The notes beneath the pieces were generated by a model. That model had not been told where the DNA came from, did not search any database, and saw only the letters and a program-made list of their open reading frames with translations. From Isurus oxyrinchus (Eukaryota), in contig JANJGN010000121.1 of assembly GCA_026770705.1 (NCBI GenBank), positions 372,001 through 436,000 on the forward strand: 64,000 bases of DNA, given 5' to 3'. Numbering within the stretch: position 1 is the first letter of the stretch; each line of letters opens with the position of its first letter. The translations under genes and the position numbers were made by a program. Below are positions 1 through 64,000 of the stretch, in pieces.

Positions 1-305
1 TAAAATAATACATTATCAGATCACTGTCACCTTGCTTTGTGGGATCTTGCTGTGCACAGGTTGGTGCCGTGTTTCCTACATTACAACATGACAATGCTTC
101 AAACATATATCGTTGACTGTAAAGTGTTTCGTGACGATCTGGTCATTCAATAAATACAGGTCACCCTTTTCAATGTATCATTTATTGATAATTTGATCAA
201 TGAAATATATGAATATTAATCAAACTCCAATTTCTGCCTGTTCACTGTTGACTAAAACCTGCCAAGACCCTGAGTCACATAAGGTGATGTCAGGGACAGA
301 TGACC

Positions 306-1192
306 TTGTGAAGAGGGTGTAAGGAGGCTACAAATTGACAGAGAGAGGTTAAGTGAATGGGCAAAAAGTGCACAATGTGGGGAAATGTGAAATTGTCCAT
401 TTTGACAGGGAGAATAAAAAAGTAGCTTATTATCTCAATGGTGAGAGATTGCAGAGCTCTGAGATTCAGAGGGATCTGGGTGTCCTAGTGCATGAATCAC
501 AAAAGGTTAGTGTGCAGGAACAGCAGGTAATTCGGAAAGCGAATAGAATGTTATCATTTACTGTGAGGGGCATTGAATCCAAACGTAGGGAGGTTACACT
601 TCAGTTATACAGGGGGCTGGGGAGACCACATCTGGAGCTTTGTGTTCAGTATTGGCCTCCTTATTTAGGGAAAGGTGTAAATGCATCAGGAGCAGTTCAG
701 AGAAGGTTTATTGGACCAACACCAGGAATGGGCGGGTTGTCTTATGAGGACGGGCTGGACAAGTTAGACTTGTATCCACTGGCATTTAGAAGAGGAAGGG
801 GAGACCTGATTGAGAGATTTAAGATCCTGAGGGGCCTTGACAGGGTGGATGTCGGGAGGATGTTTCCTCTTGTGGAAGAAGCTAGAACTAGGCGTCACTG
901 ATTAAAAATAAGGGTTTGATCATTTATGACAGAGATGAGGAGAAAATGTTTCCTCTCAGAGGGTCGTGAGGCTTTGGAACTCTTCCTGAAAAGGCAGGAA
1001 ATAGAGTCTTTGAATATTTTTAAGGCGCAGCTCGATAGGTTCTTGATTCACAAAGGGGTGAAAGGTCATCAGGGGTGAGCAGGGAATGTGGGGTGGAGGT
1101 TACAATCAGGTCATCCATGACCTTATGGAAAGGTGGAACAGGCTCGAGGGGCTGAGTGGCCTCCTCCTGCTCCTCATTCCTGTGTTCGTATG
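306..1192 (+). mobile_element. CR1-clade LINE, 3' fragment (RT C-terminus and 3' UTR)
   Basis: ORF 353-901 (RDLGVLVHES...LYRGLGRPHLELCVQYW...RRGRGDLIE) is typical CR1 ORF2 C-terminus; ends in GGCTCGAGGGGCTGAGTGGCCTCCTCCTG 3' motif. Confidence 0.9.
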
Positions 1193-1302
1193 TTTGTTTC
1201 ACCAAAAGCTTTGTCAAAGAGATCGGTTTTAAGGAGCGTCCAAACTGAATGTTTCAACACAGCCCAAAAACCAGGACAGTGATCCAGAGTGATCCAGTGT
1301 GG

Positions 1303-1793
1303 NNNNNNNNNNNNNNNNNNNNNNNNNNNNNNNNNNNNNNNNNNNNNNNNNNNNNNNNNNNNNNNNNNNNNNNNNNNNNNNNNNNNNNNNNNNNNNNNNN
1401 NNNNNNNNNNNNNNNNNNNNNNNNNNNNNNNNNNNNNNNNNNNNNNNNNNNNNNNNNNNNNNNNNNNNNNNNNNNNNNNNNNNNNNNNNNNNNNNNNNNN
1501 NNNNNNNNNNNNNNNNNNNNNNNNNNNNNNNNNNNNNNNNNNNNNNNNNNNNNNNNNNNNNNNNNNNNNNNNTCTAGGTGTGTATGTGTGCGTGCGTCTG
1601 TGTNNNNNNNNNNNNNNNNNNNNNNNNNNNNNNNNNNNNNNNNNNNNNNNNNNNNNNNNNNNNNNNNNNNNNNNNNNNNNNNNNNNNNNNNNNNNNNNNN
1701 NNNNNNNNNNNNNNNNNNNNNNNNNNNNNNNNNNNNNNNNNNNNNNNNNNNNNNNNNNNNNNNNNNNNNNNNNNNNNNNNNNNNNNNNNNNNN
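1303..1793. other. Assembly gaps (1303-1572, 1604-1793)
   Basis: N runs. Confidence 1.
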
Positions 1794-1960
1794 CTGCACT
1801 ATCGGGGGGTCAGTAGGAAGGGAGCTCTGCAATGTCAGAAGTGAATTTTTATCAATAAAAGCAGATGATCTATTGTTAAACAAACTGTAGTTTATGGGTT
1901 TTTACTGTGTACCATGTGGACTATAATGGCCAAATTAGAATAAAGGGTGTCTGTACTTAC

Positions 1961-2257
1961 CTTGTACAGTTAGTACGAGGGTCCGCTCCGATGAAACAGA
2001 TGGATATCTCACTCTGCAGCTGAGATTGTGTCCATGGTGTTTGAGTGATGGGATCAGGGTCAGAACAGAAGTATAGGTCAGAGTGACACCATGCTGAGTT
2101 ACAGTGTTTGAGACTGATCCAGGTACGTCAGTGGGAGTGTCCCAGGTTAAGACAGGTGCTGCTGTTCCATTGCACGTTGTGTTGAAGGTGCAGCTTACAT
2201 CCACACACTTTCCTGCAATAATTTCAGCAGGGAATATCGTGGGTTTATCTGTGAAAT
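1961..2257 (-). CDS. Siglec-like gene A, C2-set Ig domain exon
   Basis: ttag|AT acceptor, CAAG|gtaagt donor, 297 nt phase 1-1, DFTDKPTIFP...SCTFNTTC...LTW...LSCRV...LTVQ. Confidence 0.9.
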
Positions 2258-3116
2258 CTAACACACAGAAAATGGATCCTTTTAGAGAAATATAACGTGA
2301 AGCATCAGTTCAAATAGAAATCACAGTCCCACAAGAGAAAGCACTTTTACAAGGATGATATCAGAACTGAGAGGTTACAATGATCAGGAAAGATTTTCTT
2401 GCTCTTTGGCAGTAGTGTTTCTGTCTCTCAGCTTAATACACGTTCACTCCGAGACATGTGAATTGAGAACACTGGATGAGAGAAGAGGCTCAGACCAGAG
2501 ATTGGAGTTAAAAGCAGAATACTGCGGATGCTGGAAATCTGAAACAAAAACAAAAATTGCTGGAAAGACTCAGCAGGTCTGACAGTATCAGTGGAGAGGA
2601 AGACAGGGTTAACGTTTCGAGTCCGTATGACTCTTCATCAGACCAGAGGTTTGAGTTCACTGGCTTCTCATTTCCTCAGTGATCTGGGTGATTTATCACC
2701 TTGTGGTTTGTTGGATCTTGCTGTGCACAAACTGCCTGCTGTGTTTTACATCTGTGACTACAATTCAGGAATAATTTAATTGGCTGTGAAGGGATTTGGA
2801 TCCTCCTGAGGTGGTAAATTGCGCTGCAGAAATGCACATCTTTCTTTTATTAATACGTCAGACTTTTAAACAGGACAGGAGAGATTGATGGGAATGGATT
2901 ACCTGATAATACAGTTAATGCTTTTCATCATTGATATTAAAGTGAGTATTAGAGGTTGCTTTAGAACTGAACTGGAAGCTATCACCAGGTTATTGAGAAT
3001 TAGACAGTGTGTTATAATATGCTGTGTTTTGTGTTAATATGTAAACGTCACAGTTTGTGTTACTTCCCATTGAGAGTTGAAAGTGAATTGTTGAGTAATT
3101 ATAACACAGCACTTAC

Positions 3117-3482
3117 CAGAAACGTGAAGCTGGGTTACAGGATAGTAGCTGTATTTATTTCTGCTGTCAAATTCTATTCTGAAAAAATAAGGTCCTTCAT
3201 CTTCCCGTCTGATGTTGTTTATAATCAGGGAACAGTCACCATCTTTCAGGTCTCCAGACAGCCGGGTCCGATGGTGGAACCGTGGTAACTCGTGACTGTG
3301 ATCCTTGGAGTGAAAGGCTATAGACGATGTTCTCCATTCCTCATTATTAAACCAGATTGCAACTCGTGGTTGCTTTTCCAAATGTGATGGATAACTGTAA
3401 TGACATGGAATCTGTACACAGGAACCTTCCTGCGCTGTCACCTCTCGTGGAGTGTCACCTTTCCACTCTTGTGACAGTCCAA
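3117..3482 (-). CDS. Siglec-like gene A, V-set sialic-acid-binding domain exon
   Basis: ccacag|TT acceptor, TCTG|gtaagt donor, 366 nt; QEW...GSCVQIPC...GDCSLIINN...GPYFFRIE...NKYSY, i.e. Siglec Cys pattern and F-strand Arg. Confidence 0.92.
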
Positions 3483-6400
3483 CTGTGGAGAGAAAAATCA
3501 ATACTTAATTCTGGATGTTTTTTCGATCCACTAGACTTGATATCCACCCTCTCCATCACTGGGGCACATTGGCTGCAGTGTGGACCATCTACAGGACACA
3601 CAAGGAACTCCTCAAGGTTTCACAATGGATGGAAGAGAATCCTGGATGCAGGAGTGGACAAGTTCATTCTACATTGGCTCATGCTCCTCAGGACTCTGTT
3701 TAGAATTTTTTCAAATTATTCATTCATGGGACTTATTGCCCATCCCATGTCCATCAGAGGTATTTAAGAGTCAACCACATTGCTGTGGGTTTGAAGTGAC
3801 ATGTAGGCCAGACTGGGTAAGGGTGGCAGATTTCCTTCCCTATAGGTGATCAGTGAACCAGGCTTTTTAATCCCATTCACCTGCTGTGATGGGATTCACA
3901 CCCAGGGCCCCAGAGCATCACCCTGGGCCTCTGGAATACTAGCCCAGTGACAATACCTCTCTGCTACCGCTTCCCCTTAGTGAAGACAGTCTTCCACCCA
4001 ACACAGTGTCTACAAGACGCACCAATTGAGATCCATTCAGTGCTGATTTACAAGACAGGACAATGGATTAGGAGCACTCAGAACTCCCCCCATTATCACC
4101 GTCATGAATCACTAATTAGCCTAACATTCCTGTCTGCTCTTCAACACAGCTGATTGGCTAATCTGATTCAATCTGATTGGTGTTCATTCCCTCTTCAATG
4201 TTTAAGGAATTACCAATCACTCGGCCTCTAGTTATTCTCCTGCCCACAAGAGGCAACATTCTCTCTCTACCCAGTCAATCAAAACCTTTCATCTAAACCT
4301 AGTGGTACTTGAGTATATAGTGGGGAATCCAGGGCAATGGAGCCTCAGGAGAAGAAATGGAAACCCTGTGAGGTGGAACGTCACTGAGGCCATCCGAGTT
4401 GAAGCGACTTTTGGAGAGAATTCCAAGGCAAGATCTTCGAAGTTGAAGATTGGAATCCCTCATGAGAGAAACAGAGTTTCAGTGAGATTGGTTGACTGAC
4501 AGTGTTCACTGATGTCCGGGTGGGTTGTTGTGAAATCCATGGGCTCTATCTTGGTTGCGTTTACAATTTAATGAGTAATGTGGCTGTGAGACCACAGTTT
4601 GCCTGTTAATTCACATGAGCTCATATTAATCCAGAATGTTAGGGTATAAGGTGGATATTGTGAATTATTTTATCTTTCTGAGCTGGTAAAGTTATTTTTG
4701 TTTGTTTAAAAGCCATGGAATCTTGTAGCTTTATTCTCTTCGCAAGCGTCTTAAATCTCAAACCTCGTCTACTTGAAACAAAATATTATTGGTTCCTAAC
4801 TGTAAATTATCAAAAAAAATTGGGTGCCTGTTCCTCCATCAGCAACTCTTCAGAATCCTGCTGAAGTCACGGATATTTCAGAAGGACAGGGAACAAGAGG
4901 TTTCTGGTATCAGCGTTTTGTGTGGGGCCCAGTTCAGTTTGAACAAATAAACAACACCATCTTTGAAAGTCATGAACCCACCACAGCGGCACCTCCGACA
5001 CATGCAGAGCTCAGGCGAGAGGCGCTTTGTTAGTGTGTTTCACAGTGTCTGCTGGAGTAGGGTCAGTGCTGAGAGGGTCTGCTCAAGGATCATAACAACC
5101 TGCACTTGCACCTTCCAAGTAATAAGATTTTGTAAATGTATTCATTCATGGGATGTGGGCGTCGCTGCCAAGGCCAGCATTTGCTGCCCATCTCTAATGT
5201 CCCGTGACATAATCTCTGTAGCAGAGTAGAGACAATCATGATCACTCAGGATATTTGACATCTATCCACAAGAGCAGCTTAGGCTTCCTTCTCTCTTTCA
5301 GTTATCTTACTCCCTTATTGAAGTTTCTAGCATGGTGAGAACTGGATGGTTTGCTCGGACATTTCAGAGGAACCACGTTGCTATGAGTCTGGAGTCACAT
5401 GTAGGCCAGACCAGATATAGACGGCAGATTTCCTTCCCTAAAGGCCATTAGTGAACCAGATGGGTGTGTATGACAATCGATGATAGTTTCATGTTCTCCA
5501 TTACTGAGACTAACTCCCATTAGTGTAAACAGAGTGAACAGTTTTCCATTGATCCCACCTTTCCCGTTCTCTCCGGTGTTTTACACACTATTGCTCGATA
5601 ATTTGATTCTGCCAAGGACCCCTTGGAAAATCATGGACCCCAATTAGACAACCAATGGAATAAGGAATCTCTTTGGATTCTCATTGTCTAAGGAATCTCT
5701 TTGGATCCTCATTGTCTAAGGGATTATTTCTGATCCAAACCCCATATTGTTGTACTGTTGATTCCGATGCAGCATTGTAGACTGACTTGTCCCCAAGCTC
5801 AGCACTGACCCTACTCCAGCAGACACTGTGAAACACAATAACAAAGCGCCTCTAGCCTGAGCTCTGCATGTGTCGGAGATGCCGCTGTGGTGGGTTCATG
5901 AATTTCAAAGATGCTGTTGTCATTTGTTTTGTTCAAACTGAACTGGGCCCCACATGAAATGCTGATACCAGAAACTTCTTGTTCCCTGTCCTTCTGAAAC
6001 ATCTGTGATTCAGCAGGATTCTGAAGATTTGCTGACAAGGGTCTTAAATTGTCTGATTGTTGAATGATACAACACAGGAGGAGCTTGTTTGACCCATCGT
6101 GCATGTGCTGACTCTCTCCCAATTCCTCTCCAGCACCTTTCGCACATCCCTGCAAATTTCCCTTCAAGTATTTATCCAGTTCCCCTTCTGAAAGTTCCTG
6201 TTGAATCTGCTTCCACCGCCCTTTCAGGCAGTGAGTCAATGGTCTCTCTCTGAGCTGCAAGGTCCTCAGATTCTATGAAATTTATACTCTGCAGCAGATC
6301 AGAGACAATCATGATAACTCAGAATACACAGACAGCTTTGCCTCCCTTCTCTCTTTCAGTTATCTTGCTCCCTTATCAAAGTTTCTGGCATGGTGTGAAT

Positions 6401-6893
6401 GGACAGGAAGTGTGACACTGAACAGCCTGTCTATTCTAGGAGCTGCTGTGTTGTCTTCATGGGAAGTTTTGAATAAAGGCAGCAAAGGACACAAATTTCA
6501 GGTTATTGCTATCGGATAACTCTCATTAGGATAGGCTTCACCCACCAGGTTTTATCCCTGCTTCTCTATTCAATCCATCAATCCCGATTGCTCACTGACC
6601 AACGTCTGACAGCACCTGAATTTTGAGATTCTGCTCTCGCTGCTACAAACCTGCCTATCCCTGTACACTCCTCCAGCCCCTACAACCCTCCAAGGCCTCT
6701 GCTGTCCTCCAATTCTGCTGTCAGACAGGGTGTCAGTGTATATCAGTGAGCAGAGGAGTGATGGATGAATGGGACATAGTGTGAGTTTGTACACTGGCTC
6801 ACTGCTAAATCAGTTCCCAATTAGAGGTCAATAAGAATGATCTTTTACAAAGACTATTAACCATAAGTCTGTCCAAGCTGATGATGATATTAC

Positions 6894-6933
6894 CTTGGAG
6901 AAGTGACAGGAGGAAGTAAGATTTCCCGATCAT
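6894..6933 (-). CDS. Siglec-like gene A, signal peptide exon (MIGKSYFLLSLLQ)
   Basis: ATG at 6933, 40 nt, CAAG|gtaata donor; phase 1 joins V exon as LLQ-V-GLSQEW. Confidence 0.88.
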
Positions 6934-7365
6934 TGTCTGCTCCCAAATATTCCTTTAGCTTCTAACTCTGAAGTTCTGAAAGAGAAAGGAGTTAATGAGA
7001 CTTCACCTCTTGTCCGAATGCTCTCGAGAGATCAGAACTGCTTTTAGACAATATCTTCACAGACTACTTTGATTCTCTGTGGGATGATAGGTGCTCTGCA
7101 GAGAGTTACAAGGCTTTCAGAAAGAAAAACAATGAAGGACTTGCATTTCTATAGCACCTTTCACCACCTCAGGATGCCCCAAGCTCATGTCCCTTGAGCT
7201 AGAAAGATGTTCTGTACAACAGACTTGAGCCTCACACCCAGATCTCAATAATCAGTAGAAATCTTTCAAAGGCATCGATCATTGGAATCTGTCTTAATAA
7301 AGTCACAACATCAACAAAGGACGGTGTTGGTGGTGGAAGTGAATTCCAATCGTTCTGTTACTTAC

Positions 7366-7450
7366 CCAGGACCTGTCCGACTGCTCGCCTGGGGAGGAAC
7401 TGCCCACACGCTCTGCTTGGGCTGAATGACCTCTTCCTGTGCTGCTCCCT
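7366..7450 (-). other. 85-nt putative non-coding first/5'UTR exon of gene A
   Basis: Strong CTGG|gtaagt donor; homologous copy lies upstream of the leader exon in genes A, B, C and D. Confidence 0.6.
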
Positions 7451-7493
7451 CTGTGTATTTAATTAGAAAGGGCTGATGTGTCACTGTGAGATA

Positions 7494-7505
7494 AAATGAG
7501 GAAGT
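7494..7505. promoter_or_regulatory. ETS/PU.1-type site AAATGAGGAAGT about 45 bp upstream of the 85-nt exon
   Basis: Purine-rich GAGGAAGT core; same position in gene B (29477-29488). Confidence 0.4.
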
Positions 7506-7559
7506 TGGAACAAAGTGAGAGAACAGCACTTTGCTGTGCACTGTCAGTAAACCCTGTGT

Positions 7560-10500
7560 CTGTATAAGAATATAAGAACAGAACAAGTAGGATCAGCTGG
7601 ACACCCTGACATTTTCACTCCTTATATTCCATCCACTCATTATTTTATCCACTCACGGAAACTATTTATCTCCCTCTGCAGCCTCTTTGTGTCCTCCTCA
7701 CAACCAGCTTTCCTGCCCAGCTTCTATATTTCCTACCTATCTTCACCATACAGTCAGAAAATCTGCCTACAGCACAGTCAGTCCCTTCATCCAAGTCACT
7801 AATGTAGATTGTGAATAGTTGAGGCCTCAGCACTGATCCCTGTGGCTCTCCACTAGTTACAGTTTACCAAGCTGAAAATCACCCATTTATCCTGGCTCTC
7901 TGTTTCCTGTCAGTTAGCCAGTCCTCTATCCATATTAATATATCACCCCCAACACCATTCAATTTCACCCTGTGCAGTATCCTTTGATGTGGGACCTTAT
8001 CGAAAGCCTTTTGGAAATCCAATGTCATGAAGAGATATTTGTGTGTAACGTGTGCTTGGAAATAATATTTTCAAATAGAATTCTAGTGGTGGTCCATGTA
8101 TAGGGGTATGTCTGTGTGTGTCTTAATTGGATTAAAGCCAGCTGGTCTGTGTGCTTTGATGTTTAGTAGTTTTGAGATGTTATTTGGGTGAATTGTGAGG
8201 AGAACAGTAAAGTGTTCATTTGCAATTGTTGAATAAACCATTCCAGACTGGGGGTAAAATCTTGCACCTAGTTAGAAGGAGCCAAAAGATGTGTTTTTTC
8301 TTGAACTTACTAATGAAATTGGTGCTATGAAAGGGGGTTTATTGTTCGAAGAGCTGGAGTTCAGAAGACCGAGTGATACAATGGAAAATTTACATTCAAA
8401 GGGAAAGCTAGCTATATAAAGGAAGGAGTTTGTGTGTGTGAGGCAGGAGCATTTCAGACCTAACCAGCTTGTAGCCTCCAACCAACTTGCAAAGGAACCT
8501 CATTCGGAACTCGTAATGTCAAATGTGCTTTGCCTGGTGTCTATATTATGTCAATGGTTCATTGTTGTCTTAGTAGAGATTTATGTGAGGTTGATTAATT
8601 GGGGGATTTGTTAAAAAGTTTTTATAGTAGTTATTTGTAGCCAATGTGTATGTGTTAAATTTGTTGTTAAATTAATAAATGGTTTATTTAGTTTTATATA
8701 AAAAACCCAAAATCCTCGGTGGTCTTATTCCTACTGAATTCAAAGTCTTCATCTCGAAATTACAAACAGCAAAATTGGGTTATGACAGTTGTTTCAAATT
8801 TCCCTCTGGGATTTGAACAACTCAGCCTTTACCCTTGGCTGTGTCATAGTCCCTAATACACCACGTCTACAGGTTCCACTTTATCCAATCCACTTGTTAC
8901 ATCCTCGAGGAAATCTAATAATTTTTTCAAACATCTTATCCCTTTCACAAACCCATGTTGACTCTGTCTGATTGAATTATGGATTTCTAAATGTCCTGCT
9001 GCTCCCTCCTTCATAATGAATTCTGGTATTTTCCCAATGACAGATATTAGACTAACTGACCTGTAGTTTCTTGCTTTCTGCCTCCTCCCTTTATTGAACA
9101 GAGGTGTTTCATTTATGTTTTTCCAATCCGCTGGGACCTTCCCATAATCTAAGGAATTCTGGAAGATTACAACCAATGCATCCACCGTCTCTGCAGCCAT
9201 TTCCTTTCAGACCCTCACATTCAGGCCGTCTGCTCCATGGGACTTGTCAGCATTTGTCTCATTAGTTTTCTTAATACTTTTTCTCTGGTGATAGTGATTG
9301 TTTTATGTTCCTCCCTCCTTGTTGCACCGTGACTTTCTCCTGCTATTGGGATGGTTTTAGAGATTTTTACTGTGAAGACAGACACAAAATTCTTGTTGAA
9401 AGTCTCTGTCATTTCCTTGTTTCCCATTATTAATTCCCCAGTCTGATTTTCTATGTGTCCCATTATTACTGTAGCTTCTCTCTTATTTTAATGTACAACA
9501 TCTCACTGTCATTGTTTATGGTTCTTGCTAGTTTACTCTCATATCATCATTTCTGCCTCCTTATATTTCTTCCCTCACTTTTCTGGTTTCTCAAATATTC
9601 CCAATCTCCAGCCTATCACTAAGCATCCCAACATTGCCGGCTTTATCTCACAATTGGATACCGTCCTTAGCTTCCTGAGTTAGCCGCCGATGCTCCATCC
9701 TTCTTATAGATTCTTTCTTTCTTACTGGAAAATATCTTCATTGGAATTTATGAAAGATCTCTTTAGACGCCTGTTACTCCTCATCTACCTCCATCCCCCC
9801 TTTAACCTGCTGTCCCACTCTACTTGGGCCGACTCTGCTTTTAACCCTTGTAATTGCCTTTAGTTAAGTTTATGACACTAGTTTCAGACACAAGTTTCTA
9901 AACTGAATATTAAATTTCAACACCGTATGATTACTCTTCCCTTGAGGGTCCTTTACAATGAGATGTTAATTAGTCTTGTCTCATTAAACATTGCCAGGAC
10001 TAAAACAGCCTCTTCCCTGGTTGGTTCCATGTTGCATTGTTCTAAAATACTGTTCTGAATACAATCTGTATAATCTCGCTGAAAGCTACATTTGCTAATT
10101 TGAGTTGTCTAATCCATATGACGATTGAAAACTCCCATGATTAATGTGGTGCCTTTCTCACAGACCTCCTGATGTATTGATTTATAATCTGTCCCTGCAG
10201 TGTAACTACTATCAGGGGGGAGTATAAACCAACCCTCCAGTGATTTATTTCCCTTGTAATTTCTTATATTCACCCAAACTGACTGTGCATTTTGACATCT
10301 GAGCCAAGATCATTTCTCACTATTTTACAGGTCTCAACTTTTATTAACAGAGCTACCCCACCTCCTTTTCATTTTTCCTATCCTTTCAAAGATTCCAAAT
10401 ATCCTTCAATTTTCAATTTCCAACCTTGGTCACCATGCAACCAACTCTCTGCAGTGTCCATCTTATCGTACCCATTAATCTCTATTTGTGCTATGACTTC
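7560..10500 (-). mobile_element. Degenerate CR1-clade LINE interrupted by an LTR-like insertion
   Basis: ORFs 8853-9200 (VPADWKNINETPLFNKG...NYRSVSLISV...QHGFVKG) and 9221-9463; split at 8023-8850. Confidence 0.85.
8023..8850. mobile_element. Solo LTR-like element inserted in CR1
   Basis: Starts TGTCATGA, ends ...GTGTCATA; cleanly interrupts CR1; homologous to the elements at 13625, 16523 and 19572. Confidence 0.65.
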
Positions 10501-10529
10501 ATTCATTTGTTCCAACTTTATATTTTATA

Positions 10530-11270
10530 TATTCATTCTTCCATGGGAAGTGGGCATCACTGGCTAGGCCAGCATTTATGGCCCATCCCTAATTACCTTG
10601 AGAAGGTGGTGGTGAGCTGCCTTCCTGAACCTCTGCACTCCATGTGGTGTAGGTACACCCACAATGCTGTTAGAGAAGGAAGTCCAAGATTTTGACCCTA
10701 GTGGCAGTGAAGGGACGGCGATATATTTCAAAATCAGGATGATGTGTGGATTGGAGGCGAACTTCCAGGTGGTGGTGTTCCCCTATGCCTGCTGCCCTTG
10801 TGCTTCTTGATGGTAGAGGTTGTGGGATTGGAAGGTGCTGTTGAAGGAACCTTGCTGAGTTGCTGAAGTTCATGTTGTAGATGGGACACACTGCTGCCAC
10901 TGTGCATTGACGATGGAGGGAGTGAGTGTTGCTGTGGTTGAGGGGGAGCCAATCAAGCGGGGCTGCTTTGTCCAGGGTGGTGTCAAGCTTTTGAGTGTTG
11001 TTGGAGCTGCACTCATCCAGGCAAGTGGAGAGTATTCCATCACACTCCTGCCTTGTGCTATGTTGATGATGGACAGGATTTGAGGAGTCAGGAGGTGAGT
11101 TACTCACCGCAGGATTCCCAGCCTCTGAGCTGCTCTAACTGTCATAGCATTTATGTGGCTGGTCCAGTTCACTCTCTGGCCTATGGTAACCCCCAGGATG
11201 TTGATATTCGGGGATTCAGTGATGGTGCTGCCATTGAATGTCAAGGGGCTTGGTTAGATTCTCTCTTGCG
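10530..11270 (-). mobile_element. Non-LTR retrotransposon 3' fragment (second LINE family, CR1/L2 superfamily)
   Basis: Same family as 14720-15185, 17795-18260, 20665-21130 and 50345-51380 (...CSNSARLLQQHLPNPRPLPSRRTRAA...). Confidence 0.75.
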
Positions 11271-12522
11271 TGCATTCAGATTAAGAACCTTTCTGTCTTT
11301 TCCCCAGTTCCCCTACTCTGACCTTATTTGCTGGGACACTGGTTGATGCTGGTTTCAGTCTCAGTTTGTCTCAGTTGGTCACACTCTGGCCTCTGTCTCG
11401 AGACTGATGTTCCCTCTTGGTAGTGACAGTGATGGGGGTGTTGGGGAGGTTGTGGATATTGACCCCACTGCTCCCCTTCCCCCACTCCGCCATTCTATCC
11501 TGGGAGACCTGCCAGGATCCTTGTTCCAGCTGCAATGGGCAGCCCTTCCACACTTTCCTGTCGGTCCCGCACTTCATGTGTAAAAGCGCTAAGTTAGAGC
11601 GGGGATGGAGAAATGAACAGGGGGCATGGGATGAGTGTGGGGGTCTCACAGCCAGAACTGACCCTGCCCTCAACTCTGTGGAGGGGGGGAGGTTTCACCA
11701 GCTCTCTGTCTTAACAACATCGTAACCACAGTGTGAAGATTGTCCCCATTCCCTGTATCTTTATAATATTGTAAAGACAACTGGGAGATGTCCTGCAGTC
11801 TCTGAGAAAGAATTTGGTGTGCTTACAGCACTACCACTGGCAAGAGAGTGTAAGCACAGTGTGACATGTTTACATGGGAAATTTTCATGATAAATGTGGA
11901 CACAGGAATTTACATAATTTGGTGGGGAAATGCAATGACACGAATTAACAGATTGGAGCAGGGAGGTTGTCCCAGAGTAGGATATTTAATAAAAATATAT
12001 CTGTACAGAGTTTTCTGGGCATTTAAATCCCTTGTGACAATAAATGTAATATTATAGAAAATGCAAAGGCTTCTTGTAATCTATCACAGAATGAACTAGT
12101 TGCAGAATTCAGAAAGCACATTCTAAAATGTTAACAAGGTTCAGTGACGTCACATTTCTGCTAATTACTATTCAGCCATGTTGGCTGCACGCAGTCAGGC
12201 AGTCCCTCGGTTGTGATGTGTCCACACAGTAGGACTGGGATGCATCAGCATCAAGGGACATGCTTAGTTGTTGCCGTGCAATGCATTTATTGCGAGCCTG
12301 TTGCACACACGCCCTGTCGAAGGAGTATCCATGGTTCCATTCTGAATCGAGGCAGGTCCAAGATACTCCAACAACTTGCATTTGTATAGCACACTTAATG
12401 AGGCAAACTGTCCCAGAGCTCTTCAGGGGATTGTTCGAGATATAAATCCATCTCTGAGACACATAATGAGATATTAGGGACAGATGACCAAAAGCAGAGT
12501 TAACCAAGGCAGTTAATCAGGA

Positions 12523-12709
12523 NNNNNNNNNNNNNNNNNNNNNNNNNNNNNNNNNNNNNNNNNNNNNNNNNNNNNNNNNNNNNNNNNNNNNNNNNNNNNN
12601 NNNNNNNNNNNNNNNNNNNNNNNNNNNNNNNNNNNNNNNNNNNNNNNNNNNNNNNNNNNNNNNNNNNNNNNNNNNNNNNNNNNNNNNNNNNNNNNNNNNN
12701 NNNNNNNNN
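12523..12709. other. Assembly gap
   Basis: N run. Confidence 1.
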
Positions 12710-12896
12710 TCCGCAATGTCGCAGCATCAAGTCGTCACTGGGGAAACATTACATTCCAAACCACACCAACCGCAGACACATTCAGTCCCTTCCTCCCTCT
12801 CTCCCCCTCTCCGCCAGTGGGTTGTCTCATGTTCCAAGGAATCATAATCCCGGCCCCCACCCACAAACCTCCTCACCCCCTCTCCCCGTTTCACAC

Positions 12897-24439: not shown

Positions 24440-26172
24440 AACAGTCAGGGAGAGATGGACAATCCAACATGTGATCACATTTCAGAGATGTGTAAGAATA
24501 ATAAAGCAGTAATACTCAGGGATTTTAACTACCCAAATATTAACTGGGACAGCTTTAGTGAGGAAGGTAGGGTGGGAGAAAAATTCTGAAGTTGCATCCA
24601 GGAGAACTTTTTTAGCCTGTGCATAGAAAGCTCAACAAGGGAGGGGACAGTTCTGGACCTAATATATGGAAAAGCGCCGGGGAAGTTGGAAAGCGTATCA
24701 GTAGGGGAGATAGTGACTGTAACTCAATTGGATTTAGGATAGTTATGGAGAAGGATAAGTTTGTGCTGGGAATAAAAATTCTAAACTGGGGAACGGCTAA
24801 TTTTACTAAGATGAGATATGATTGGGCCCAAGTGGACTGGGAGAAGCTCTTTGCAGATAAAACTGTGTCAGAGCAGTGGGAGGCATTCAAGGAGGGAATA
24901 GCGAGAGTACAGAGCAGATATCTTCCTGTAAAGACAAAGAGGGAGACCAAGTCTGGAGAACCCTGGAAGACAAGGAACATAAAGGTTAGGATTGAGAAAA
25001 AAGAGAAGCTTATGGCAGATACTGAGGGCTAAATACAGCAGAGTCCCTAGAGGAGTATAAATAGTGCAGATGGGATCTGAAAAAGGACATTAGGAAAGAT
25101 AAGAGAGTGCATGAGAAAGCACTGGTGGGTAGAATAAAGCAAAACCCAGAGTGGTTTTTTAAATATGTAAAGAGCAGCAGAATAACTCAGGAAAGAGTGG
25201 GGCCGATTAGGGACCATCGAGGTGATGTGTGTGTGGACCTGGAAGACGTGGGTACAGTCCTCAATGAATACTTTGCATCAGTCTTCACAATGGAAAAGGA
25301 TGATGCAGGTATAACATCAGGGTGGAGGACTGTGAAATATGAGATGAAATTAACAAAGAGAGAGGAGGTACTAGTGGGTTTAGCGGCCTGAAAAGTGGAT
25401 AAATCCACAAGCCCAGATGAGATGAATCCAAAGCTGTTGAGGGAGGAAAGGGAAGAGATATCAGGGGCCCTGGCAGTAATTTTCAAATCCTCTCTGGCCA
25501 CAGGTGAGGTGCCAGAGGACTGGAGGATGGCTAATGTTGTCCCATTATTAAAAAAGGGAGGAAGGGATAGATCAGGAAATTACAGGCCAGTCAGTCTAAC
25601 CTCGGTGGTGGGGAAGTTACTAGTAAGAATTCTGAAGGACAGAATGAATCTGCACTGGGAGAGACAAGGATTAATCTGGGATATTCAGCATGGATTTGTT
25701 AAGGGAAGGTCATGTTTGACAAACCTGATCAAATCTTTTGAGGAGGTAACCAGGAGTGTTGATGAGAGTAATGCCTTTGATGTGGTCGACATGGGCTGAG
25801 GAAGGCTTTTGATCAGGTGCCTCATGGAAGAGAGGCCAAGAAAGTAAGAGCCCATGGGATCCAAGGCAAAGTGGCACGTTGGATCCAATATTGGCTGAGG
25901 CAGGAAGCAGAGGGTGATGGTGGAGGGATGTTTCTGTGACTGGATGTCTGTTTCCAGTGGGGTTCCACAGGGCTCAGTGCTGGGGCACTTGCTGTTTGTG
26001 GTGTATATAAATGAATTGGACTTTAAAGGGGGAATGATCAAGACGCAAATGGAATTCAACCTGGAAAAATGTGAGGTGATGCCCTTGGGGAGGGAGTTGC
26101 TGACCAGCATGGACATGATGGGCTAAATGGCCTCCTTCTGTCCTGTAAGTGTCTATGAGTCTATGAGTCCAT
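24440..26172 (+). mobile_element. CR1-clade LINE, 5'-truncated and internally deleted
   Basis: DFNYPNINW; VPEDWRMANVVPLLKKG...NYRPVSLTSVVGK; SGVPQGSVLG; (TCTATGAG)n tail. Confidence 0.9.
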
Positions 26173-26340
26173 GATGCACTGTCGGAGAGTCAGTAGTAAG
26201 GATGTACTGCCTGTCAGGGGTCACTTTTTACCAGTGAAACACCAATGATTTGTTGGTAAACAAAGTGCTGTATGTGGGAGCTTGCTGTGCACATTTGATA
26301 CTATTCCAGCTAATGTAGAATGAAGGGTGTTTGTACTTAC

Positions 26341-26637
26341 ATAGCACAGTTAGTACGAGGGTCCGCTCCGATGAAACAGATGGATATCTCACTCTGCAGC
26401 TGAGAGTGTGTCCGTGGTGTTTGAGTGATGGGACCAGGGTCAGAACAGAAGTATAGGTCAGAGTGACACCATGCTGAGTTACAGTGTTTGAGACTGATCC
26501 AGGTACGTCAGTGGGAGTGTCCCAGGTTAAGACAGGTGCTGCTGTTCCATTGCACGTTGTGTTGAAGGTGCAGCTTACATCCACACGCTTTCCTGCAATA
26601 ATTTCAGCAGGGAATATCGTGGGTTTATCTGTGAAAT
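26341..26637 (-). CDS. Gene B C2-set Ig domain exon
   Basis: 297 nt, intact splice sites, near-identical to gene A C2. Confidence 0.9.
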
Positions 26638-26889
26638 CTAACAGACGGAGAATGGATCCTTTTAGAGAAATATAACGTGAAGCATCAGTTCAAATAGAAA
26701 CCACAGTCCCACACGAGAAAGCACTTTTACAAGGATGATATCAGAACTGAGAGGTTGCAATGATCATTTTAGAATTGTCTCTTTTTACACTTGTTGAATC
26801 TCTGTCACTCAGATTAATACACTCTCACTCAGTGACCCTTGATTTGACCAGACTGGGTGAGGGTGGAGGAACAGCTCACAGCTCGGGGA

Positions 26890-27200
26890 GAACAGACTCA
26901 GCATTTGGAAAAGGATATAGAGACACTGGAGAGGGTGGTAAAAAGCTTCACAAGGATGATCTCAGCAATGTGAGGCTTTACCTATCAGGAGAGGATGAAC
27001 AGGCTGGGTCTCTGTTCTCTTGAACAGAGAAGGTTGAAGGGTGACATCATTTGATCTTTCAAGTAGTGAAAGGTTTTGATCGAGTAGACATGGAACAAAT
27101 GAACAAAACCAGAGGCTGACAATATACGATCCTCACTAATAAATCCAATGGGGAATTCAGGAGAAACTTCTTTACCCAGAGAGTGAAGAGAATGTGTGCT
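26890..27200 (+). mobile_element. CR1 3' fragment
   Basis: Degenerate RLGLFS/RRLKGD region and GAAACTTCTTTACCCAGAGAGTG. Confidence 0.7.
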
Positions 27201-27563
27201 TCAAGAATCACTTCATTGCCTGTGAATCGATTAAGGATCGTCCTGATGTGGTGAAAGGCGCTATAGGAATGCAAGTCATTCTGTTGTCAATTTGTGGGAA
27301 TTTAAAACAGGATTAGAGAGCTTGATAAGATTGGATAACCTGATAACATTGATGGACACACTCAATCTATTTAATCATTGATATTAAAGTGAGTATTAGA
27401 GGTTGCTTTAGGACTGAACTGGAAGCTATCACCAGGTTATTGAGAATCAGACAGTGTGTTATAATAAGCTGTGTTTTGTGTTAATATGTAAACGTCACAG
27501 TTTGTGTTATTTCCCACTGAGTGTTGGATGTGAATTGTTGAGTAATTATAACACAGCACTTAC

Positions 27564-27932
27564 CAGAAATGTGAAGCCGGGTTACAGGGTAATAGTTATG
27601 GCTCGGACCATTGTCAAATTCTATTCTGAAAAAATAAGGTCCTTCATCTTCCCGTCTGATGTTGTTTATAATCAGGGAACAGTCGCCATCTTTCAGGTCT
27701 CCAGACAGCTGGGTCCGATGGCGGAACCTTGGTAACTCGTGACTGTGATCCTTGGAGTGAAAGGCAAAGGGATTGTCGAATTTGTGTTTCTCGTTATTAA
27801 ACCAGATTCCGACTCGTGGTTGGCTTTCCAAATGTGCTGGATAACTGTAATGACACGGAATCTGTACACACGAACCTTCCTGCGCTGTCACCTCTTGTGG
27901 AGTGTCACCTTTCCACTCTTGTGACAGTCCAA
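27564..27932 (-). CDS. Gene B V-set Siglec domain exon
   Basis: 369 nt, intact; CVQIPC, GDCSL, GPYFFRIE. Confidence 0.92.
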
Positions 27933-27994
27933 CTGGGGAGAGAAATATCTATATTTAATTCTGGATCCTCAATGTCAACTGAATCTTCATTGTC

Positions 27995-28065
27995 ACGTCA
28001 TTGTCTAAGGAATCTCTTTGGATCCTCATTGTCTAAGGAATCTCTTTGGATCCTCATTGTCTAAT
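27995..28065. repeat. 28-bp tandem repeat (CATTGTCTAAGGAATCTCTTTGGATCCT), 2-3 copies
   Basis: Also near 5660-5722 and, inverted, 41455-41525. Confidence 0.8.
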
Positions 28066-28882
28066 GGATTATTTCTGATCCAAACCCCATATTGTTGTAT
28101 TGTTGATTCCGATGCAGCATTGTAGACTGACTTGTCCCCAAGCTCAGTACTGACCCTACTCCAGCAGACACTGTGAAACACACTAACAAAGCGCCTCTAG
28201 CCTGAGCTCTGCATGTGTCGAGAGAAAGACAAATATACAAACTGAATATTGACCCATTTACACACGGACAGCTTTACCTTCCTTCTCTCTTTCAGTTATC
28301 TTGCTCCCTTATTGAAGTATCTAGCAAGGTGAGAATGGACAGGAAGTGTGACACTGAACAGCCTGTCTATTCTAGGAGCTGCTGTGTTGTCTTCATGGGA
28401 AATTCTGACTAAAATCAGCAAAAGACACTAATTTCAGGCCATTGCTGTCAGACCCTCAGCATCAAGATAGACTTCATCCCCTGAATTTTGTGTCCGATTT
28501 TCTACTCAAACTTTCACCTCCCCAAACCTCCACCCCGACCCCACAAGTCACTCGCTGACCTACACTGGCTCCCAGTCCAGCAATGCCTCGATGTGATTAT
28601 TTTTACACTTGATTTCCAATCCCTCCATTACTCCGCTCCACTCCCTGTCTCTGTAACCCCCTCCAAACCTACAACCCTCTGTGATCTCTGCACTCCTCCA
28701 ATTCTGCTGTCAGACAGGGAGTCAGTGTATATCAGTGAGCACAGGGGTGATGGGTGAATGGGACTTGGTGTGAGTTTGTACACTGGCTCACTGCTGAATC
28801 GGTTCCCTATCAGAGCTCAATAAGAATTGTCTTATACAAACACTATTAACCATAAATCTGTCCAAGTTGACGATGATATTAC

Positions 28883-28922
28883 CTTGGAGAAGAGACAGGA
28901 GGAAGTAAGATTTCCCGATCAT
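28883..28922 (-). CDS. Gene B signal peptide exon
   Basis: MIGKSYFLLSLLQ, CAAG|gtaata. Confidence 0.88.
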
Positions 28923-29348
28923 CGTCCACTCTCAGGTATTTCATTGGCTCTCAAACTGTGATAGAGAAAGGAGTTAATGAGACCTCACCTCTTGTCCGAC
29001 AGCTCTCGAGAGATCAGAACTGCTTTTAGACAATGTCTTCACAGACCTAATTTGACTCTCTGTGGGATGATAGGTGCTCTGTAGAGAGTTACAAGGCTTT
29101 AAGGAAGAAAAACAACGATGAACTTGCATATCTTTAGCACCTTTCACCACCTCAGGATGCCCCAAGCTCATGTCCCTTGAGCTAGAAAGATGTTCTGTAC
29201 GACAGACTTGAGCCTCACACTCGGATCTCAATAATCAGTAGAAATCTTTCAAAGGCATCAATCATTGGAATCTGTCTTTATAAAGTCACAACATCAACAA
29301 AGGACGGTGTTGGTGGTGGAAGTGAATTCCAATCGTTCCGTTACTTAC

Positions 29349-29433
29349 CCAGGACCTGTCCGACTGCTCGCCTGGGGAGGAACTGCCCACACGCTCTGCT
29401 TGGGCTGAATGACCTCTTCCTGTGCTGCTCCCT
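29349..29433 (-). other. 85-nt putative first/5'UTR exon of gene B
   Basis: Homologous to 7366-7450. Confidence 0.6.
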
Positions 29434-29719
29434 CTGTGTATTTAATTAGAAAGGGTTGATGTGTCTCTGTGAGACAAAATGAGGAAGTCAGATCAAAGTG
29501 ACAGAGCAGCTGATGTTTTGAGTTTTTTGAAGCTGTTAACCCTTTGCGTTCTGGACTTGTGATGATATTTCTGCTCAAAAGTGGAAAGTCATTGACCAGG
29601 AATTTCTCCTGTGGGTCACTGGGTTTCGAACCCTCTCTCACTCTCTGAGTGGATGGTCACCTGTTCGAGATTCATTTGGCAAAATTCAGGCTGGCAAACC
29701 AGATCAGCACTCAGTGTCA

Positions 29720-30357
29720 GGACTGAGAGTCCTGCACAATCGGAGGGTCAGTACTGAGAGAGAGCTGCACTGTTGGAGGGTGAGTATTGAGGGAGTGCTG
29801 CATAGTCAGAGGGTCAGTACTGAGGGAGTGCTGCAAGGTCAGAGGGTCAGTGCTAAGAGAGAACTGCACTGTCAGAGGGTCAGTACAGAGGGAGTGCTGC
29901 ACAATCGGAGCGTCAGTACTGAAGGAGTGCTGCACTGTCAGAGGGTCAGTACTGAGGGAGTACTGCACTGTTGGAGGGTCAGTACTGAGGGACTGTTGCA
30001 CTGTGAGAGGGTCAGTACAGAGGTAGAGCTGCACTGTCAGAGGGTCAGTACTGAGGGAGTGCTGCACTGTCAGAGGGTCAGTACTGAGACAGAGCTGCAC
30101 TGTCAGATGGTCAGTACTGAGGGAGTGTTGCACTGTGGGAGGGTCAGTACTGAGAGAGTGCTGCACAGTCGGAGGGTCAGTACTGAGGGAGTGCTGCACA
30201 ATCGGAGGGTCAGTACTGAGGGAGTGCTGCACGGTCGGAGGGTCAGTACTGAGGGAGAGCTGCACTTTCGGAGGGTCAGTACTGAGGGAGTGCTGCACTG
30301 CTGGAGGGTCAGTACCGAGGGAATGCTGCACTGTCGCAGGCTCAGTACCGAGGGAAT
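29720..30357. repeat. 33-bp tandem repeat array (reverse orientation)
   Basis: Unit GAGGGTCAGTACTGAGGGAGTGCTGCACTGTCA. Confidence 0.95.
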
Positions 30358-30419
30358 GTAAACCGAACCCATTGGTCAACTAAAATAGTGACAAGGGTTG
30401 AATAAACTGGTGATGAGGT

Positions 30420-33120
30420 GAAAAACAAGGAAGAAAAAGCAAGGAATGAAAGCAAGCGAATTGAAATCTGGCCGTGCCTCGCACAGTGATTATAAATATA
30501 ATTTCCATCCTAATAACCGAAGCAGTCCCCTCGAAGAATGCTGCAGTTTGGAAGAGTTGATCCTTTCGACCCAACGGTGGGCGATTGGTCTCATTATGGT
30601 GAACCTCTCGCATTCTTTTTCCAAGTGAATGACATTGATGGGGAGGAGAAGAGGCGAGCGACCCTCTTATCCACGTGTGGGAGTAAGACTTAGGGATTGA
30701 TGCGAACTTTAATGCCACCCGGTGCCATGGATTCAAAAAGTTTAGATGATCTTGTGAACCTTGTGAAGATTCCTTCCCAGCCCCAGCCCTCGGTAACGAT
30801 GCAACGGTCCAAATTTAACTCAAGAAATAGAGTCCCAGGGGAGGCAGCTGCATGTTATGTGGAAATTCTGAAACAGTTAACAGGACATTGTGGGTTTGGT
30901 AAATCTATAAATGATATGCTGAGAGATCGACTGGTGTGCAGTATAAATGAAGATGTGATTCAGAAGAGATTACTGTCTGAAACAGATTTGGATATTCAGA
31001 AGGCGCTGGGAATAGTGCTGGCTATGGAAAGAGCAGTGAGGGACTCGAAAAACATATGGAGAGTGCAAAATGTCACCGTCCTCATGTTGGGTGAGGAGCC
31101 TCAGCCAAGAAGTGCGGGAAAATGTACAGCTCTGATGAGAAACGGGAAACCTCCACCACTAGCAGCAAATAAAAAGGAATGACTTAGCAGAGAAAACATG
31201 GAATAATGGGAACAGAGGTGAAGCAGACAACCTCGTAGTGAATGGAACTTTAAAAAAATCAATTGTTTTTACTGTCATCGAAACAGAGAGCCCATGAGAG
31301 ATTGCAAGGATAGAATCAGGCAGAGTTTCAATCAAGAGAGAAAACCCTGTGAGATCCATAACATAGAAGAGCCTGAAGTAACAGATTCAGATAGTTATTC
31401 ATTGTATAATTTAAAGGTAGGAAGAACAGAGCCAATCTATGTAACAGTGAGGGTGAATGATAGAGCTCTCAGAATGGGGGTGGACACAGGAGCTAACACT
31501 ACGCTAATTGGGGAGCATACTTTCAAATACTGGAATCATGGGGAAAGTCAATTAAATTTGGAAGAAACAGATGACTAATTGAAAACTTACACGGGAGAAG
31601 ACATTCAAGCCAAAGACATAAGCAGGGTTATTATACAGTATGGAAGTCAATCAGTAAAATGACCCTTGATGATGGGAGCTGGTGAGGGACCAAGCCTCCT
31701 TGGACGAAACTGGCTGAAAGATATTAAACTGGACTGGTCTGAGATCTTCCAACTGAGAGCCAGTGGGCTACCTGAGCTACTACAAAAATACATCTCAGTT
31801 TTCCAAGATGAACTCGGGGAGATCCAGGGGCTGCAAGCAAAAATTCATGTGGATCCAGACTCTACCCCTCTGATTTATGAAGGCACGGCCAGTACCTTAT
31901 GCAATGTGGGAAAAGGCAGATGCTGAATTGGGCAGGTTCTAGAAACTGGGAGGGATACAATCTGTGCAGTCCTCAGAATGGGCAGCACCAATAGTCCCTG
32001 TACCTGAGCCTGGCCAAAGTGTTTGTGGAGATGACAAGAATTGACTGGAACGGCCTACACGGAGCTGATATGAGCCATGCTTATCAACAATTGGAGTTCG
32101 AGAAGGCCTCCCAGAAGTTTGTCACAATTAATACACACAAAGGGTTGTATCAATAAACCGGTTTGCCTTTCAGAGTCTCCTCTGCAGGATCGCAGAGTCT
32201 TAATGGCACAGCAGGAGGCCATTCAGCCCATCGTGTCTATCCCAGCTCTCCAAATGAGCATCATGACCTAGTGGCACTGCCCTGCCTTTCCCCATGCCCC
32301 TGCACCTTTTCTCTATCCAAATAATCATCTAATGCCCTCCTGAATGCCTCGATTGAACCTGCCTCCACAACACTTCCAGGCCGTGCATTCCAGGCCCAAA
32401 ACTTAGTTGTGTGAAAAAGTTTTTTCTCACGTCACATTTGCAACATCAGTCATGCTAAATGTCAGCGGGAAGGTGGAAAGGAGTCCAGGAAGACAGGAAA
32501 CTGGACATGACTGGCATAGCCATGACAGGAAGCTGACCGTAGGAGAGACGGTATATGTGAACGATTTTAGAGAGGGGCCAAAGTGGTCACCGGGTGAAAT
32601 AAATGCAGCGATTGGAACTCTTTCTCACCATGTGAAAGTGGAAGACCGAGTCATATGGAGACATGTGGGTCATATAAGGAGGAGAGAAACAAAGTACCAA
32701 GAAACAATCCCACCAGTCTTCACGGCTGCGTCTATGTCTCCTGTTGAAAGAACTCAGCTGAGAACAGATGTGTCTGAAGGGTCCGTTGGACCTGCAAGAG
32801 TTGAGGAAACAGGTTTGCAGGTGTCCACCGAAGAAGCTGGTGTTGGGACAACATCAGAAAAGGAGACTCCTGACAAAGCATCTGAAGCTGTGGATCTGAG
32901 ACGTTCCAGACGCATAAGGAAACCCCCCAGAAAGACTGAATTTGTAAATTACTGATCTGTGTAAATCATCTGATACTTTGAGAAAATGGTAAAAGTAAGT
33001 GTAAAATGTATTTCTGAGTAAAGGGGGAGGGTGGTGGTAATCTGATGTGTGATGTACCTTTAAGAAGAAGGTTACAATGGAAGATAACATGAGCTCAGTG
33101 TTGTGGTGTGTTCTCAGAAT
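30420..33120 (+). mobile_element. Degenerate Gypsy LTR retrotransposon (gag, protease, partial RT, integrase tail, PPT, start of 3' LTR)
   Basis: gag MLRDRLVCSINEDVIQKRLL; protease VDTGA; SLLGRNWL; RT SEWAAPIVPV; RRSRRIRKPP; PPT AAGGGGGAGGG then TG at ~33032; most of RT/RH/IN missing, with a CR1-tail-like insert at ~32190-32430. Confidence 0.85.
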
Positions 33121-33871
33121 CAACCTCAGGCCTGGCTAAAAACAGAACTCTACCCATTACAGGGAAACCATCTTTTTTGTTCACAGTGTTAGTCACGTAC
33201 ACATTGGGTTATTTAAATTCAAATCTTGTCAGTACATAATCACATAATAAGCATATGTTCCCAGTCCCAGGTACATATCTGCTCCTTACCCAAGCAAGAG
33301 CTGTTTATCTCGTTCTAGCCTGGTGCTGTTTGCCTTTACCTTATCTGTTTACCCTCAGCATCTCTTTATGTCTCTTCTCGAGTTAATCCCTCGTGATCTT
33401 CAAGGCCTTTCTGGAGAGTTCTGCTGATGTCAGCCCCATGGTGCACAAGGTTCACCTGGAGAATTCTGCTGACCTTTGGTTTTCACTAATAGAAGTCCCT
33501 GTTTAACTCTTATATCCGTGTCCAACAGCCGAGTGGCGCAGGTACCTCAGTAGTCGGTCACCTTTAGTTAGAGCCTGTAATGCGGAGACAGGGCTTGAGT
33601 TGAAAGCACACAAGTGTAGCTGCTGAGTTCCTTTGTAAATAAGCGGAATGTGTTTCATCTAAGAACTGTCTGCTGATCTACTCTGTCTATTGTACCTACT
33701 CAGCCTCTCCAAAACAAGCCTGGATCCATAAGTCCCAACAAACTCGTGAGCAGCATCCAATAGTATCAATAATTAATGTATGTATTGTGGGTGGAATTTT
33801 TGATTTGGATCAATAATACTAAACACTGATCACTCTGATTGTCACTCTGATCATTTCTGTTTCTATTACAG

Positions 33872-33988
33872 AAGAAAGATGAGAAGGATCTGGAAATGAA
33901 ATCTAACCGCGGAGTCAGTCCTGATACAGATGATGATCTTTACGCAAACTGTGAATTTGCCGAGGATTCTGTTTATGGGAATTTATAA
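33872..33988 (+). pseudogene. Orphan copy of the gene C-type terminal exon (KKDEKDLEMKSNRGVSPDTDDDLYANCEFAEDSVYGNL*)
   Basis: ttacag|AAG acceptor, open to TAA; paralogue of 54600-54716; no upstream + strand receptor exons in the window. Confidence 0.75.
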
Positions 33989-35067
33989 ACTGAGCAAGAA
34001 TGAGACACACACAGTGTGGGGAGAATACAGAACGGGAGAATCATTCAAAACTCCAATTTACCTTCCTAATATCCACAGGAACTCACTCCCAGGAAATAGA
34101 TTTAAACCTCTTGTTACAATCTGATGGAATTTCTTCGGAATGATCTATCCAGGATGATTGTCTGTGGGTTTCAATTCGAACATCCTCCTTCAGATTTGTC
34201 CCTCACTGTTGGAAACATCCTTCTCTCCATTCTGATTGTAAATGTCTTTAGATATCGTTCGATGATGTACCAGGACAGAACGGACAAATTCAATCCCGTG
34301 TCCGTGATTATGAGTTAATTTTCATTCTGTTATTCACCTTCCTGTCTGTCAGTGTTTACAGAATATTCACCAGCCAGTGTAGACTTCAGGAAATGCAGGA
34401 TCGGTGGATAATTGGACCAGAGCAAATCCCTACAATTTATTCACCATTTTGCAGTCAAACATATGTTCAGAGAACATGTGTATTTTATGAGTTATTGTTT
34501 AATATTAGACTAATCGCAGCCTGGGAAAGGGAAACAATTTGATTGGAGAATTGGTAGACTTCCGACAACACAGAGGAAAACAGGTGTGCTACAGTGCCAG
34601 CACTGGTGGGAGGATGTCATTACAGCGTGACATGTTTACATTGATGTTGCCAATGTCATTGTGAACAGAGGGAGCTATGATGTGAAAAGTTGCTTGCAAA
34701 TGTACGTTTTTCACTGTATCCTGGATGGCTGAAACAGCTTGGACAACAGAATGAGCTAAAGCTACAACTTACAACCATTTCAGTCTTTCAGTTTTTGAAA
34801 GAACAATTAGCCTCCATCCTGAAGGCTGAGTGAATGGGCGGACTGTGCGATGTGTTACAGATTTCAGACACCAACATCCTCGATCCTGGTTCTGCTCTGT
34901 GTTTGATGAAAAGATCCTAACCAGACACATGGATAGAAGATTGGGAAAATAAATAATCCTCCTGCATTAACCAGTAACCAGTCACTAACTAAGTTAATCA
35001 TGTGAGGACAGGATTGTGTTGGAGGCCATTAACCCCAGCATCAAACACATCCTTTGGACTGGCCATT

Positions 35068-35851
35068 TACACAGAAGAAAGGAGGAGGCCCATTCAGCCC
35101 CTCGAGCCTGTTACACAGGAACAGGAGGAGGCCCATTCAGCCCCCTCGAGCCAGTTATACAGGAACAGGAGGAGGCCCATTCAGCTCCTCAAGCCTGTGA
35201 CACAGGAACAGGAGGAGGCCCATTAACCCACTTTGAGCCTGTTACACAGGAACAGGAGGAGGCCCATTCAGCCCCCTCGAGCCTGTTACACAGGAACAGG
35301 AGGAGGCCCATTCAGCCCCTCGAGCCTGTTACACAGGAACAGGAGGAGACCCATTCAGCCCCCTCGAGCCTGTTACACAGGAACAGGAGGAGGCCCATTC
35401 AGCCCCCTGAAGCCTGTTACAGAGGAACAGGAGGAGGCCCATTCAGCCCCCTCGAGCCTGTTACACAGGAACAGGAGGAGGCCATTCAGCCCCCTCGAGC
35501 CTGTTACACATGAACAGGAGGAGGCCCATTCAGCTCCTCGAGCCTGTTACACAGGAACATGAGGAGGCCCATTCAGCCCCCTCAAGCCTGTGACACAGGA
35601 ACAGGAGGAGGCCCATTCAGCCCCCTCAAGCCTGTGACACAGGAACAGGAGGAGGCCCATTCAGCCCATCGAGCCTATGACACAGGAACAGGAGGAGGCC
35701 CATTCAGCCCCTCGAGCTTGTAACAAAAGAAAAGGAGGAGGCCGTTCAACCCCTTGAGCCTGTTACACATGAACATGAGGGGCCAAGTCAGCCCCCTCAA
35801 TCCCATTACACAGGAACAGGAGCAGGCCATTCAGCCCCTCGAGCCTGTTAC
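35068..35851. repeat. 43-44-bp minisatellite
   Basis: Unit ACACAGGAACAGGAGGAGGCCCATTCAGCCCCCTCGAGCCTGTT. Confidence 0.95.
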
Positions 35852-35987
35852 ATGGGAAAAAGTTTAATCACATTCGGACACAGCCTTGGCACTCCAAGGG
35901 TTAACAGTTTGCTTTCATACTTTGACAGCAACCACCTCCCACTTTGTCTCACAGTGACACATCCACCCTTTCTCATTAAATACACAG

Positions 35988-36072
35988 AGGGAGCAGCACA
36001 GGAAGAGGTCATTCAGCCCAAGCAGAGCGTGTGGGCAGTTCCTCCCCAGGCGAGCAGTCGGACAGGTCCTGG
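35988..36072 (+). other. Extra copy of the 85-nt exon, not followed by a leader exon
   Basis: Homology to 40084-40168; following intron is cut by the 33-bp array at ~36165. Confidence 0.65.
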
Positions 36073-36164
36073 GTAAGTAACGGAACGATTGGAATTCACT
36101 TCCACCACCAACACCGTCCTTTGTTGATGTTGTGACTTTATAAAGAGAGATTCCAATGATTCAC

Positions 36165-38396
36165 AGTTCAGCACTCCCTCAGTACTGACCCTCTGACAGT
36201 GTAGCACTTCCTCAGTTCTCACCCTCTGACAGTGCAGCACTCCCTCAGTACTGAACTTCTGGCAGTGCAGCACTCCCTCAGTACTGACCCTCTGACAGTG
36301 CAGCACTCCCTCAGTACTGACCCTCTGACAGTGCAGCACTCCATCAATACTGACTCTCTGACAGTGCAGCACTCCCTCAGTACCGAACTTCTGGCAGTGC
36401 AGCACTCCCTCAGTACTGACCCTCTGACAGTGCAGCACTTCCTCAGTTCTCACCCTCTGACAGTGCAGCACTCCCTCAGTACTGAACTTCTGGCAGTGCA
36501 GCACTCCCTCAGTACTGACCCTCTGACAGTGCAGCACTTCCTCAGTTCTCACCCTCTGACAGTGCAGCACTCCCTCAGTACTGACCCTCTGACAGTGCAG
36601 CACTCCCTCAGTACTGACCCTCTGACAGTGCAGCACTCCCTCAGTACTGAACTTCTGGCAGTGCAGCACTCCCTCAGTACTGACCCTCTGACAGTGCAGC
36701 ACTCCCTCAATACTGACCCTCTGACAGTGCAGCACTCCCTCAATACTGACTCACTGACAGTGCAGCACTTCTTCAGTTCTGACCCACCGATAGTGAAGCA
36801 ATCCCTCAGTACTGACTCTCTGACAGTGCAGCACTCCCTCAGTACTGAACTTCTGGCAGTGCAGCACTCCCTCAATACTGACCCTCTGACAGTGCAGCAC
36901 TCCCTCAATACTAACTCACTGACAGTGCAGCACTCCCTCAGTACTGACCTTATGACAGTGCAGCACTCCCTCACTTCTGACCCTCTGACAGTGCAGCACT
37001 CCCTCAATTCTGACCCTCTTACTGTGCAGCACTCCCTCAGTACTGACCCTCTTACAGTGCAGCACTCCCTCAATACTGACCCTCTGACAGTGCAGCATTG
37101 CTTCAGTACTGACCCTCTTACTGTGCAGCACTCCCTCAGTACTGACCCTCTGACAGTGCAGCACTCCCTCAGTACTGACCCACCGATAGTGCAACACTCC
37201 CTCAGTACTGAACTTCTGGCAGTGCAGCACTCCCTCAGTACTGACCCTCTGACAGTGCAGCATTGCTTCAGTACTGACCCTCTGACAGTGCAGCACTCCC
37301 TCAGTAATGACCCTCTGACAGTGCAGCACTCCCTCAGTACTGACCCTCTGACAGTGCAGCACTCCCTCAGTACTGACCCTCTGACAGTGCAGCACTCCCT
37401 CAGTACTGACCCTCTGACAGTGCAGCACTCCCTCAGTAATGACCCTATGACAGTGCAGCACTCCCTCAGTACTGACCCTCTGACAGTGCAGCACTCCCTC
37501 AGTAATGACCCTATGACAGTGCAGCACTCCCTCAGTACTGACCCTCTGACAGTGCAGCACCCCCTCAGTACTGACCCTCTGACAGTGCAGCACTCCCTCA
37601 GTACTGACCCTCCGACAGTGCAGCACTCCCTCAGTACTGACCCTCTGACAGTGCAGCACCCCCTCAGTACTGACCCTCTGACAGTGCAGCACTCCCTCAG
37701 TACTGACCCTCTGACAGTGCAGCATTCCCTCAGTACTGACTCTCTGACAGTGCAGCACTCCCTCAGTACTGACCCTCTGACAGTGCAGCACTCCCTCAGT
37801 ACTGACCCTCTGACAGTGCAGCACCCCCTCAGTACTGACCCTCTGACAGTGCAGCACTCCCTCAGTACTGACCCTCTGACAGTGCAGCACTCCCTCAGTA
37901 CTGACCCTCTGACAGTGCAGCACTCCCTCAGTACTGATCCTCCGACAGTGCAGCACTCCCTCAGTACTGACCCTCTGACAGTGCAGCACTCCCTCAGTAC
38001 TGACCCTCTGACAGTGCAGCACTCCCTCAGTACTGACCCTCTGACAGTGCAGCACTCCCTCAGTACTGACCCTCTGACAGTGCAGCACTCCCTCAGTACT
38101 GACCCTCTGACAGTGCAGCACCTCTTCAGTACTGACCCTCTGACAGTGCAGCACTCCCTCAGTACTGACCCTCTGACAGTGCAGCACTCCCTCAGTACTG
38201 ACCCTCTGACAGTGCAGCACTCCCTCAGTACTGACCCTCTGACAGTGCAGCACTCCCTCAGTACTGACCCTCTGACAGTGCAGCACTCCCTCAGTACTGA
38301 CCCTCTGACAGTGCAGCACTCCCTCAGTACTGACCCTCTGACAGTGCAGCACTCCCTCAGTACTGACCCTCTGACAGTGCAGCACTCCCTCAGTAC
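36165..38396. repeat. Large 33-bp tandem repeat array (~2.2 kb)
   Basis: Unit CAGTGCAGCACTCCCTCAGTACTGACCCTCTGA; source of the 724-aa and 489-aa ORFs. Confidence 0.98.
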
Positions 38397-39406
38397 AGGG
38401 TCCTGAATCGTTGGAAGTCTCTCCTTAATCCTTGGGTGTGGAGGATCTCAGAGACTCTCATGTAATTGAGAAGTCACCATGAGCACAGCAGCAGTCAGAA
38501 TAGACAGATCTACAACCCAACACTCACACTTGCTGCACAGTTTCACCACCAAACCACAAGAATTAAGCAAACTGGCTGAAAATAAAGAGATGACAATTCA
38601 GCCTGTGTGGAAAGGTCAGAAGTTTATTGTTTCCTGTTTGTCTCTGATCTGCAGCGCAGATAAATATTAGAAAACCACAGAATCAAACAGCACAGAAAGA
38701 GGCCACTCAGCCCATTGTCCCTGTCCTGGTCTCCTGGGACAGATATCCAATTGGTCCCAATCTCCCATTCTCTCACACTCTGCAAGTATTTTGAAAGATC
38801 CTATTGAATCTGCTTCCACCGCGTTTTCAGGCAGCACCTTCCAGATCACAGCAACTCGCTGTGTACAATAAAACCTAACCTGCCTGCTCAGTGATGGTTA
38901 CTCCCATCTGAGGGGATTTATATTCATGAATTTGGATTCAATCTGGAACAGGAAGAATTTGAAGGACGATGGGGGAAGAGAGGTGGATTGAAACCAATTG
39001 TGTGCTTCTTTTAAAGAGCTAGCACAGCCAAGATGGCATGAATGGCCTCCTGCTATTCTGTGTGATTCTGTGATATGATGAAGAAAGTTCCTTTTCAGCA
39101 ACAGTTTACCTCTTCTGCTGAAACTCTTCATGTTGGAGAAGAGGAAGTGATGGTTTCCATCAGCGTTTAGTGTGTGTTCCAGTTCAGTTTTAACCGAAAC
39201 TCAGTGAAGCGGATGGTGAAGGTCATGAACCCACCACAGCGGCACCTCCAACACATGCAGAGTTCAGGCTAGAGGCGCTTTGTTAGTGTGTTTCACAGTG
39301 TCTGCTGGAGTAGGGTCAGTGCTGAGCTTGGGGACAAGTCAGTCTACAATGCTGCATCGGAATCAACAATACAACAATATGGGGTTTGGATCAGAAATAA
39401 TTTGAT

Positions 39407-39790
39407 CCTCTGACAGTGCAGCACTCCCTCAGTACTGATTCTCCAACAGTGCAGCACTCCCTCAGTACTGACCCTCTGACAGTGCAGCACTCCCTCAGTA
39501 CTGACCCTCTGGCAGTGCAGCACTCCCACAATACTGACCCTTCAACAGTGCAGCACGCCCTCAGGAATGACTCTCTGACAGTGCAGCACTCCCTCAGTAC
39601 TGACCCTCTGGCAGTGCAGCACTCCCACAATACTGAGCCTCTGACAGTGCAGCATTCCCTCAGTACTGACCCTCTGGCAGTGCAGCACTACCACAATACT
39701 GAGCCTCTGACAGTGCAGCACTGCTTCAGTACTGACCCTGCAACAGTGCAGCACGCCCTCAGGAATGACCCTCTGACAGTGCAGGACTCT
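39407..39790. repeat. 33-bp tandem repeat array
   Basis: Same unit. Confidence 0.95.
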
Positions 39791-40083
39791 CAGTCCTGAC
39801 ACCGAGTGCCGGTCTGGTTTGGCAGTCTGAATTTTGCCAAATGAATCTCGAACAGACGACCTTCTCACTCAGACAGCGAGAGAGGGTTTGAAACCCAATG
39901 ACCCACAGGAGAAATTCCTGGTCAATGACTTTCCACTTTTGAGCAGAAATATCATCACAAGTCCAGAACACAAAGGGTTAACAGCTTCAAAAAACTCTAA
40001 ACATGAGCTGCATCCTCACAAAGTGACCACTTCCACATTTTGACTCACAGTGACACATCAACCCTTTCTAATTAAACACACAG

Positions 40084-40168
40084 AGGGAGCAGCACAGGAA
40101 GAGGTCATTCAGCCCAAGCAGAGCGTGTGGGCAGTACCTCCCCAGGCGAGCAGTCGGACAGGTCCTGG
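40084..40168 (+). other. 85-nt putative first/5'UTR exon of gene C
   Basis: CTGG|gtaagt donor; ETS-like ACTTCC and AP-1 TGACTCA (40041-40047) just upstream. Confidence 0.6.
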
Positions 40169-40619
40169 GTAAGTAACGGAACGATTGGAATTCACTTCCA
40201 CGACCAACACCGTCCTTTGTTGATGTTGTGACTTTATAAAGACAGATTCCAATGATTGATGCCTTTGAAAGATTTCTACTGATTATTGAGATCTGGGTGT
40301 GAGGCTCAAGTCTGTTGTACAGAACAACTTTCTAGCTCAAGGGATGAGGGAAGTGCAGAGACATGAGCTTGGGGACGTCCTGAGGTGGTGAAAGGTGCTA
40401 TAGAAATGCAAGTCCTTCAATGTTTTTCTTTCTTAAAGCCTTGTAACTCTCTGCAGAGCACCTATCATCCCACAGAGAATCAAATTAGATCCGTGAAGAC
40501 ATTGTCTAAAAGCAGTTCTGATCTCTCGAGAGCTGTCGGACAAGAGGTGAAGTCTCATTAACTCCTTTCTCTTTCAGAACTTCAGAGTTAGAAGCTGAGG
40601 AAATATCTGGGAGTGGACA

Positions 40620-40659
40620 ATGATCGGGAAATCTTACTTCCTCCTGTCACTTCTCCAAG
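40620..40659 (+). CDS. Gene C signal peptide exon
   Basis: ATGATCGGGAAATCTTACTTCCTCCTGTCACTTCTCCAAG|gtaata; upstream acceptor ctttcag at 40577. Confidence 0.88.
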
Positions 40660-42164
40660 GTAATATCATCGTCAGCTCAAACAGATTTATGGCTAATAGT
40701 CTTTGTAAAAGATCATTCTTATTGAGCTGTGATTGGGAACCGATTCAGCAGTGAGCCAGTGTACAAACTCACACCAAGTCCCATTGACCCATCACCCCTG
40801 TGCTCACTGATATACACTGACTCCCTGTCTGACAGCAGAATTGGAGGAGAGCAGAGATCTCAGAGGGGTGAAGGGGCTGGATGAGGTTACAGAGGTAGGG
40901 ACTGGAGAGGGGGTTGGGGGGATTGGGAATTGAGCATGAGAATCTTAAAATGGAGGCACTGCTTGACTGGGAGCCTATGTAAGTCAGTGTGGATGGGGGG
41001 AAGGGTAGTAAAAGGTTGAGTAGAAAATCAGGATAAAAACTGGAGGATGAAGTCTCTCCCTATGTTAGGTGCCTGATAGCAATATCCTGAAATGTGTCTT
41101 TTGCTGATTTTAGTCAGAATTTCCCATGAAGACAACACAGCAGCTCCTAGAATAGACAGGCTGTTCAGTGTCACACTTCCTGTCCATTCTCACCTTGCTA
41201 GATACTTCAATAAGGGAGCAAGATAACTGAAAGAGAGAAGGAAGGTAAAGCTGTCCGTGTGTAAAGGTGTCAATATACAGTTTGTATATTTGTCTTTCTC
41301 TCGACACATGCAGAGCTCAGGCGAGAGGCGCTTTGTTAGTGTGTTTCACAGTGTCTGCTGGAGTAGGGTCAGTGCTGAGCTTGGGGACAAGTCAGTCTAC
41401 AATGCTGCATCGGAATCAACAATACAACAATATGGGGTTTGGATCAGAAATAATCCCTTAGACAATGAGGATCCAAAGAGATTCCTTAAACAATGAGGAT
41501 CCAAAGAGATTCCTTAGACAATGAAGGTCCAAAGTGCACCAATCAGATTGAATCAGATTAGCCAATCAGCTGTGTTGAAGAGCAGACAGGAATGTTAGGC
41601 TAATTAGTGATTCATGACGGTGATAATGGGGGGAGTTCTGAGGGCTCCTAATCCATTGTCCTGTCTTGTAAATCAGCACTGAATGGATCTCAATGGGTGG
41701 GTCTTGTAGACACTGTGTTGGGTCACATTTAATCATTGACATTAAAGTGATAATTAGAGGCTGCATTTGGACTGAACATGAAGCTGTCACCAGGCCGCTT
41801 GAAATGAAGAATCCAAATGGTCCAGATGAGCAGAGAGCAATAGATTATATTTACATAGCGCCTTAACTGTAAAAAAAACAATCCAAGGGGCTACACAGGA
41901 GCATTATAATACAAGGCACAGTGACACTGTCTCACTGGCTTCACTAAACAGGGTCCTGAGGACCATGAGCCAATGTAGAATGAACTAGTCCACTCCTGTG
42001 TCCAGGACTCTCTTCCATCCATTGTGAAACCTTGGGGAGTACCTTGTGTGTCCTGTAGATGGTCCACACTGCAGCCACTGTGCCCCAGTGATGGAGGGGG
42101 TGGATATTGAGCCTAATGGATCTTCAAAACATCCAGAGTTAAATATTGATATTTCTCTCCCCAG

Positions 42165-42533
42165 TTGGACTGTCACAAGAGTGGAAAGGTGACACTCCCC
42201 GAGAGGTGACAGCGCAGGAAGGTTCGTGTGTACAGATTCCATGTCATTACAGTTATCCATCACATTTGGAAAGCCAACCGCGAGGTGGAGTCTGGTTTAA
42301 TAATGAGAAACAGATTCCCTGGGCTCCCATTGCCTTTCACTCCAAGGATCACAGTCACGAGTTACCACGGTTCCACCATCGGACCCGGCTGTCTGGAGAC
42401 CTGAAAGATGGCGACTGTTCCCTGATTATAAACAACATCAGACGGGAAGATGCAGGACCTTATTTTTTCAGGATAGAATTTGACAATGGTCCGAGCCATA
42501 ACTATTACCCTGTAACCCAGCTTCACGTTTCTG
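42165..42533 (+). CDS. Gene C V-set Siglec domain exon
   Basis: 369 nt, intact; GPYFFRIE. Confidence 0.92.
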
Positions 42534-43392
42534 GTAAGTGCTGTGTTATAATTACTCAACAATTCACATTCAACACTCAATGGGAAATAACACAAACTGT
42601 GACGTTTACATATTAACACAAAACACAGCTTAATATAACACACTGTCTGATTCTCAATAACCTGGTGATAGCTTCCAGTTCAGTCCTAAAGCAACCTCTA
42701 ATACTCACTTTAATATCAATGATGAAAAGCATTAACTGTATTATCAGGTTATCCACTCCCATCAATCTCTCCTGTCCTGTTTAAAAGTCTGACGTATCGA
42801 TAAAAGAAAGATGTGCATTTCTGCAGCGCAATTTACCACCTCAGGTGGATCCAAATCCCTTCACAGCCAATGAAATTATTCCTGAATTGTGGTCACAGAT
42901 GTTAAACACAGCAGGCAGTTTGTGCACAGCAAGATCCAACAAACCACAAGGTGATAAATCACCCAGATCACTGAGGAAATGAGAAGCCAGTGAACTCAAA
43001 CCTCTGGTCTGATGAAGAGTCATACGGACTCGAAACGTTAACTCTGTCTTCCTCTCCACTGATACTGTCAGACCTGCTGAGTCTTTCCAGCAATTTTTGT
43101 TTTTGTTTCAGATTTCCAGCATCCACAGTATTCTGCTTTTAACTCCAATCTCTGGTCTGAGCATCTTCTCTCATCCAGTGTTCTCAATTCACATGTCTCG
43201 GAGTGAACGTGTATTAAGCTGAGAGACAGAAACACTACTGCCAAAGAGCAAGAAAATCTTTCCTGATCATTGTAACCTCTCAGTTCTGATATCATCCTTG
43301 TAAAAGTGCTTTCTCTTGTGGGACTGTGATTTCTATTTGAACTGATGCTTCACGTTATATTTCTCTAAAAGGATCCATTCTCTGTCTGTTAG

Positions 43393-43689
43393 ATTTCACA
43401 GATAAACCCACGATATTCCCTGCTGAAATTATTGCAGGAAAGCGTGTGGATGTAAGCTGCACCTTCAACACAAAGTGCAATGGAACAGCAGCACCTGTCT
43501 TAACCTGGGACACTCCCACTGACGTACCTGGATCCGTCTCAAACACTGTAACTCAGCATGGTGTCACTCTGACCTATACTTCTGTTCTGACCCTGACCCC
43601 ATCACTCAAACACCACGGACACACTCTCAGCTGCAGAGTGAGATATCCATCTGTTTCATCGGAGCGGACCCTCGTACTAACTGTGCAAT
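43393..43689 (+). CDS. Gene C C2-set Ig domain exon
   Basis: 297 nt, intact splice sites. Confidence 0.9.
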
Positions 43690-43909
43690 GTAAGTACGGA
43701 CACCTTTCATTCTACATTAGCTAGAACAGTGTAGATAATGCACAGCAGGATCCCATAGAAAGGTATTCTGATGAGAATCAGATAATCTGTTTTTTAGGGA
43801 AAATAGTGACCAGAACACAATTAATAACAGTTTCTGAACAGTAACACAGCGGCTTTTATTTCCAGCCAAGAGACCGATAGAGCAGAGCAGGAATCGCAAT
43901 GTACTCACC

Positions 43910-44167
43910 CCCTGACAGTGCAGCACTCCCTCAGTACTGACCCTATGACAGTGCAGCACTCCCTCAGTACTGACCCTATGACAATGCAACACTCCCTCAG
44001 TACTGACCCTCTGACAGTCAGCACTCCCTCAGTACTGACCCTCCGACAGTGCAGCACTCCCTCAGTACTGACCCTCTGACAGTGCAGCACTCCCTCAGTC
44101 CTGACCCACTGACAGTGCAACACTCCCTCAGTAATGACCCTTTGACAGTGCTGCTCTCCCTCAGTAT
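43910..44167. repeat. 33-bp tandem repeat array
   Basis: Same unit. Confidence 0.95.
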
Positions 44168-47100
44168 TGCCTTTAAACTAAATAGATGGGGAGAGTGTTC
44201 TGGAGAGGGTATATGTAGGCTTACAAAGCAAAAGGATTTGCCAGCATTGCAGGATAGCTGTTTTGGTGATGATACCCAGTGTGTGACAGGTGGGTACACA
44301 GTGTCCAAACATTAAAATACATCAGCAAATAGAGTCAAAGGGAGGAAAATGATAAAAAGACAAAATTAATGGCTCTTGACTTAAATGCACATAGTATTTG
44401 GAACAAAATAAATGAATTAAAGGCAAAAATAGAGGTTAATGGGTTTGATCTTATAGCCATTATGGAGACATGGTTACAAGGAGATCAAAGCTTTGAAATA
44501 AATATTCAGGGGTATGTGTCTTTTCAAAAAGACAGGCAGGAAGGAAAGGTGGTGGGGTAGCTTTGTTAATAGGAGATGGAATAAGTACGAAAGCAAGAAA
44601 TGATCTTGGATCGGAGGGTATAGAATCCATATGGCTCGAGGTAATGAATAACAAGGGGAGGTAGGAACTGGTGGGAGTGGTCTATCAGCCCCATGACTGT
44701 AGCTCGGCTGTAGGACAGAGAATAAATCATGAGATAATGAGGGCATGTAAAAAAGGCAGTACATTAATCTTCATGTAGATTGGGAAAACCCAATTGGCAG
44801 AGGTAGCCATGAGCAAGAATTCATAGAGTGTATTCAAGACAGTTTCCTGGAATAATATGTCGTGGATCTAACCAGGGATCAGGCTATTTTGGATCTGGTA
44901 ATGTGTAATGAGGCAGGTTTCATACATGATCTCAGAATAAATGATCCCGTGGAAAACAGTGAACATAACCTGGTAGAATTTAGCATTCCCTCTGAGACTG
45001 AGAAACCTGGGTCGGAAACAACTGTGCTGGACTTAAATAAGTGTAATTACAAAGGAATAAGGACAGGGTTGTCTGGAGTGGACTGGGAAAGGGGTTTAGC
45101 AGAAAAGATGCTGGATGAACAAAGCAGATGTTTAAGAAAATAGCTCATGACTCACAACAAAGATATATCCCAGTGAGAAAGAAGGATTGTAGGAAGAGAA
45201 TAAACCAACCTGGGTTACCCAAAGAAGTTAAGGTGTGTGTCAAATTGAAAGAAAAAACATGCAGCACGACAAAGATTAGTGGTAAGCCAGAGGATTGAGA
45301 GAGTTTTAAAAACCAACAGAAGATGACCAAAAAATAAATAAAGAGGGAGAAAACTAGGTAAACTAGCAATTGATATAAAAAAGGACAATAAAAGCTCCTT
45401 TAAATATATAAAAAGGGAGAGAGAGACCAAAGTGTTCATAGGCCCCTTAGAGAACTAGGCTGGGGAAATAATAATGGGGAACCAGAAAATGACAGAGGAG
45501 TTGAAAAAATACTTTGCATCAGTCTTCACGGTAGAACACACTAATATCATTCCAAAAATACTAAATAATCAAGGGGCAAAAGGGGGGTGGGGAGAGGAAA
45601 TAAATACAATAACTATCACTAGAGAATAACGCTAGCGAAACTAATGGGTCTCAAGTCTGATAGGTCCCCTGGACCTGATAGGTTGCATCTTAGGATATTA
45701 AAGGAAGTAGATGCAGAGATAGTGGATGTACTGGTTTTAATCTTCCAAGAATCCTTAGATTCTGGGAAACTCCCAGAGGATTGGAAATCTGCCAAAGTAA
45801 CACCCATATTCAAAAAGGGAGGGAGACAACAAACAGGTAACTATAGGCCAGTTAGCTTAACATCTGTCATTGGGAACATGTTAGAGTCCATTATAAAGGA
45901 TGTAATAGCAGACTATTTAGAAATGCATAATTTAATCACACACAGGCTTCATGAAGGGGAAATCATGCATGACAAATTTATTAGAATTCTTTGAGGAGGT
46001 AACAAACAGGATAGATAAAGGGGAACCAGTAGATGTAATATATTTGGATTTCCAAAAGTTGTTCAGTAAAGTATCACATATAAGGCTACTTAATAAGATA
46101 AGAGCCCATGGTGATGCAGGCAGTATATTAGCATGGACAGAGGATCGGCTAACTAATAGAAGTCAGAGAGTTGGGATAAGGGGGGCATTTTCAGGATGGC
46201 AACCTGTGGAGTGCCACAGGGATCAGTGCTGGGGCCACAATTATTTACAATATATAATTAATGACTTGGATGAGGGTAATTAATGTACTATCGCCAAGTT
46301 TGTGGATGGCACAAAAATAGATGGGAAGGCAAGTGGTGAGGGTGTCACAAAGAGTCTACAGAGAGACATAGACAGGTTCAGTGAGTGGACATCAACTTGG
46401 CAGATGGAATATAATGTGGGAAAATGTGAGCTGCTGCACTGTGGCAGGATGTATAGAGGAGCTGAATATTATTTCAATGGAGAAAGACATTGGAAAGGTG
46501 AAGCATAGAGGAATTTGGGGGTCATCAGAAAGATAACATACAAGTTCAACAGTTAATAGGGAAGGCAGGTGGAATGTTGGCCTTTATTTCAAAGGGAATG
46601 GAGTATAAAAATAGGGAAGACTTGCTAAAACTTTACAAGGCACTAGTTAGACCACACCTAGAATACTGTGAGCAGTTTTGGTTCCCTTATCTAAGGAAAG
46701 ATGTACTGGCATTGGAGGCAGTCCAGAGAAGGTTCACTAGGTTGATCTCAGTAATGGAGGGATTTTCATATGAGGAGAGGTTGAGTAGGATGGGCCTGTA
46801 CTCATTGGAGTTTAGGAGAATGAGAGCTGACCTTATTGAAACATATAAGATTCTTAGGGTGCTTGACAGGGTAGATGCTGAGAGGTTGTTTCCCCTTGTG
46901 GGAGAGTCTAGGACCAGAGGGCATAATCTCAGAGTAAGGGGTCACCCATTTAAGACAGAGATGAGGAGTTTCTTCTCTCAGAGGGTAGTGAATGTGTGGA
47001 ATTCTTTACTGCAGAGAGCTGCAGAGGCTGGGTCATTAATTATATTCAAGGCTGAGATACACAGTTTTTTAATCAGTCAGGGAATCAAAGGCTATGGGGA

Positions 47101-47222
47101 AGAGGCAGGAAAGTTGAGTTGAGGATTGTCAGATCAGCCATGGTGTCATTGAATGGCGGAGCAGAGTTGATTGGCCGAATGGCCTCCTTCTGCTCTGACG
47201 TCTTGTGGTCTTATGGTCTTAT
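44168..47222 (+). mobile_element. Near-complete CR1 ORF2 (endonuclease plus RT, disrupted) with 3' tail, inserted in a 33-bp array
   Basis: LNAHSIWNK...DLIAIMETW (APE); NYRPVSLTSV; YLDFQK; LYKALVRPHLEYC; TCTTATGG-type tail. Confidence 0.92.
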
Positions 47223-47223
47223 C

Positions 47224-48468
47224 ACCCTCCGACAGTGCAGATCTCCCTAATTACTGACCCTCCAACAGTGCAGCACTCCCTCAGTACTGACCCTCTGGCA
47301 GTGCAGCATTCCCTAAGTATTGACCCTCCAACAGTGCAGCACTCCCTCAGTACTGACCCTCCAACAGTGCAGAGCTCCCTAATTACTGACCCTCCGACAG
47401 TGCAGCACTCCCTCAGTACTGACCCTCCGACAGTGCAGCATTCCCTAAGTACTGACCCTCCGAGAGTGCAGCACTCTTCCAGTACTGGCCCTCCAACAGT
47501 GCAACACTCCCCTAGTACTGACCCTCCAACAGTGCAGCACTCCCTCAGTACTGACCCTCCAACAGTGCAGCACTCCCTCAGTACTGACCCTCTGACAGTG
47601 CACCACTCCATCAGTACTGACCCTCCGACAGTGCAGCACTCCCTCAGTACTGATCTTCCAACAGTGCAGCAGTCCATCAGTACTGACCCTCCGACAGTGC
47701 ACCACTCCCTCAGTCCTGATCCTCCAACAGTGCAGCACTCCCTCAGTACTGATCCTCCAACAGTTCAGCACTCCCTCAGTACTGATTCTCTGACAGTGAA
47801 GTACTTGCTCAGTACTGACTATGCGGCAGTGCAGCTTTCACAGTACCTGCCCTCCAACAGTGCAGCAGGTCATCAGTACTCACGCGCCAAGAGGGCAGCT
47901 CTCCCTCAGTACTGACCCTCCCACAGTGCAGCACTACCTCAGTACTGACCCTCCAACAGTGCAGCAATCCATCAGTACTGACCCTCCAACAATACAGCAC
48001 TCCCTCAGTACTGAACTGAAGTGTCTGCCTGAATTAAGTGCTTTGTGGTGAAGGAACCTACATTGATATCACACCTTTCACATTCTCAGGGTCCCTCTTC
48101 AGTACTGACCCTCTGACAGTGCAGCATTGCTTCAGTACTGACTCTCTTACAGTGCAGCACTCCCTCAGTACTGACCCTCTGACAGTGCAGCACTCCCTCA
48201 ATACTGACCCTCTGACAGTGCAGCATTGCTTCAGTACTGACCCTCTGACAGTGCAGCACTCCCTCAGTACTGACCCTCTGACAGTGCAGCACTCCCTCAG
48301 TACTGACTCTCTGACAGTGCAGCACTCCCTCAGTACTGACCCTCTGACAGTGCAGCACTCCCTCAGTACTGACCCTCTGACAGTGCAGCACTCCCTCAGT
48401 ACTGACCCTCTGACAGTGCAGCACTCCCTCAGTACTGACCCTCTGACAGTGCAGCACCTCTTCAGTAC
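47224..48468. repeat. 33-bp tandem repeat arrays (47224-48012 and 48095-48468)
   Basis: Same unit. Confidence 0.95.
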
Positions 48469-49477
48469 AGGGTCCTGAATCTTTGGAAGTCTCTCCTTAA
48501 TCCTTGGGTGTGGAGGATCTCAGAGACTCTCATGTAATTGAGAAGTCACCATGAGCACAGCAGCAGTCAGAATAGACAGATCTACAACCCAACACTCACA
48601 CTTGCTGCACAGTTTCACCACCAAACCACAAGAATTAAGCAAACTGGCTGAAAATAAAGATGACAATTCAGCCTGTGTGGAAAGGTCAGAAGTTTATTGT
48701 TTCCTGTTTGTCTCTGATCTGCAGTGCAGATAAATATTAGAAAACCACAGAATCAAACAGCACAGAAAGAGGCCACTCAGCCCATTGTCCCTGTCCTGGT
48801 CTCCTGGGACAGATATCCAATTGGTCCCAATCTCCCATTCTCTCACACTCCGCAAGTATTTTGAAAGATCCTATTGAATCTGCTTCCACCGCCCTTTCAG
48901 GCAGCACCTTCCAGATCACAGCAACTCGCTGTGCACAATAAAACCTAACCTGCCTGCTCAGTGATGGTTACTCCCATCTGAGGGGATTTATATTCATGAA
49001 TTTGGATTCAATCTGGAACAGGAAGAATTTGAAGGACGATGGGGGAAGAGAGGTGGATTGAAACCAATTGTGTGCTTCTTTTAAAGAGCTAGCACAGCCA
49101 AGATGGCATGAATGGCCTCCTGCTATTCTGTGTGATTCTGTGATATGATGAAGAAAGTTCCTTTTCAGCAACAGTTTACCTCTTCTGCTGAAACTCTTCA
49201 TGTTGGAGAAGAGGAAGTGATGGTTTCCATCAGCGTTTAGTTTGTGTTCCAGTTCAGTTTTAACCGAAACTCAGTGAAGCGGATGGTGAAGGTCATGAAC
49301 CCACCACAGCGGCACCTCCAACACATGCAGAGCTCAGGCTAGAGGCGCTTTGTTAGTGTGTTTCACAGGGTCTGCTGGAGTAGGGTCAGTGCTGAGCTTG
49401 GGGACAAGTCAGTCTACAATGCTGCATCGGAATCAACAATACAACAATATGGGGTTTGGATCAGAAATAATTTGATC

Positions 49478-49893
49478 CTCTGACAGTGCAGCACTCCCTC
49501 AGTACTGATTCTCCAACAGTGCAGCACTCCCTCAGTACTGACCCTCTGACAGTGTGTGTTCCAGTTCAGTTTTAACCGAAACTCAGTGAAGCGGTTCTGA
49601 TCCTCCAACAGTGCAGCACTCCCTCAGTACTGATCCTCCAACAGTTCAGCACTCCCTCAGTACTGATTCTCTGACAGTGAAGTACTTGCTCAGTACTGAC
49701 TATGCGGCAGTGCAGCTTTCACAGTACCTGCCCTCCAACAGTGCAGCAGGTCATCAGTACTCACGCGCCAAGAGGGCAGCTCTCCCTCAGTACTGACCCT
49801 CTGACAGTGCAGCACTACCTCAGTACTGACCCTCCAACAGTGCAGCACTCCATCAGTACTGACCCTCCAACAATACAGCACTCCCTCAGTACT
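49478..49893. repeat. 33-bp tandem repeat arrays, partly duplicated from ~47720-48012
   Basis: Same unit and same diagnostic variants. Confidence 0.9.
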
Positions 49894-50025
49894 GAACTGA
49901 ATTGTCTGCCTGAATTAAGTGCTTTGTGGTGAAGGAACCTACATTGATATCACACCTTTCACATTCTCAGGGTGTCTCAAAGCGTTTCACAGTCAATGTA
50001 AGTAATGATCTTTATTTGTTTTCAG

Positions 50026-50307
50026 ACACACCACAGAATCTCTCAATTAATTCTCTTGATATGATTAACGCTTCATCAATCAATATAATTGAGGGGAATT
50101 CTGCAGTGATAATCTGCTCCGTCGAGAGCTTCCCAGCTTCTAACCTGACGTGGCGACATCTTAATGTCCCAATGAACAGAACAAGTTCCAACAATGAGCT
50201 GTGGTTGGTGATTCCTCACGTTACATCCAGGGACACTGGAGACTATCAGTGTGTGGCAGAGAATGAACATGGAGCAGTGGAGGGGTTCATAACCATCACT
50301 GTGGAAC
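50026..50307 (+). CDS. Gene C third Ig domain exon
   Basis: 282 nt, ttttcag|AC ... GAAC|gtgagt; DTGDYQCVAEN. Confidence 0.9.
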
Positions 50308-50344
50308 GTGAGTTACACAGAATTGAACGTTCTCTTGTTGTTAG

Positions 50345-51380
50345 CTCATGGGATGTGGGCATTGTTGACAAGACCAGAAATTATTGCCCATCTGTAACTG
50401 CCCCTTGAGAAGGTGGTGGTGAGCTGCCTTCTTTAACCACTACATTCCCTGTGGTGTAGGTACACCCTCAGTGCTGTTAGGGTGGGAGTTCCAGGATTTT
50501 GTCCCAGTGATGGTGAAAGAACGGCCAATATATTTCCAAGTCCCAGGGCAGACCACCACCTCAAGTTCGCTTCCAAATCACACACCTCACTGACTTGGAA
50601 CTGTCTTGGTGGAAGAGGTTAAGAGTTTGGAAGGTGCTGTCGAAGGAGCCTTGGTGAGTTGCTGCAGTGCATCTTGTAGATGGTGCACACACTGCTGCCA
50701 TTGTGTGCCAGTGGTGGAGGGTATGAATGTTTATGCTGGTGGATGGGCTGTCGATCAAACAAGCTGCTCCTGGATGGTGTCGAGCTTCTTGAGTGTTGTT
50801 GGAGCTGCACTTATTCAGGCAATTGGAGATTATTCCATCACACTCCTGACTTGTGCCTTGTCGATGGTGGACAGGCTTTGGGGGGTCAGGAGGTGAGTTA
50901 CTCACCGCAGAGTTCCCAGCCTCTTACCCGCTCTTGTAGCCACATTATTTCCTGTTGCTGGGTTGTTGCCAGGGCCAATAGCCTTTGCTGTATCCAGTAT
51001 CATCAGCTAATTGCTGATGTCACGTGGAGTCAATCGAATTGTCTGAAAGCTGACATCTGTGATGCTGGGACCCTCTGGAGGAGGCCGAGATGGATCATCC
51101 ACTCAGCACTTCTGGCTGAACATGGTTGCCAATGCTTCAGCCTTGTCGTTTGCACTGATGTGCTGAGCTCCCCCATCATTAAGGATGGGGATATTTGTGG
51201 AACATCCTCCTCCTGTTAGATCTTTAATTGTCCATCACCATTCATGACTGGATGTGGCAGGACTGCAGAGCTTAGATCTGACCCGTTGGTTGTGGGATCG
51301 CTTTGCTCTGTCTATAGCATGTTGTTTCCGCTGTTTGGTGTGTATGTAGTCCTGTGTGTCACCTCAGCAGCTTGGCACCT
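50345..51380 (-). mobile_element. LINE fragment (same family as 10530-11270), rearranged
   Basis: Direct homology. Confidence 0.75.
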
Positions 51381-51573
51381 CTGTTATATGTGAATCCTCC
51401 TTATAGAAACCTGCATGTACATGGATATTATCAATAAATATTACATAGATAAATGTTATTTGTATAGACCTTTCATGCATAGACAATATCACTTCACAAG
51501 TTCAGAATTACTACATGTACACAGGGAACCATTCTCAAACTGTACCGGAGTCATTCATTGGCTGATTTTACAG

Positions 51574-51670
51574 GGCGAGATTCCAATGAATGGAAAGCAG
51601 GATTGCTTGGAGCTGGAATCTGTTTGAGTGTTGGACTGAGTGGATTCTTCATCTTCAAGTGTGTGAGAAA
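51574..51670 (+). CDS. Gene C transmembrane exon (RDSNEWKAGLLGAGICLSVGLSGFFIFKCVRK)
   Basis: ttttacag|GG ... GAGAAA|gtaagt, 97 nt, paralogous to the gene B TM exon. Confidence 0.88.
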
Positions 51671-51984
51671 GTAAGTGTGAAGGTTTAATTGGTTGTTTTT
51701 GAAAATGTTTTCTTCAAACTTCTCTCCTTATAGAAAGAACTTGCATTTCTATAGCACCTTTCACAACCCAAAACCCTTCACAGCCCCTGAAGAGCTTTGA
51801 TGTTCACCTACTGTTTAACATCTCATCCAACATTCACTGTTTCACAACTCAGTCCTGTAACAGGCAGTGTTGACCCGGACCATAAGATACCTTGTGACCT
51901 ACTGAGGATGTGAAAGGAGCTATATAAATGAAAACCTTTCTTTTGTTAGTGAATGCAATCTCTTTCCTCTTTCCATGTTTCATT

Positions 51985-52135
51985 CACTCTCTCTTATCTC
52001 CACTAATGCTCTCCTTCTCATTCTCTCTCTCATTCACTCTCTCTTATCTCCACTAATGCTCTCCTTCTCATTCTCTCTCTCATTCACTCTCTCTCCAATC
52101 TCCACTAATGCTCTCCTTCTCATTCTCTCTCTCAT
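51985..52135. repeat. ~50-bp pyrimidine-rich tandem repeat, 3 copies
   Basis: CTCTCTTATCTCCACTAATGCTCTCCTTCTCATTCTCTCTCTCATTCA. Confidence 0.85.
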
Positions 52136-52424
52136 CCTCCTACACGTTGTTCAGTCTCTCACATTTTTAAGGAGCGCTGAGCAACATCTGCTCCTTCAGA
52201 AGATCCACCTCAACAGCTGGATTGAGCAGTGAATTGAAACTCGCTCAACGACTGCTCAGCTTTACACAGGAATCACGTCACAGAGTCAGGACACAAAGGG
52301 TTAACAGTTTGTTTACAACACAACACTAAGGCCCTACGTTTCAGTGAAAGGGTTTTCACAATTGTTCCCCAATTCCTGATTTTACTCACAGAGACACATC
52401 AACCCTTTCTCATTAAACACACAG

Positions 52425-52509
52425 AGGGAGCAGCACAGGAAGAGGTCATTCAGCCCAAGCAGAGTGTGTGGGCAGTTCCTCCCCAGGCGAGCAGTTGGAC
52501 AGGTACTGG
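52425..52509 (+). CDS. Gene C putative first cytoplasmic exon (GSSTGRGHSAQAECVGSSSPGEQLDRYW), a copy of the 85-nt exon
   Basis: 85 nt gives phase 2->0, the bridge needed between the TM exon and 53024; open frame; acceptor is weak. Confidence 0.5.
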
Positions 52510-52679
52510 GTAAGTAACGGAACGATTGGAATTCACTTCCACCACCAACACCGTCCTTTGTTAATGTTGTGACTTTATATATAATCAGATTCCAATGATT
52601 GATGCCTTTGAAAGATTTCTACAGATTATTGAGATCTGGGTGTGAGGCTCAGGTCTGTTGTACAGAACATCTTTCTGGT

Positions 52680-52952
52680 TAAATTATGCAGACAGGTTAC
52701 ACACAGTCTACGATTATATTCCCTCAGGTCTAGAAGATTAAAGGAGTGATGTAACTGAGGGGTTCAAACTGATTAAACACTCGATAGGGTCGATAGAGAG
52801 AAGCTATTCCCTCGGGTGGGGGTGGGTGGTGGGGGTCGGGTGGAGTCTAGAACAAGGGGGCTGGAACTTCAGATTGGAGCCAGGCCGTTCAGGGGTGATG
52901 TCAGGAAGCACTTCTTCACACAAAGGGGAGTGGAAATCTGGAACTCTCTCCC
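52680..52952 (+). mobile_element. CR1 3' fragment
   Basis: RPFRGDVRKHFFTQRGVEIWNSLP. Confidence 0.75.
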
Positions 52953-53023
52953 CAATAATCAAACCCAACACCGAATACACATCATGTTGATAGTCACTCT
53001 GTCCATTTCCATCTCTATTACAG

Positions 53024-53128
53024 AAGAGAGGCGAGGTGAAAGCAGGAATTAAATCGAACCATCGTGTTGATGAATATCGAGGTCCTGTTTATGAAAACTG
53101 TGAGCGTGGTTGGGCTTTGAGGAATCAG
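53024..53128 (+). CDS. Gene C cytoplasmic exon (KRGEVKAGIKSNHRVDEYRGPVYENCERGWALRNQ)
   Basis: tctattacag|AAG ... CAG|gtgagt, 105 nt phase 0-0, Tyr motif VYENC. Confidence 0.7.
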
Positions 53129-53261
53129 GTGAGTCACACACCACAGGATCCCCAGCCTCTCAGCTGCTCCAGTAGCCTGGTTATTGATATGGCTGCTCCA
53201 GTCCTGTATCTGCAATGTTTTATACAGTCACTCCCAAACCCAACCAAACTCACACCCAACA

Positions 53262-54503
53262 CCGTTCAGAATCAATAATCAAACCCCGTTCAGTATCAAT
53301 AATCAAACCCCGTTCAGTATCAATAATCAAACCCCGTTCAGTATCAATAATCAAACCCCGTTCAGAATCAATAATCAAACCCCGTTCAGAATTAATAATC
53401 AAACACCGTTCAGAATCAATAATCAAACCCCGTTCAGTATCAATAATCAAACCCCTTTCAGAATCAATAATCAAACACTGTTCAGAATCAATAAACAAAC
53501 CCCGTTCAGTATCAATAATCAAACTCCGTTCAGGTTCAATAATCAAACACCGTTTAGAATCAATAATCAAACCCCGTTCAATGTCAATAATCAAACCCCA
53601 TTCAGTATCAATAATCAAACTCCTTTCAGAATCAATAATCAAACCCAGTTCAGTATCAATAATCAAACCCAGTTCAGTATCAATAATCAAACCCCTTTCA
53701 GGATCAATAATCAAACTCCGTTCAGGATCAATAATCAAACACCGTTCAGTATAAATAATCAAACCCTGTTCAGTGTCAATAATCAAAACCCGTTCATAAT
53801 CAATAATCAAACCCCGTTCAGTATCAATAATCAAAACCCGTTCATAATCAATAATCAAACCCCGTACAGTATCAATAATCAAACCCCGTTCAGAATCAAT
53901 AATCAAACCCCGTTCAGTGTCAATAATCAAACCCCGTTCAGTATCAATAATCAAAACTCGTTCATAATCAATAATCAAACCCCGTACAGTTTCAATAATC
54001 AAACCCCGTTCAGAATCAATAATCAAACCCCGTTCAGTGTCAATAATCAATCCCCGTTCAGTATCAATAATCAACCCCCGATCAGTATCAATAATCAACC
54101 CCCGTTCAGTATCAATAATCAAACCCCGTTCAGTATCAATAATCAACCCCCGTTCAGTGTCAATAATCAAACCCCATTCAGTAACAATAATCAAACCCCG
54201 TTCAGTATTAATAATCAAACCCCGTTCAGTATCAATAATCAAACCCCGTTCAGTATCAATAATCAAACCCCGTTCAGAATCAATAAACAAATCCCATTCA
54301 GTATCAATAATCAAACCCCGTTCAGTATCAATAATCAAACCCCGTTCAGTATCAATAATCAAACCCCGTTCAGTATCAATAATCGAACCCCGTTCAATAT
54401 TAATAATCAAACCCCGTTCAGTATCAATAATCAAACCCTGTTCAGTATCAATAATCAAACCCCATTCAGTGTCAATAATCAAACCCTGTTCAGTGTCAAT
54501 AAT
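53262..54503. repeat. 24-bp minisatellite (~50 copies)
   Basis: Unit ATCAATAATCAAACCCCGTTCAGT. Confidence 0.98.
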
Positions 54504-54599
54504 TAATGTATGTATTGTGGGTGGAATTTTCGATTTGGATCAATAATACTAAACACTGATCACTCTGATTGTCACTGATCATTTCTGTTTCTATTACAG

Positions 54600-54716
54600 A
54601 AGAAAGATGAGAAGGATCTGGAAATGAAATCTAACCGCGGAGTCAATCCTGATACAGATGATGATCTTTACGCAAACTGTGATTTTGCCAAGGATTCTGT
54701 GTATGGGAATTTATAA
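54600..54716 (+). CDS. Gene C terminal cytoplasmic exon (KKDEKDLEMKSNRGVNPDTDDDLYANCDFAKDSVYGNL*)
   Basis: ttacag|AAG acceptor, phase 0; SVYGNL fits the ITIM consensus S/I/V/LxYxxL. Confidence 0.8.
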   Translation, partial: KKDEKDLEMKSNRGVNPDTDDDLYANCDFAKDSVYGNL

Positions 54717-56036
54717 ACTGAGCAAGAATGAGACACACACAGTGTGGGGAGAATACAGAATGGGAGAATCATTCAAAACTCCAATTTACCTTCCTAATAT
54801 CCACAGGAACTCACTCCCAGGAAATAGATTTAAACCTCTTGTTACAATCTGATGGAATTTCTTCGGAATGATCTATCCAGGATGGTTGTCTGTGGGTTTC
54901 AATTCGAACATCCTCCTTCAGAATTGTCCCTCACTGTTGGAAACATCCTTCTCTCCATTCTGATTGTAAATGTCTTTAGATATCATTCGATGATGTACCA
55001 GGACATAACGGACAAATTCAATCCCGTGTCCGTGATTAAGAGTTAATTTTCATTCTGTTATTCACCTTCCTGTCTGTCAGTGTTTAGAATATTCATCAGC
55101 CAGTGCAGACTTCAGGAAATGCAGGATCGGTGGATAATTGGAACAGAGGAGATTGGTAAAATTTACACCATTTTGTAGTCAAATGTATTTTCAGAAATAT
55201 ATTTGGATTTTACACTTCATTGTTAAACAGCGAAACGAACAACAATCTGGGATACAATTTGATTGGAGATTTGAGAAATTCTCTGCAGCTTAGAAGATAA
55301 CATGTGCTACAGTGCCACCAATGATGGGAGTTCATCAGTACAACGTGACATGTTTACATTGATATAGCCAATGAACATTGGAAATTATGATGTGAAAATT
55401 TGGTTGCAGGTTTATCTTCTTCAATATGTCATGGATGGATGAGACAGCTTTGATAACAGAATGAGATATAGCTGCAATAAACCACAATTTTAGTCCTTCA
55501 CACTTGGAGAGTACATTTAGCATCCATCCTGAAGGCTGAGTGGATGGGTGGACTGTGCGATGTGTTACAGATTACAGAGACCAACATCCTTGATCAGTAT
55601 TCCGCTCTGTGTTTGATGAGATGCTTGGATCAAAGATTGGGAAAATAAATAATCCTCCTGCATTGATCTATAACTGGTCTCTCCCTCTATCAGTGTCCTG
55701 AGGACAGAATTGGGTTCGATGTCCAAAATCAGACACATGCTTTGACTGCCCATTGAATAGGAACAGGAGGAGGTCATTCAGCCCCCTCGAGCCTGCTACA
55801 CAGGAACAAGAGAGCACCTGAAATAAAAACAGAAAATGCTGGAGAAACTGAGTAGGTCTGGCAGCATCTGTGCAGAGATAAACAGAATAATCATTTCGAG
55901 TCCGTATGACCCTTCTTCAGAGTCTATAAGCAAAAACTCTGTTTCTCTCTCCACAGCTGCTGCCAGACCTGCTGAGTTAATGCAGCATTTTCTGTTTTTA
56001 TTTCAGATTTACAGCATCTGCAGTATTTATTTTTAA

Positions 56037-56720
56037 TGAGAGGAGGACATTCAGCACCTGAGCCTGTTACACAGGAACAGGAGGAGGCCCATTCAGCCTC
56101 CTTGGGCCTGTTACACAGGAACAGCAGGAGGCCCATTCAGCACCTGAGCCTGTTACACAGGAACAGGAGAAGGCCCATCAGCCTCATGAGCCTATTACAC
56201 AGGAACAGGAAGAGGCCATTCAGTCTCTCAACACCCTTCAACAGGAACAGGAGAGACTCTCAGCCCCTCGAGCCTGTTACACAGGAAAAGGAGGAGTCCT
56301 ATTCAGCCCCATAGAGCCTGTAACACAGGAACAAGAGGAGGCCATTCAGTCACATTAGCCTGTTATCCAGGAACAGGAAGAGCACATTCAGTCTCTCAAC
56401 CCTCTTACACAGGAATAGGAAACCCATTCAGCCCCTTGAGCCTGTTACACAGGAAGAGGAGGAGGCCCATTCAGCCCCCTCGAGCCTGTTACACAGGAAC
56501 AGGAGGAGGCCCATTCTGTCCCCTCGAGCCTGTTACACAGGAAGAGGAGGAGGCCCATTCACCCTCCTCGAGCCTGTTACACAGGAACAGGAGGAGGCCC
56601 ATTCTGTCCCCTTGAGCCTGTTTCACAGGTACAGGAGACCCATTCAGCCTCCACAAGCTTGTTACACAGGAACTTTAGGGGCTCCATTCAGCCACTCAAG
56701 CCTGTTCCACAAGAACAGGA
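56037..56720. repeat. 43-44-bp minisatellite
   Basis: Same unit as 35068-35851; resumes at 57575-57790. Confidence 0.92.
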
Positions 56721-56721
56721 G

Positions 56722-57555
56722 CAAAAACAAAAATAGCTGGAAAAACTCAGCAGGTCTGACAGGATCTGCGGAGAGGAACACACTTGACGTTTTGGGTCTG
56801 TATGACTCTTCATCAGAACTAAGGGAATCGAGAAATGAGGTGACGTTTTAGCTGGTAGAGGGGGTGGGACAGGTAGAGCTGGATTGTGGGCCAGTGATAG
56901 GTGGAGGTAAAGAAGAGGTTGCCAAAGATGTGATAGACAAAAGGACAAAGGGGTGTTGACGGTGGTGATATTATCTGAGGAATGTGCTAATGGGGACATT
57001 AAGGGTAGAAAGCAGGACGAGCAAGAGACAGATAGTCCTAGTGGGGGTGGGGTGGGGGGAAAGGATTGAAATCGGCTAAAAGGTAGAGATACAACAACAG
57101 ATGTAAAACATTTAAAAATAATGGAAATAGGTGGGAAAAGAAAAATATATAAATAAAAAAAATATTAAAAATGATAAATTATTGGAAAAAGGGAGATTGG
57201 AAAGGGGGTGGGGATGGAGGAGAGAGTTCATGATCTGAAAGTGTTGAACTCAATATTCAGTCGGGAAGGCTGTAAAGTGCCAGGTCGGAAGATGAGGTGC
57301 TGTTCCTCCAGTTTGTGTTGGGCTTCACTGGAACAATGCAGCAGGCCAAGGACGGACATGTGGGCATGAGAGCAGGGTGGGGTGTTAAAATGGCAAGCGA
57401 CAGGGAGGTCTGGGTCATGCTTGTGGACAGACCGAAGGTGTTCATCAGAGCGATCACCCAGTCTGTGTTTGGTCTGTCCCATGTAGAGGAGACCACATTG
57501 GGAGCAGTGAAGGCAGTAGATTAAATTGAGGGAAGTGCAAGTGAAATGCTGCTCC
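56722..57555 (-). mobile_element. Penelope-like element 3' fragment (GIY-YIG endonuclease and terminal repeat) inserted in the minisatellite
   Basis: LLYMGQTKHRLGDRSDEHLRSV...PVACHFN...KLEEQHLIFRPGTLQPSRLN. Confidence 0.85.
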
Positions 57556-57574
57556 CAATGATGCTCCTAATGTA

Positions 57575-57790
57575 CTCGAGCCTGGTACACAGGAACTGGG
57601 GAAGGCCAATTCAGCCCCTTTAGCCTTTTACACAGGAACAGGAGGAGGCCCACTCAGCCCCTCGAGCCTATAACACAGGAACAGGAGGAGGCCCATTCAG
57701 CCCCCTCAAGCCTGTTACACAGGAATAGGAGGAGGCCCATTCAGCCCCATCAAGCCTGTTACACAGGAACAGGAGGAGGCCCATTCAGCC
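57575..57790. repeat. 43-44-bp minisatellite, continuation
   Basis: Same unit; last unit fuses into the 85-nt exon (donor at 57844). Confidence 0.9.
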
Positions 57791-57917
57791 CAAGCAGAGC
57801 GTGTGGGCAGTTCCTCCCCAGGCAAGCAGTCAGACAGGTCCTGGGTAAGTAACGGATCGATTGGAAATCACGGGGGAAGTTCTGAGGGCTCCTAACACAT
57901 TGTCCTGTCTTCTAAAT

Positions 57918-58200
57918 CAGCACCTTAATACTGACCCTTCAACAGTGCGGCACTCCCTCAGTACTGATCCTCTAACAGTGCAGCACTCCCTGATTAATGT
58001 CCCTCTGACAGTGCAGTACTCCCTCAGTACTGACCCTCCAACAGTGCAGCACTCCCTGATAAATGTCCCTCTGACAGTGCAGCACTCCCTCAGTACTGAC
58101 CCTCCAACAGTGGAGATCCCCCTCAGTACTGACCTTACAATAGTACAACACTTGCTCAGTAATGACCATCCGACAGTGCAGCACTTGCTCAGTACTGACA
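57918..58200. repeat. 33-bp tandem repeat array
   Basis: Same unit. Confidence 0.92.
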
Positions 58201-60628
58201 CTGGGGAGTTTCAGTCTACTCTGTGGGGCAGACGTCCCCTGAATGGGGTCTTGAATCCCACAATGTTCAGAGCCCCTGAATTTGGCTGTGAAACCCACTG
58301 ACCCACAGGAGAAACTCCTGGTCAATGACTGTCCACCTCTGAGCAGAAATATCACCACAGAGTCAGGACACAAACGGTTAACAGTTCACCAAGATCTCAA
58401 AACATGAGCGTCTTGAGGTGGTGAAAGGTGCTATAGAAATGCAAATCCTTCAATGTTCTTCTTTCTTAAAGCCTTGTAACTCTCTGCAGAGCACCTATCA
58501 TCCCACAGAGAATCAAATTAGTCTGTGAAGACATTGTCTAAAAGCAGTTCTGATCTCTCGAGAGCATTCGGACAAGAGGTGACGTCTCATTAACTCCTTT
58601 CTCTTTCACAGCTTGAGAGTGAGAAGTGGATGGAATATCTGGGAGTGGACGATGATCGGGAAATCTACTTCCTCTTGTCACTTTCCCAAGGTAATATCAT
58701 CATCAGCTCAGACAGAATTATGTTTAACAGTCTTTGTAAAAGATCATTCTTATCTCTTAATCTCTGAAACCTCCTGCAACTCAACCAAACAACTTCCCAG
58801 ATCTCTGTGTTACTGCAATTCCGGCCTCTTGACCATCCCCCGATTCCCATCAATCCAATACTGGCGGCCGTGCCTTCAGCTGCCTGGGGCCTGAGCTCTG
58901 GAATTCACTCCCTAAACCTCGGGGATGGAGGAGATCAGAGGGTTTCATTTTACTGACAATCACCACGGCCACATCACAGCTGCAGTGAGAATAGACAGAG
59001 AGTCCAGCCCTCACTCTTCCTGCACAGTTTCACCATAGCAACCACAATATGGAAATTTAAAAATACTGAAAGTTAAACCGAAACCAAGCCAGTCAGTTTA
59101 GAGAGATGAGATGTTTACACAGTTTCTCTGTGTATCTTGTAGACACTGTGTTGGGTGGAAGACTGGCTTCACTAAACAGGGTCCTGAGGACCATGAGCCA
59201 ATGTAGAATGAACTTGTCCACTCCTGTGTCCAGGATTCTCTTCCATCCATTGTGAAACCTTGGGGAGTTCCATGTGTGTCCTGTAGATGGTCCACACTGC
59301 AGCCACTGTGCCCCAGTGATGGAGGGGGTGGATATCGAGTCTAGTGGATCTACAAACCTTCCAGAGTTAAATATTGATATTTCTCTCCCCACTTGGACTG
59401 TCACAAGAGTGGAAAGGCGACACTCCACGAGAGGTGGCAGCGCAGGAAGGTTCCTGTGTACAGATTCCATGTCATGACAGTTAATCATCACATTTCGTAG
59501 GGAGATCACGTGTCGGAATCTGGTTGACAGGAATAGATGGGAACCCTACAGCCTAAATGGTCTATAGCCTTTCACTCCGAGGGTCACAGTCACAGGGATC
59601 AAAGATTCCGCCATCGTACCCGGCTGTCTGGAGACCTGAAAAATGGCGACTGTTCCCTGATTATAAACAACATCAGACGGAAAGATGCAGGACCTTATTT
59701 TTTTCAGAATAGAATTTGACAGCAGGAATAGTTAAAGCTACTATCCTGTAACCCAGCTTCACGTTTCTGGTAAGTGCTGTGTTATAATTACTCAACAATT
59801 CACATTCAACACTCAATGGGAAATAACACAAACTGTGACGTTTACATATTAACACAAAACACAGCTTATTATAACTTGCTATCTGATTCTCAATAACCTG
59901 GTGATAGCTTCCAGTTCAGCCCTAAAGCAACCTCTAATACTCACTTTAATATCAATGATGAAAAGCATTAACTGTATTATCAGGTTATCCATTCCCATCA
60001 ATCTCTCCTGTCCTGTTTAAAAGTCTGACGTATCGATAAAAGAAAGATGTGCATTTCTGCAGCGCAATTTACCACCTCAGGAGGATCCAAATCCCTTCAC
60101 AGCCAATGAAATTATTCCTGAATTGTAGTCACAGATGTAAAACACAGCAGTCAGTTTGTGCACAGCAAGATCCAACAAACCACAATGTAATAAATCACCC
60201 AGATCACTGAGGAAATGAGAAGCCAGTGAACTCAAACCTCTGGTCTGATGAAGAGTCATACAGACTTGAAACGTTAACCCTGTCTTCCTCTCCACTGATA
60301 CTGTCAGACCTGCTGAGTCTTTCCAGCAATTTTTGTTTTTGTTTCAGATTTCCAGCATCCGCAGTATTCTGCTTTTAACTCCAATCTCTGGACTGAGCCT
60401 CTTCTCTCATCCAGTATTCTCAATTCACATGTCTCGGAGTGAACGTGTATTAAGCTGAGAGACAGAAACACTACTGCCAAAGAGCAAGAAAATCTCTCCT
60501 GATCATTGTAACCTCTCAGTTCTGATATCATCCTTGTAAAAGTGCTTTCTCTTGTGGGACTGTGATTTCTATTTGAACTGATGCTTCACGTTATATTTGT
60601 CTAAAAGGATCCATTCTCTGTCTGTTAG

Positions 60629-60925
60629 ATTTCACAGATAAACCCACGATATTCCCTGCTGAAATTATTGCAGGAAAGCGTGTGGATGTAAGCTGCACCT
60701 TCAACACAACGTGCAATGGAACAGCAGCACCTGTCTTAACCTGGGACACTCCCACTGACGTACCTGGATCAGTCTCAAACACTGTAACTCAGCATGGTGT
60801 CACTCTGACCTATACTTCTGTTCTGACCCTGATCCCATCACTCAAACACCACGGACACACTCTCAGCTGCCGAGTGAGATATCCATCTGTTTCATCGGAG
60901 CGGACCCTCGTACTAACAGTGCAAG
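60629..60925 (+). CDS. Gene D C2-set Ig exon (still intact)
   Basis: 297 nt, open, ttag|AT ... CAAG|gtaatt. Confidence 0.65.
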
Positions 60926-63070
60926 GTAATTACATACACCTTTCATTCTACATCAGCACTCCCTCAGCGCAGACCCTCTGACAGTGCAGCCCGTTCTCAG
61001 TGTCCACATTCTAAGGCCTCTCTAAGTGCTTCAAAGTCGATAGAATTTAATTGATCTTTATTTGATTATTGCTGAATGAAGAGACAAGCTGTCTAAACTT
61101 TACATCTCGCACACACCATTCTCCATGGCAACACCTCCACCTATCAGAGTCCACTTGCCAACCAATCAGCACTCTCTTCCCATTAAGTATAAATTGTTGT
61201 TCACTTTCTGTTGATAATCCTGTGAACGGGCTTCTTGATTCCTGCCATGACATCTGAATGTCCAAATGAACAGAACAAGTTCCAACAATGAGCTGTGGTT
61301 GGTGATTCCTCATGTTACATCCAGGGACACTGGAGACTATCAGTGTGTGGCAGAGAATGAACATGGAGCAGTGGATGGGTTCATAACCATCAGTGTGGAA
61401 CGTGAGTTACACAGACTTCAACATCTCTCTCAGATTTGAACACTACACAAACACCATCGAACATACACACCTAAATAGACACGTGCAGACACACATATAT
61501 GACCACACACAAAGACACACTCACACACAAACACTAACACTCACTCCCTCATGGGTTACCTGACCTCCCTCAGTACTGCACTGGAGAGTTGGCCTGAATT
61601 CTGGGATTTGTGTTCCCATTCATATTTATGGAAGAATATGGAAATTACTATTACAGACACTCAGATGCATAGAGGCTCTCACAGATACTCTCTGCGTCTC
61701 CAACTCTCTCTCTCCTTTTAAGAAGCTTCCTGAAACCTAACCCTTTGACGAATCACCAACCTAATTCTTCCTTATCTGATTCTGTGTGATTTTCTTTGTG
61801 TATCTGAGAGTAAGAGAGAGTTGGAGAGGTTTAGGAAGAGAATTCCTGCTGGTGAAAAGCTTACATAATGTTCTCACTATTTCCGTGCACATAATTCCCA
61901 TTATGTGCAATGCCCCTGTTTATAATGATGACTGCCTATGTAAACGTCACGCTGTAGTTACAGCCTCCCACCAGTGGTGGCATTGTAGCCCTTCATCCTT
62001 GTGTTTCCCAGCTTTCCCAGCAACTCCACTTCCCAGTTTGCTATACAAGCTGTGAGTTCATCGGAATTCAATTATTTCTCAAACGGTAGATTTGATGTCA
62101 TTTTATTGAAAACTTCCTCAGCGCCTCCCTGAAGGGTTTACACTCTCTGGGAAGCAGGAATAGGCTGGATGTTGGGGAGTTCATCTTTTCCCAGAGAGCA
62201 GTGATCCTCGGGAATGTGCTGTCAGTGGGTGTGGTGGTTGCTGTTTCTCTGTCGCCTTCAAGAGGGATCTGGAGTGGTTACTGACTGGGGGAGAGATCAT
62301 GGAAGCGGAGAATGATACAGCACAGGAGGAGGCCATTCAGCCCATTGAGCCTGTGCCAGGTCTTTCAATGTTCTATCCCATCAGATCCACTAACCACCAC
62401 TCCACTTTGCCCCCATCTTCCTCCTTCAAGTGTTTATCCAATTTCCCTTTTGAAAGTTCCTATTGAATCTGCTTCCACTGCCCTTTCAGGCAGAACCTTC
62501 CAGATCACAACAACTCGCTCTGTCAAAACAAATTCTCCTCATCTCCCCCTCCGGTTCGTCAATCTGTGTCCCTCTGGTTACCGACCCTCCTGCCCCTTAA
62601 ATACATCGATACTGTTCACCTCGACCACTCCCTGTGGGAGCGAGTTCCACATTCTCCCCTCTCTCTGGGTAAAGATTGGAACTGTTTATTAAGCGGGGGG
62701 TGTAAGTCCATGGGGGAGTCCATCTCGATCTTGCCCGATTCGCACACGCGTCCGAGATGGATTTCTACCCTGCACTAAACGTTTCCAGAATTTTCTACAG
62801 CACAATCCTGTACACAGCGATGGAGAGAAACATTGGACAGGGAGTCCAACAGCACAATGATCCATTCTCACCAATGTTCCACGCTAAGGGGAAAGTTCCG
62901 ATTGTCCACTCTTAGAGTGTTTACAATGAAAACATTCATTCCACATTGAATCCCAGTGGATGGGTCAATATTACAGCAAATGTTGCAGTGATATGAAGCT
63001 TGATTGTTCAGCCAGAGTGAGAGATTGAAAGCGGAGAGTCAGTGATGATTTCTTTCTGTGTGTTCTCTAG

Positions 63071-63210
63071 ACAGTGGAGGAGAGATTCTGCACGTGATCC
63101 TGATCCTGGGAATACGAGCTGTGATATTCCTTGTGGCTGTGGTTATCACTATCGCTGGAGTCTGTGTCTGGGAGAGACAAACAGTGAAAGGAAGTCGACA
63201 GACTGTTTGA
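63071..63210 (+). CDS. Activating-type TM and short-tail exon (SGGEILHVILILGIRAVIFLVAVVITIAGVCVWERQTVKGSRQTV*)
   Basis: Long pyrimidine tract ...ttctctag|AC, phase 1, hydrophobic helix with Arg (CGA 63115-63117), stop after 12 residues; not in the ORF track. Confidence 0.82.
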
Positions 63211-63229
63211 AGCTTTGTACAAAAACAGT

Positions 63230-63835
63230 CTCATCATGGAACAGAAGGACGGCATTCGGCCCATCGACTCCATGCTGTCTCTCTGTAGAGCAATCCAGTC
63301 AGTCCCATTCCCCCGCTCTATCCCCGTATCCCTTCAAGTTTATTTCCCCTCAAGTGTCCATCCAATTTCCTTTTGAAATCGTTCATCGTCTCCGCTTCCA
63401 CCATCCTCGTAGGCAGCGAGTTCCAGCTCATTACCACTCGCTGTGTAAAAAAGTTCCTCCTCAAATCCCCCCTCTGCCCAAAACCTTCAATCTGTGTCCC
63501 CCAGTCCTTGTACCATCAGCTAATGGCAACAGCTTCTCTTTGTCTACCTGATCTAAACCCATCATCATCTTGTACACCTCGATCAGATCCCCCCTCAATC
63601 TCCTTTGTTCCAAGGAGAACAACCCCAGCTTCTCCAACCCAACCTTGTAGCTAAAATCCCTCATCCCTGGACCCATTCTGCTCAATCTCCTCCCCACCCT
63701 CTCAAGGACCCTCACTTCCTTCCCAAAGTGAGGAGACCAGAACTGGACACAATACTCTAGTTGTGACCTAACCAGAGCTTTATAAATGTTCAGCATAACC
63801 TCCCTGTGTTTGTACTCAATCCCTCAATTTATGAA
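63230..63835 (-). mobile_element. CR1 3' fragment
   Basis: LNIYKALVRSQLEYCVQFWSPH...RRLRGDLIEVYK. Confidence 0.9.
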
Positions 63836-64000
63836 AAGCTTATTCTTTCCATCAGCACAAACAGCAATTTCCAAGCGGACTCCCATCAGCAGACAGAGTG
63901 CAATGAAACATCGGCATGCCTGCTTCTTAATGTACGGAGAGAAACCTGGAACGAGAGATTCTCCTTCTTCTCCTCAGCAAGCTGAAACTTTTCCTTATAC

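Follow-up and report, generated by a model that had tools for sequence, protein, structure and literature searches.

Organization of the locus

The window analysed, a 64,000-nt stretch of the genome of Isurus oxyrinchus, contains four paralogous pairs of V-set and C2-set exons belonging to genes referred to here as A, B, C and D (table 1). Genes B and A lie on the minus strand and are followed on the plus strand by C and D, with B and C arranged head-to-head. The blocks comprising the V and C2 exons are mutually 94-95% identical at the DNA level in A, C and D and 84-91% identical to that of B, all of them lying inside 62 kb. The four C2 exons on their own are 96-99% identical, and the dS values of their pairs fall between 0.013 and 0.054. 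Genes A, B and C each possess an intact leader exon, a Siglec-type V exon and a C2 exon, and both B and C additionally encode a third Ig domain (Ig3) and an uncharged membrane span; in gene D, only the C2 exon and a terminal exon encoding an arginine-containing membrane span (the Arg-TM exon) are intact. A preliminary description of the locus spoke of four near-identical ectodomain sets linked to three signalling ends. The three ends are indeed there, i.e. TEYAQI in B, YENC/YANC/SVYGNL in C and the Arg-TM exon in D, but the ectodomain set of D is not near-identical, its leader, V and Ig3 exons being broken.

Table 1. Exons and related features of the Siglec-type gene cluster.
Feature	Position	Strand	Remark
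Gene A leader exon	6894-6933	-	MIGKSYFLLSLLQ; phase 1 donor, GT; matches N-termini of shark homologues
Gene A V-set exon	3117-3482	-	366 nt, open; Siglec Cys pattern and YFFR Arg
Gene A C2-set exon	1961-2257	-	297 nt; remainder of gene outside window
Gene B leader exon	28883-28922	-	intact
Gene B V-set exon	27564-27932	-	369 nt, open
Gene B C2-set exon	26341-26637	-	
Gene B third Ig exon	21834-22115	-	complete; donor GTGAGTTA adjoins assembly gap 21456-21825
Gene B transmembrane exon	21263-21359	-	Glu (LLAEIFIF) at the Gly position of homologues
Gene B cytoplasmic exon 1	20460-20541	-	82 nt; homologues P0002 and P0013 connect TM, this exon and terminal exon
Extra copies of gene B cytoplasmic exon 1	17592-17673, 14516-14597	-	
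Gene B terminal exon	18849-19094	-	…EFLYANPQV…TEYAQIRFEHN, stop
Extra copies of gene B terminal exon	15783-16028, 12900-13145	-	intact
Orphan copy of C-type final exon	33872-33988	+	between B and C
Gene C leader exon	40620-40659	+	
Gene C V-set exon	42165-42533	+	369 nt; 91% aa identity to Carcharodon CD33-like model
Gene C C2-set exon	43393-43689	+	
Gene C third Ig exon	50026-50307	+	Ig_3/I-set
Gene C transmembrane exon	51574-51670	+	without charge; 97% identity to Carcharodon P0016
Gene C cytoplasmic exon	52425-52509	+	85 nt; more copies upstream of leader exons
Gene C cytoplasmic exon with PVYENC	53024-53128	+	counterpart in Chiloscyllium P0007, none in Carcharodon P0016
Gene C final exon	54600-54716	+	ends in DLYANCDFAKDSVYGNL, stop
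Gene D leader relic	58652-58690	+	39 nt; 1-nt deletion after 58665 gives MIGKSTSSCHFPK; signal peptide destroyed
Gene D V pseudo-exon	59393-59769	+	377 nt; acceptor AC, not AG; in-frame stops, first at 59482
Gene D C2 exon	60629-60925	+	intact open frame
Gene D Ig3 relic	61251-61400	+	3' half alone survives; stop immediately upstream; other half replaced
Arg-TM exon (activating type)	63071-63210	+	intact; (D)SGGEILHVILILGIRAVIFLVAVVITIAGVCVWERQTVKGSRQTV, stop; Arg in membrane span, 12-residue tail

The model of gene B amounts to 1413 nt, or 471 codons, and that of gene C to 1392 nt, or 464 codons including the stop, with AG/GT at every splice site and compatible phases throughout, which reproduces the exon sums given earlier. 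No modelled exon is cut by the assembly gaps at 21456-21825 and 12523-12709. The former sits in the intron between the Ig3 and transmembrane exons of gene B, beginning 8 nt past the Ig3 donor (exon end 21834) and stopping 97 nt short of the transmembrane exon (21359); the phases agree across it, and a further exon may be concealed inside. The latter gap is situated beyond the stop codon (12900) that closes the last tail cassette of gene B, on its 3' side. A search for 3' exons of gene A in positions 1-1960 yielded only a LINE fragment, a satellite and two gaps, one of them at 1303-1793, with no homology. If the intron length were conserved, an Arg-TM exon would come to lie immediately beyond the window.

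Because the N-termini of homologues point to it, the true leader of gene C is taken to be MIGKSYFLLSLLQ at 40620. A hydrophobic frame at 41227-41493, MQSSGERRFVSVFHSVCW, was considered as a leader and rejected, its copy in B carrying a stop and additional copies occurring within introns. When ten repeat-derived open frames were compared with Pfam, there was one RVT_1 match over the cut-off, while matches to aspartyl proteases were weak and stayed under it.

Siglec affinity of the V domains and the elasmobranch family

The assignment of the V domain to Siglecs is supported by several lines of comparison. A phmmer search against PDB returned Siglecs as all of the best 17 sequences (E-values of 7e-16 to 5e-12), with pIgR coming next (1e-8); Siglec-5/7/8, MAG (E-value of 3.5e-14), CD33, Siglec-10 and sialoadhesin are among the best matches. 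The V exon likewise exceeds the Pfam cut-offs for V-set and for PF24518, a model of the CD22-like first Ig domain, and CD22 structures match weakly (3e-5). The AF2 model of the domain (pLDDT 92.9) has exclusively Siglec V domains as its top 45 Foldseek neighbours, with TM scores of 0.80-0.88 and MAG at 0.88.

In agreement with the preliminary description, genes A, B and C all encode the cysteines characteristic of Siglecs and the F-strand arginine. This is documented by the alignment to PDB sequences and by 33 homologues, among which C21, C26, C84 and R102 vary little or not at all. C26 and C84 correspond to the cysteines of Siglec-5/7 and do not vary among the 33 homologues. The F strand reads YFFR and lacks a cysteine; the canonical B-F pair is thus predicted to be replaced by a B-E intrasheet disulfide. 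C21 (in GSC) is aligned to a cysteine of Siglec-5, and the C2 exon encodes a third cysteine (TFNTTC) in all four copies, so that these two residues would form an interdomain disulfide. In A, B and C, R102 lies within GPYFFRIE and is aligned to the arginine of GSYFFRVE in Siglec-5 and of GRYFFRME in Siglec-7, and binding of sialic acid by these three proteins may be expected from the conserved residues; the copy of this arginine in D is located in a broken exon. Differences between the V exons occur in two patches (residues 47-54 and 106-111), and dN/dS calculated over the whole exon is 0.41-0.66, so that the exon as a whole shows no sign of positive selection.

A tree of V domains, inferred by a quick search from 126 columns, places the elasmobranch sequences in a clade of their own (support 95), apart from a clade of tetrapod CD33-related Siglecs (99). 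The shark clade, the tetrapod CD33-related clade and shark MAG-like sequences form a weakly supported group (SH-aLRT 84 in the same quick tree of 126 columns). All the named close homologues are shark or ray models from RefSeq/GenBank, nearly all of them labelled as Siglec-8/12/13/14 or CD33-like, and automatic annotation had already predicted the family. Both the occurrence of Siglec-type receptors in a cartilaginous fish and their independent expansion, as proposed in the preliminary description, are thus borne out, and the sequences support an elasmobranch-specific clade that has undergone a lineage-specific expansion. Each of the three ends found at the locus (TEYAQI, YxN/SVYGNL and Arg-TM) is carried by homologous proteins, a tail of the LxYAxx…TEYxxI type is common to the sharks and members of the tetrapod CD33-related clade, and the shark family also includes proteins with multiple V domains. 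Our search of the literature for Siglecs in sharks or cartilaginous fish found no relevant paper. Fish genomes have been said to lack CD33-related inhibitory Siglecs, a statement that concerns bony fish only and leaves sharks unmentioned (PMC7226832).

Three signalling ends and the fate of gene D

Gene B ends in what is, by its motifs, a CD33-type tail with a degenerate proximal ITIM. The distal TEYAQI (TxYxxI), noted earlier as ITSM-like, occurs in all three tail cassettes, but the proximal motif, LYANPQV, has Pro at Y+3 and does not conform to the ITIM consensus; the motif of other sharks at this place is LLYANI or LLYINV. Once phosphorylated, such a tail would attract SH2 phosphatases and thereby dampen signalling. 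The tail of gene C, with YENC, YANC and SVYGNL, contains three YxN tyrosines, and it had been described as unrelated. Since the tail ends in the consensus ITIM SVYGNL (SxYxxL), it is, judging from these motifs, probably also inhibitory or adaptor-binding and not a third polarity, the YxN and ITIM tyrosines presumably binding an adaptor or a phosphatase. Shark RefSeq proteins with matching exon orders back the models of both genes, namely Carcharodon XP_041037177 for B (V-C2-TM-cyt1-TEYAQI) and Carcharodon XP_041037180 for C (V-C2-TM-85nt-final).

The Arg-TM exon of gene D is of a type that closes full-length Siglec models in other sharks (P0006, P0022 and P0085), with identities to their C-termini of 80% for P0006, 85% for P0085 and 52% over 86 aa for P0022, and that also terminates proteins with other V domains. 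A word-index protein search of low sensitivity with the 48-residue Arg-TM query from P0006 gave seven candidates and two matches, both in Scyliorhinus torazame. The span encoded by the exon would pair with an ITAM adaptor; a search for DAP12 in cartilaginous fish yielded nothing usable. Judged from its exons, gene D itself is a pseudogene. It carries no fewer than six independent lesions, which differ in kind: the 1-nt deletion in the leader, the AG-to-AC change of the V acceptor, the substitution creating the stop at 59482, multi-base indels, a V divergence of 15% and the replacement of half of Ig3. The divergence figure refers to gene C, and the V exon shows a net gain of 8 nt and an extra T at 59698. 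The single-base indels alone (the leader deletion and the extra T) could be errors of assembly, but jointly the lesions are too numerous and too varied for this account. In a receptor pair, one of the two genes should combine an intact ectodomain with a basic membrane span and a short tail; because the sole gene with an activating-type end is the pseudogene D, with its leader, V and Ig3 broken, no intact inhibitory/activating pair exists in the window. What survives of the paired system envisaged before is one type of ectodomain combined with different signalling modules, and a splice joint from C2 to Arg-TM seen in two runs. The modular inhibitory/activating design is present in the family, and at this locus only as a relic.

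We therefore consider it likely that the four genes of the window belong to a family of Siglec-type receptors that is specific to elasmobranchs and has duplicated locally, and in which pairing exists, the activating partner being here a pseudogene, possibly a transcribed one. Gene D would then be a decayed copy that retains C2 and the Arg-TM terminal exon, and the cluster as a whole may have turned over by inverted and tandem duplication and exon-level homogenization, with the activating copy dying.

A GT..AG joint from the C2 donor (60925) to the Arg-TM acceptor (63071) was found in two runs, X17 and X5, and a V-to-C2 joint in one; the search for joints covered distances of up to 6 kb, the support is at the level of contigs, and the RNA status of the runs is a guess. 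On one side the joints extend over no more than 21-24 letters, for which reason they are not assignable to D as opposed to a near-identical paralogue. These joints bear on an alternative in which the Arg-TM exon serves as an alternative 3' exon of a neighbour, either C, which lies 8.4 kb upstream, or a copy resembling A, so that one ectodomain could receive either end. Such use would fit with the intactness of the exon, which keeps 80-85% identity to catshark C-termini in contrast to three decayed exons of D, and with its splicing in RNA-type contigs. In Chiloscyllium P0022, moreover, an exon of this type follows directly on Ig3, a Tyr codon being formed where the two meet, and the phase base T of the gene C C2 exon would likewise give Tyr (the Ig3 of gene C ends in C and would give His). 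However, the C2 end in the observed joint is AAG, as in D and A, and not AAT, as in C; a joint from the C Ig3 to 63071 lies beyond the 6-kb limit of the search; C owns a terminal exon with a stop upstream; and D could simply be a recent pseudogene. We regard splicing to a neighbour as quite improbable. A broader proposal, that the Arg-TM exon survives its dead host through neighbour splicing and that the short ITIM/TEY design together with tail swapping goes back to the jawed-vertebrate ancestor, likewise seems rather unlikely.

The same joints could be read as a sign that D works as an activating receptor, its lesions having arisen from mistakes in a gapped assembly or being peculiar to the individual sequenced, which would make a true pair at the locus. 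Both the C2 and the Arg-TM exon have an open frame and are conserved, both joints are spliced with C2 end letters of the D/A type, and a 144-nt contig from X5 is identical to the D C2 haplotype. The assembly does have private letters, as all other runs differ from the window at 59437, 60599 and 60871, and at two D-private positions, 60599 and 60871, X5 shows the letter of the paralogue consensus. Apart from the number and diversity of the lesions, this reading is opposed by the DNA run X7, which spans the V exon of D with no disagreement listed at the acceptor or the first stop and two-thirds of whose depth retains the extra T at 59698. The leader-to-V contig from X17 belongs to a paralogue, since its leader is different and intact. 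A functional D has, in our opinion, little probability, and we keep to its interpretation as a decayed copy.

It is also very unlikely that the models of B and C chain pieces of different genes or relics and that the varied tails on one ectodomain are an artefact, even though a second copy of the block 37145-39799 occurs at 47224-49895 within the 6.3-kb C2-Ig3 intron of gene C, LINE pieces lie in the C2-Ig3 introns (44.3-47.1 kb and 24.6-25.8 kb) and the great white shark (Carcharodon) models lack Ig3: the window has only four copies of the genuine leader and none between C2 and Ig3, the phases are compatible throughout, models from Mustelus and Chiloscyllium contain Ig3 and connect C2, Ig3 and TM or tail, and even with Ig3 skipped, the phase-1 end of C2 fits the phase-1 TM exon in frame, as in the great white shark. 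The C2-Ig3-TM links proposed for B and C thus draw on the consistency of phases and on homologues.

Comparison with known Siglec systems

The shark proteins resemble the mammalian CD33-related Siglecs (e.g. CD33, Siglec-5, -7 and -9), with which they share an N-terminal V-set domain with the predicted B-E disulfide, interdomain cysteine and YFFR arginine, the presence of one or two Ig domains after it, a single membrane span, and the bipartite LxYAxx…TEYxxI/V tail (found in sharks and tetrapod members). They differ in forming their own V clade, in the degenerate proximal ITIM of B, in having a second tail of the YxN/SVYGNL type and in including multi-V proteins. The locus and its named homologues show that sharks and rays have their own, extensive family of short Siglecs with a CD33-type tail design, some members ending in a charged-anchor exon, which implies that modular on/off signalling by Siglecs is not a mammalian invention.

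The primate pairs Siglec-5/14 and Siglec-11/16 are similarly encoded by linked genes with alike ectodomains, with tyrosine motifs in one partner and, in the other, a short tail behind a basic membrane span, and the near-identity of the C2 exons at the shark locus is what gene conversion would produce. In humans, null alleles of SIGLEC14 and SIGLEC16, the activating partners, are common, and the breakage of D parallels this. Unlike in the primate pairs, the activating-type gene is here a pseudogene in the reference, there are three tail modules instead of two, and the Arg-TM exon forms a conserved module of its own, which also ends proteins with other V domains. The locus thereby offers a natural example of turnover in a Siglec cluster.

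MAG (Siglec-4), one of the best matches of the V domain in sequence and fold, and CD22 (Siglec-2) have five and seven Ig domains, respectively, as opposed to the two or three here, and the shark MAG-like sequences represent a separate branch. YxN tyrosines like those in the gene C tail also occur in CD22. Siglec-15 in fish is a conserved activating member with a basic residue in its membrane span (PMC7226832). The Siglecs of teleosts (Siglec-1, CD22, MAG and Siglec-15) belong to the same superfamily, from which the shark family stands apart by being of the short, ITIM/TEY-tailed type and by occurring in clusters.

Siglec identity and origin of the cluster

Each of the four paralogous Siglec-type receptor genes, A to D, contains one copy of a 40-nt leader exon that reads MIGKSYFLLSLLQ and has a phase-1 donor; this exon was identified from the N-termini of shark homologues and occurs exactly four times in the window; the first candidate leader, at 41227–41493, was rejected in its favour. 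Verified one exon at a time, the model of B comprises leader, V-set (V), C2-set (C2), third Ig (Ig3) and TM exons, an 82-nt cytoplasmic exon and a terminal exon (1413 nt, 471 codons), and that of C the same series up to TM, followed by an 85-nt, a 105-nt and a final exon (1392 nt, 464 codons), which reproduces the exon sums of the preliminary description. All internal splice sites of both models are AG/GT, with no in-frame stops. The C2 exon of A encodes an additional cysteine (AGKCVDV) at a position occupied by arginine in B, C and D.

The best solved relatives of the C V exon are all Siglecs (Siglec-5, -7, -8, MAG, CD33, Siglec-10 and sialoadhesin; E from 7e-16 to 5e-12), the first non-Siglec family being pIgR at 1e-8. 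Alignment to Siglec-5/7 identifies the interdomain Cys (GSC), the B-strand Cys (IPC), the E-strand Cys (GDCSL) and the essential Arg (GPYFFRIE). The V exon passes the Pfam cut-offs of both the V-set and the CD22-like first-Ig models, the second and third exons being classed as C2-set and Ig_3/I-set, respectively. An AlphaFold model of the V domain (33 homologues) has a pLDDT of 92.9, and its best 45 PDB neighbours are without exception Siglec V domains (TM-score 0.80–0.88). The Siglec structural hallmarks initially recognized in A, B and C therefore stand.

A homologue search of 1.8 billion representatives returned 33 matches below 1e-30. The close homologues bearing names, almost all of them annotated as Siglec-8/12/13/14 or CD33-like, are without exception shark or ray models from RefSeq or GenBank (Carcharodon, Cetorhinus, Mustelus, two Scyliorhinus, Chiloscyllium, Hypanus, Hemitrygon and Narcine). 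With 91% identity in V, a great white shark model comes closest. Shark proteins of the family have already been predicted by automatic annotation, and no publication on shark or ray Siglecs emerged from our literature search. Fish are described as regularly possessing only Siglec-1, CD22, MAG and Siglec-15, with CD33-related Siglecs absent, in a paper in which cartilaginous fish go unmentioned (PMC7226832).

In a quick V-domain tree with automatic names (159 rows, 126 columns), which leaves deep relations unsettled, A, B and C fall within a 38-row clade (SH-aLRT 95), joined by an electric-ray protein (94). A clade of 41 rows (99) with CD33-related proteins of turtles, lizards, frogs, caecilians and mammals stands apart from it, as does a branch of shark MAG-like proteins, and the elasmobranch, tetrapod CD33-related and shark MAG-like branches unite weakly (84). 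Given the separate elasmobranch clade, the expansion is therefore elasmobranch-specific according to this tree, in agreement with the independent expansion guessed at the outset. Many homologous models from other sharks and rays (P0001, P0003, P0004, P0005, P0006) have two to four successive Siglec V domains, preceding one C2 domain or directly Ig3, a tandem layout that to our knowledge is absent from mammalian Siglecs except Siglec-12.

Tyrosine-motif tails of B and C

Both intact complete genes at the locus, B and C, have predicted tyrosine-motif tails. The B-type tail of shark homologues reads …LLYANINF…TEYAQIRF, with LHYASL…TEYSEI as its equivalent in members of the tetrapod clade and MPYASIDF…TDYAEV in bowfin; this likeness indicates that the bipartite tail is common to jawed vertebrates. 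The distal TEYAQI of B matches TxYxxI, and the proximal motif in B and the great white shark model, LYANPQV, with Pro at Y+3, falls outside the ITIM consensus (PMC7226832). Downstream of the single B TM exon lie three tandem diverged cassettes (85–94% identity), each comprising an 82-nt cytoplasmic exon and a terminal exon with TEYAQI, both intact; the third cassette is closest to the great white shark protein (84%). The membrane span of B has a glutamate (LLAEIFIF) in place of the glycine of shark homologues; a charged residue in the span is unusual for a tyrosine-motif receptor.

The C-type end consists of TM, the 85-nt exon, an optional YENC exon and a final exon ending in DLYANCDFAKDSVYGNL, an order backed by Carcharodon XP_041037180 (TM 97% identical) and a Chiloscyllium protein. 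Its three YxN tyrosines would fit the Grb2 SH2 motif, and SVYGNL conforms to the ITIM consensus. Further copies of the 85-nt exon precede the leader exons of A, B and C by about 430–450 nt and may represent a 5' UTR exon or a remnant that travelled with the duplications. Between B and C there is an orphan intact copy of the C final exon (…DLYANCEFAEDSVYGNL*), upstream of which no TM or Ig exons occur.

Gene D and the Arg-TM exon

In the third type of end, the Arg-TM exon, the encoded span has an Arg in a central-to-outer position and is followed by a 12-residue tail devoid of Tyr; two Scyliorhinus torazame models share 80–85% identity with this end at their C-termini, and one Chiloscyllium model is 52% identical over 86 aa. 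D itself is, judged from its sequence, a pseudogene. In the leader one base is missing after 58665; the exon reads MIGKSTSSCHFPK and ends in the wrong phase. When D is translated from its own ATG, all later exons are out of frame. Its V exon has an AC acceptor (AG in the other copies), a first in-frame stop at 59482, several indels (377 nt versus 369) and a 15% mismatch to C, and only the 3' half of Ig3 remains, preceded by a stop. Of the D exons, only C2, with a dN of 0.009 to B and C, and Arg-TM are intact. The ectodomain exons and linked ends originally described thus hold for A, B, C and the three end types, but not for D. Paired Siglecs are described as products of closely linked genes that share near-identical binding domains but signal in opposite directions (PMC13358205); the proposed paired-receptor reading survives at the level of the family, but fails at this locus, its activating-type gene being a pseudogene.

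Contigs from four sequencing runs, three tentatively assigned to RNA and one to DNA (X7), were compared across 58500–63300. Two GT..AG joints, with sides of 21–24 letters, exactly match the models: 59769->60629, connecting V to C2 (run X5), and 60925->63071, connecting C2 to Arg-TM (X17 and X5). At the latter joint the C2 exon ends in AAG, which is the D/A type (AAT in C). X5 equals the window throughout the Arg-TM exon, and a 144-nt X5 contig carries D's C2 haplotype, unique among the four copies; at the D-private positions 60599 and 60871 X5 shows the paralogue letter, and the sole leader-to-V contig (X17) has an intact leader other than D's. The contigs therefore support the existence of a V-C2-Arg-TM transcript type, which may originate from D or a near-identical paralogue; they give no expression levels. 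At 59437, 60599, 60871 and 61313 all other covering runs (DNA and RNA-type, two coded organisms) differ from the window, whose letters there are either private variants of the assembled individual or base errors.

Variation among copies and layout of the locus

Self-comparison of the window reveals four paralogous V+C2 blocks (identity A~C 94.9%, A~D 94.0%, C~D 93.8%, A~B 86–87%, B~C 89–91%), with A and B on the minus and C and D on the plus strand. Differences among V exons (whole-exon dN/dS 0.41–0.66) are concentrated at residues 47–54 and 106–111, presumably the C-C' and G-strand regions shaping Siglec specificity. Similarity among the C2 exons (dS 0.013–0.054) far exceeds that among the V exons (0.11–0.21) or in the flanking DNA, which suggests gene conversion.

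No exon is interrupted by an assembly gap. The B Ig3 donor, GTGAGTTA, reaches the intronic gap, both flanking junctions are phase 1, and the gap may conceal an additional B exon; in the matching C intron (1266 nt) no exon was recognized by homologues. Three satellite families, with units of 33 nt (up to 68 copies), 44 nt and 24 nt (52 copies), occupy much of the intergenic and intronic space and produce long spurious open frames on either strand. Retroelement debris within and between the genes includes reverse-transcriptase pieces and a stretch that resembles a retrovirus and weakly matches aspartyl protease, and the C2-Ig3 introns of B and C both contain LINE pieces.

Table. Positions of features in the window.
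Feature	Position	Strand	Remark
A C2 exon	1961–2257	-	
B TM exon	21263–21359	-	
B tail cassettes	12710–21154	-	~3-kb block, three in tandem
85-nt exon, coding copy	52425–52509	+	
85-nt exon, other copies	7366–7458, 29349–29441	-	
85-nt exon, other copy	35980–36072	+	shorter
85-nt exon, other copy	40084–40168	+	splice-acceptor context unchanged
85-nt exon, other copy	57779–57844	+	shorter, upstream of D
Orphan C final exon	33872–33988	+	within block 33762–35127, duplicated from 54492–55812
Arg-TM exon	63071–63210	+	
Inverted match	27998–30113 vs 41524–39403		head-to-head B/C
N runs	1303–1572, 1604–1793		
N run	12523–12709		3' of stop codon of last B tail cassette (12900)
N run	21456–21825		intronic, between B Ig3 exon (end 21834) and TM exon (start 21359)
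Satellite stretches	29716–30355, 36163–38396, 39403–39800, 43901–44166, 47224–48468; 35067–35852 and 56040–56721; 53258–54503		
Retroelement debris	25392–25796	+	RVT_1
Retroelement debris	353–898, 30694–32952, 44333–47119	+	
Retroelement debris	8856–9487	-

Follow-up and report, generated by a model that had tools for sequence, protein, structure and literature searches.

Siglec V-set domains (sialoadhesin, CD33, Siglec-5/7/8/10, MAG) are the closest described counterparts of the shark receptors analyzed here, with which they share the fold, the F-strand arginine, the B-E disulfide cysteines, the inter-domain cysteines and the A-strand tryptophan; the V-C2-C2-transmembrane layout and a TEYAQI-type tail are likewise common to both. 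The human genome carries about 15 Siglec genes, and a swap between Siglec-7 and Siglec-9 is said to have shown that the C-C′ loop sets linkage specificity. In Siglec-7 the ligand is surrounded by the BC, CC′ and GG′ loops (PMC12140324). The primate paired Siglecs 5/14 and 11/16 resemble the shark family in their concerted evolution by gene conversion and in combining inhibitory and activating ends, and conversion equalises the ligand-binding domain within each pair (PMC6288428). A divergence peak amid homogenised flanks has been described for red/green opsins, MHC, plant R genes and immunoglobulin V genes, systems in which conversion creates new combinations and pseudogenes reside in the cluster (PMC3924837).

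The shark family differs from the known Siglecs in its low identity to them (~30%), in comprising several hundred genes, many of them tandem-V genes, and in the G-strand position, where 86 of 137 distinct exons have histidine in place of the aromatic Tyr/Trp. Unlike in the primate pairs, the framework is uniform while the loops differ, and small blocks are exchanged among hundreds of genes. Unlike opsins, MHC, R and immunoglobulin genes, these are predicted germline lectin-type receptors with three CDR-like segments and motifs common to several shark orders. Proteins predicted by NCBI from sharks and rays as 'Siglec-12/13/10-like', 'CD33-like' and 'MAG-like' belong to the same family under automatic names. 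No account of the family size or of its loop evolution was found in a search of literature outside subscription journals and supplements, including a whale-shark paper (PMC8455134) and a review (PMC13358205), so the family appears to be undescribed in the literature searched, with its proteins already in databases.

Siglec-like genes of the window and their family

The window is a stretch of 64,000 nucleotides from the shortfin mako Isurus oxyrinchus (contig JANJGN010000121.1, positions 372,001 to 436,000) and contains four Siglec-like units, A, B, C and D (Table 1). The interval on which the analysis centred coincides exactly with the gene B V exon, whose ends are AG/GT. Gene B consists of a leader, a V exon, two C2 exons, a transmembrane exon and three tandem pairs of tail exons; gene A extends past the window edge, and the transmembrane segment of gene C differs from that of gene B. 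The glutamate in the transmembrane helix of gene B was found in 1 of 30 other copies, the remaining 29 having glycine, which rules it out as a family trait. In the tail of gene B a GT follows the motif in the first two copies and is absent from the last; since the last copy alone lacks an internal splice donor, the tail could include as many as three TEYAQI motifs or be made in shorter versions. In contigs from four presumed-RNA runs, matched at 85% likeness, the V-C2 joint was seen in 4/4 cases and the leader-V joint in 2/4, which confirms the exon ends at the level of the family and not the expression of gene B itself.

Table 1 Coordinates of Siglec-like features in the window
Feature	Position	Strand	Remarks
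Gene A C2-1 exon	1961..2257	-	
Gene A V exon	3117..3482	-	WRTSSI C-C′ type, SRNKYSY F-G type
Gene A leader exon	6894..6933	-	
Gene B tail (exon pair repeated three times in tandem)	12900..20543 (approximate span)	-	each with xLYANP and TEYAQI (ITSM/ITIM-like)
Gene B transmembrane exon	21263..21359	-	carries Glu
Gene B C2-2 exon	21834..22115	-	
Gene B C2-1 exon	26341..26637	-	
Gene B V-set exon, Siglec-type	27564..27932	-	369 bp, phase 1/1; splice joints to leader and C2
F-G turn and G-strand start of B	27589..27615	-	GPSHNYY type; His at 27598-27600
Minimal micro-conversion tract in B	27598..27614	-	17 bp; at most 27579-27624
F-strand Arg of B	27625..27627	-	sialic-acid carboxylate position by alignment
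C-C′ loop of B	27766..27801	-	HKFDNPF type; entropy, type comparison
B-C loop/C strand of gene B, residues 32-43	27802..27837	-	third variable segment; entropy, omega 1.33
Gene B leader exon	28883..28922	-	
Gene C leader exon	40620..40659	+	
Gene C V exon	42165..42533	+	QIPWAPI C-C′ type, GPSHNYY F-G type
Gene C C2-1 exon	43393..43689	+	
Gene C transmembrane and tail exons	51575..54716 (approximate span)	+	tyrosine motifs VYEN, LYAN, SVYGNL
Pseudogene D V exon	59393..59769	+	AC acceptor, stop, frameshifts
Transmembrane exon and short tail downstream of D	63070..63210 (approximate)	+	intramembrane Arg

Several further elements were noted in the window. An orphan C-type last tail exon is present at 33869-33985 (+), with no upstream gene seen within the window. 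An element of ~90 bp equivalent to the first tail exon of gene C recurs at 7367-7456, 29350-29439, 35982-36071, 40078-40167 and 52410-52508, and occurs also upstream of leader exons, inverted relative to the gene. Long minisatellite arrays of 33-bp and 24-bp units (36160-38400, 47220-48470 and 53258-54506) give rise to spurious open frames.

In the assembly, exact tight patterns detected 634 V exons, and allowing one mismatch in a second pattern raised the number to at least 801; leader exons number at least 473 by pattern count and membrane exons at least 566 (229 Arg-type, 225 B-type, i.e. TEYAQI-type, and 112 C-type), the Arg-type being as common as the TEYAQI-type. Reversed-pattern controls gave 0 matches. 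The ITIM/ITSM-type tails and the Arg-type membrane segments may signal differently, the latter through activating partners. The counts give the minimum number of places in the assembly, with pseudogenes included and possibly some haplotype duplicates, and correspond to a family of about 470-570 gene units. Its members lie on contigs C52, C71, C121, C150, C189, C323, C385, C546, C557, C646, C724, C838, C926, C1130, C1184 and C1343, with a few copies on C34 (15.13-15.27 Mb) and C25 (36.07 Mb); of these, the copies on C34 could be at the ancestral locus. All 108 homologous matches are from elasmobranchs, the closest being lamniform sharks at 82-85% identity, with proteins of Cetorhinus and Carcharodon reaching 85%.

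The sample of V exons comprised 198 sequences, 174 intact and 24 broken, with 137 distinct as DNA and 126 as protein; it was not random, 60 loci having been chosen by likeness to A or B and most of the rest by their place on C52. Where V exons are identical, the flanks of the copies differ by a median of 0.67% (63 same-contig pairs) or 0.54% (18 cross-contig pairs), and 7 of the 81 pairs agree to within 0.1%, most copies being 0.5-1% apart. This divergence gives no support to the idea that most copies stem from haplotig duplication, which is possible for cross-contig pairs.

Runs of V exons ~2.3 kb apart mark multi-V genes at three places on C52 (602-610 kb, L096; 1871-1887 kb, L123-L124; 3112-3122 kb, L145), and seven V domains are present in a protein model from the basking shark (P0001). 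The distal V domains (L056, L059, L106, L043 and others on C52) are restricted to lamniforms and carry basic/aromatic C-C′ loops that vary in 9-bp steps, with up to three WNT repeats; the essential arginine is absent from 8/20 of them.

Siglec fold and position of the variable loops

The V domain of gene B adopts a predicted Siglec fold (structure model, pLDDT 89.8) with a TM score of 0.87 to sialoadhesin 1QFO; fold matches to Siglec V-set domains range from 0.83 to 0.89, and the top sequence and fold matches are all Siglecs. By score the V domain alone is closest to Siglec-8/10/5, and the multi-domain profile to MAG. C2-set domains, a transmembrane segment and a tyrosine-motif tail or charged transmembrane segment are all present, with three transmembrane types. 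The essential F-strand arginine, which aligns with that of CD33, MAG and Siglec-8, is found in A, B, C and 126/137 distinct exons, and the A-strand tryptophan in 135/137. Cys21, Cys26, Cys84 and the second C2-1 cysteine align with those of MAG and CD33, and the bonds predicted from this alignment give a B-E intra-sheet pair and a V-to-C2 pair, with no cysteine in the F strand. The first-pass annotation had pointed out a histidine in B and C at the G-strand position at which A has tyrosine; we found it nine residues after the arginine, in the column of the tyrosine of 'KYSY' in CD33 and 'NQYTF' in MAG. Among the 137 distinct exons this position is His in 86, Tyr in 49 and Ser in 2, and histidine is present there in other shark orders too; being both the majority state and old, it does not represent a recent loss of the aromatic residue.

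The six peptides quoted in that annotation are all present in the window, and its claim that variation is concentrated in the C-C′ and F-G segments holds: A, B and C differ at 16/23 positions there vs 11/101 elsewhere, so that 16 of the 27 variable columns fall within these 23 (Fisher p=3e-8; segments chosen post hoc, in agreement with the loops of the structure model). The framework and C2 exons of the three genes are near-identical, as described, with base differences of 1.9-3.8% in V frameworks and 1.7-2.4% in C2-1 exons, as compared with 17-34% in the loops and 3.5-7% in the intron. Between A and C, 99% of framework residues are shared vs half of the C-C′ loop. C-C′ types vary in length, in the distal domains by steps of 9 bp, and the F-G block is without indel.

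Entropy over the 137 distinct intact V exons is highest at residues 32-42 (B-C loop/C strand), 44-55 (C-C′) and 106-112 (F-G/G), so the two-loop picture was right for C-C′ and F-G and missed a third variable segment; nor is F-G merely dimorphic, since at least four types of its block were found. The variable loops map to the predicted binding-site side of the domain, as had been expected, being those that surround the ligand in Siglec-7; this mapping is based on alignment, the fold match and PMC12140324. From their position, the loop blocks would alter the choice of ligand.

The peptide TLQPKWSIAF, previously read as the loop variant of D, crosses a frameshift and has its 'TL' out of frame. 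D-type V exons are broken in 12/12 examined, which rules out D as a functional loop variant and, together with the frameshift, leaves D without bearing on function. The D-type V exon of the window and its copies on C52 form a pseudogene lineage spread by segmental duplication. Such exons could act as conversion donors.

Substitution, exchange and age of the loop types

Diversifying selection in the sense of a raised dN/dS had been proposed for the loops and was not borne out. Among the 137 distinct intact V exons pN/pS was 0.56 in the loops (bootstrap 0.37-0.81) and 0.54 in the framework (0.37-0.87), an outcome named beforehand as speaking against the proposal. The underlying counts were pN 0.20 and pS 0.37 for the loops and pN 0.036 and pS 0.066 for the framework, and transition weighting gave ratios of 0.75 and 0.69. 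The ratios are equal because the silent sites of the loops are also ~4-fold more diverged: same-amino-acid codon pairs, scored alone to counter path-counting bias, differed in 16% of cases in the loops vs 4% in the framework (0 of 20000 permutations). Per-base divergence in the 72 genes that have a C2 exon next to the V exon was 0.195 in loops, 0.052 in the intron, 0.033 in framework and 0.020 in C2, the loops being ~4x as diverged as the intron and C2 less diverged than it.

Maximum likelihood estimates on segment-specific trees gave omega of 0.67 for F-G, 0.91 for C-C′, 1.33 for B-C/C, 0.84 for framework and 0.74 for C2, the codon alignment being uncertain in the loops because of indels. An excess of dN/dS in C-C′ and F-G was detected neither by counting nor by maximum likelihood, with power reduced by indels and by the small number of silent sites. 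The B-C/C segment provides the sole hint of raised omega: its value is ~5 lnL units better than 0.7 and not significantly above 1, and within 20 distal-type domains B-C pN/pS reached 1.7-2.2. The framework omega near 0.8 suggests that many copies are weakly constrained. Loop pN is ~3x framework pS, so a site model with a single dS would report omega>1.

The two main C-C′ types and two main F-G types occur in all four combinations (67, 7, 7 and 23 of 137), and of the six named C-C′ types, five are each found with two F-G types. Mixed combinations were seen also in proteins of other sharks. Gene B and its sister copy L002 differ at 13/369 bases, of which 12 fall in one 17-bp F-G tract where B and gene C show zero differences; sites to either side limit its length to a maximum of 46 bp, within flanks that differ by ~1.5-2%. 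This comparison gives the limits of the tract, not the direction of transfer. A further copy, L005, carries the C-C′ loop of B on a C-like framework. Four-gamete conflict rises with distance and r2 falls (from 0.27 to 0.04), the conflict between near sites being 0.30 vs 0.39 overall (0 of 5000 permutations). Together the rise of silent and replacement differences, the uniform flanks, the tree discordance and the tracts make up a divergence peak under gene conversion.

The foreign sequences used for dating comprised 131 V domains, 105 of them non-lamniform, all from predicted proteins, so that convergence is excluded by motif length alone. The PWAP C-C′ motif was found in lamniforms, carcharhiniforms, bamboo shark, sawshark, sevengill and sawfish, the C-C′ motif ending in SSI (TSSI) in five shark groups, and the GPSHNYY F-G type is identical in whale shark. 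In the 105 non-lamniform domains the best core matches were 6/7 for C-C′ of A, 7/8 for C-C′ of C, 9/9 for F-G of B and C, and 7/9 for F-G of A (shuffled-core test, P<=0.0008 for 4/5 cores); the C-C′ loop of A is 10/11 identical to a catshark loop. For the HKFDNPF core of B no older match was found among the 131 foreign domains (3/8, P=0.14), the type being confined to the Isurus oxyrinchus genome among the sequences examined, and the MRR C-C′ type is confined to lamniforms, both indicating that new loops do arise. The splits between these shark orders date back on the order of 150-250 million years.

The framework follows the species, and several loop types recur across orders. The framework distance between the PWAP and TSS classes of the mako is 0.052, vs 0.215 from its PWAP class to squalomorph PWAP and 0.241 to batoid PWAP; domains of the same class in other orders lie at 0.14-0.24, and both mako classes are equidistant from every foreign class. 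Catshark and houndshark frameworks are far less uniform (0.205 between classes), which indicates that the uniformity is partly due to recent duplication of a single framework.

Explanations for the loop differences and their meaning

Loop types shared with distant sharks, together with mixed combinations, make it likely that the loops are old modules traded by conversion and not fast-mutating spots. We consider it probable that old loop blocks have been kept by selection under gene conversion and reshuffled by short tracts on a uniform framework. Duplication and conversion would hold the framework and C2 uniform, selection would keep distinct loop blocks, which would confer different ligand preferences, and short tracts would recombine the blocks between genes; conversion as the mechanism and selection as the reason for persistence are the parts that we infer. 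A local divergence peak under conversion has been described as a signature of selection, and new combinations by conversion are known in MHC, Ig and R genes (PMC3924837). Selection is likely to be behind the loop differences, as retention of old types and not as rapid substitution. The earlier reading is thus retained for Siglec-type V domains with variation in ligand-side loops and abandoned for diversifying selection as raised dN/dS.

That reading had the loops driven apart by positive selection, ongoing or episodic, acting on point mutations, and the excess of loop pN over framework pS, the B-C/C values, including those of the distal-type domains, and the existence of lineage-restricted loop types would fit it; we regard it as unlikely, since loop silent sites are raised about equally, omega in C-C′ and F-G lies below 1 without exceeding the framework, and the main loop types are conserved across orders. 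In our judgement slightly less likely still is a neutral escape in which conversion tracts stop at diverged or indel-bearing loops, which then stay different without ligand selection. Accumulated differences and indels do disrupt conversion (PMC3924837), C-C′ types are of unequal length and many copies are broken (24/198) or identical, but whole loops do get transferred, the F-G block differs without any indel, the peaks occur on ligand-side loops only, and conservation of protein motifs across orders needs purifying selection within each type. Chimeric or duplicated contigs might also create false copies and mosaics, as the family lies mostly on many short contigs and cross-contig twins could be haplotypes; such an artefact is very improbable given the flank differences between copies with identical V exons and the mixed combinations in proteins of other sharks.

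Retention and reshuffling of old loop blocks recasts an apparently fast loop evolution as old loop types in new combinations, and it carries the warning that standard site models would report false positive selection in this family. It also supplies natural loop-swap pairs, namely B and L002, whose domain is the same apart from the F-G block, and A and C, whose loops differ on a framework that is 99% identical, which make the determinants of Siglec specificity directly testable. With ~500 gene units the family would far exceed mammalian Siglec clusters. More tentatively, and at slightly less than even chances, lamniform sharks may possess a germline combinatorial receptor repertoire whose Siglec-like genes number several hundred and would form the largest Siglec family to date. 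In it, three CDR-like loop cassettes, some predating the split of the shark orders, would have been placed by conversion on a single framework and on tails of either inhibitory or activating type; it would be an innate parallel to antibody loop diversification, and its Arg-less, basic-aromatic distal domains might extend recognition to ligands other than sialic acid.

What the first reader, a model, noticed from the sequence alone, without database searches (positions are those of the whole stretch)
63071..63210. Intact activating-type TM exon (intramembrane Arg, 12-aa tail) hidden from the ORF track
Seen: clean acceptor, then ILHVILILGI-R-AVIFLVAVVITIAGVCVW-ERQTVKGSRQTV-stop, unrelated to the B/C TM exons. 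Established: a basic TM residue plus a short tail marks receptors that pair with ITAM adaptors (DAP12 for Siglec-14/15/16; FcR-gamma for LILRA, GPVI, NKp46). Inference: an activating Siglec module.
Basis: partly seen in the sequence, partly recalled or inferred. Interest (0 to 1): 0.8.

Follow-up and report, generated by a model that had tools for sequence, protein, structure and literature searches.

The report
Shark arginine membrane exon, decayed gene
This is a real, spliced copy of a shark exon that gives immune receptors a membrane anchor with a buried arginine and almost no tail, but the gene it closes here has lost its sugar-binding domain, so this copy is an ordinary and partly decayed family member.

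Summary
63071-63210 has a clean phase-1 acceptor and encodes the reported peptide, then a stop. It is the most hydrophobic six-frame segment in the window.

It is one copy of a conserved shark cassette. The core ILGIRAxIF is invariant in 11 of 11 aligned sequences. The cassette ends RefSeq-predicted Siglec-like, CD22-like and SLAM-like proteins of eight shark species. White-shark models are 95.7% identical to this copy.

Contigs of 4 of 4 runs join the C2 exon (ending 60925) to 63071 with GT..AG.

The gene it closes, copy D, is decayed. Its V exon has lost its acceptor and carries stops and a frameshift. Its third Ig exon is truncated, and its usual start codon is out of frame. At best this copy makes a V-less chain of one C2 domain plus the arginine anchor. 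It is not an intact activating Siglec.

Adaptor coupling is inferred, not shown. The arginine sits near the top of the helix, which favours a zeta/gamma-type partner.

The scan had already followed up at least 12 other copies of this exon in this genome.

The parts
57776..57844 (+). Upstream non-coding-type exon of gene copy D. Copies of the same exon lie upstream of genes A, B and C.
   Evidence: tblastn of basking-shark models P0022 and P0023 hits 57776-57844. It also hits 7366-7458, 29310-29441, 35980-36111, 40078-40168 and 52417-52548. The boundaries are approximate.
58612..58690 (+). Signal-peptide exon of copy D. It has a 1-nt deletion relative to A, B and C, which puts the usual ATG (MIGKSYFLLSLLQ in the others) out of frame. 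A D-specific ATG at 58630 reads MEYLGVDDDREIYFLLSLSQ and ends in phase 1.
   Evidence: Alignment A2; translation. D-type contigs without the extra T cover 58665 at depth 385.5 in X1 and 159 in X5. One X6 contig has the T (table 4).
59393..59769 (+). Dead V-set exon of copy D.
   Evidence: AC instead of AG at 59391-92. TAA at 59482-84, with 4 stops in the old frame. One extra T in the run at 59698-59704 and a 7-nt insertion. It is 78-83% identical to the V exons of A, B and C, which are 87-93% identical to each other. Every contig in X1, X5 and X6 reads A at 59437, the paralog base, not D's G.
60629..60925 (+). Intact C2-set Ig exon of copy D, phase 1 to phase 1.
   Evidence: Pfam C2-set_2, E 2.2e-9. 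It differs from the C2 exons of B, C and A by 3, 5 and 6 nt. It is 98% identical to white-shark P0096 and P0097.
61249..61401 (+). Remnant of the third Ig exon of copy D: only the 3' half, with a broken frame. It is skipped in RNA.
   Evidence: blastn matches only 61249-61419 to C 50155-50324 and B 21826-21986. 61018-61204 is a high-copy repeat, with 11-35 contigs per run at 61142. All four runs read C at 61313 where D has T. A loose end at 61249 in X6 continues as intact paralog sequence.
63071..63210 (+). The finding: the last coding exon. It holds a TM helix with Arg15, a 12-residue tail, and a stop at 63208-10. In contigs the exon runs on at least to 63227.
   Evidence: Joint 60923->63069 (cut +2, GT..AG) in X1, X5, X6 and X7.
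63228..63850 (+). 623-nt block of transposon-like sequence after the stop. It is absent from the X6 and X7 contigs. Its first part is present in X1, with a 14-nt gap.
   Evidence: table 8 record 28; joints 63216->63851 and 63231->63246. The skipped ends are GT..CC, so it is not a canonical intron. A LINE-like ORF lies at 63461-63796(-). There is repeat similarity to 62423-62549.
63851..64000 (+). Continuation of the 3' untranslated part. It runs past the window end.
   Evidence: X7 record 28 (850 nt) covers 63851-64000 with 1 other letter and has 245 more letters beyond the window.

Best explanation
63071-63210 is a real, transcribed copy of a conserved elasmobranch 'ILGIRA' cassette. The cassette is a phase-1 last coding exon that supplies a single membrane helix with an invariant arginine in its upper third and a 5-13-residue tail without tyrosine.

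How the cassette works (inferred). The buried arginine must be neutralised by a pair of acidic residues in a dimeric signalling chain. The receptor therefore reaches the surface and signals only when bound to that chain. With Arg at about position 5 of a 23-residue helix, and polar residues one turn above it in several members, the most likely partner is a zeta/gamma-type dimer (an RDD assembly, as in CD89 or NKp46). A DAP12-type chain is less likely.

This copy. The exon closes gene copy D. D keeps an intact C2 exon and the cassette, and the two are spliced together. D has lost its V-set exon and its third Ig exon, and its usual start codon has been shifted out of frame. It therefore cannot make a sialic-acid-binding activating Siglec. 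If translated from its own upstream ATG, it would make a protein of about 165 residues with one C2 domain and the arginine anchor, without a V domain. Otherwise its RNA is unproductive.

Shown: exon, frame, conservation, splicing, decay of the neighbouring exons. Inferred: adaptor coupling, choice of adaptor, translation.
For: Exon and frame.

Hydrophobicity: top of 27 segments.

Conservation:
- 9 of 10 HMMER hits carry the module.
- ILGIRA is present in 15 of the 103 proteins stored at the time, from 8 shark species.
- 12 columns are invariant in 11 of 11 aligned modules, including I-L-G-I-R-A, I-F and C-V.
- White-shark P0017 and P0018 are 95.7% identical over 46 residues.

The cassette sits on three ectodomain types. 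The sources name them Siglec/CD33-like, CD22-like and SLAM family member 9-like.

Splicing:
- The joint from 60925 to 63071 is GT..AG and appears in 4 of 4 runs from 4 studies and 2 organisms. The shorter side is 29, 30, 56 and 159 letters.
- Joint contig depths are 399.5, 146.2, 182.9 and 86.8.
- Intron-containing contigs or bins have depths of 48.3, 7.24, 2.6-4 and 2.79.
- All listed joints behind the exon start after the stop.

Decay of D.

Frame logic for the V-less product, done by hand. ATG 58630 to 58690 is 20 codons plus 1 nt. The C2 exon is 2 + 98 codons + 1. The cassette is 2 + 45 codons + stop.

V-less models (signal exon joined directly to C2) exist in white-shark RefSeq as P0096 and P0097. 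One X7 contig joins a signal exon directly to a C2 exon, and X7 shows no depth on the V exon.

Rule for the position of the arginine: PMC13107469, passages read.
Against: - No adaptor was tested. A 2014 survey found no FcR-gamma chain in shark genomes (PMC4016189, passages read), so the partner is unknown.
- The runs are only guessed to be RNA, and they are contigs.
- All four runs read A at 60871 where the window has C. The intron-spanning X1 contig differs at 13 of 644 letters. The genome holds many sister copies. The joints may therefore come from a near-identical copy or a close relative rather than from this very locus.
- The X7 contig that joins a signal exon to C2 carries the A/C-type exon sequence, not D's.
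- The V->C2 joint is seen in X1, X5 and X6 and cannot be assigned to a copy.
- D's N-terminus (MEYLGVDDDREI, then YFLLSLSQ) has an acidic start and a hydrophobic core of only about 8 residues. It is a doubtful signal peptide.
- No V-less protein with the cassette was found among proteins of 54-171 residues. Only 1 of 3 candidates passed, P0096, which lacks the cassette.
- Both differences between organisms A and B in the exon change the protein (L10Q, R35G). This gives no sign of purifying selection on this copy.
Confidence: 0.62

Rival explanations
1. Relic exon of a pseudogene. Copy D is dead and its RNA, if any, is unproductive. The cassette and C2 exons are still open only because they are short and are kept similar to their neighbours by gene conversion.
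For: The V exon is dead. The third Ig exon is truncated by a repeat. The canonical ATG is out of frame. The C2 exon is 98-99% identical to those of A, B and C, as gene conversion would give. Both A/B differences in the exon are non-synonymous. An earlier follow-up called another copy dead (s1-871938).
Against: C2->cassette contigs are far deeper than intron contigs in 4 of 4 runs. D-type signal-exon contigs are deep in X1 (385.5) and X5 (159), and they share the 1-nt deletion across two organisms. An in-frame D-specific ATG exists. Losing the V acceptor forces clean exon skipping that keeps the frame.
Confidence: 0.4
2. The spliced contigs come from a near-identical sister copy, or from the orthologue in a close relative, which has an intact V exon. 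This very copy is silent.
For: All runs differ from the window at 60871. X1's intron-exon contig is 98% identical. X6 and X7 lack the 623-nt block. The scan followed up at least 12 other 140-nt copies in this genome. White-shark models put the same cassette behind an intact V. No run held more than 0.67 of the sampled words.
Against: X7's 850-nt contig has only 2, 2 and 1 other letters in its three pieces (296, 159 and 150 nt). It shares this copy's L10 and R35. X1 contains the beginning of the 623-nt block, which looks specific to this copy.
Confidence: 0.3
3. Borrowed exon.
For: Read-through style models exist in relatives: P0023 runs from a tail into the next gene's exons, and P0016-P0018 hold two V exons. 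White-shark P0017's complete V differs from gene C's V at 3 of 123 residues by my hand count. Contigs join a V-exon end to a signal-type exon start in X5 and X6 (table 5c).
Against: The exon joined to the cassette is a C2 exon closest to D's: 2 other letters in 296, against 5 expected for C's. Gene C has its own TM and tail exons up to about 54713. D has its own upstream exons. No listed joint enters 63071 from outside D.
Confidence: 0.1
4. The buried arginine does not recruit an ITAM chain. It serves another end, such as retention and degradation of unassembled chains, pairing with a non-ITAM partner like a DAP10-type chain, or lateral association with another receptor.
For: No adaptor was tested. 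FcR-gamma was not found in sharks in 2014 (PMC4016189). NKG2D uses a TM arginine for DAP10 (PMC13107469). Neither the exon nor the profile of 11 modules matched any PDB chain meaningfully (0 hits; 1 chance hit at E 3.1).
Against: An invariant Arg with an invariant neighbourhood across three receptor families, plus a tail too short to signal, is the standard build of adaptor-coupled receptors (rule from PMC13107469 passages). Inhibitory partners with tyrosine-motif tails lie next door.
Confidence: 0.15

Closest known systems
RefSeq-predicted shark proteins that end in the same cassette: white shark P0017, P0018 and P0020; S. canicula P0012 and P0013 ('sialic acid-binding Ig-like lectin 13/14'); S. 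torazame P0001 and P0002
   Same: The same last exon, 80-96% identical, with the ILGIRAxIF core and a short tail. It is joined to the same type of C2 exon at the same phase...TVQ-D-SGGE....
   Different: Those models hold an intact V-set domain with the YFFRIEFD arginine motif. This copy's V exon is dead and its start codon is shifted. They are automatic predictions, and I found no functional study of them.
Human activating Siglecs (Siglec-14, -15, -16), which pair with DAP12/DAP10
   Same: A Siglec-type ectodomain, a basic TM residue, a tail without ITIM, and inhibitory relatives next door with near-identical Ig exons. The general statement comes from PMC7226832, passages read. The paired Siglec-5/14 and 11/16 gene conversion is recalled.
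   Different: No sequence relation of the TM exon was shown. Siglec-15 uses a lysine (PMC7226832). Here an arginine sits near the top of the helix. This copy lacks a working V domain. Orthology to mammalian CD33-related Siglecs was not tested.
CD89 (Fc-alpha-RI), NKp46 and NKp30: receptors with an arginine at the top of the TM helix that assemble with FcR-gamma or zeta dimers (RDD motif)
   Same: Arg in the N-terminal part of the helix. Several cassette members have a polar residue one turn above it: VIQILGIR in white shark, SVHILGIR and SVQILGIR in the SLAM-like members. This resembles QNLIR of CD89 (PMC13107469 passages).
   Different: There is no detectable sequence homology. The assembly is untested. 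FcR-gamma was reported absent from sharks in 2014 (PMC4016189).
V-less Siglec forms: white-shark models P0096 and P0097, and the human CD33 isoform lacking exon 2 (recalled)
   Same: The signal exon is spliced directly to the C2 exon in frame, giving a receptor without the sugar-binding domain (X7 contig).
   Different: P0097 carries the inhibitory TM and a tyrosine-motif tail, not the arginine cassette. In D the skipping would be obligatory, because the acceptor is lost, rather than alternative.
Paired activating/inhibitory Ig-superfamily receptors of fishes: skate MDIR, teleost NITR and LITR (all recalled, none read here)
   Same: Clusters of Ig receptors in which some members carry a charged TM residue and a short tail and others carry ITIM tails.
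   Different: They belong to other Ig families. The ILGIRA cassette itself was not looked for in them.

Membership tests
Adaptor-coupled (activating-type) immunoreceptor build | Single membrane-spanning helix | tested here: met
   The 21-residue hydropathy mean is 2.95, the highest of 27 six-frame segments at or above 2.0. The hydrophobic span I5-W33 is flanked by E4 and E34. No dedicated TM predictor was available.
Adaptor-coupled (activating-type) immunoreceptor build | Basic residue inside the helix | tested here: met
   Arg15 is invariant in 11 of 11 aligned modules and in all 15 stored proteins with the motif.
Adaptor-coupled (activating-type) immunoreceptor build | Short cytoplasmic tail without ITIM, ITSM or ITAM tyrosines | tested here: met
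   12 residues after W33, no tyrosine, stop at 63208-10. No listed joint leaves the exon before the stop (62 joints not shown).
Adaptor-coupled (activating-type) immunoreceptor build | Exon is spliced to ectodomain (Ig) exons | tested here: met
   Joint 60925|63071, GT..AG, in 4 of 4 runs. Caveats: the runs are contigs of runs only guessed to be RNA, and a sister copy is possible as the source.
Adaptor-coupled (activating-type) immunoreceptor build | Physical, arginine-dependent association with an ITAM chain | not testable with these tools
   This needs co-expression and co-immunoprecipitation. No shark adaptor sequence was at hand.
Siglec (sialic-acid-binding Ig-like lectin) | N-terminal V-set domain with the conserved sialic-acid-binding arginine | tested here: not met
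   Copy D's V exon has AC for AG at its acceptor, TAA at 59482-84, a frameshift in the codons of the YFFRIEFD motif, and 4 stops in the old frame. Genes A, B and C keep it (Pfam V-set 5.1e-12 and Ig_CD22 2.9e-9 for C).
Siglec (sialic-acid-binding Ig-like lectin) | C2-set Ig domain(s) after the V domain | tested here: met
   Pfam C2-set_2, E 2.2e-9, for 60631-60924.
Siglec (sialic-acid-binding Ig-like lectin) | Binding of sialylated glycans | not testable with these tools
   This is a biochemical assay. It is not expected for a V-less product.
Shark ILGIRA membrane cassette (family defined here and in earlier follow-ups of this scan) | Sequence match with the invariant core ILGIRAxIF ... CV | tested here: met
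   E 7.2e-14 to 3.9e-4 for 9 proteins. 54-84% identity to the ten typed modules. 95.7% to white-shark P0017 and P0018.
Shark ILGIRA membrane cassette (family defined here and in earlier follow-ups of this scan) | Phase-1 last coding exon at the protein's C-terminus | tested here: met
   Phase 1 here. The module is C-terminal in 14 of 15 stored proteins. The exception, P0010, has it internally and is probably a mis-joined model.
Paired inhibitory/activating receptor pair (as Siglec-5/14, recalled) | Activating and inhibitory partners share near-identical ligand-binding domains | tested here: not met
   The C2 exons are 98-99% identical. But D's V exon, the ligand-binding part, is dead and only 78-83% identical to those of A, B and C.

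The most novel reading that the evidence does not exclude
Copy D is not junk but a deliberately V-less chain. Loss of the V acceptor, a 1-nt deletion and a new upstream ATG (the deletion is shared with white-shark contigs) together preserve an open frame of signal, one C2 domain and the arginine anchor. Such a ligand-blind chain would compete for, or chaperone, the limiting signalling dimer. That would tune all receptors of the three families that share the ILGIRA cassette. The cassette itself would be an elasmobranch-wide plug-in that docks on a zeta-type dimer in animals said to lack FcR-gamma.
Probability: 0.12. Interest if true: 0.6.

Novelty: new member of a known kind. Interest (0 to 1): 0.3.

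Why it matters
Fish are said to lack CD33-related Siglecs (PMC7226832, teleosts; passages read). A 2014 survey found no FcR-gamma in sharks (PMC4016189; passages read).

A conserved arginine cassette shared by Siglec-like, CD22-like and SLAM-like shark receptors shows that adaptor-coupled activating partners of inhibitory Ig receptors are old. It also poses a testable question: which signalling chain do they use?

That point belongs to the family, which this scan has met many times and which automatic annotation already displays. This particular copy adds little beyond that. It shows that cluster members decay exon by exon while the cassette and its neighbouring C2 exon stay open and spliced, and it offers a possible natural V-less form.

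Tried and rejected
- Other copies in the window: none found by blastn or tblastn.
- Pfam on the exon peptide: no family.
- PDB sequence search with the exon: 0 hits. With the 11-row profile: one chance hit at E 3.1.
- A V-less protein with the cassette: I searched with the C2 exon, length range 54-171 residues. Only P0096 came back (1 of 3 candidates), and it lacks the cassette.
- Cassette census among proteins of 120-383 residues with P0001 region 175-219: 3 of 5 candidates passed. The word index clearly misses members, since P0017, P0018 and P0020 surfaced only. I made no such census for proteins longer than 383 residues.
- Alternative donors inside the exon: 12 GT sites lie before the stop. 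The best matches 6 of 9 consensus positions (63094), and none is used in the listed joints.
- Reading the 623-nt skip (63228-63850) as an intron: rejected as unproven, because its ends are GT..CC and it consists of transposon-like sequence. I read it as an insertion difference between copies or individuals.
- Literature. Searches for Siglec with shark and DAP12, with cartilaginous fish, transmembrane and activating, with elasmobranch, with shark, evolution and fish siglec, and for FCER1G/TYROBP with shark gave no paper on activating shark Siglecs or on shark ITAM adaptors. The whale-shark genome paper only lists Siglecs among Ig families (one passage). Subscription journals and supplements were not seen and may hold such work.
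- Naming the species: not done. White-shark models carry exactly the two changes seen in organism-B contigs, so the window is from a close lamniform relative. This is an inference.
- Frames across exons were worked out by hand.

Full report
What is there.

The window is a tandem cluster of Siglec-like genes of a shark. It holds four copies:
- A, on the minus strand: V about 3118-3486, C2 1962-2258.
- B, on the minus strand: V about 27565-27933, C2 26345-26638, third Ig about 21835-22110, TM 21262-21360, then tail exons.
- C, on the plus strand: V 42165-42533, C2 43392-43688, third Ig about 50028-50306, TM 51573-51671, tail exons to about 54713.
- D, on the plus strand, which owns the finding.

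Pfam calls the V exon of C V-set (5.1e-12) and Ig_CD22 (2.9e-9). It calls the C2 exon of D C2-set_2 (2.2e-9). It finds nothing in the finding's peptide.

The observation.

An AG at 63069-70 behind a pyrimidine tract opens an exon at 63071 in phase 1. It reads SGGEILHVILILGIRAVIFLVAVVITIAGVCVWERQTVKGSRQTV and stops at 63208-10. Its hydropathy is the highest of all 27 six-frame segments that reach a 21-residue mean of 2.0. No other copy of it lies in the window, and the TM exons of B and C are unrelated and end in a donor.

It is a family member.

phmmer of the 45 residues against 1.84 billion representatives gave 10 proteins at E<=0.001:
- Nine hold the same module. Eight have it as their last residues and one (P0010) has it internally.
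- The tenth (P0008) is a repeat artefact.

Their sources name them CD33-like or Siglec-11, -12 or -13, sialoadhesin-like, CD22-like, SLAM family member 9-like, or hypothetical. They come from Scyliorhinus torazame, Chiloscyllium punctatum, C. plagiosum, Hemiscyllium ocellatum, Rhincodon typus and Mustelus asterias.

Two more searches added:
- S. canicula 'Siglec-13' and 'Siglec-14 isoform X2' (P0012, P0013), built as signal, intact V, C2 and cassette.
- White-shark P0017, P0018 and P0020.

In all, 15 of the 103 proteins stored at the time hold ILGIRA. In an alignment of the window's module with ten others, 12 columns are invariant, among them I-L-G-I-R-A, I-F and C-V. A stingray protein, P0093, ends in a similar helix (SLAVRGVLF) with a short tail. 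That is a hint that the design is older than sharks, but it is only one sequence.

It is spliced.

I laid the contigs of four runs, from four studies and two coded organisms, on 58400-64000 at 90% likeness. The runs' kind is only guessed to be RNA.
- All four show a joint from 60923 to 63069. With the stated shift of 2, this is exon end 60925 and exon start 63071, and the skipped ends are GT..AG.
- The joint contigs have depths of 399.5, 146.2, 182.9 and 86.8.
- Contigs or bins that contain the intron just upstream have 48.3, 7.24, 2.6-4 and 2.79. That pattern fits spliced RNA with a little precursor.
- In X7 one 850-nt contig covers 60628-60923, 63069-63227 and 63851-64000, and goes on for 245 letters past the window.
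- All listed joints downstream of the exon start after the stop (63216, 63227, 63231). Nothing seen reads on into a longer tail. Only 15 joints were listed and 62 were not shown.
- The 623 letters from 63228 to 63850 are transposon-like and their ends are GT..CC. X6 and X7 lack them, and X1 has their beginning. I take them for an insertion difference in the untranslated end, not an intron.

Whose RNA?

Organism-B contigs differ from the window in the exon at 63101 (L10 to Q) and 63175 (R35 to G). White-shark models P0017 and P0018 carry exactly these two residues. Organism B therefore behaves like the white shark, and the window comes from a close relative.

Several facts prevent me from tying the contigs to this very copy:
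- All four runs read A at 60871 where the window has C.
- X1's contig across the intron-exon border differs at 13 of 644 letters.
- No run held more than 0.67 of the sampled words.
- The scan has followed up at least 12 other 140-letter copies of this exon in this genome.
- D's C2 exon differs from those of B, C and A by only 3, 5 and 6 letters.

The contigs do show that the C2-to-cassette splice is used by this copy or a near-twin.

The gene it closes is decayed.

The V exon of D, against the V exons of A, B and C:
- AC in place of the acceptor AG (59391-92).
- TAA at 59482-84.
- One extra T in the run inside the codons of the sialic-acid-binding motif.
- A 7-nt insertion.
- Four stops in the old frame.
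- 78-83% identity, where A, B and C share 87-93%.
- Contigs laid on it read the paralogs' base at 59437. X7 has no depth there at all.

The third Ig exon survives only as its 3' half (61249-61401), behind a high-copy repeat. The contigs over it read the paralogs' base at 61313. It is skipped by the joint.

The signal exon (58612-58690) lacks one T that A, B and C have. The usual start (MIGKSYFLLSLLQ, phase 1) is therefore out of frame. A D-specific ATG at 58630 reads MEYLGVDDDREIYFLLSLSQ and ends in phase 1. Contigs without the extra T cover the site at depth 385.5 in X1 and 159 in X5, so the deleted form is transcribed in both organisms.

By hand, the exon phases fit: 20 codons + 1 nt; then 2 + 98 codons + 1; then 2 + 45 codons + stop. 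Skipping the dead V exon would give an open frame of about 165 residues.

V-less models, with the signal exon joined directly to C2, exist in white-shark RefSeq (P0096, P0097). One X7 contig joins a signal exon directly to a C2 exon, but its letters are of the A/C type, not D's. A search with the C2 exon found no V-less protein with the cassette.

How it most likely works.

The cassette has the standard build of a receptor that cannot signal alone: a buried basic residue and a tail of 5-13 residues without tyrosine.

Where the helix starts: the polar residues just before ILGIR in several members (Q or H) suggest that it starts near I11. That puts the arginine at about position 5 of 23.

Passages of a 2026 review (PMC13107469) state that:
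- receptors with an arginine near the top of the helix (CD89, NKp46, NKp30, TCR-alpha) assemble with gamma or zeta dimers through a pair of aspartates;
- centrally placed lysines go with DAP12- and CD3-type DxxxT/S chains;
- CD89 has polar residues one turn above its arginine.

On that rule I favour a zeta/gamma-type partner. This is inference only. A 2014 survey reported no FcR-gamma homologue in shark genomes (PMC4016189 passages). I could not search for shark adaptors without typing sequence from memory.

Inhibitory neighbours exist. The tail exons of B and C match white-shark and basking-shark models whose tails hold tyrosine motifs, such as TEYAQI in P0097 and SVYGNV in P0022.

Comparison and novelty.

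The closest known things are the automatic RefSeq models themselves. By function, the closest are the activating Siglecs of mammals and the arginine-at-the-top receptors of the gamma/zeta group.

Literature searches found no paper on activating shark Siglecs. A teleost study states that fish lack CD33-related Siglecs and that Siglec-15 uses a conserved lysine (PMC7226832 passages). Supplements were closed and subscription journals were not searched.

The family is thus unremarked in print as far as I could search, but it is visible in public annotation and this scan has found it repeatedly. This copy is a new, partly decayed member.

Verdict.

- Observation: confirmed.
- Interpretation: partly supported. 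It is an activating-type module that is real and spliced, but it is not an intact activating Siglec here.
- Interest: 0.3.

Noticed in passing
window 12900-20615 (-): The cytoplasmic tail exons of gene B stand three times in tandem units of about 3 kb. Matches to white-shark P0097 residues 118-180 lie at 14492-14617, 17568-17747 and 20436-20615. Matches to residues 138-254 lie at 12900-13169, 15783-16052 and 18849-19229, with falling identity (78%, 68%, 53%).
   Followed up: partly
window 58612-58690 (+): D's signal exon combines a 1-nt deletion with a new upstream ATG that restores the frame to the hydrophobic core. Predicted proteins of other sharks (P0003, P0004, P0005) also start at an upstream MKYL... 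in this exon type.
   Followed up: partly
window 61018-61248: A high-copy repeat (11-35 contigs per run at 61142, summed depths of 1218.1 to 4755.3 across the four runs) replaces the 5' half of D's third Ig exon.
   Followed up: partly
P0093 (Hypanus sabinus, 292 aa), C-terminus: A stingray Siglec-like model ends in a helix with an arginine (SLAVRGVLF) and an 11-residue tail. The arginine cassette design may therefore predate the shark-ray split.
   Followed up: no
P0096, P0097 (white shark); X7 contig at 58666->60627: V-less forms: the signal exon is spliced straight to the C2 exon, in frame. P0097 continues into an inhibitory TM and a tyrosine-motif tail.
   Followed up: partly
P0016-P0018 (white shark), P0023 (basking shark): These automatic models hold two V exons in a row or run from one gene's tail into the next gene's exons. 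Together with contigs that join a V-exon end to a signal-type exon start (X5, X6), this suggests read-through between tandem genes or merged models.
   Followed up: no
window 63228-63850: A 623-nt transposon-like block in the untranslated end is present here and, in part, in X1. It is absent from the X6 and X7 contigs. Its ends are GT..CC.
   Followed up: partly
window 29714-30380, 36013-38406, 47205-48478 and others: There are long arrays of a 33-nt unit that read as open frames on both strands (LSTDPLTVQHS and similar), up to 724 codons. They are tandem repeats, not genes.
   Followed up: no
window 53184-54546: A second long tandem array (about 27-nt unit, reading NNQTPFSI...) lies between gene C's tail exons.
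   Followed up: no
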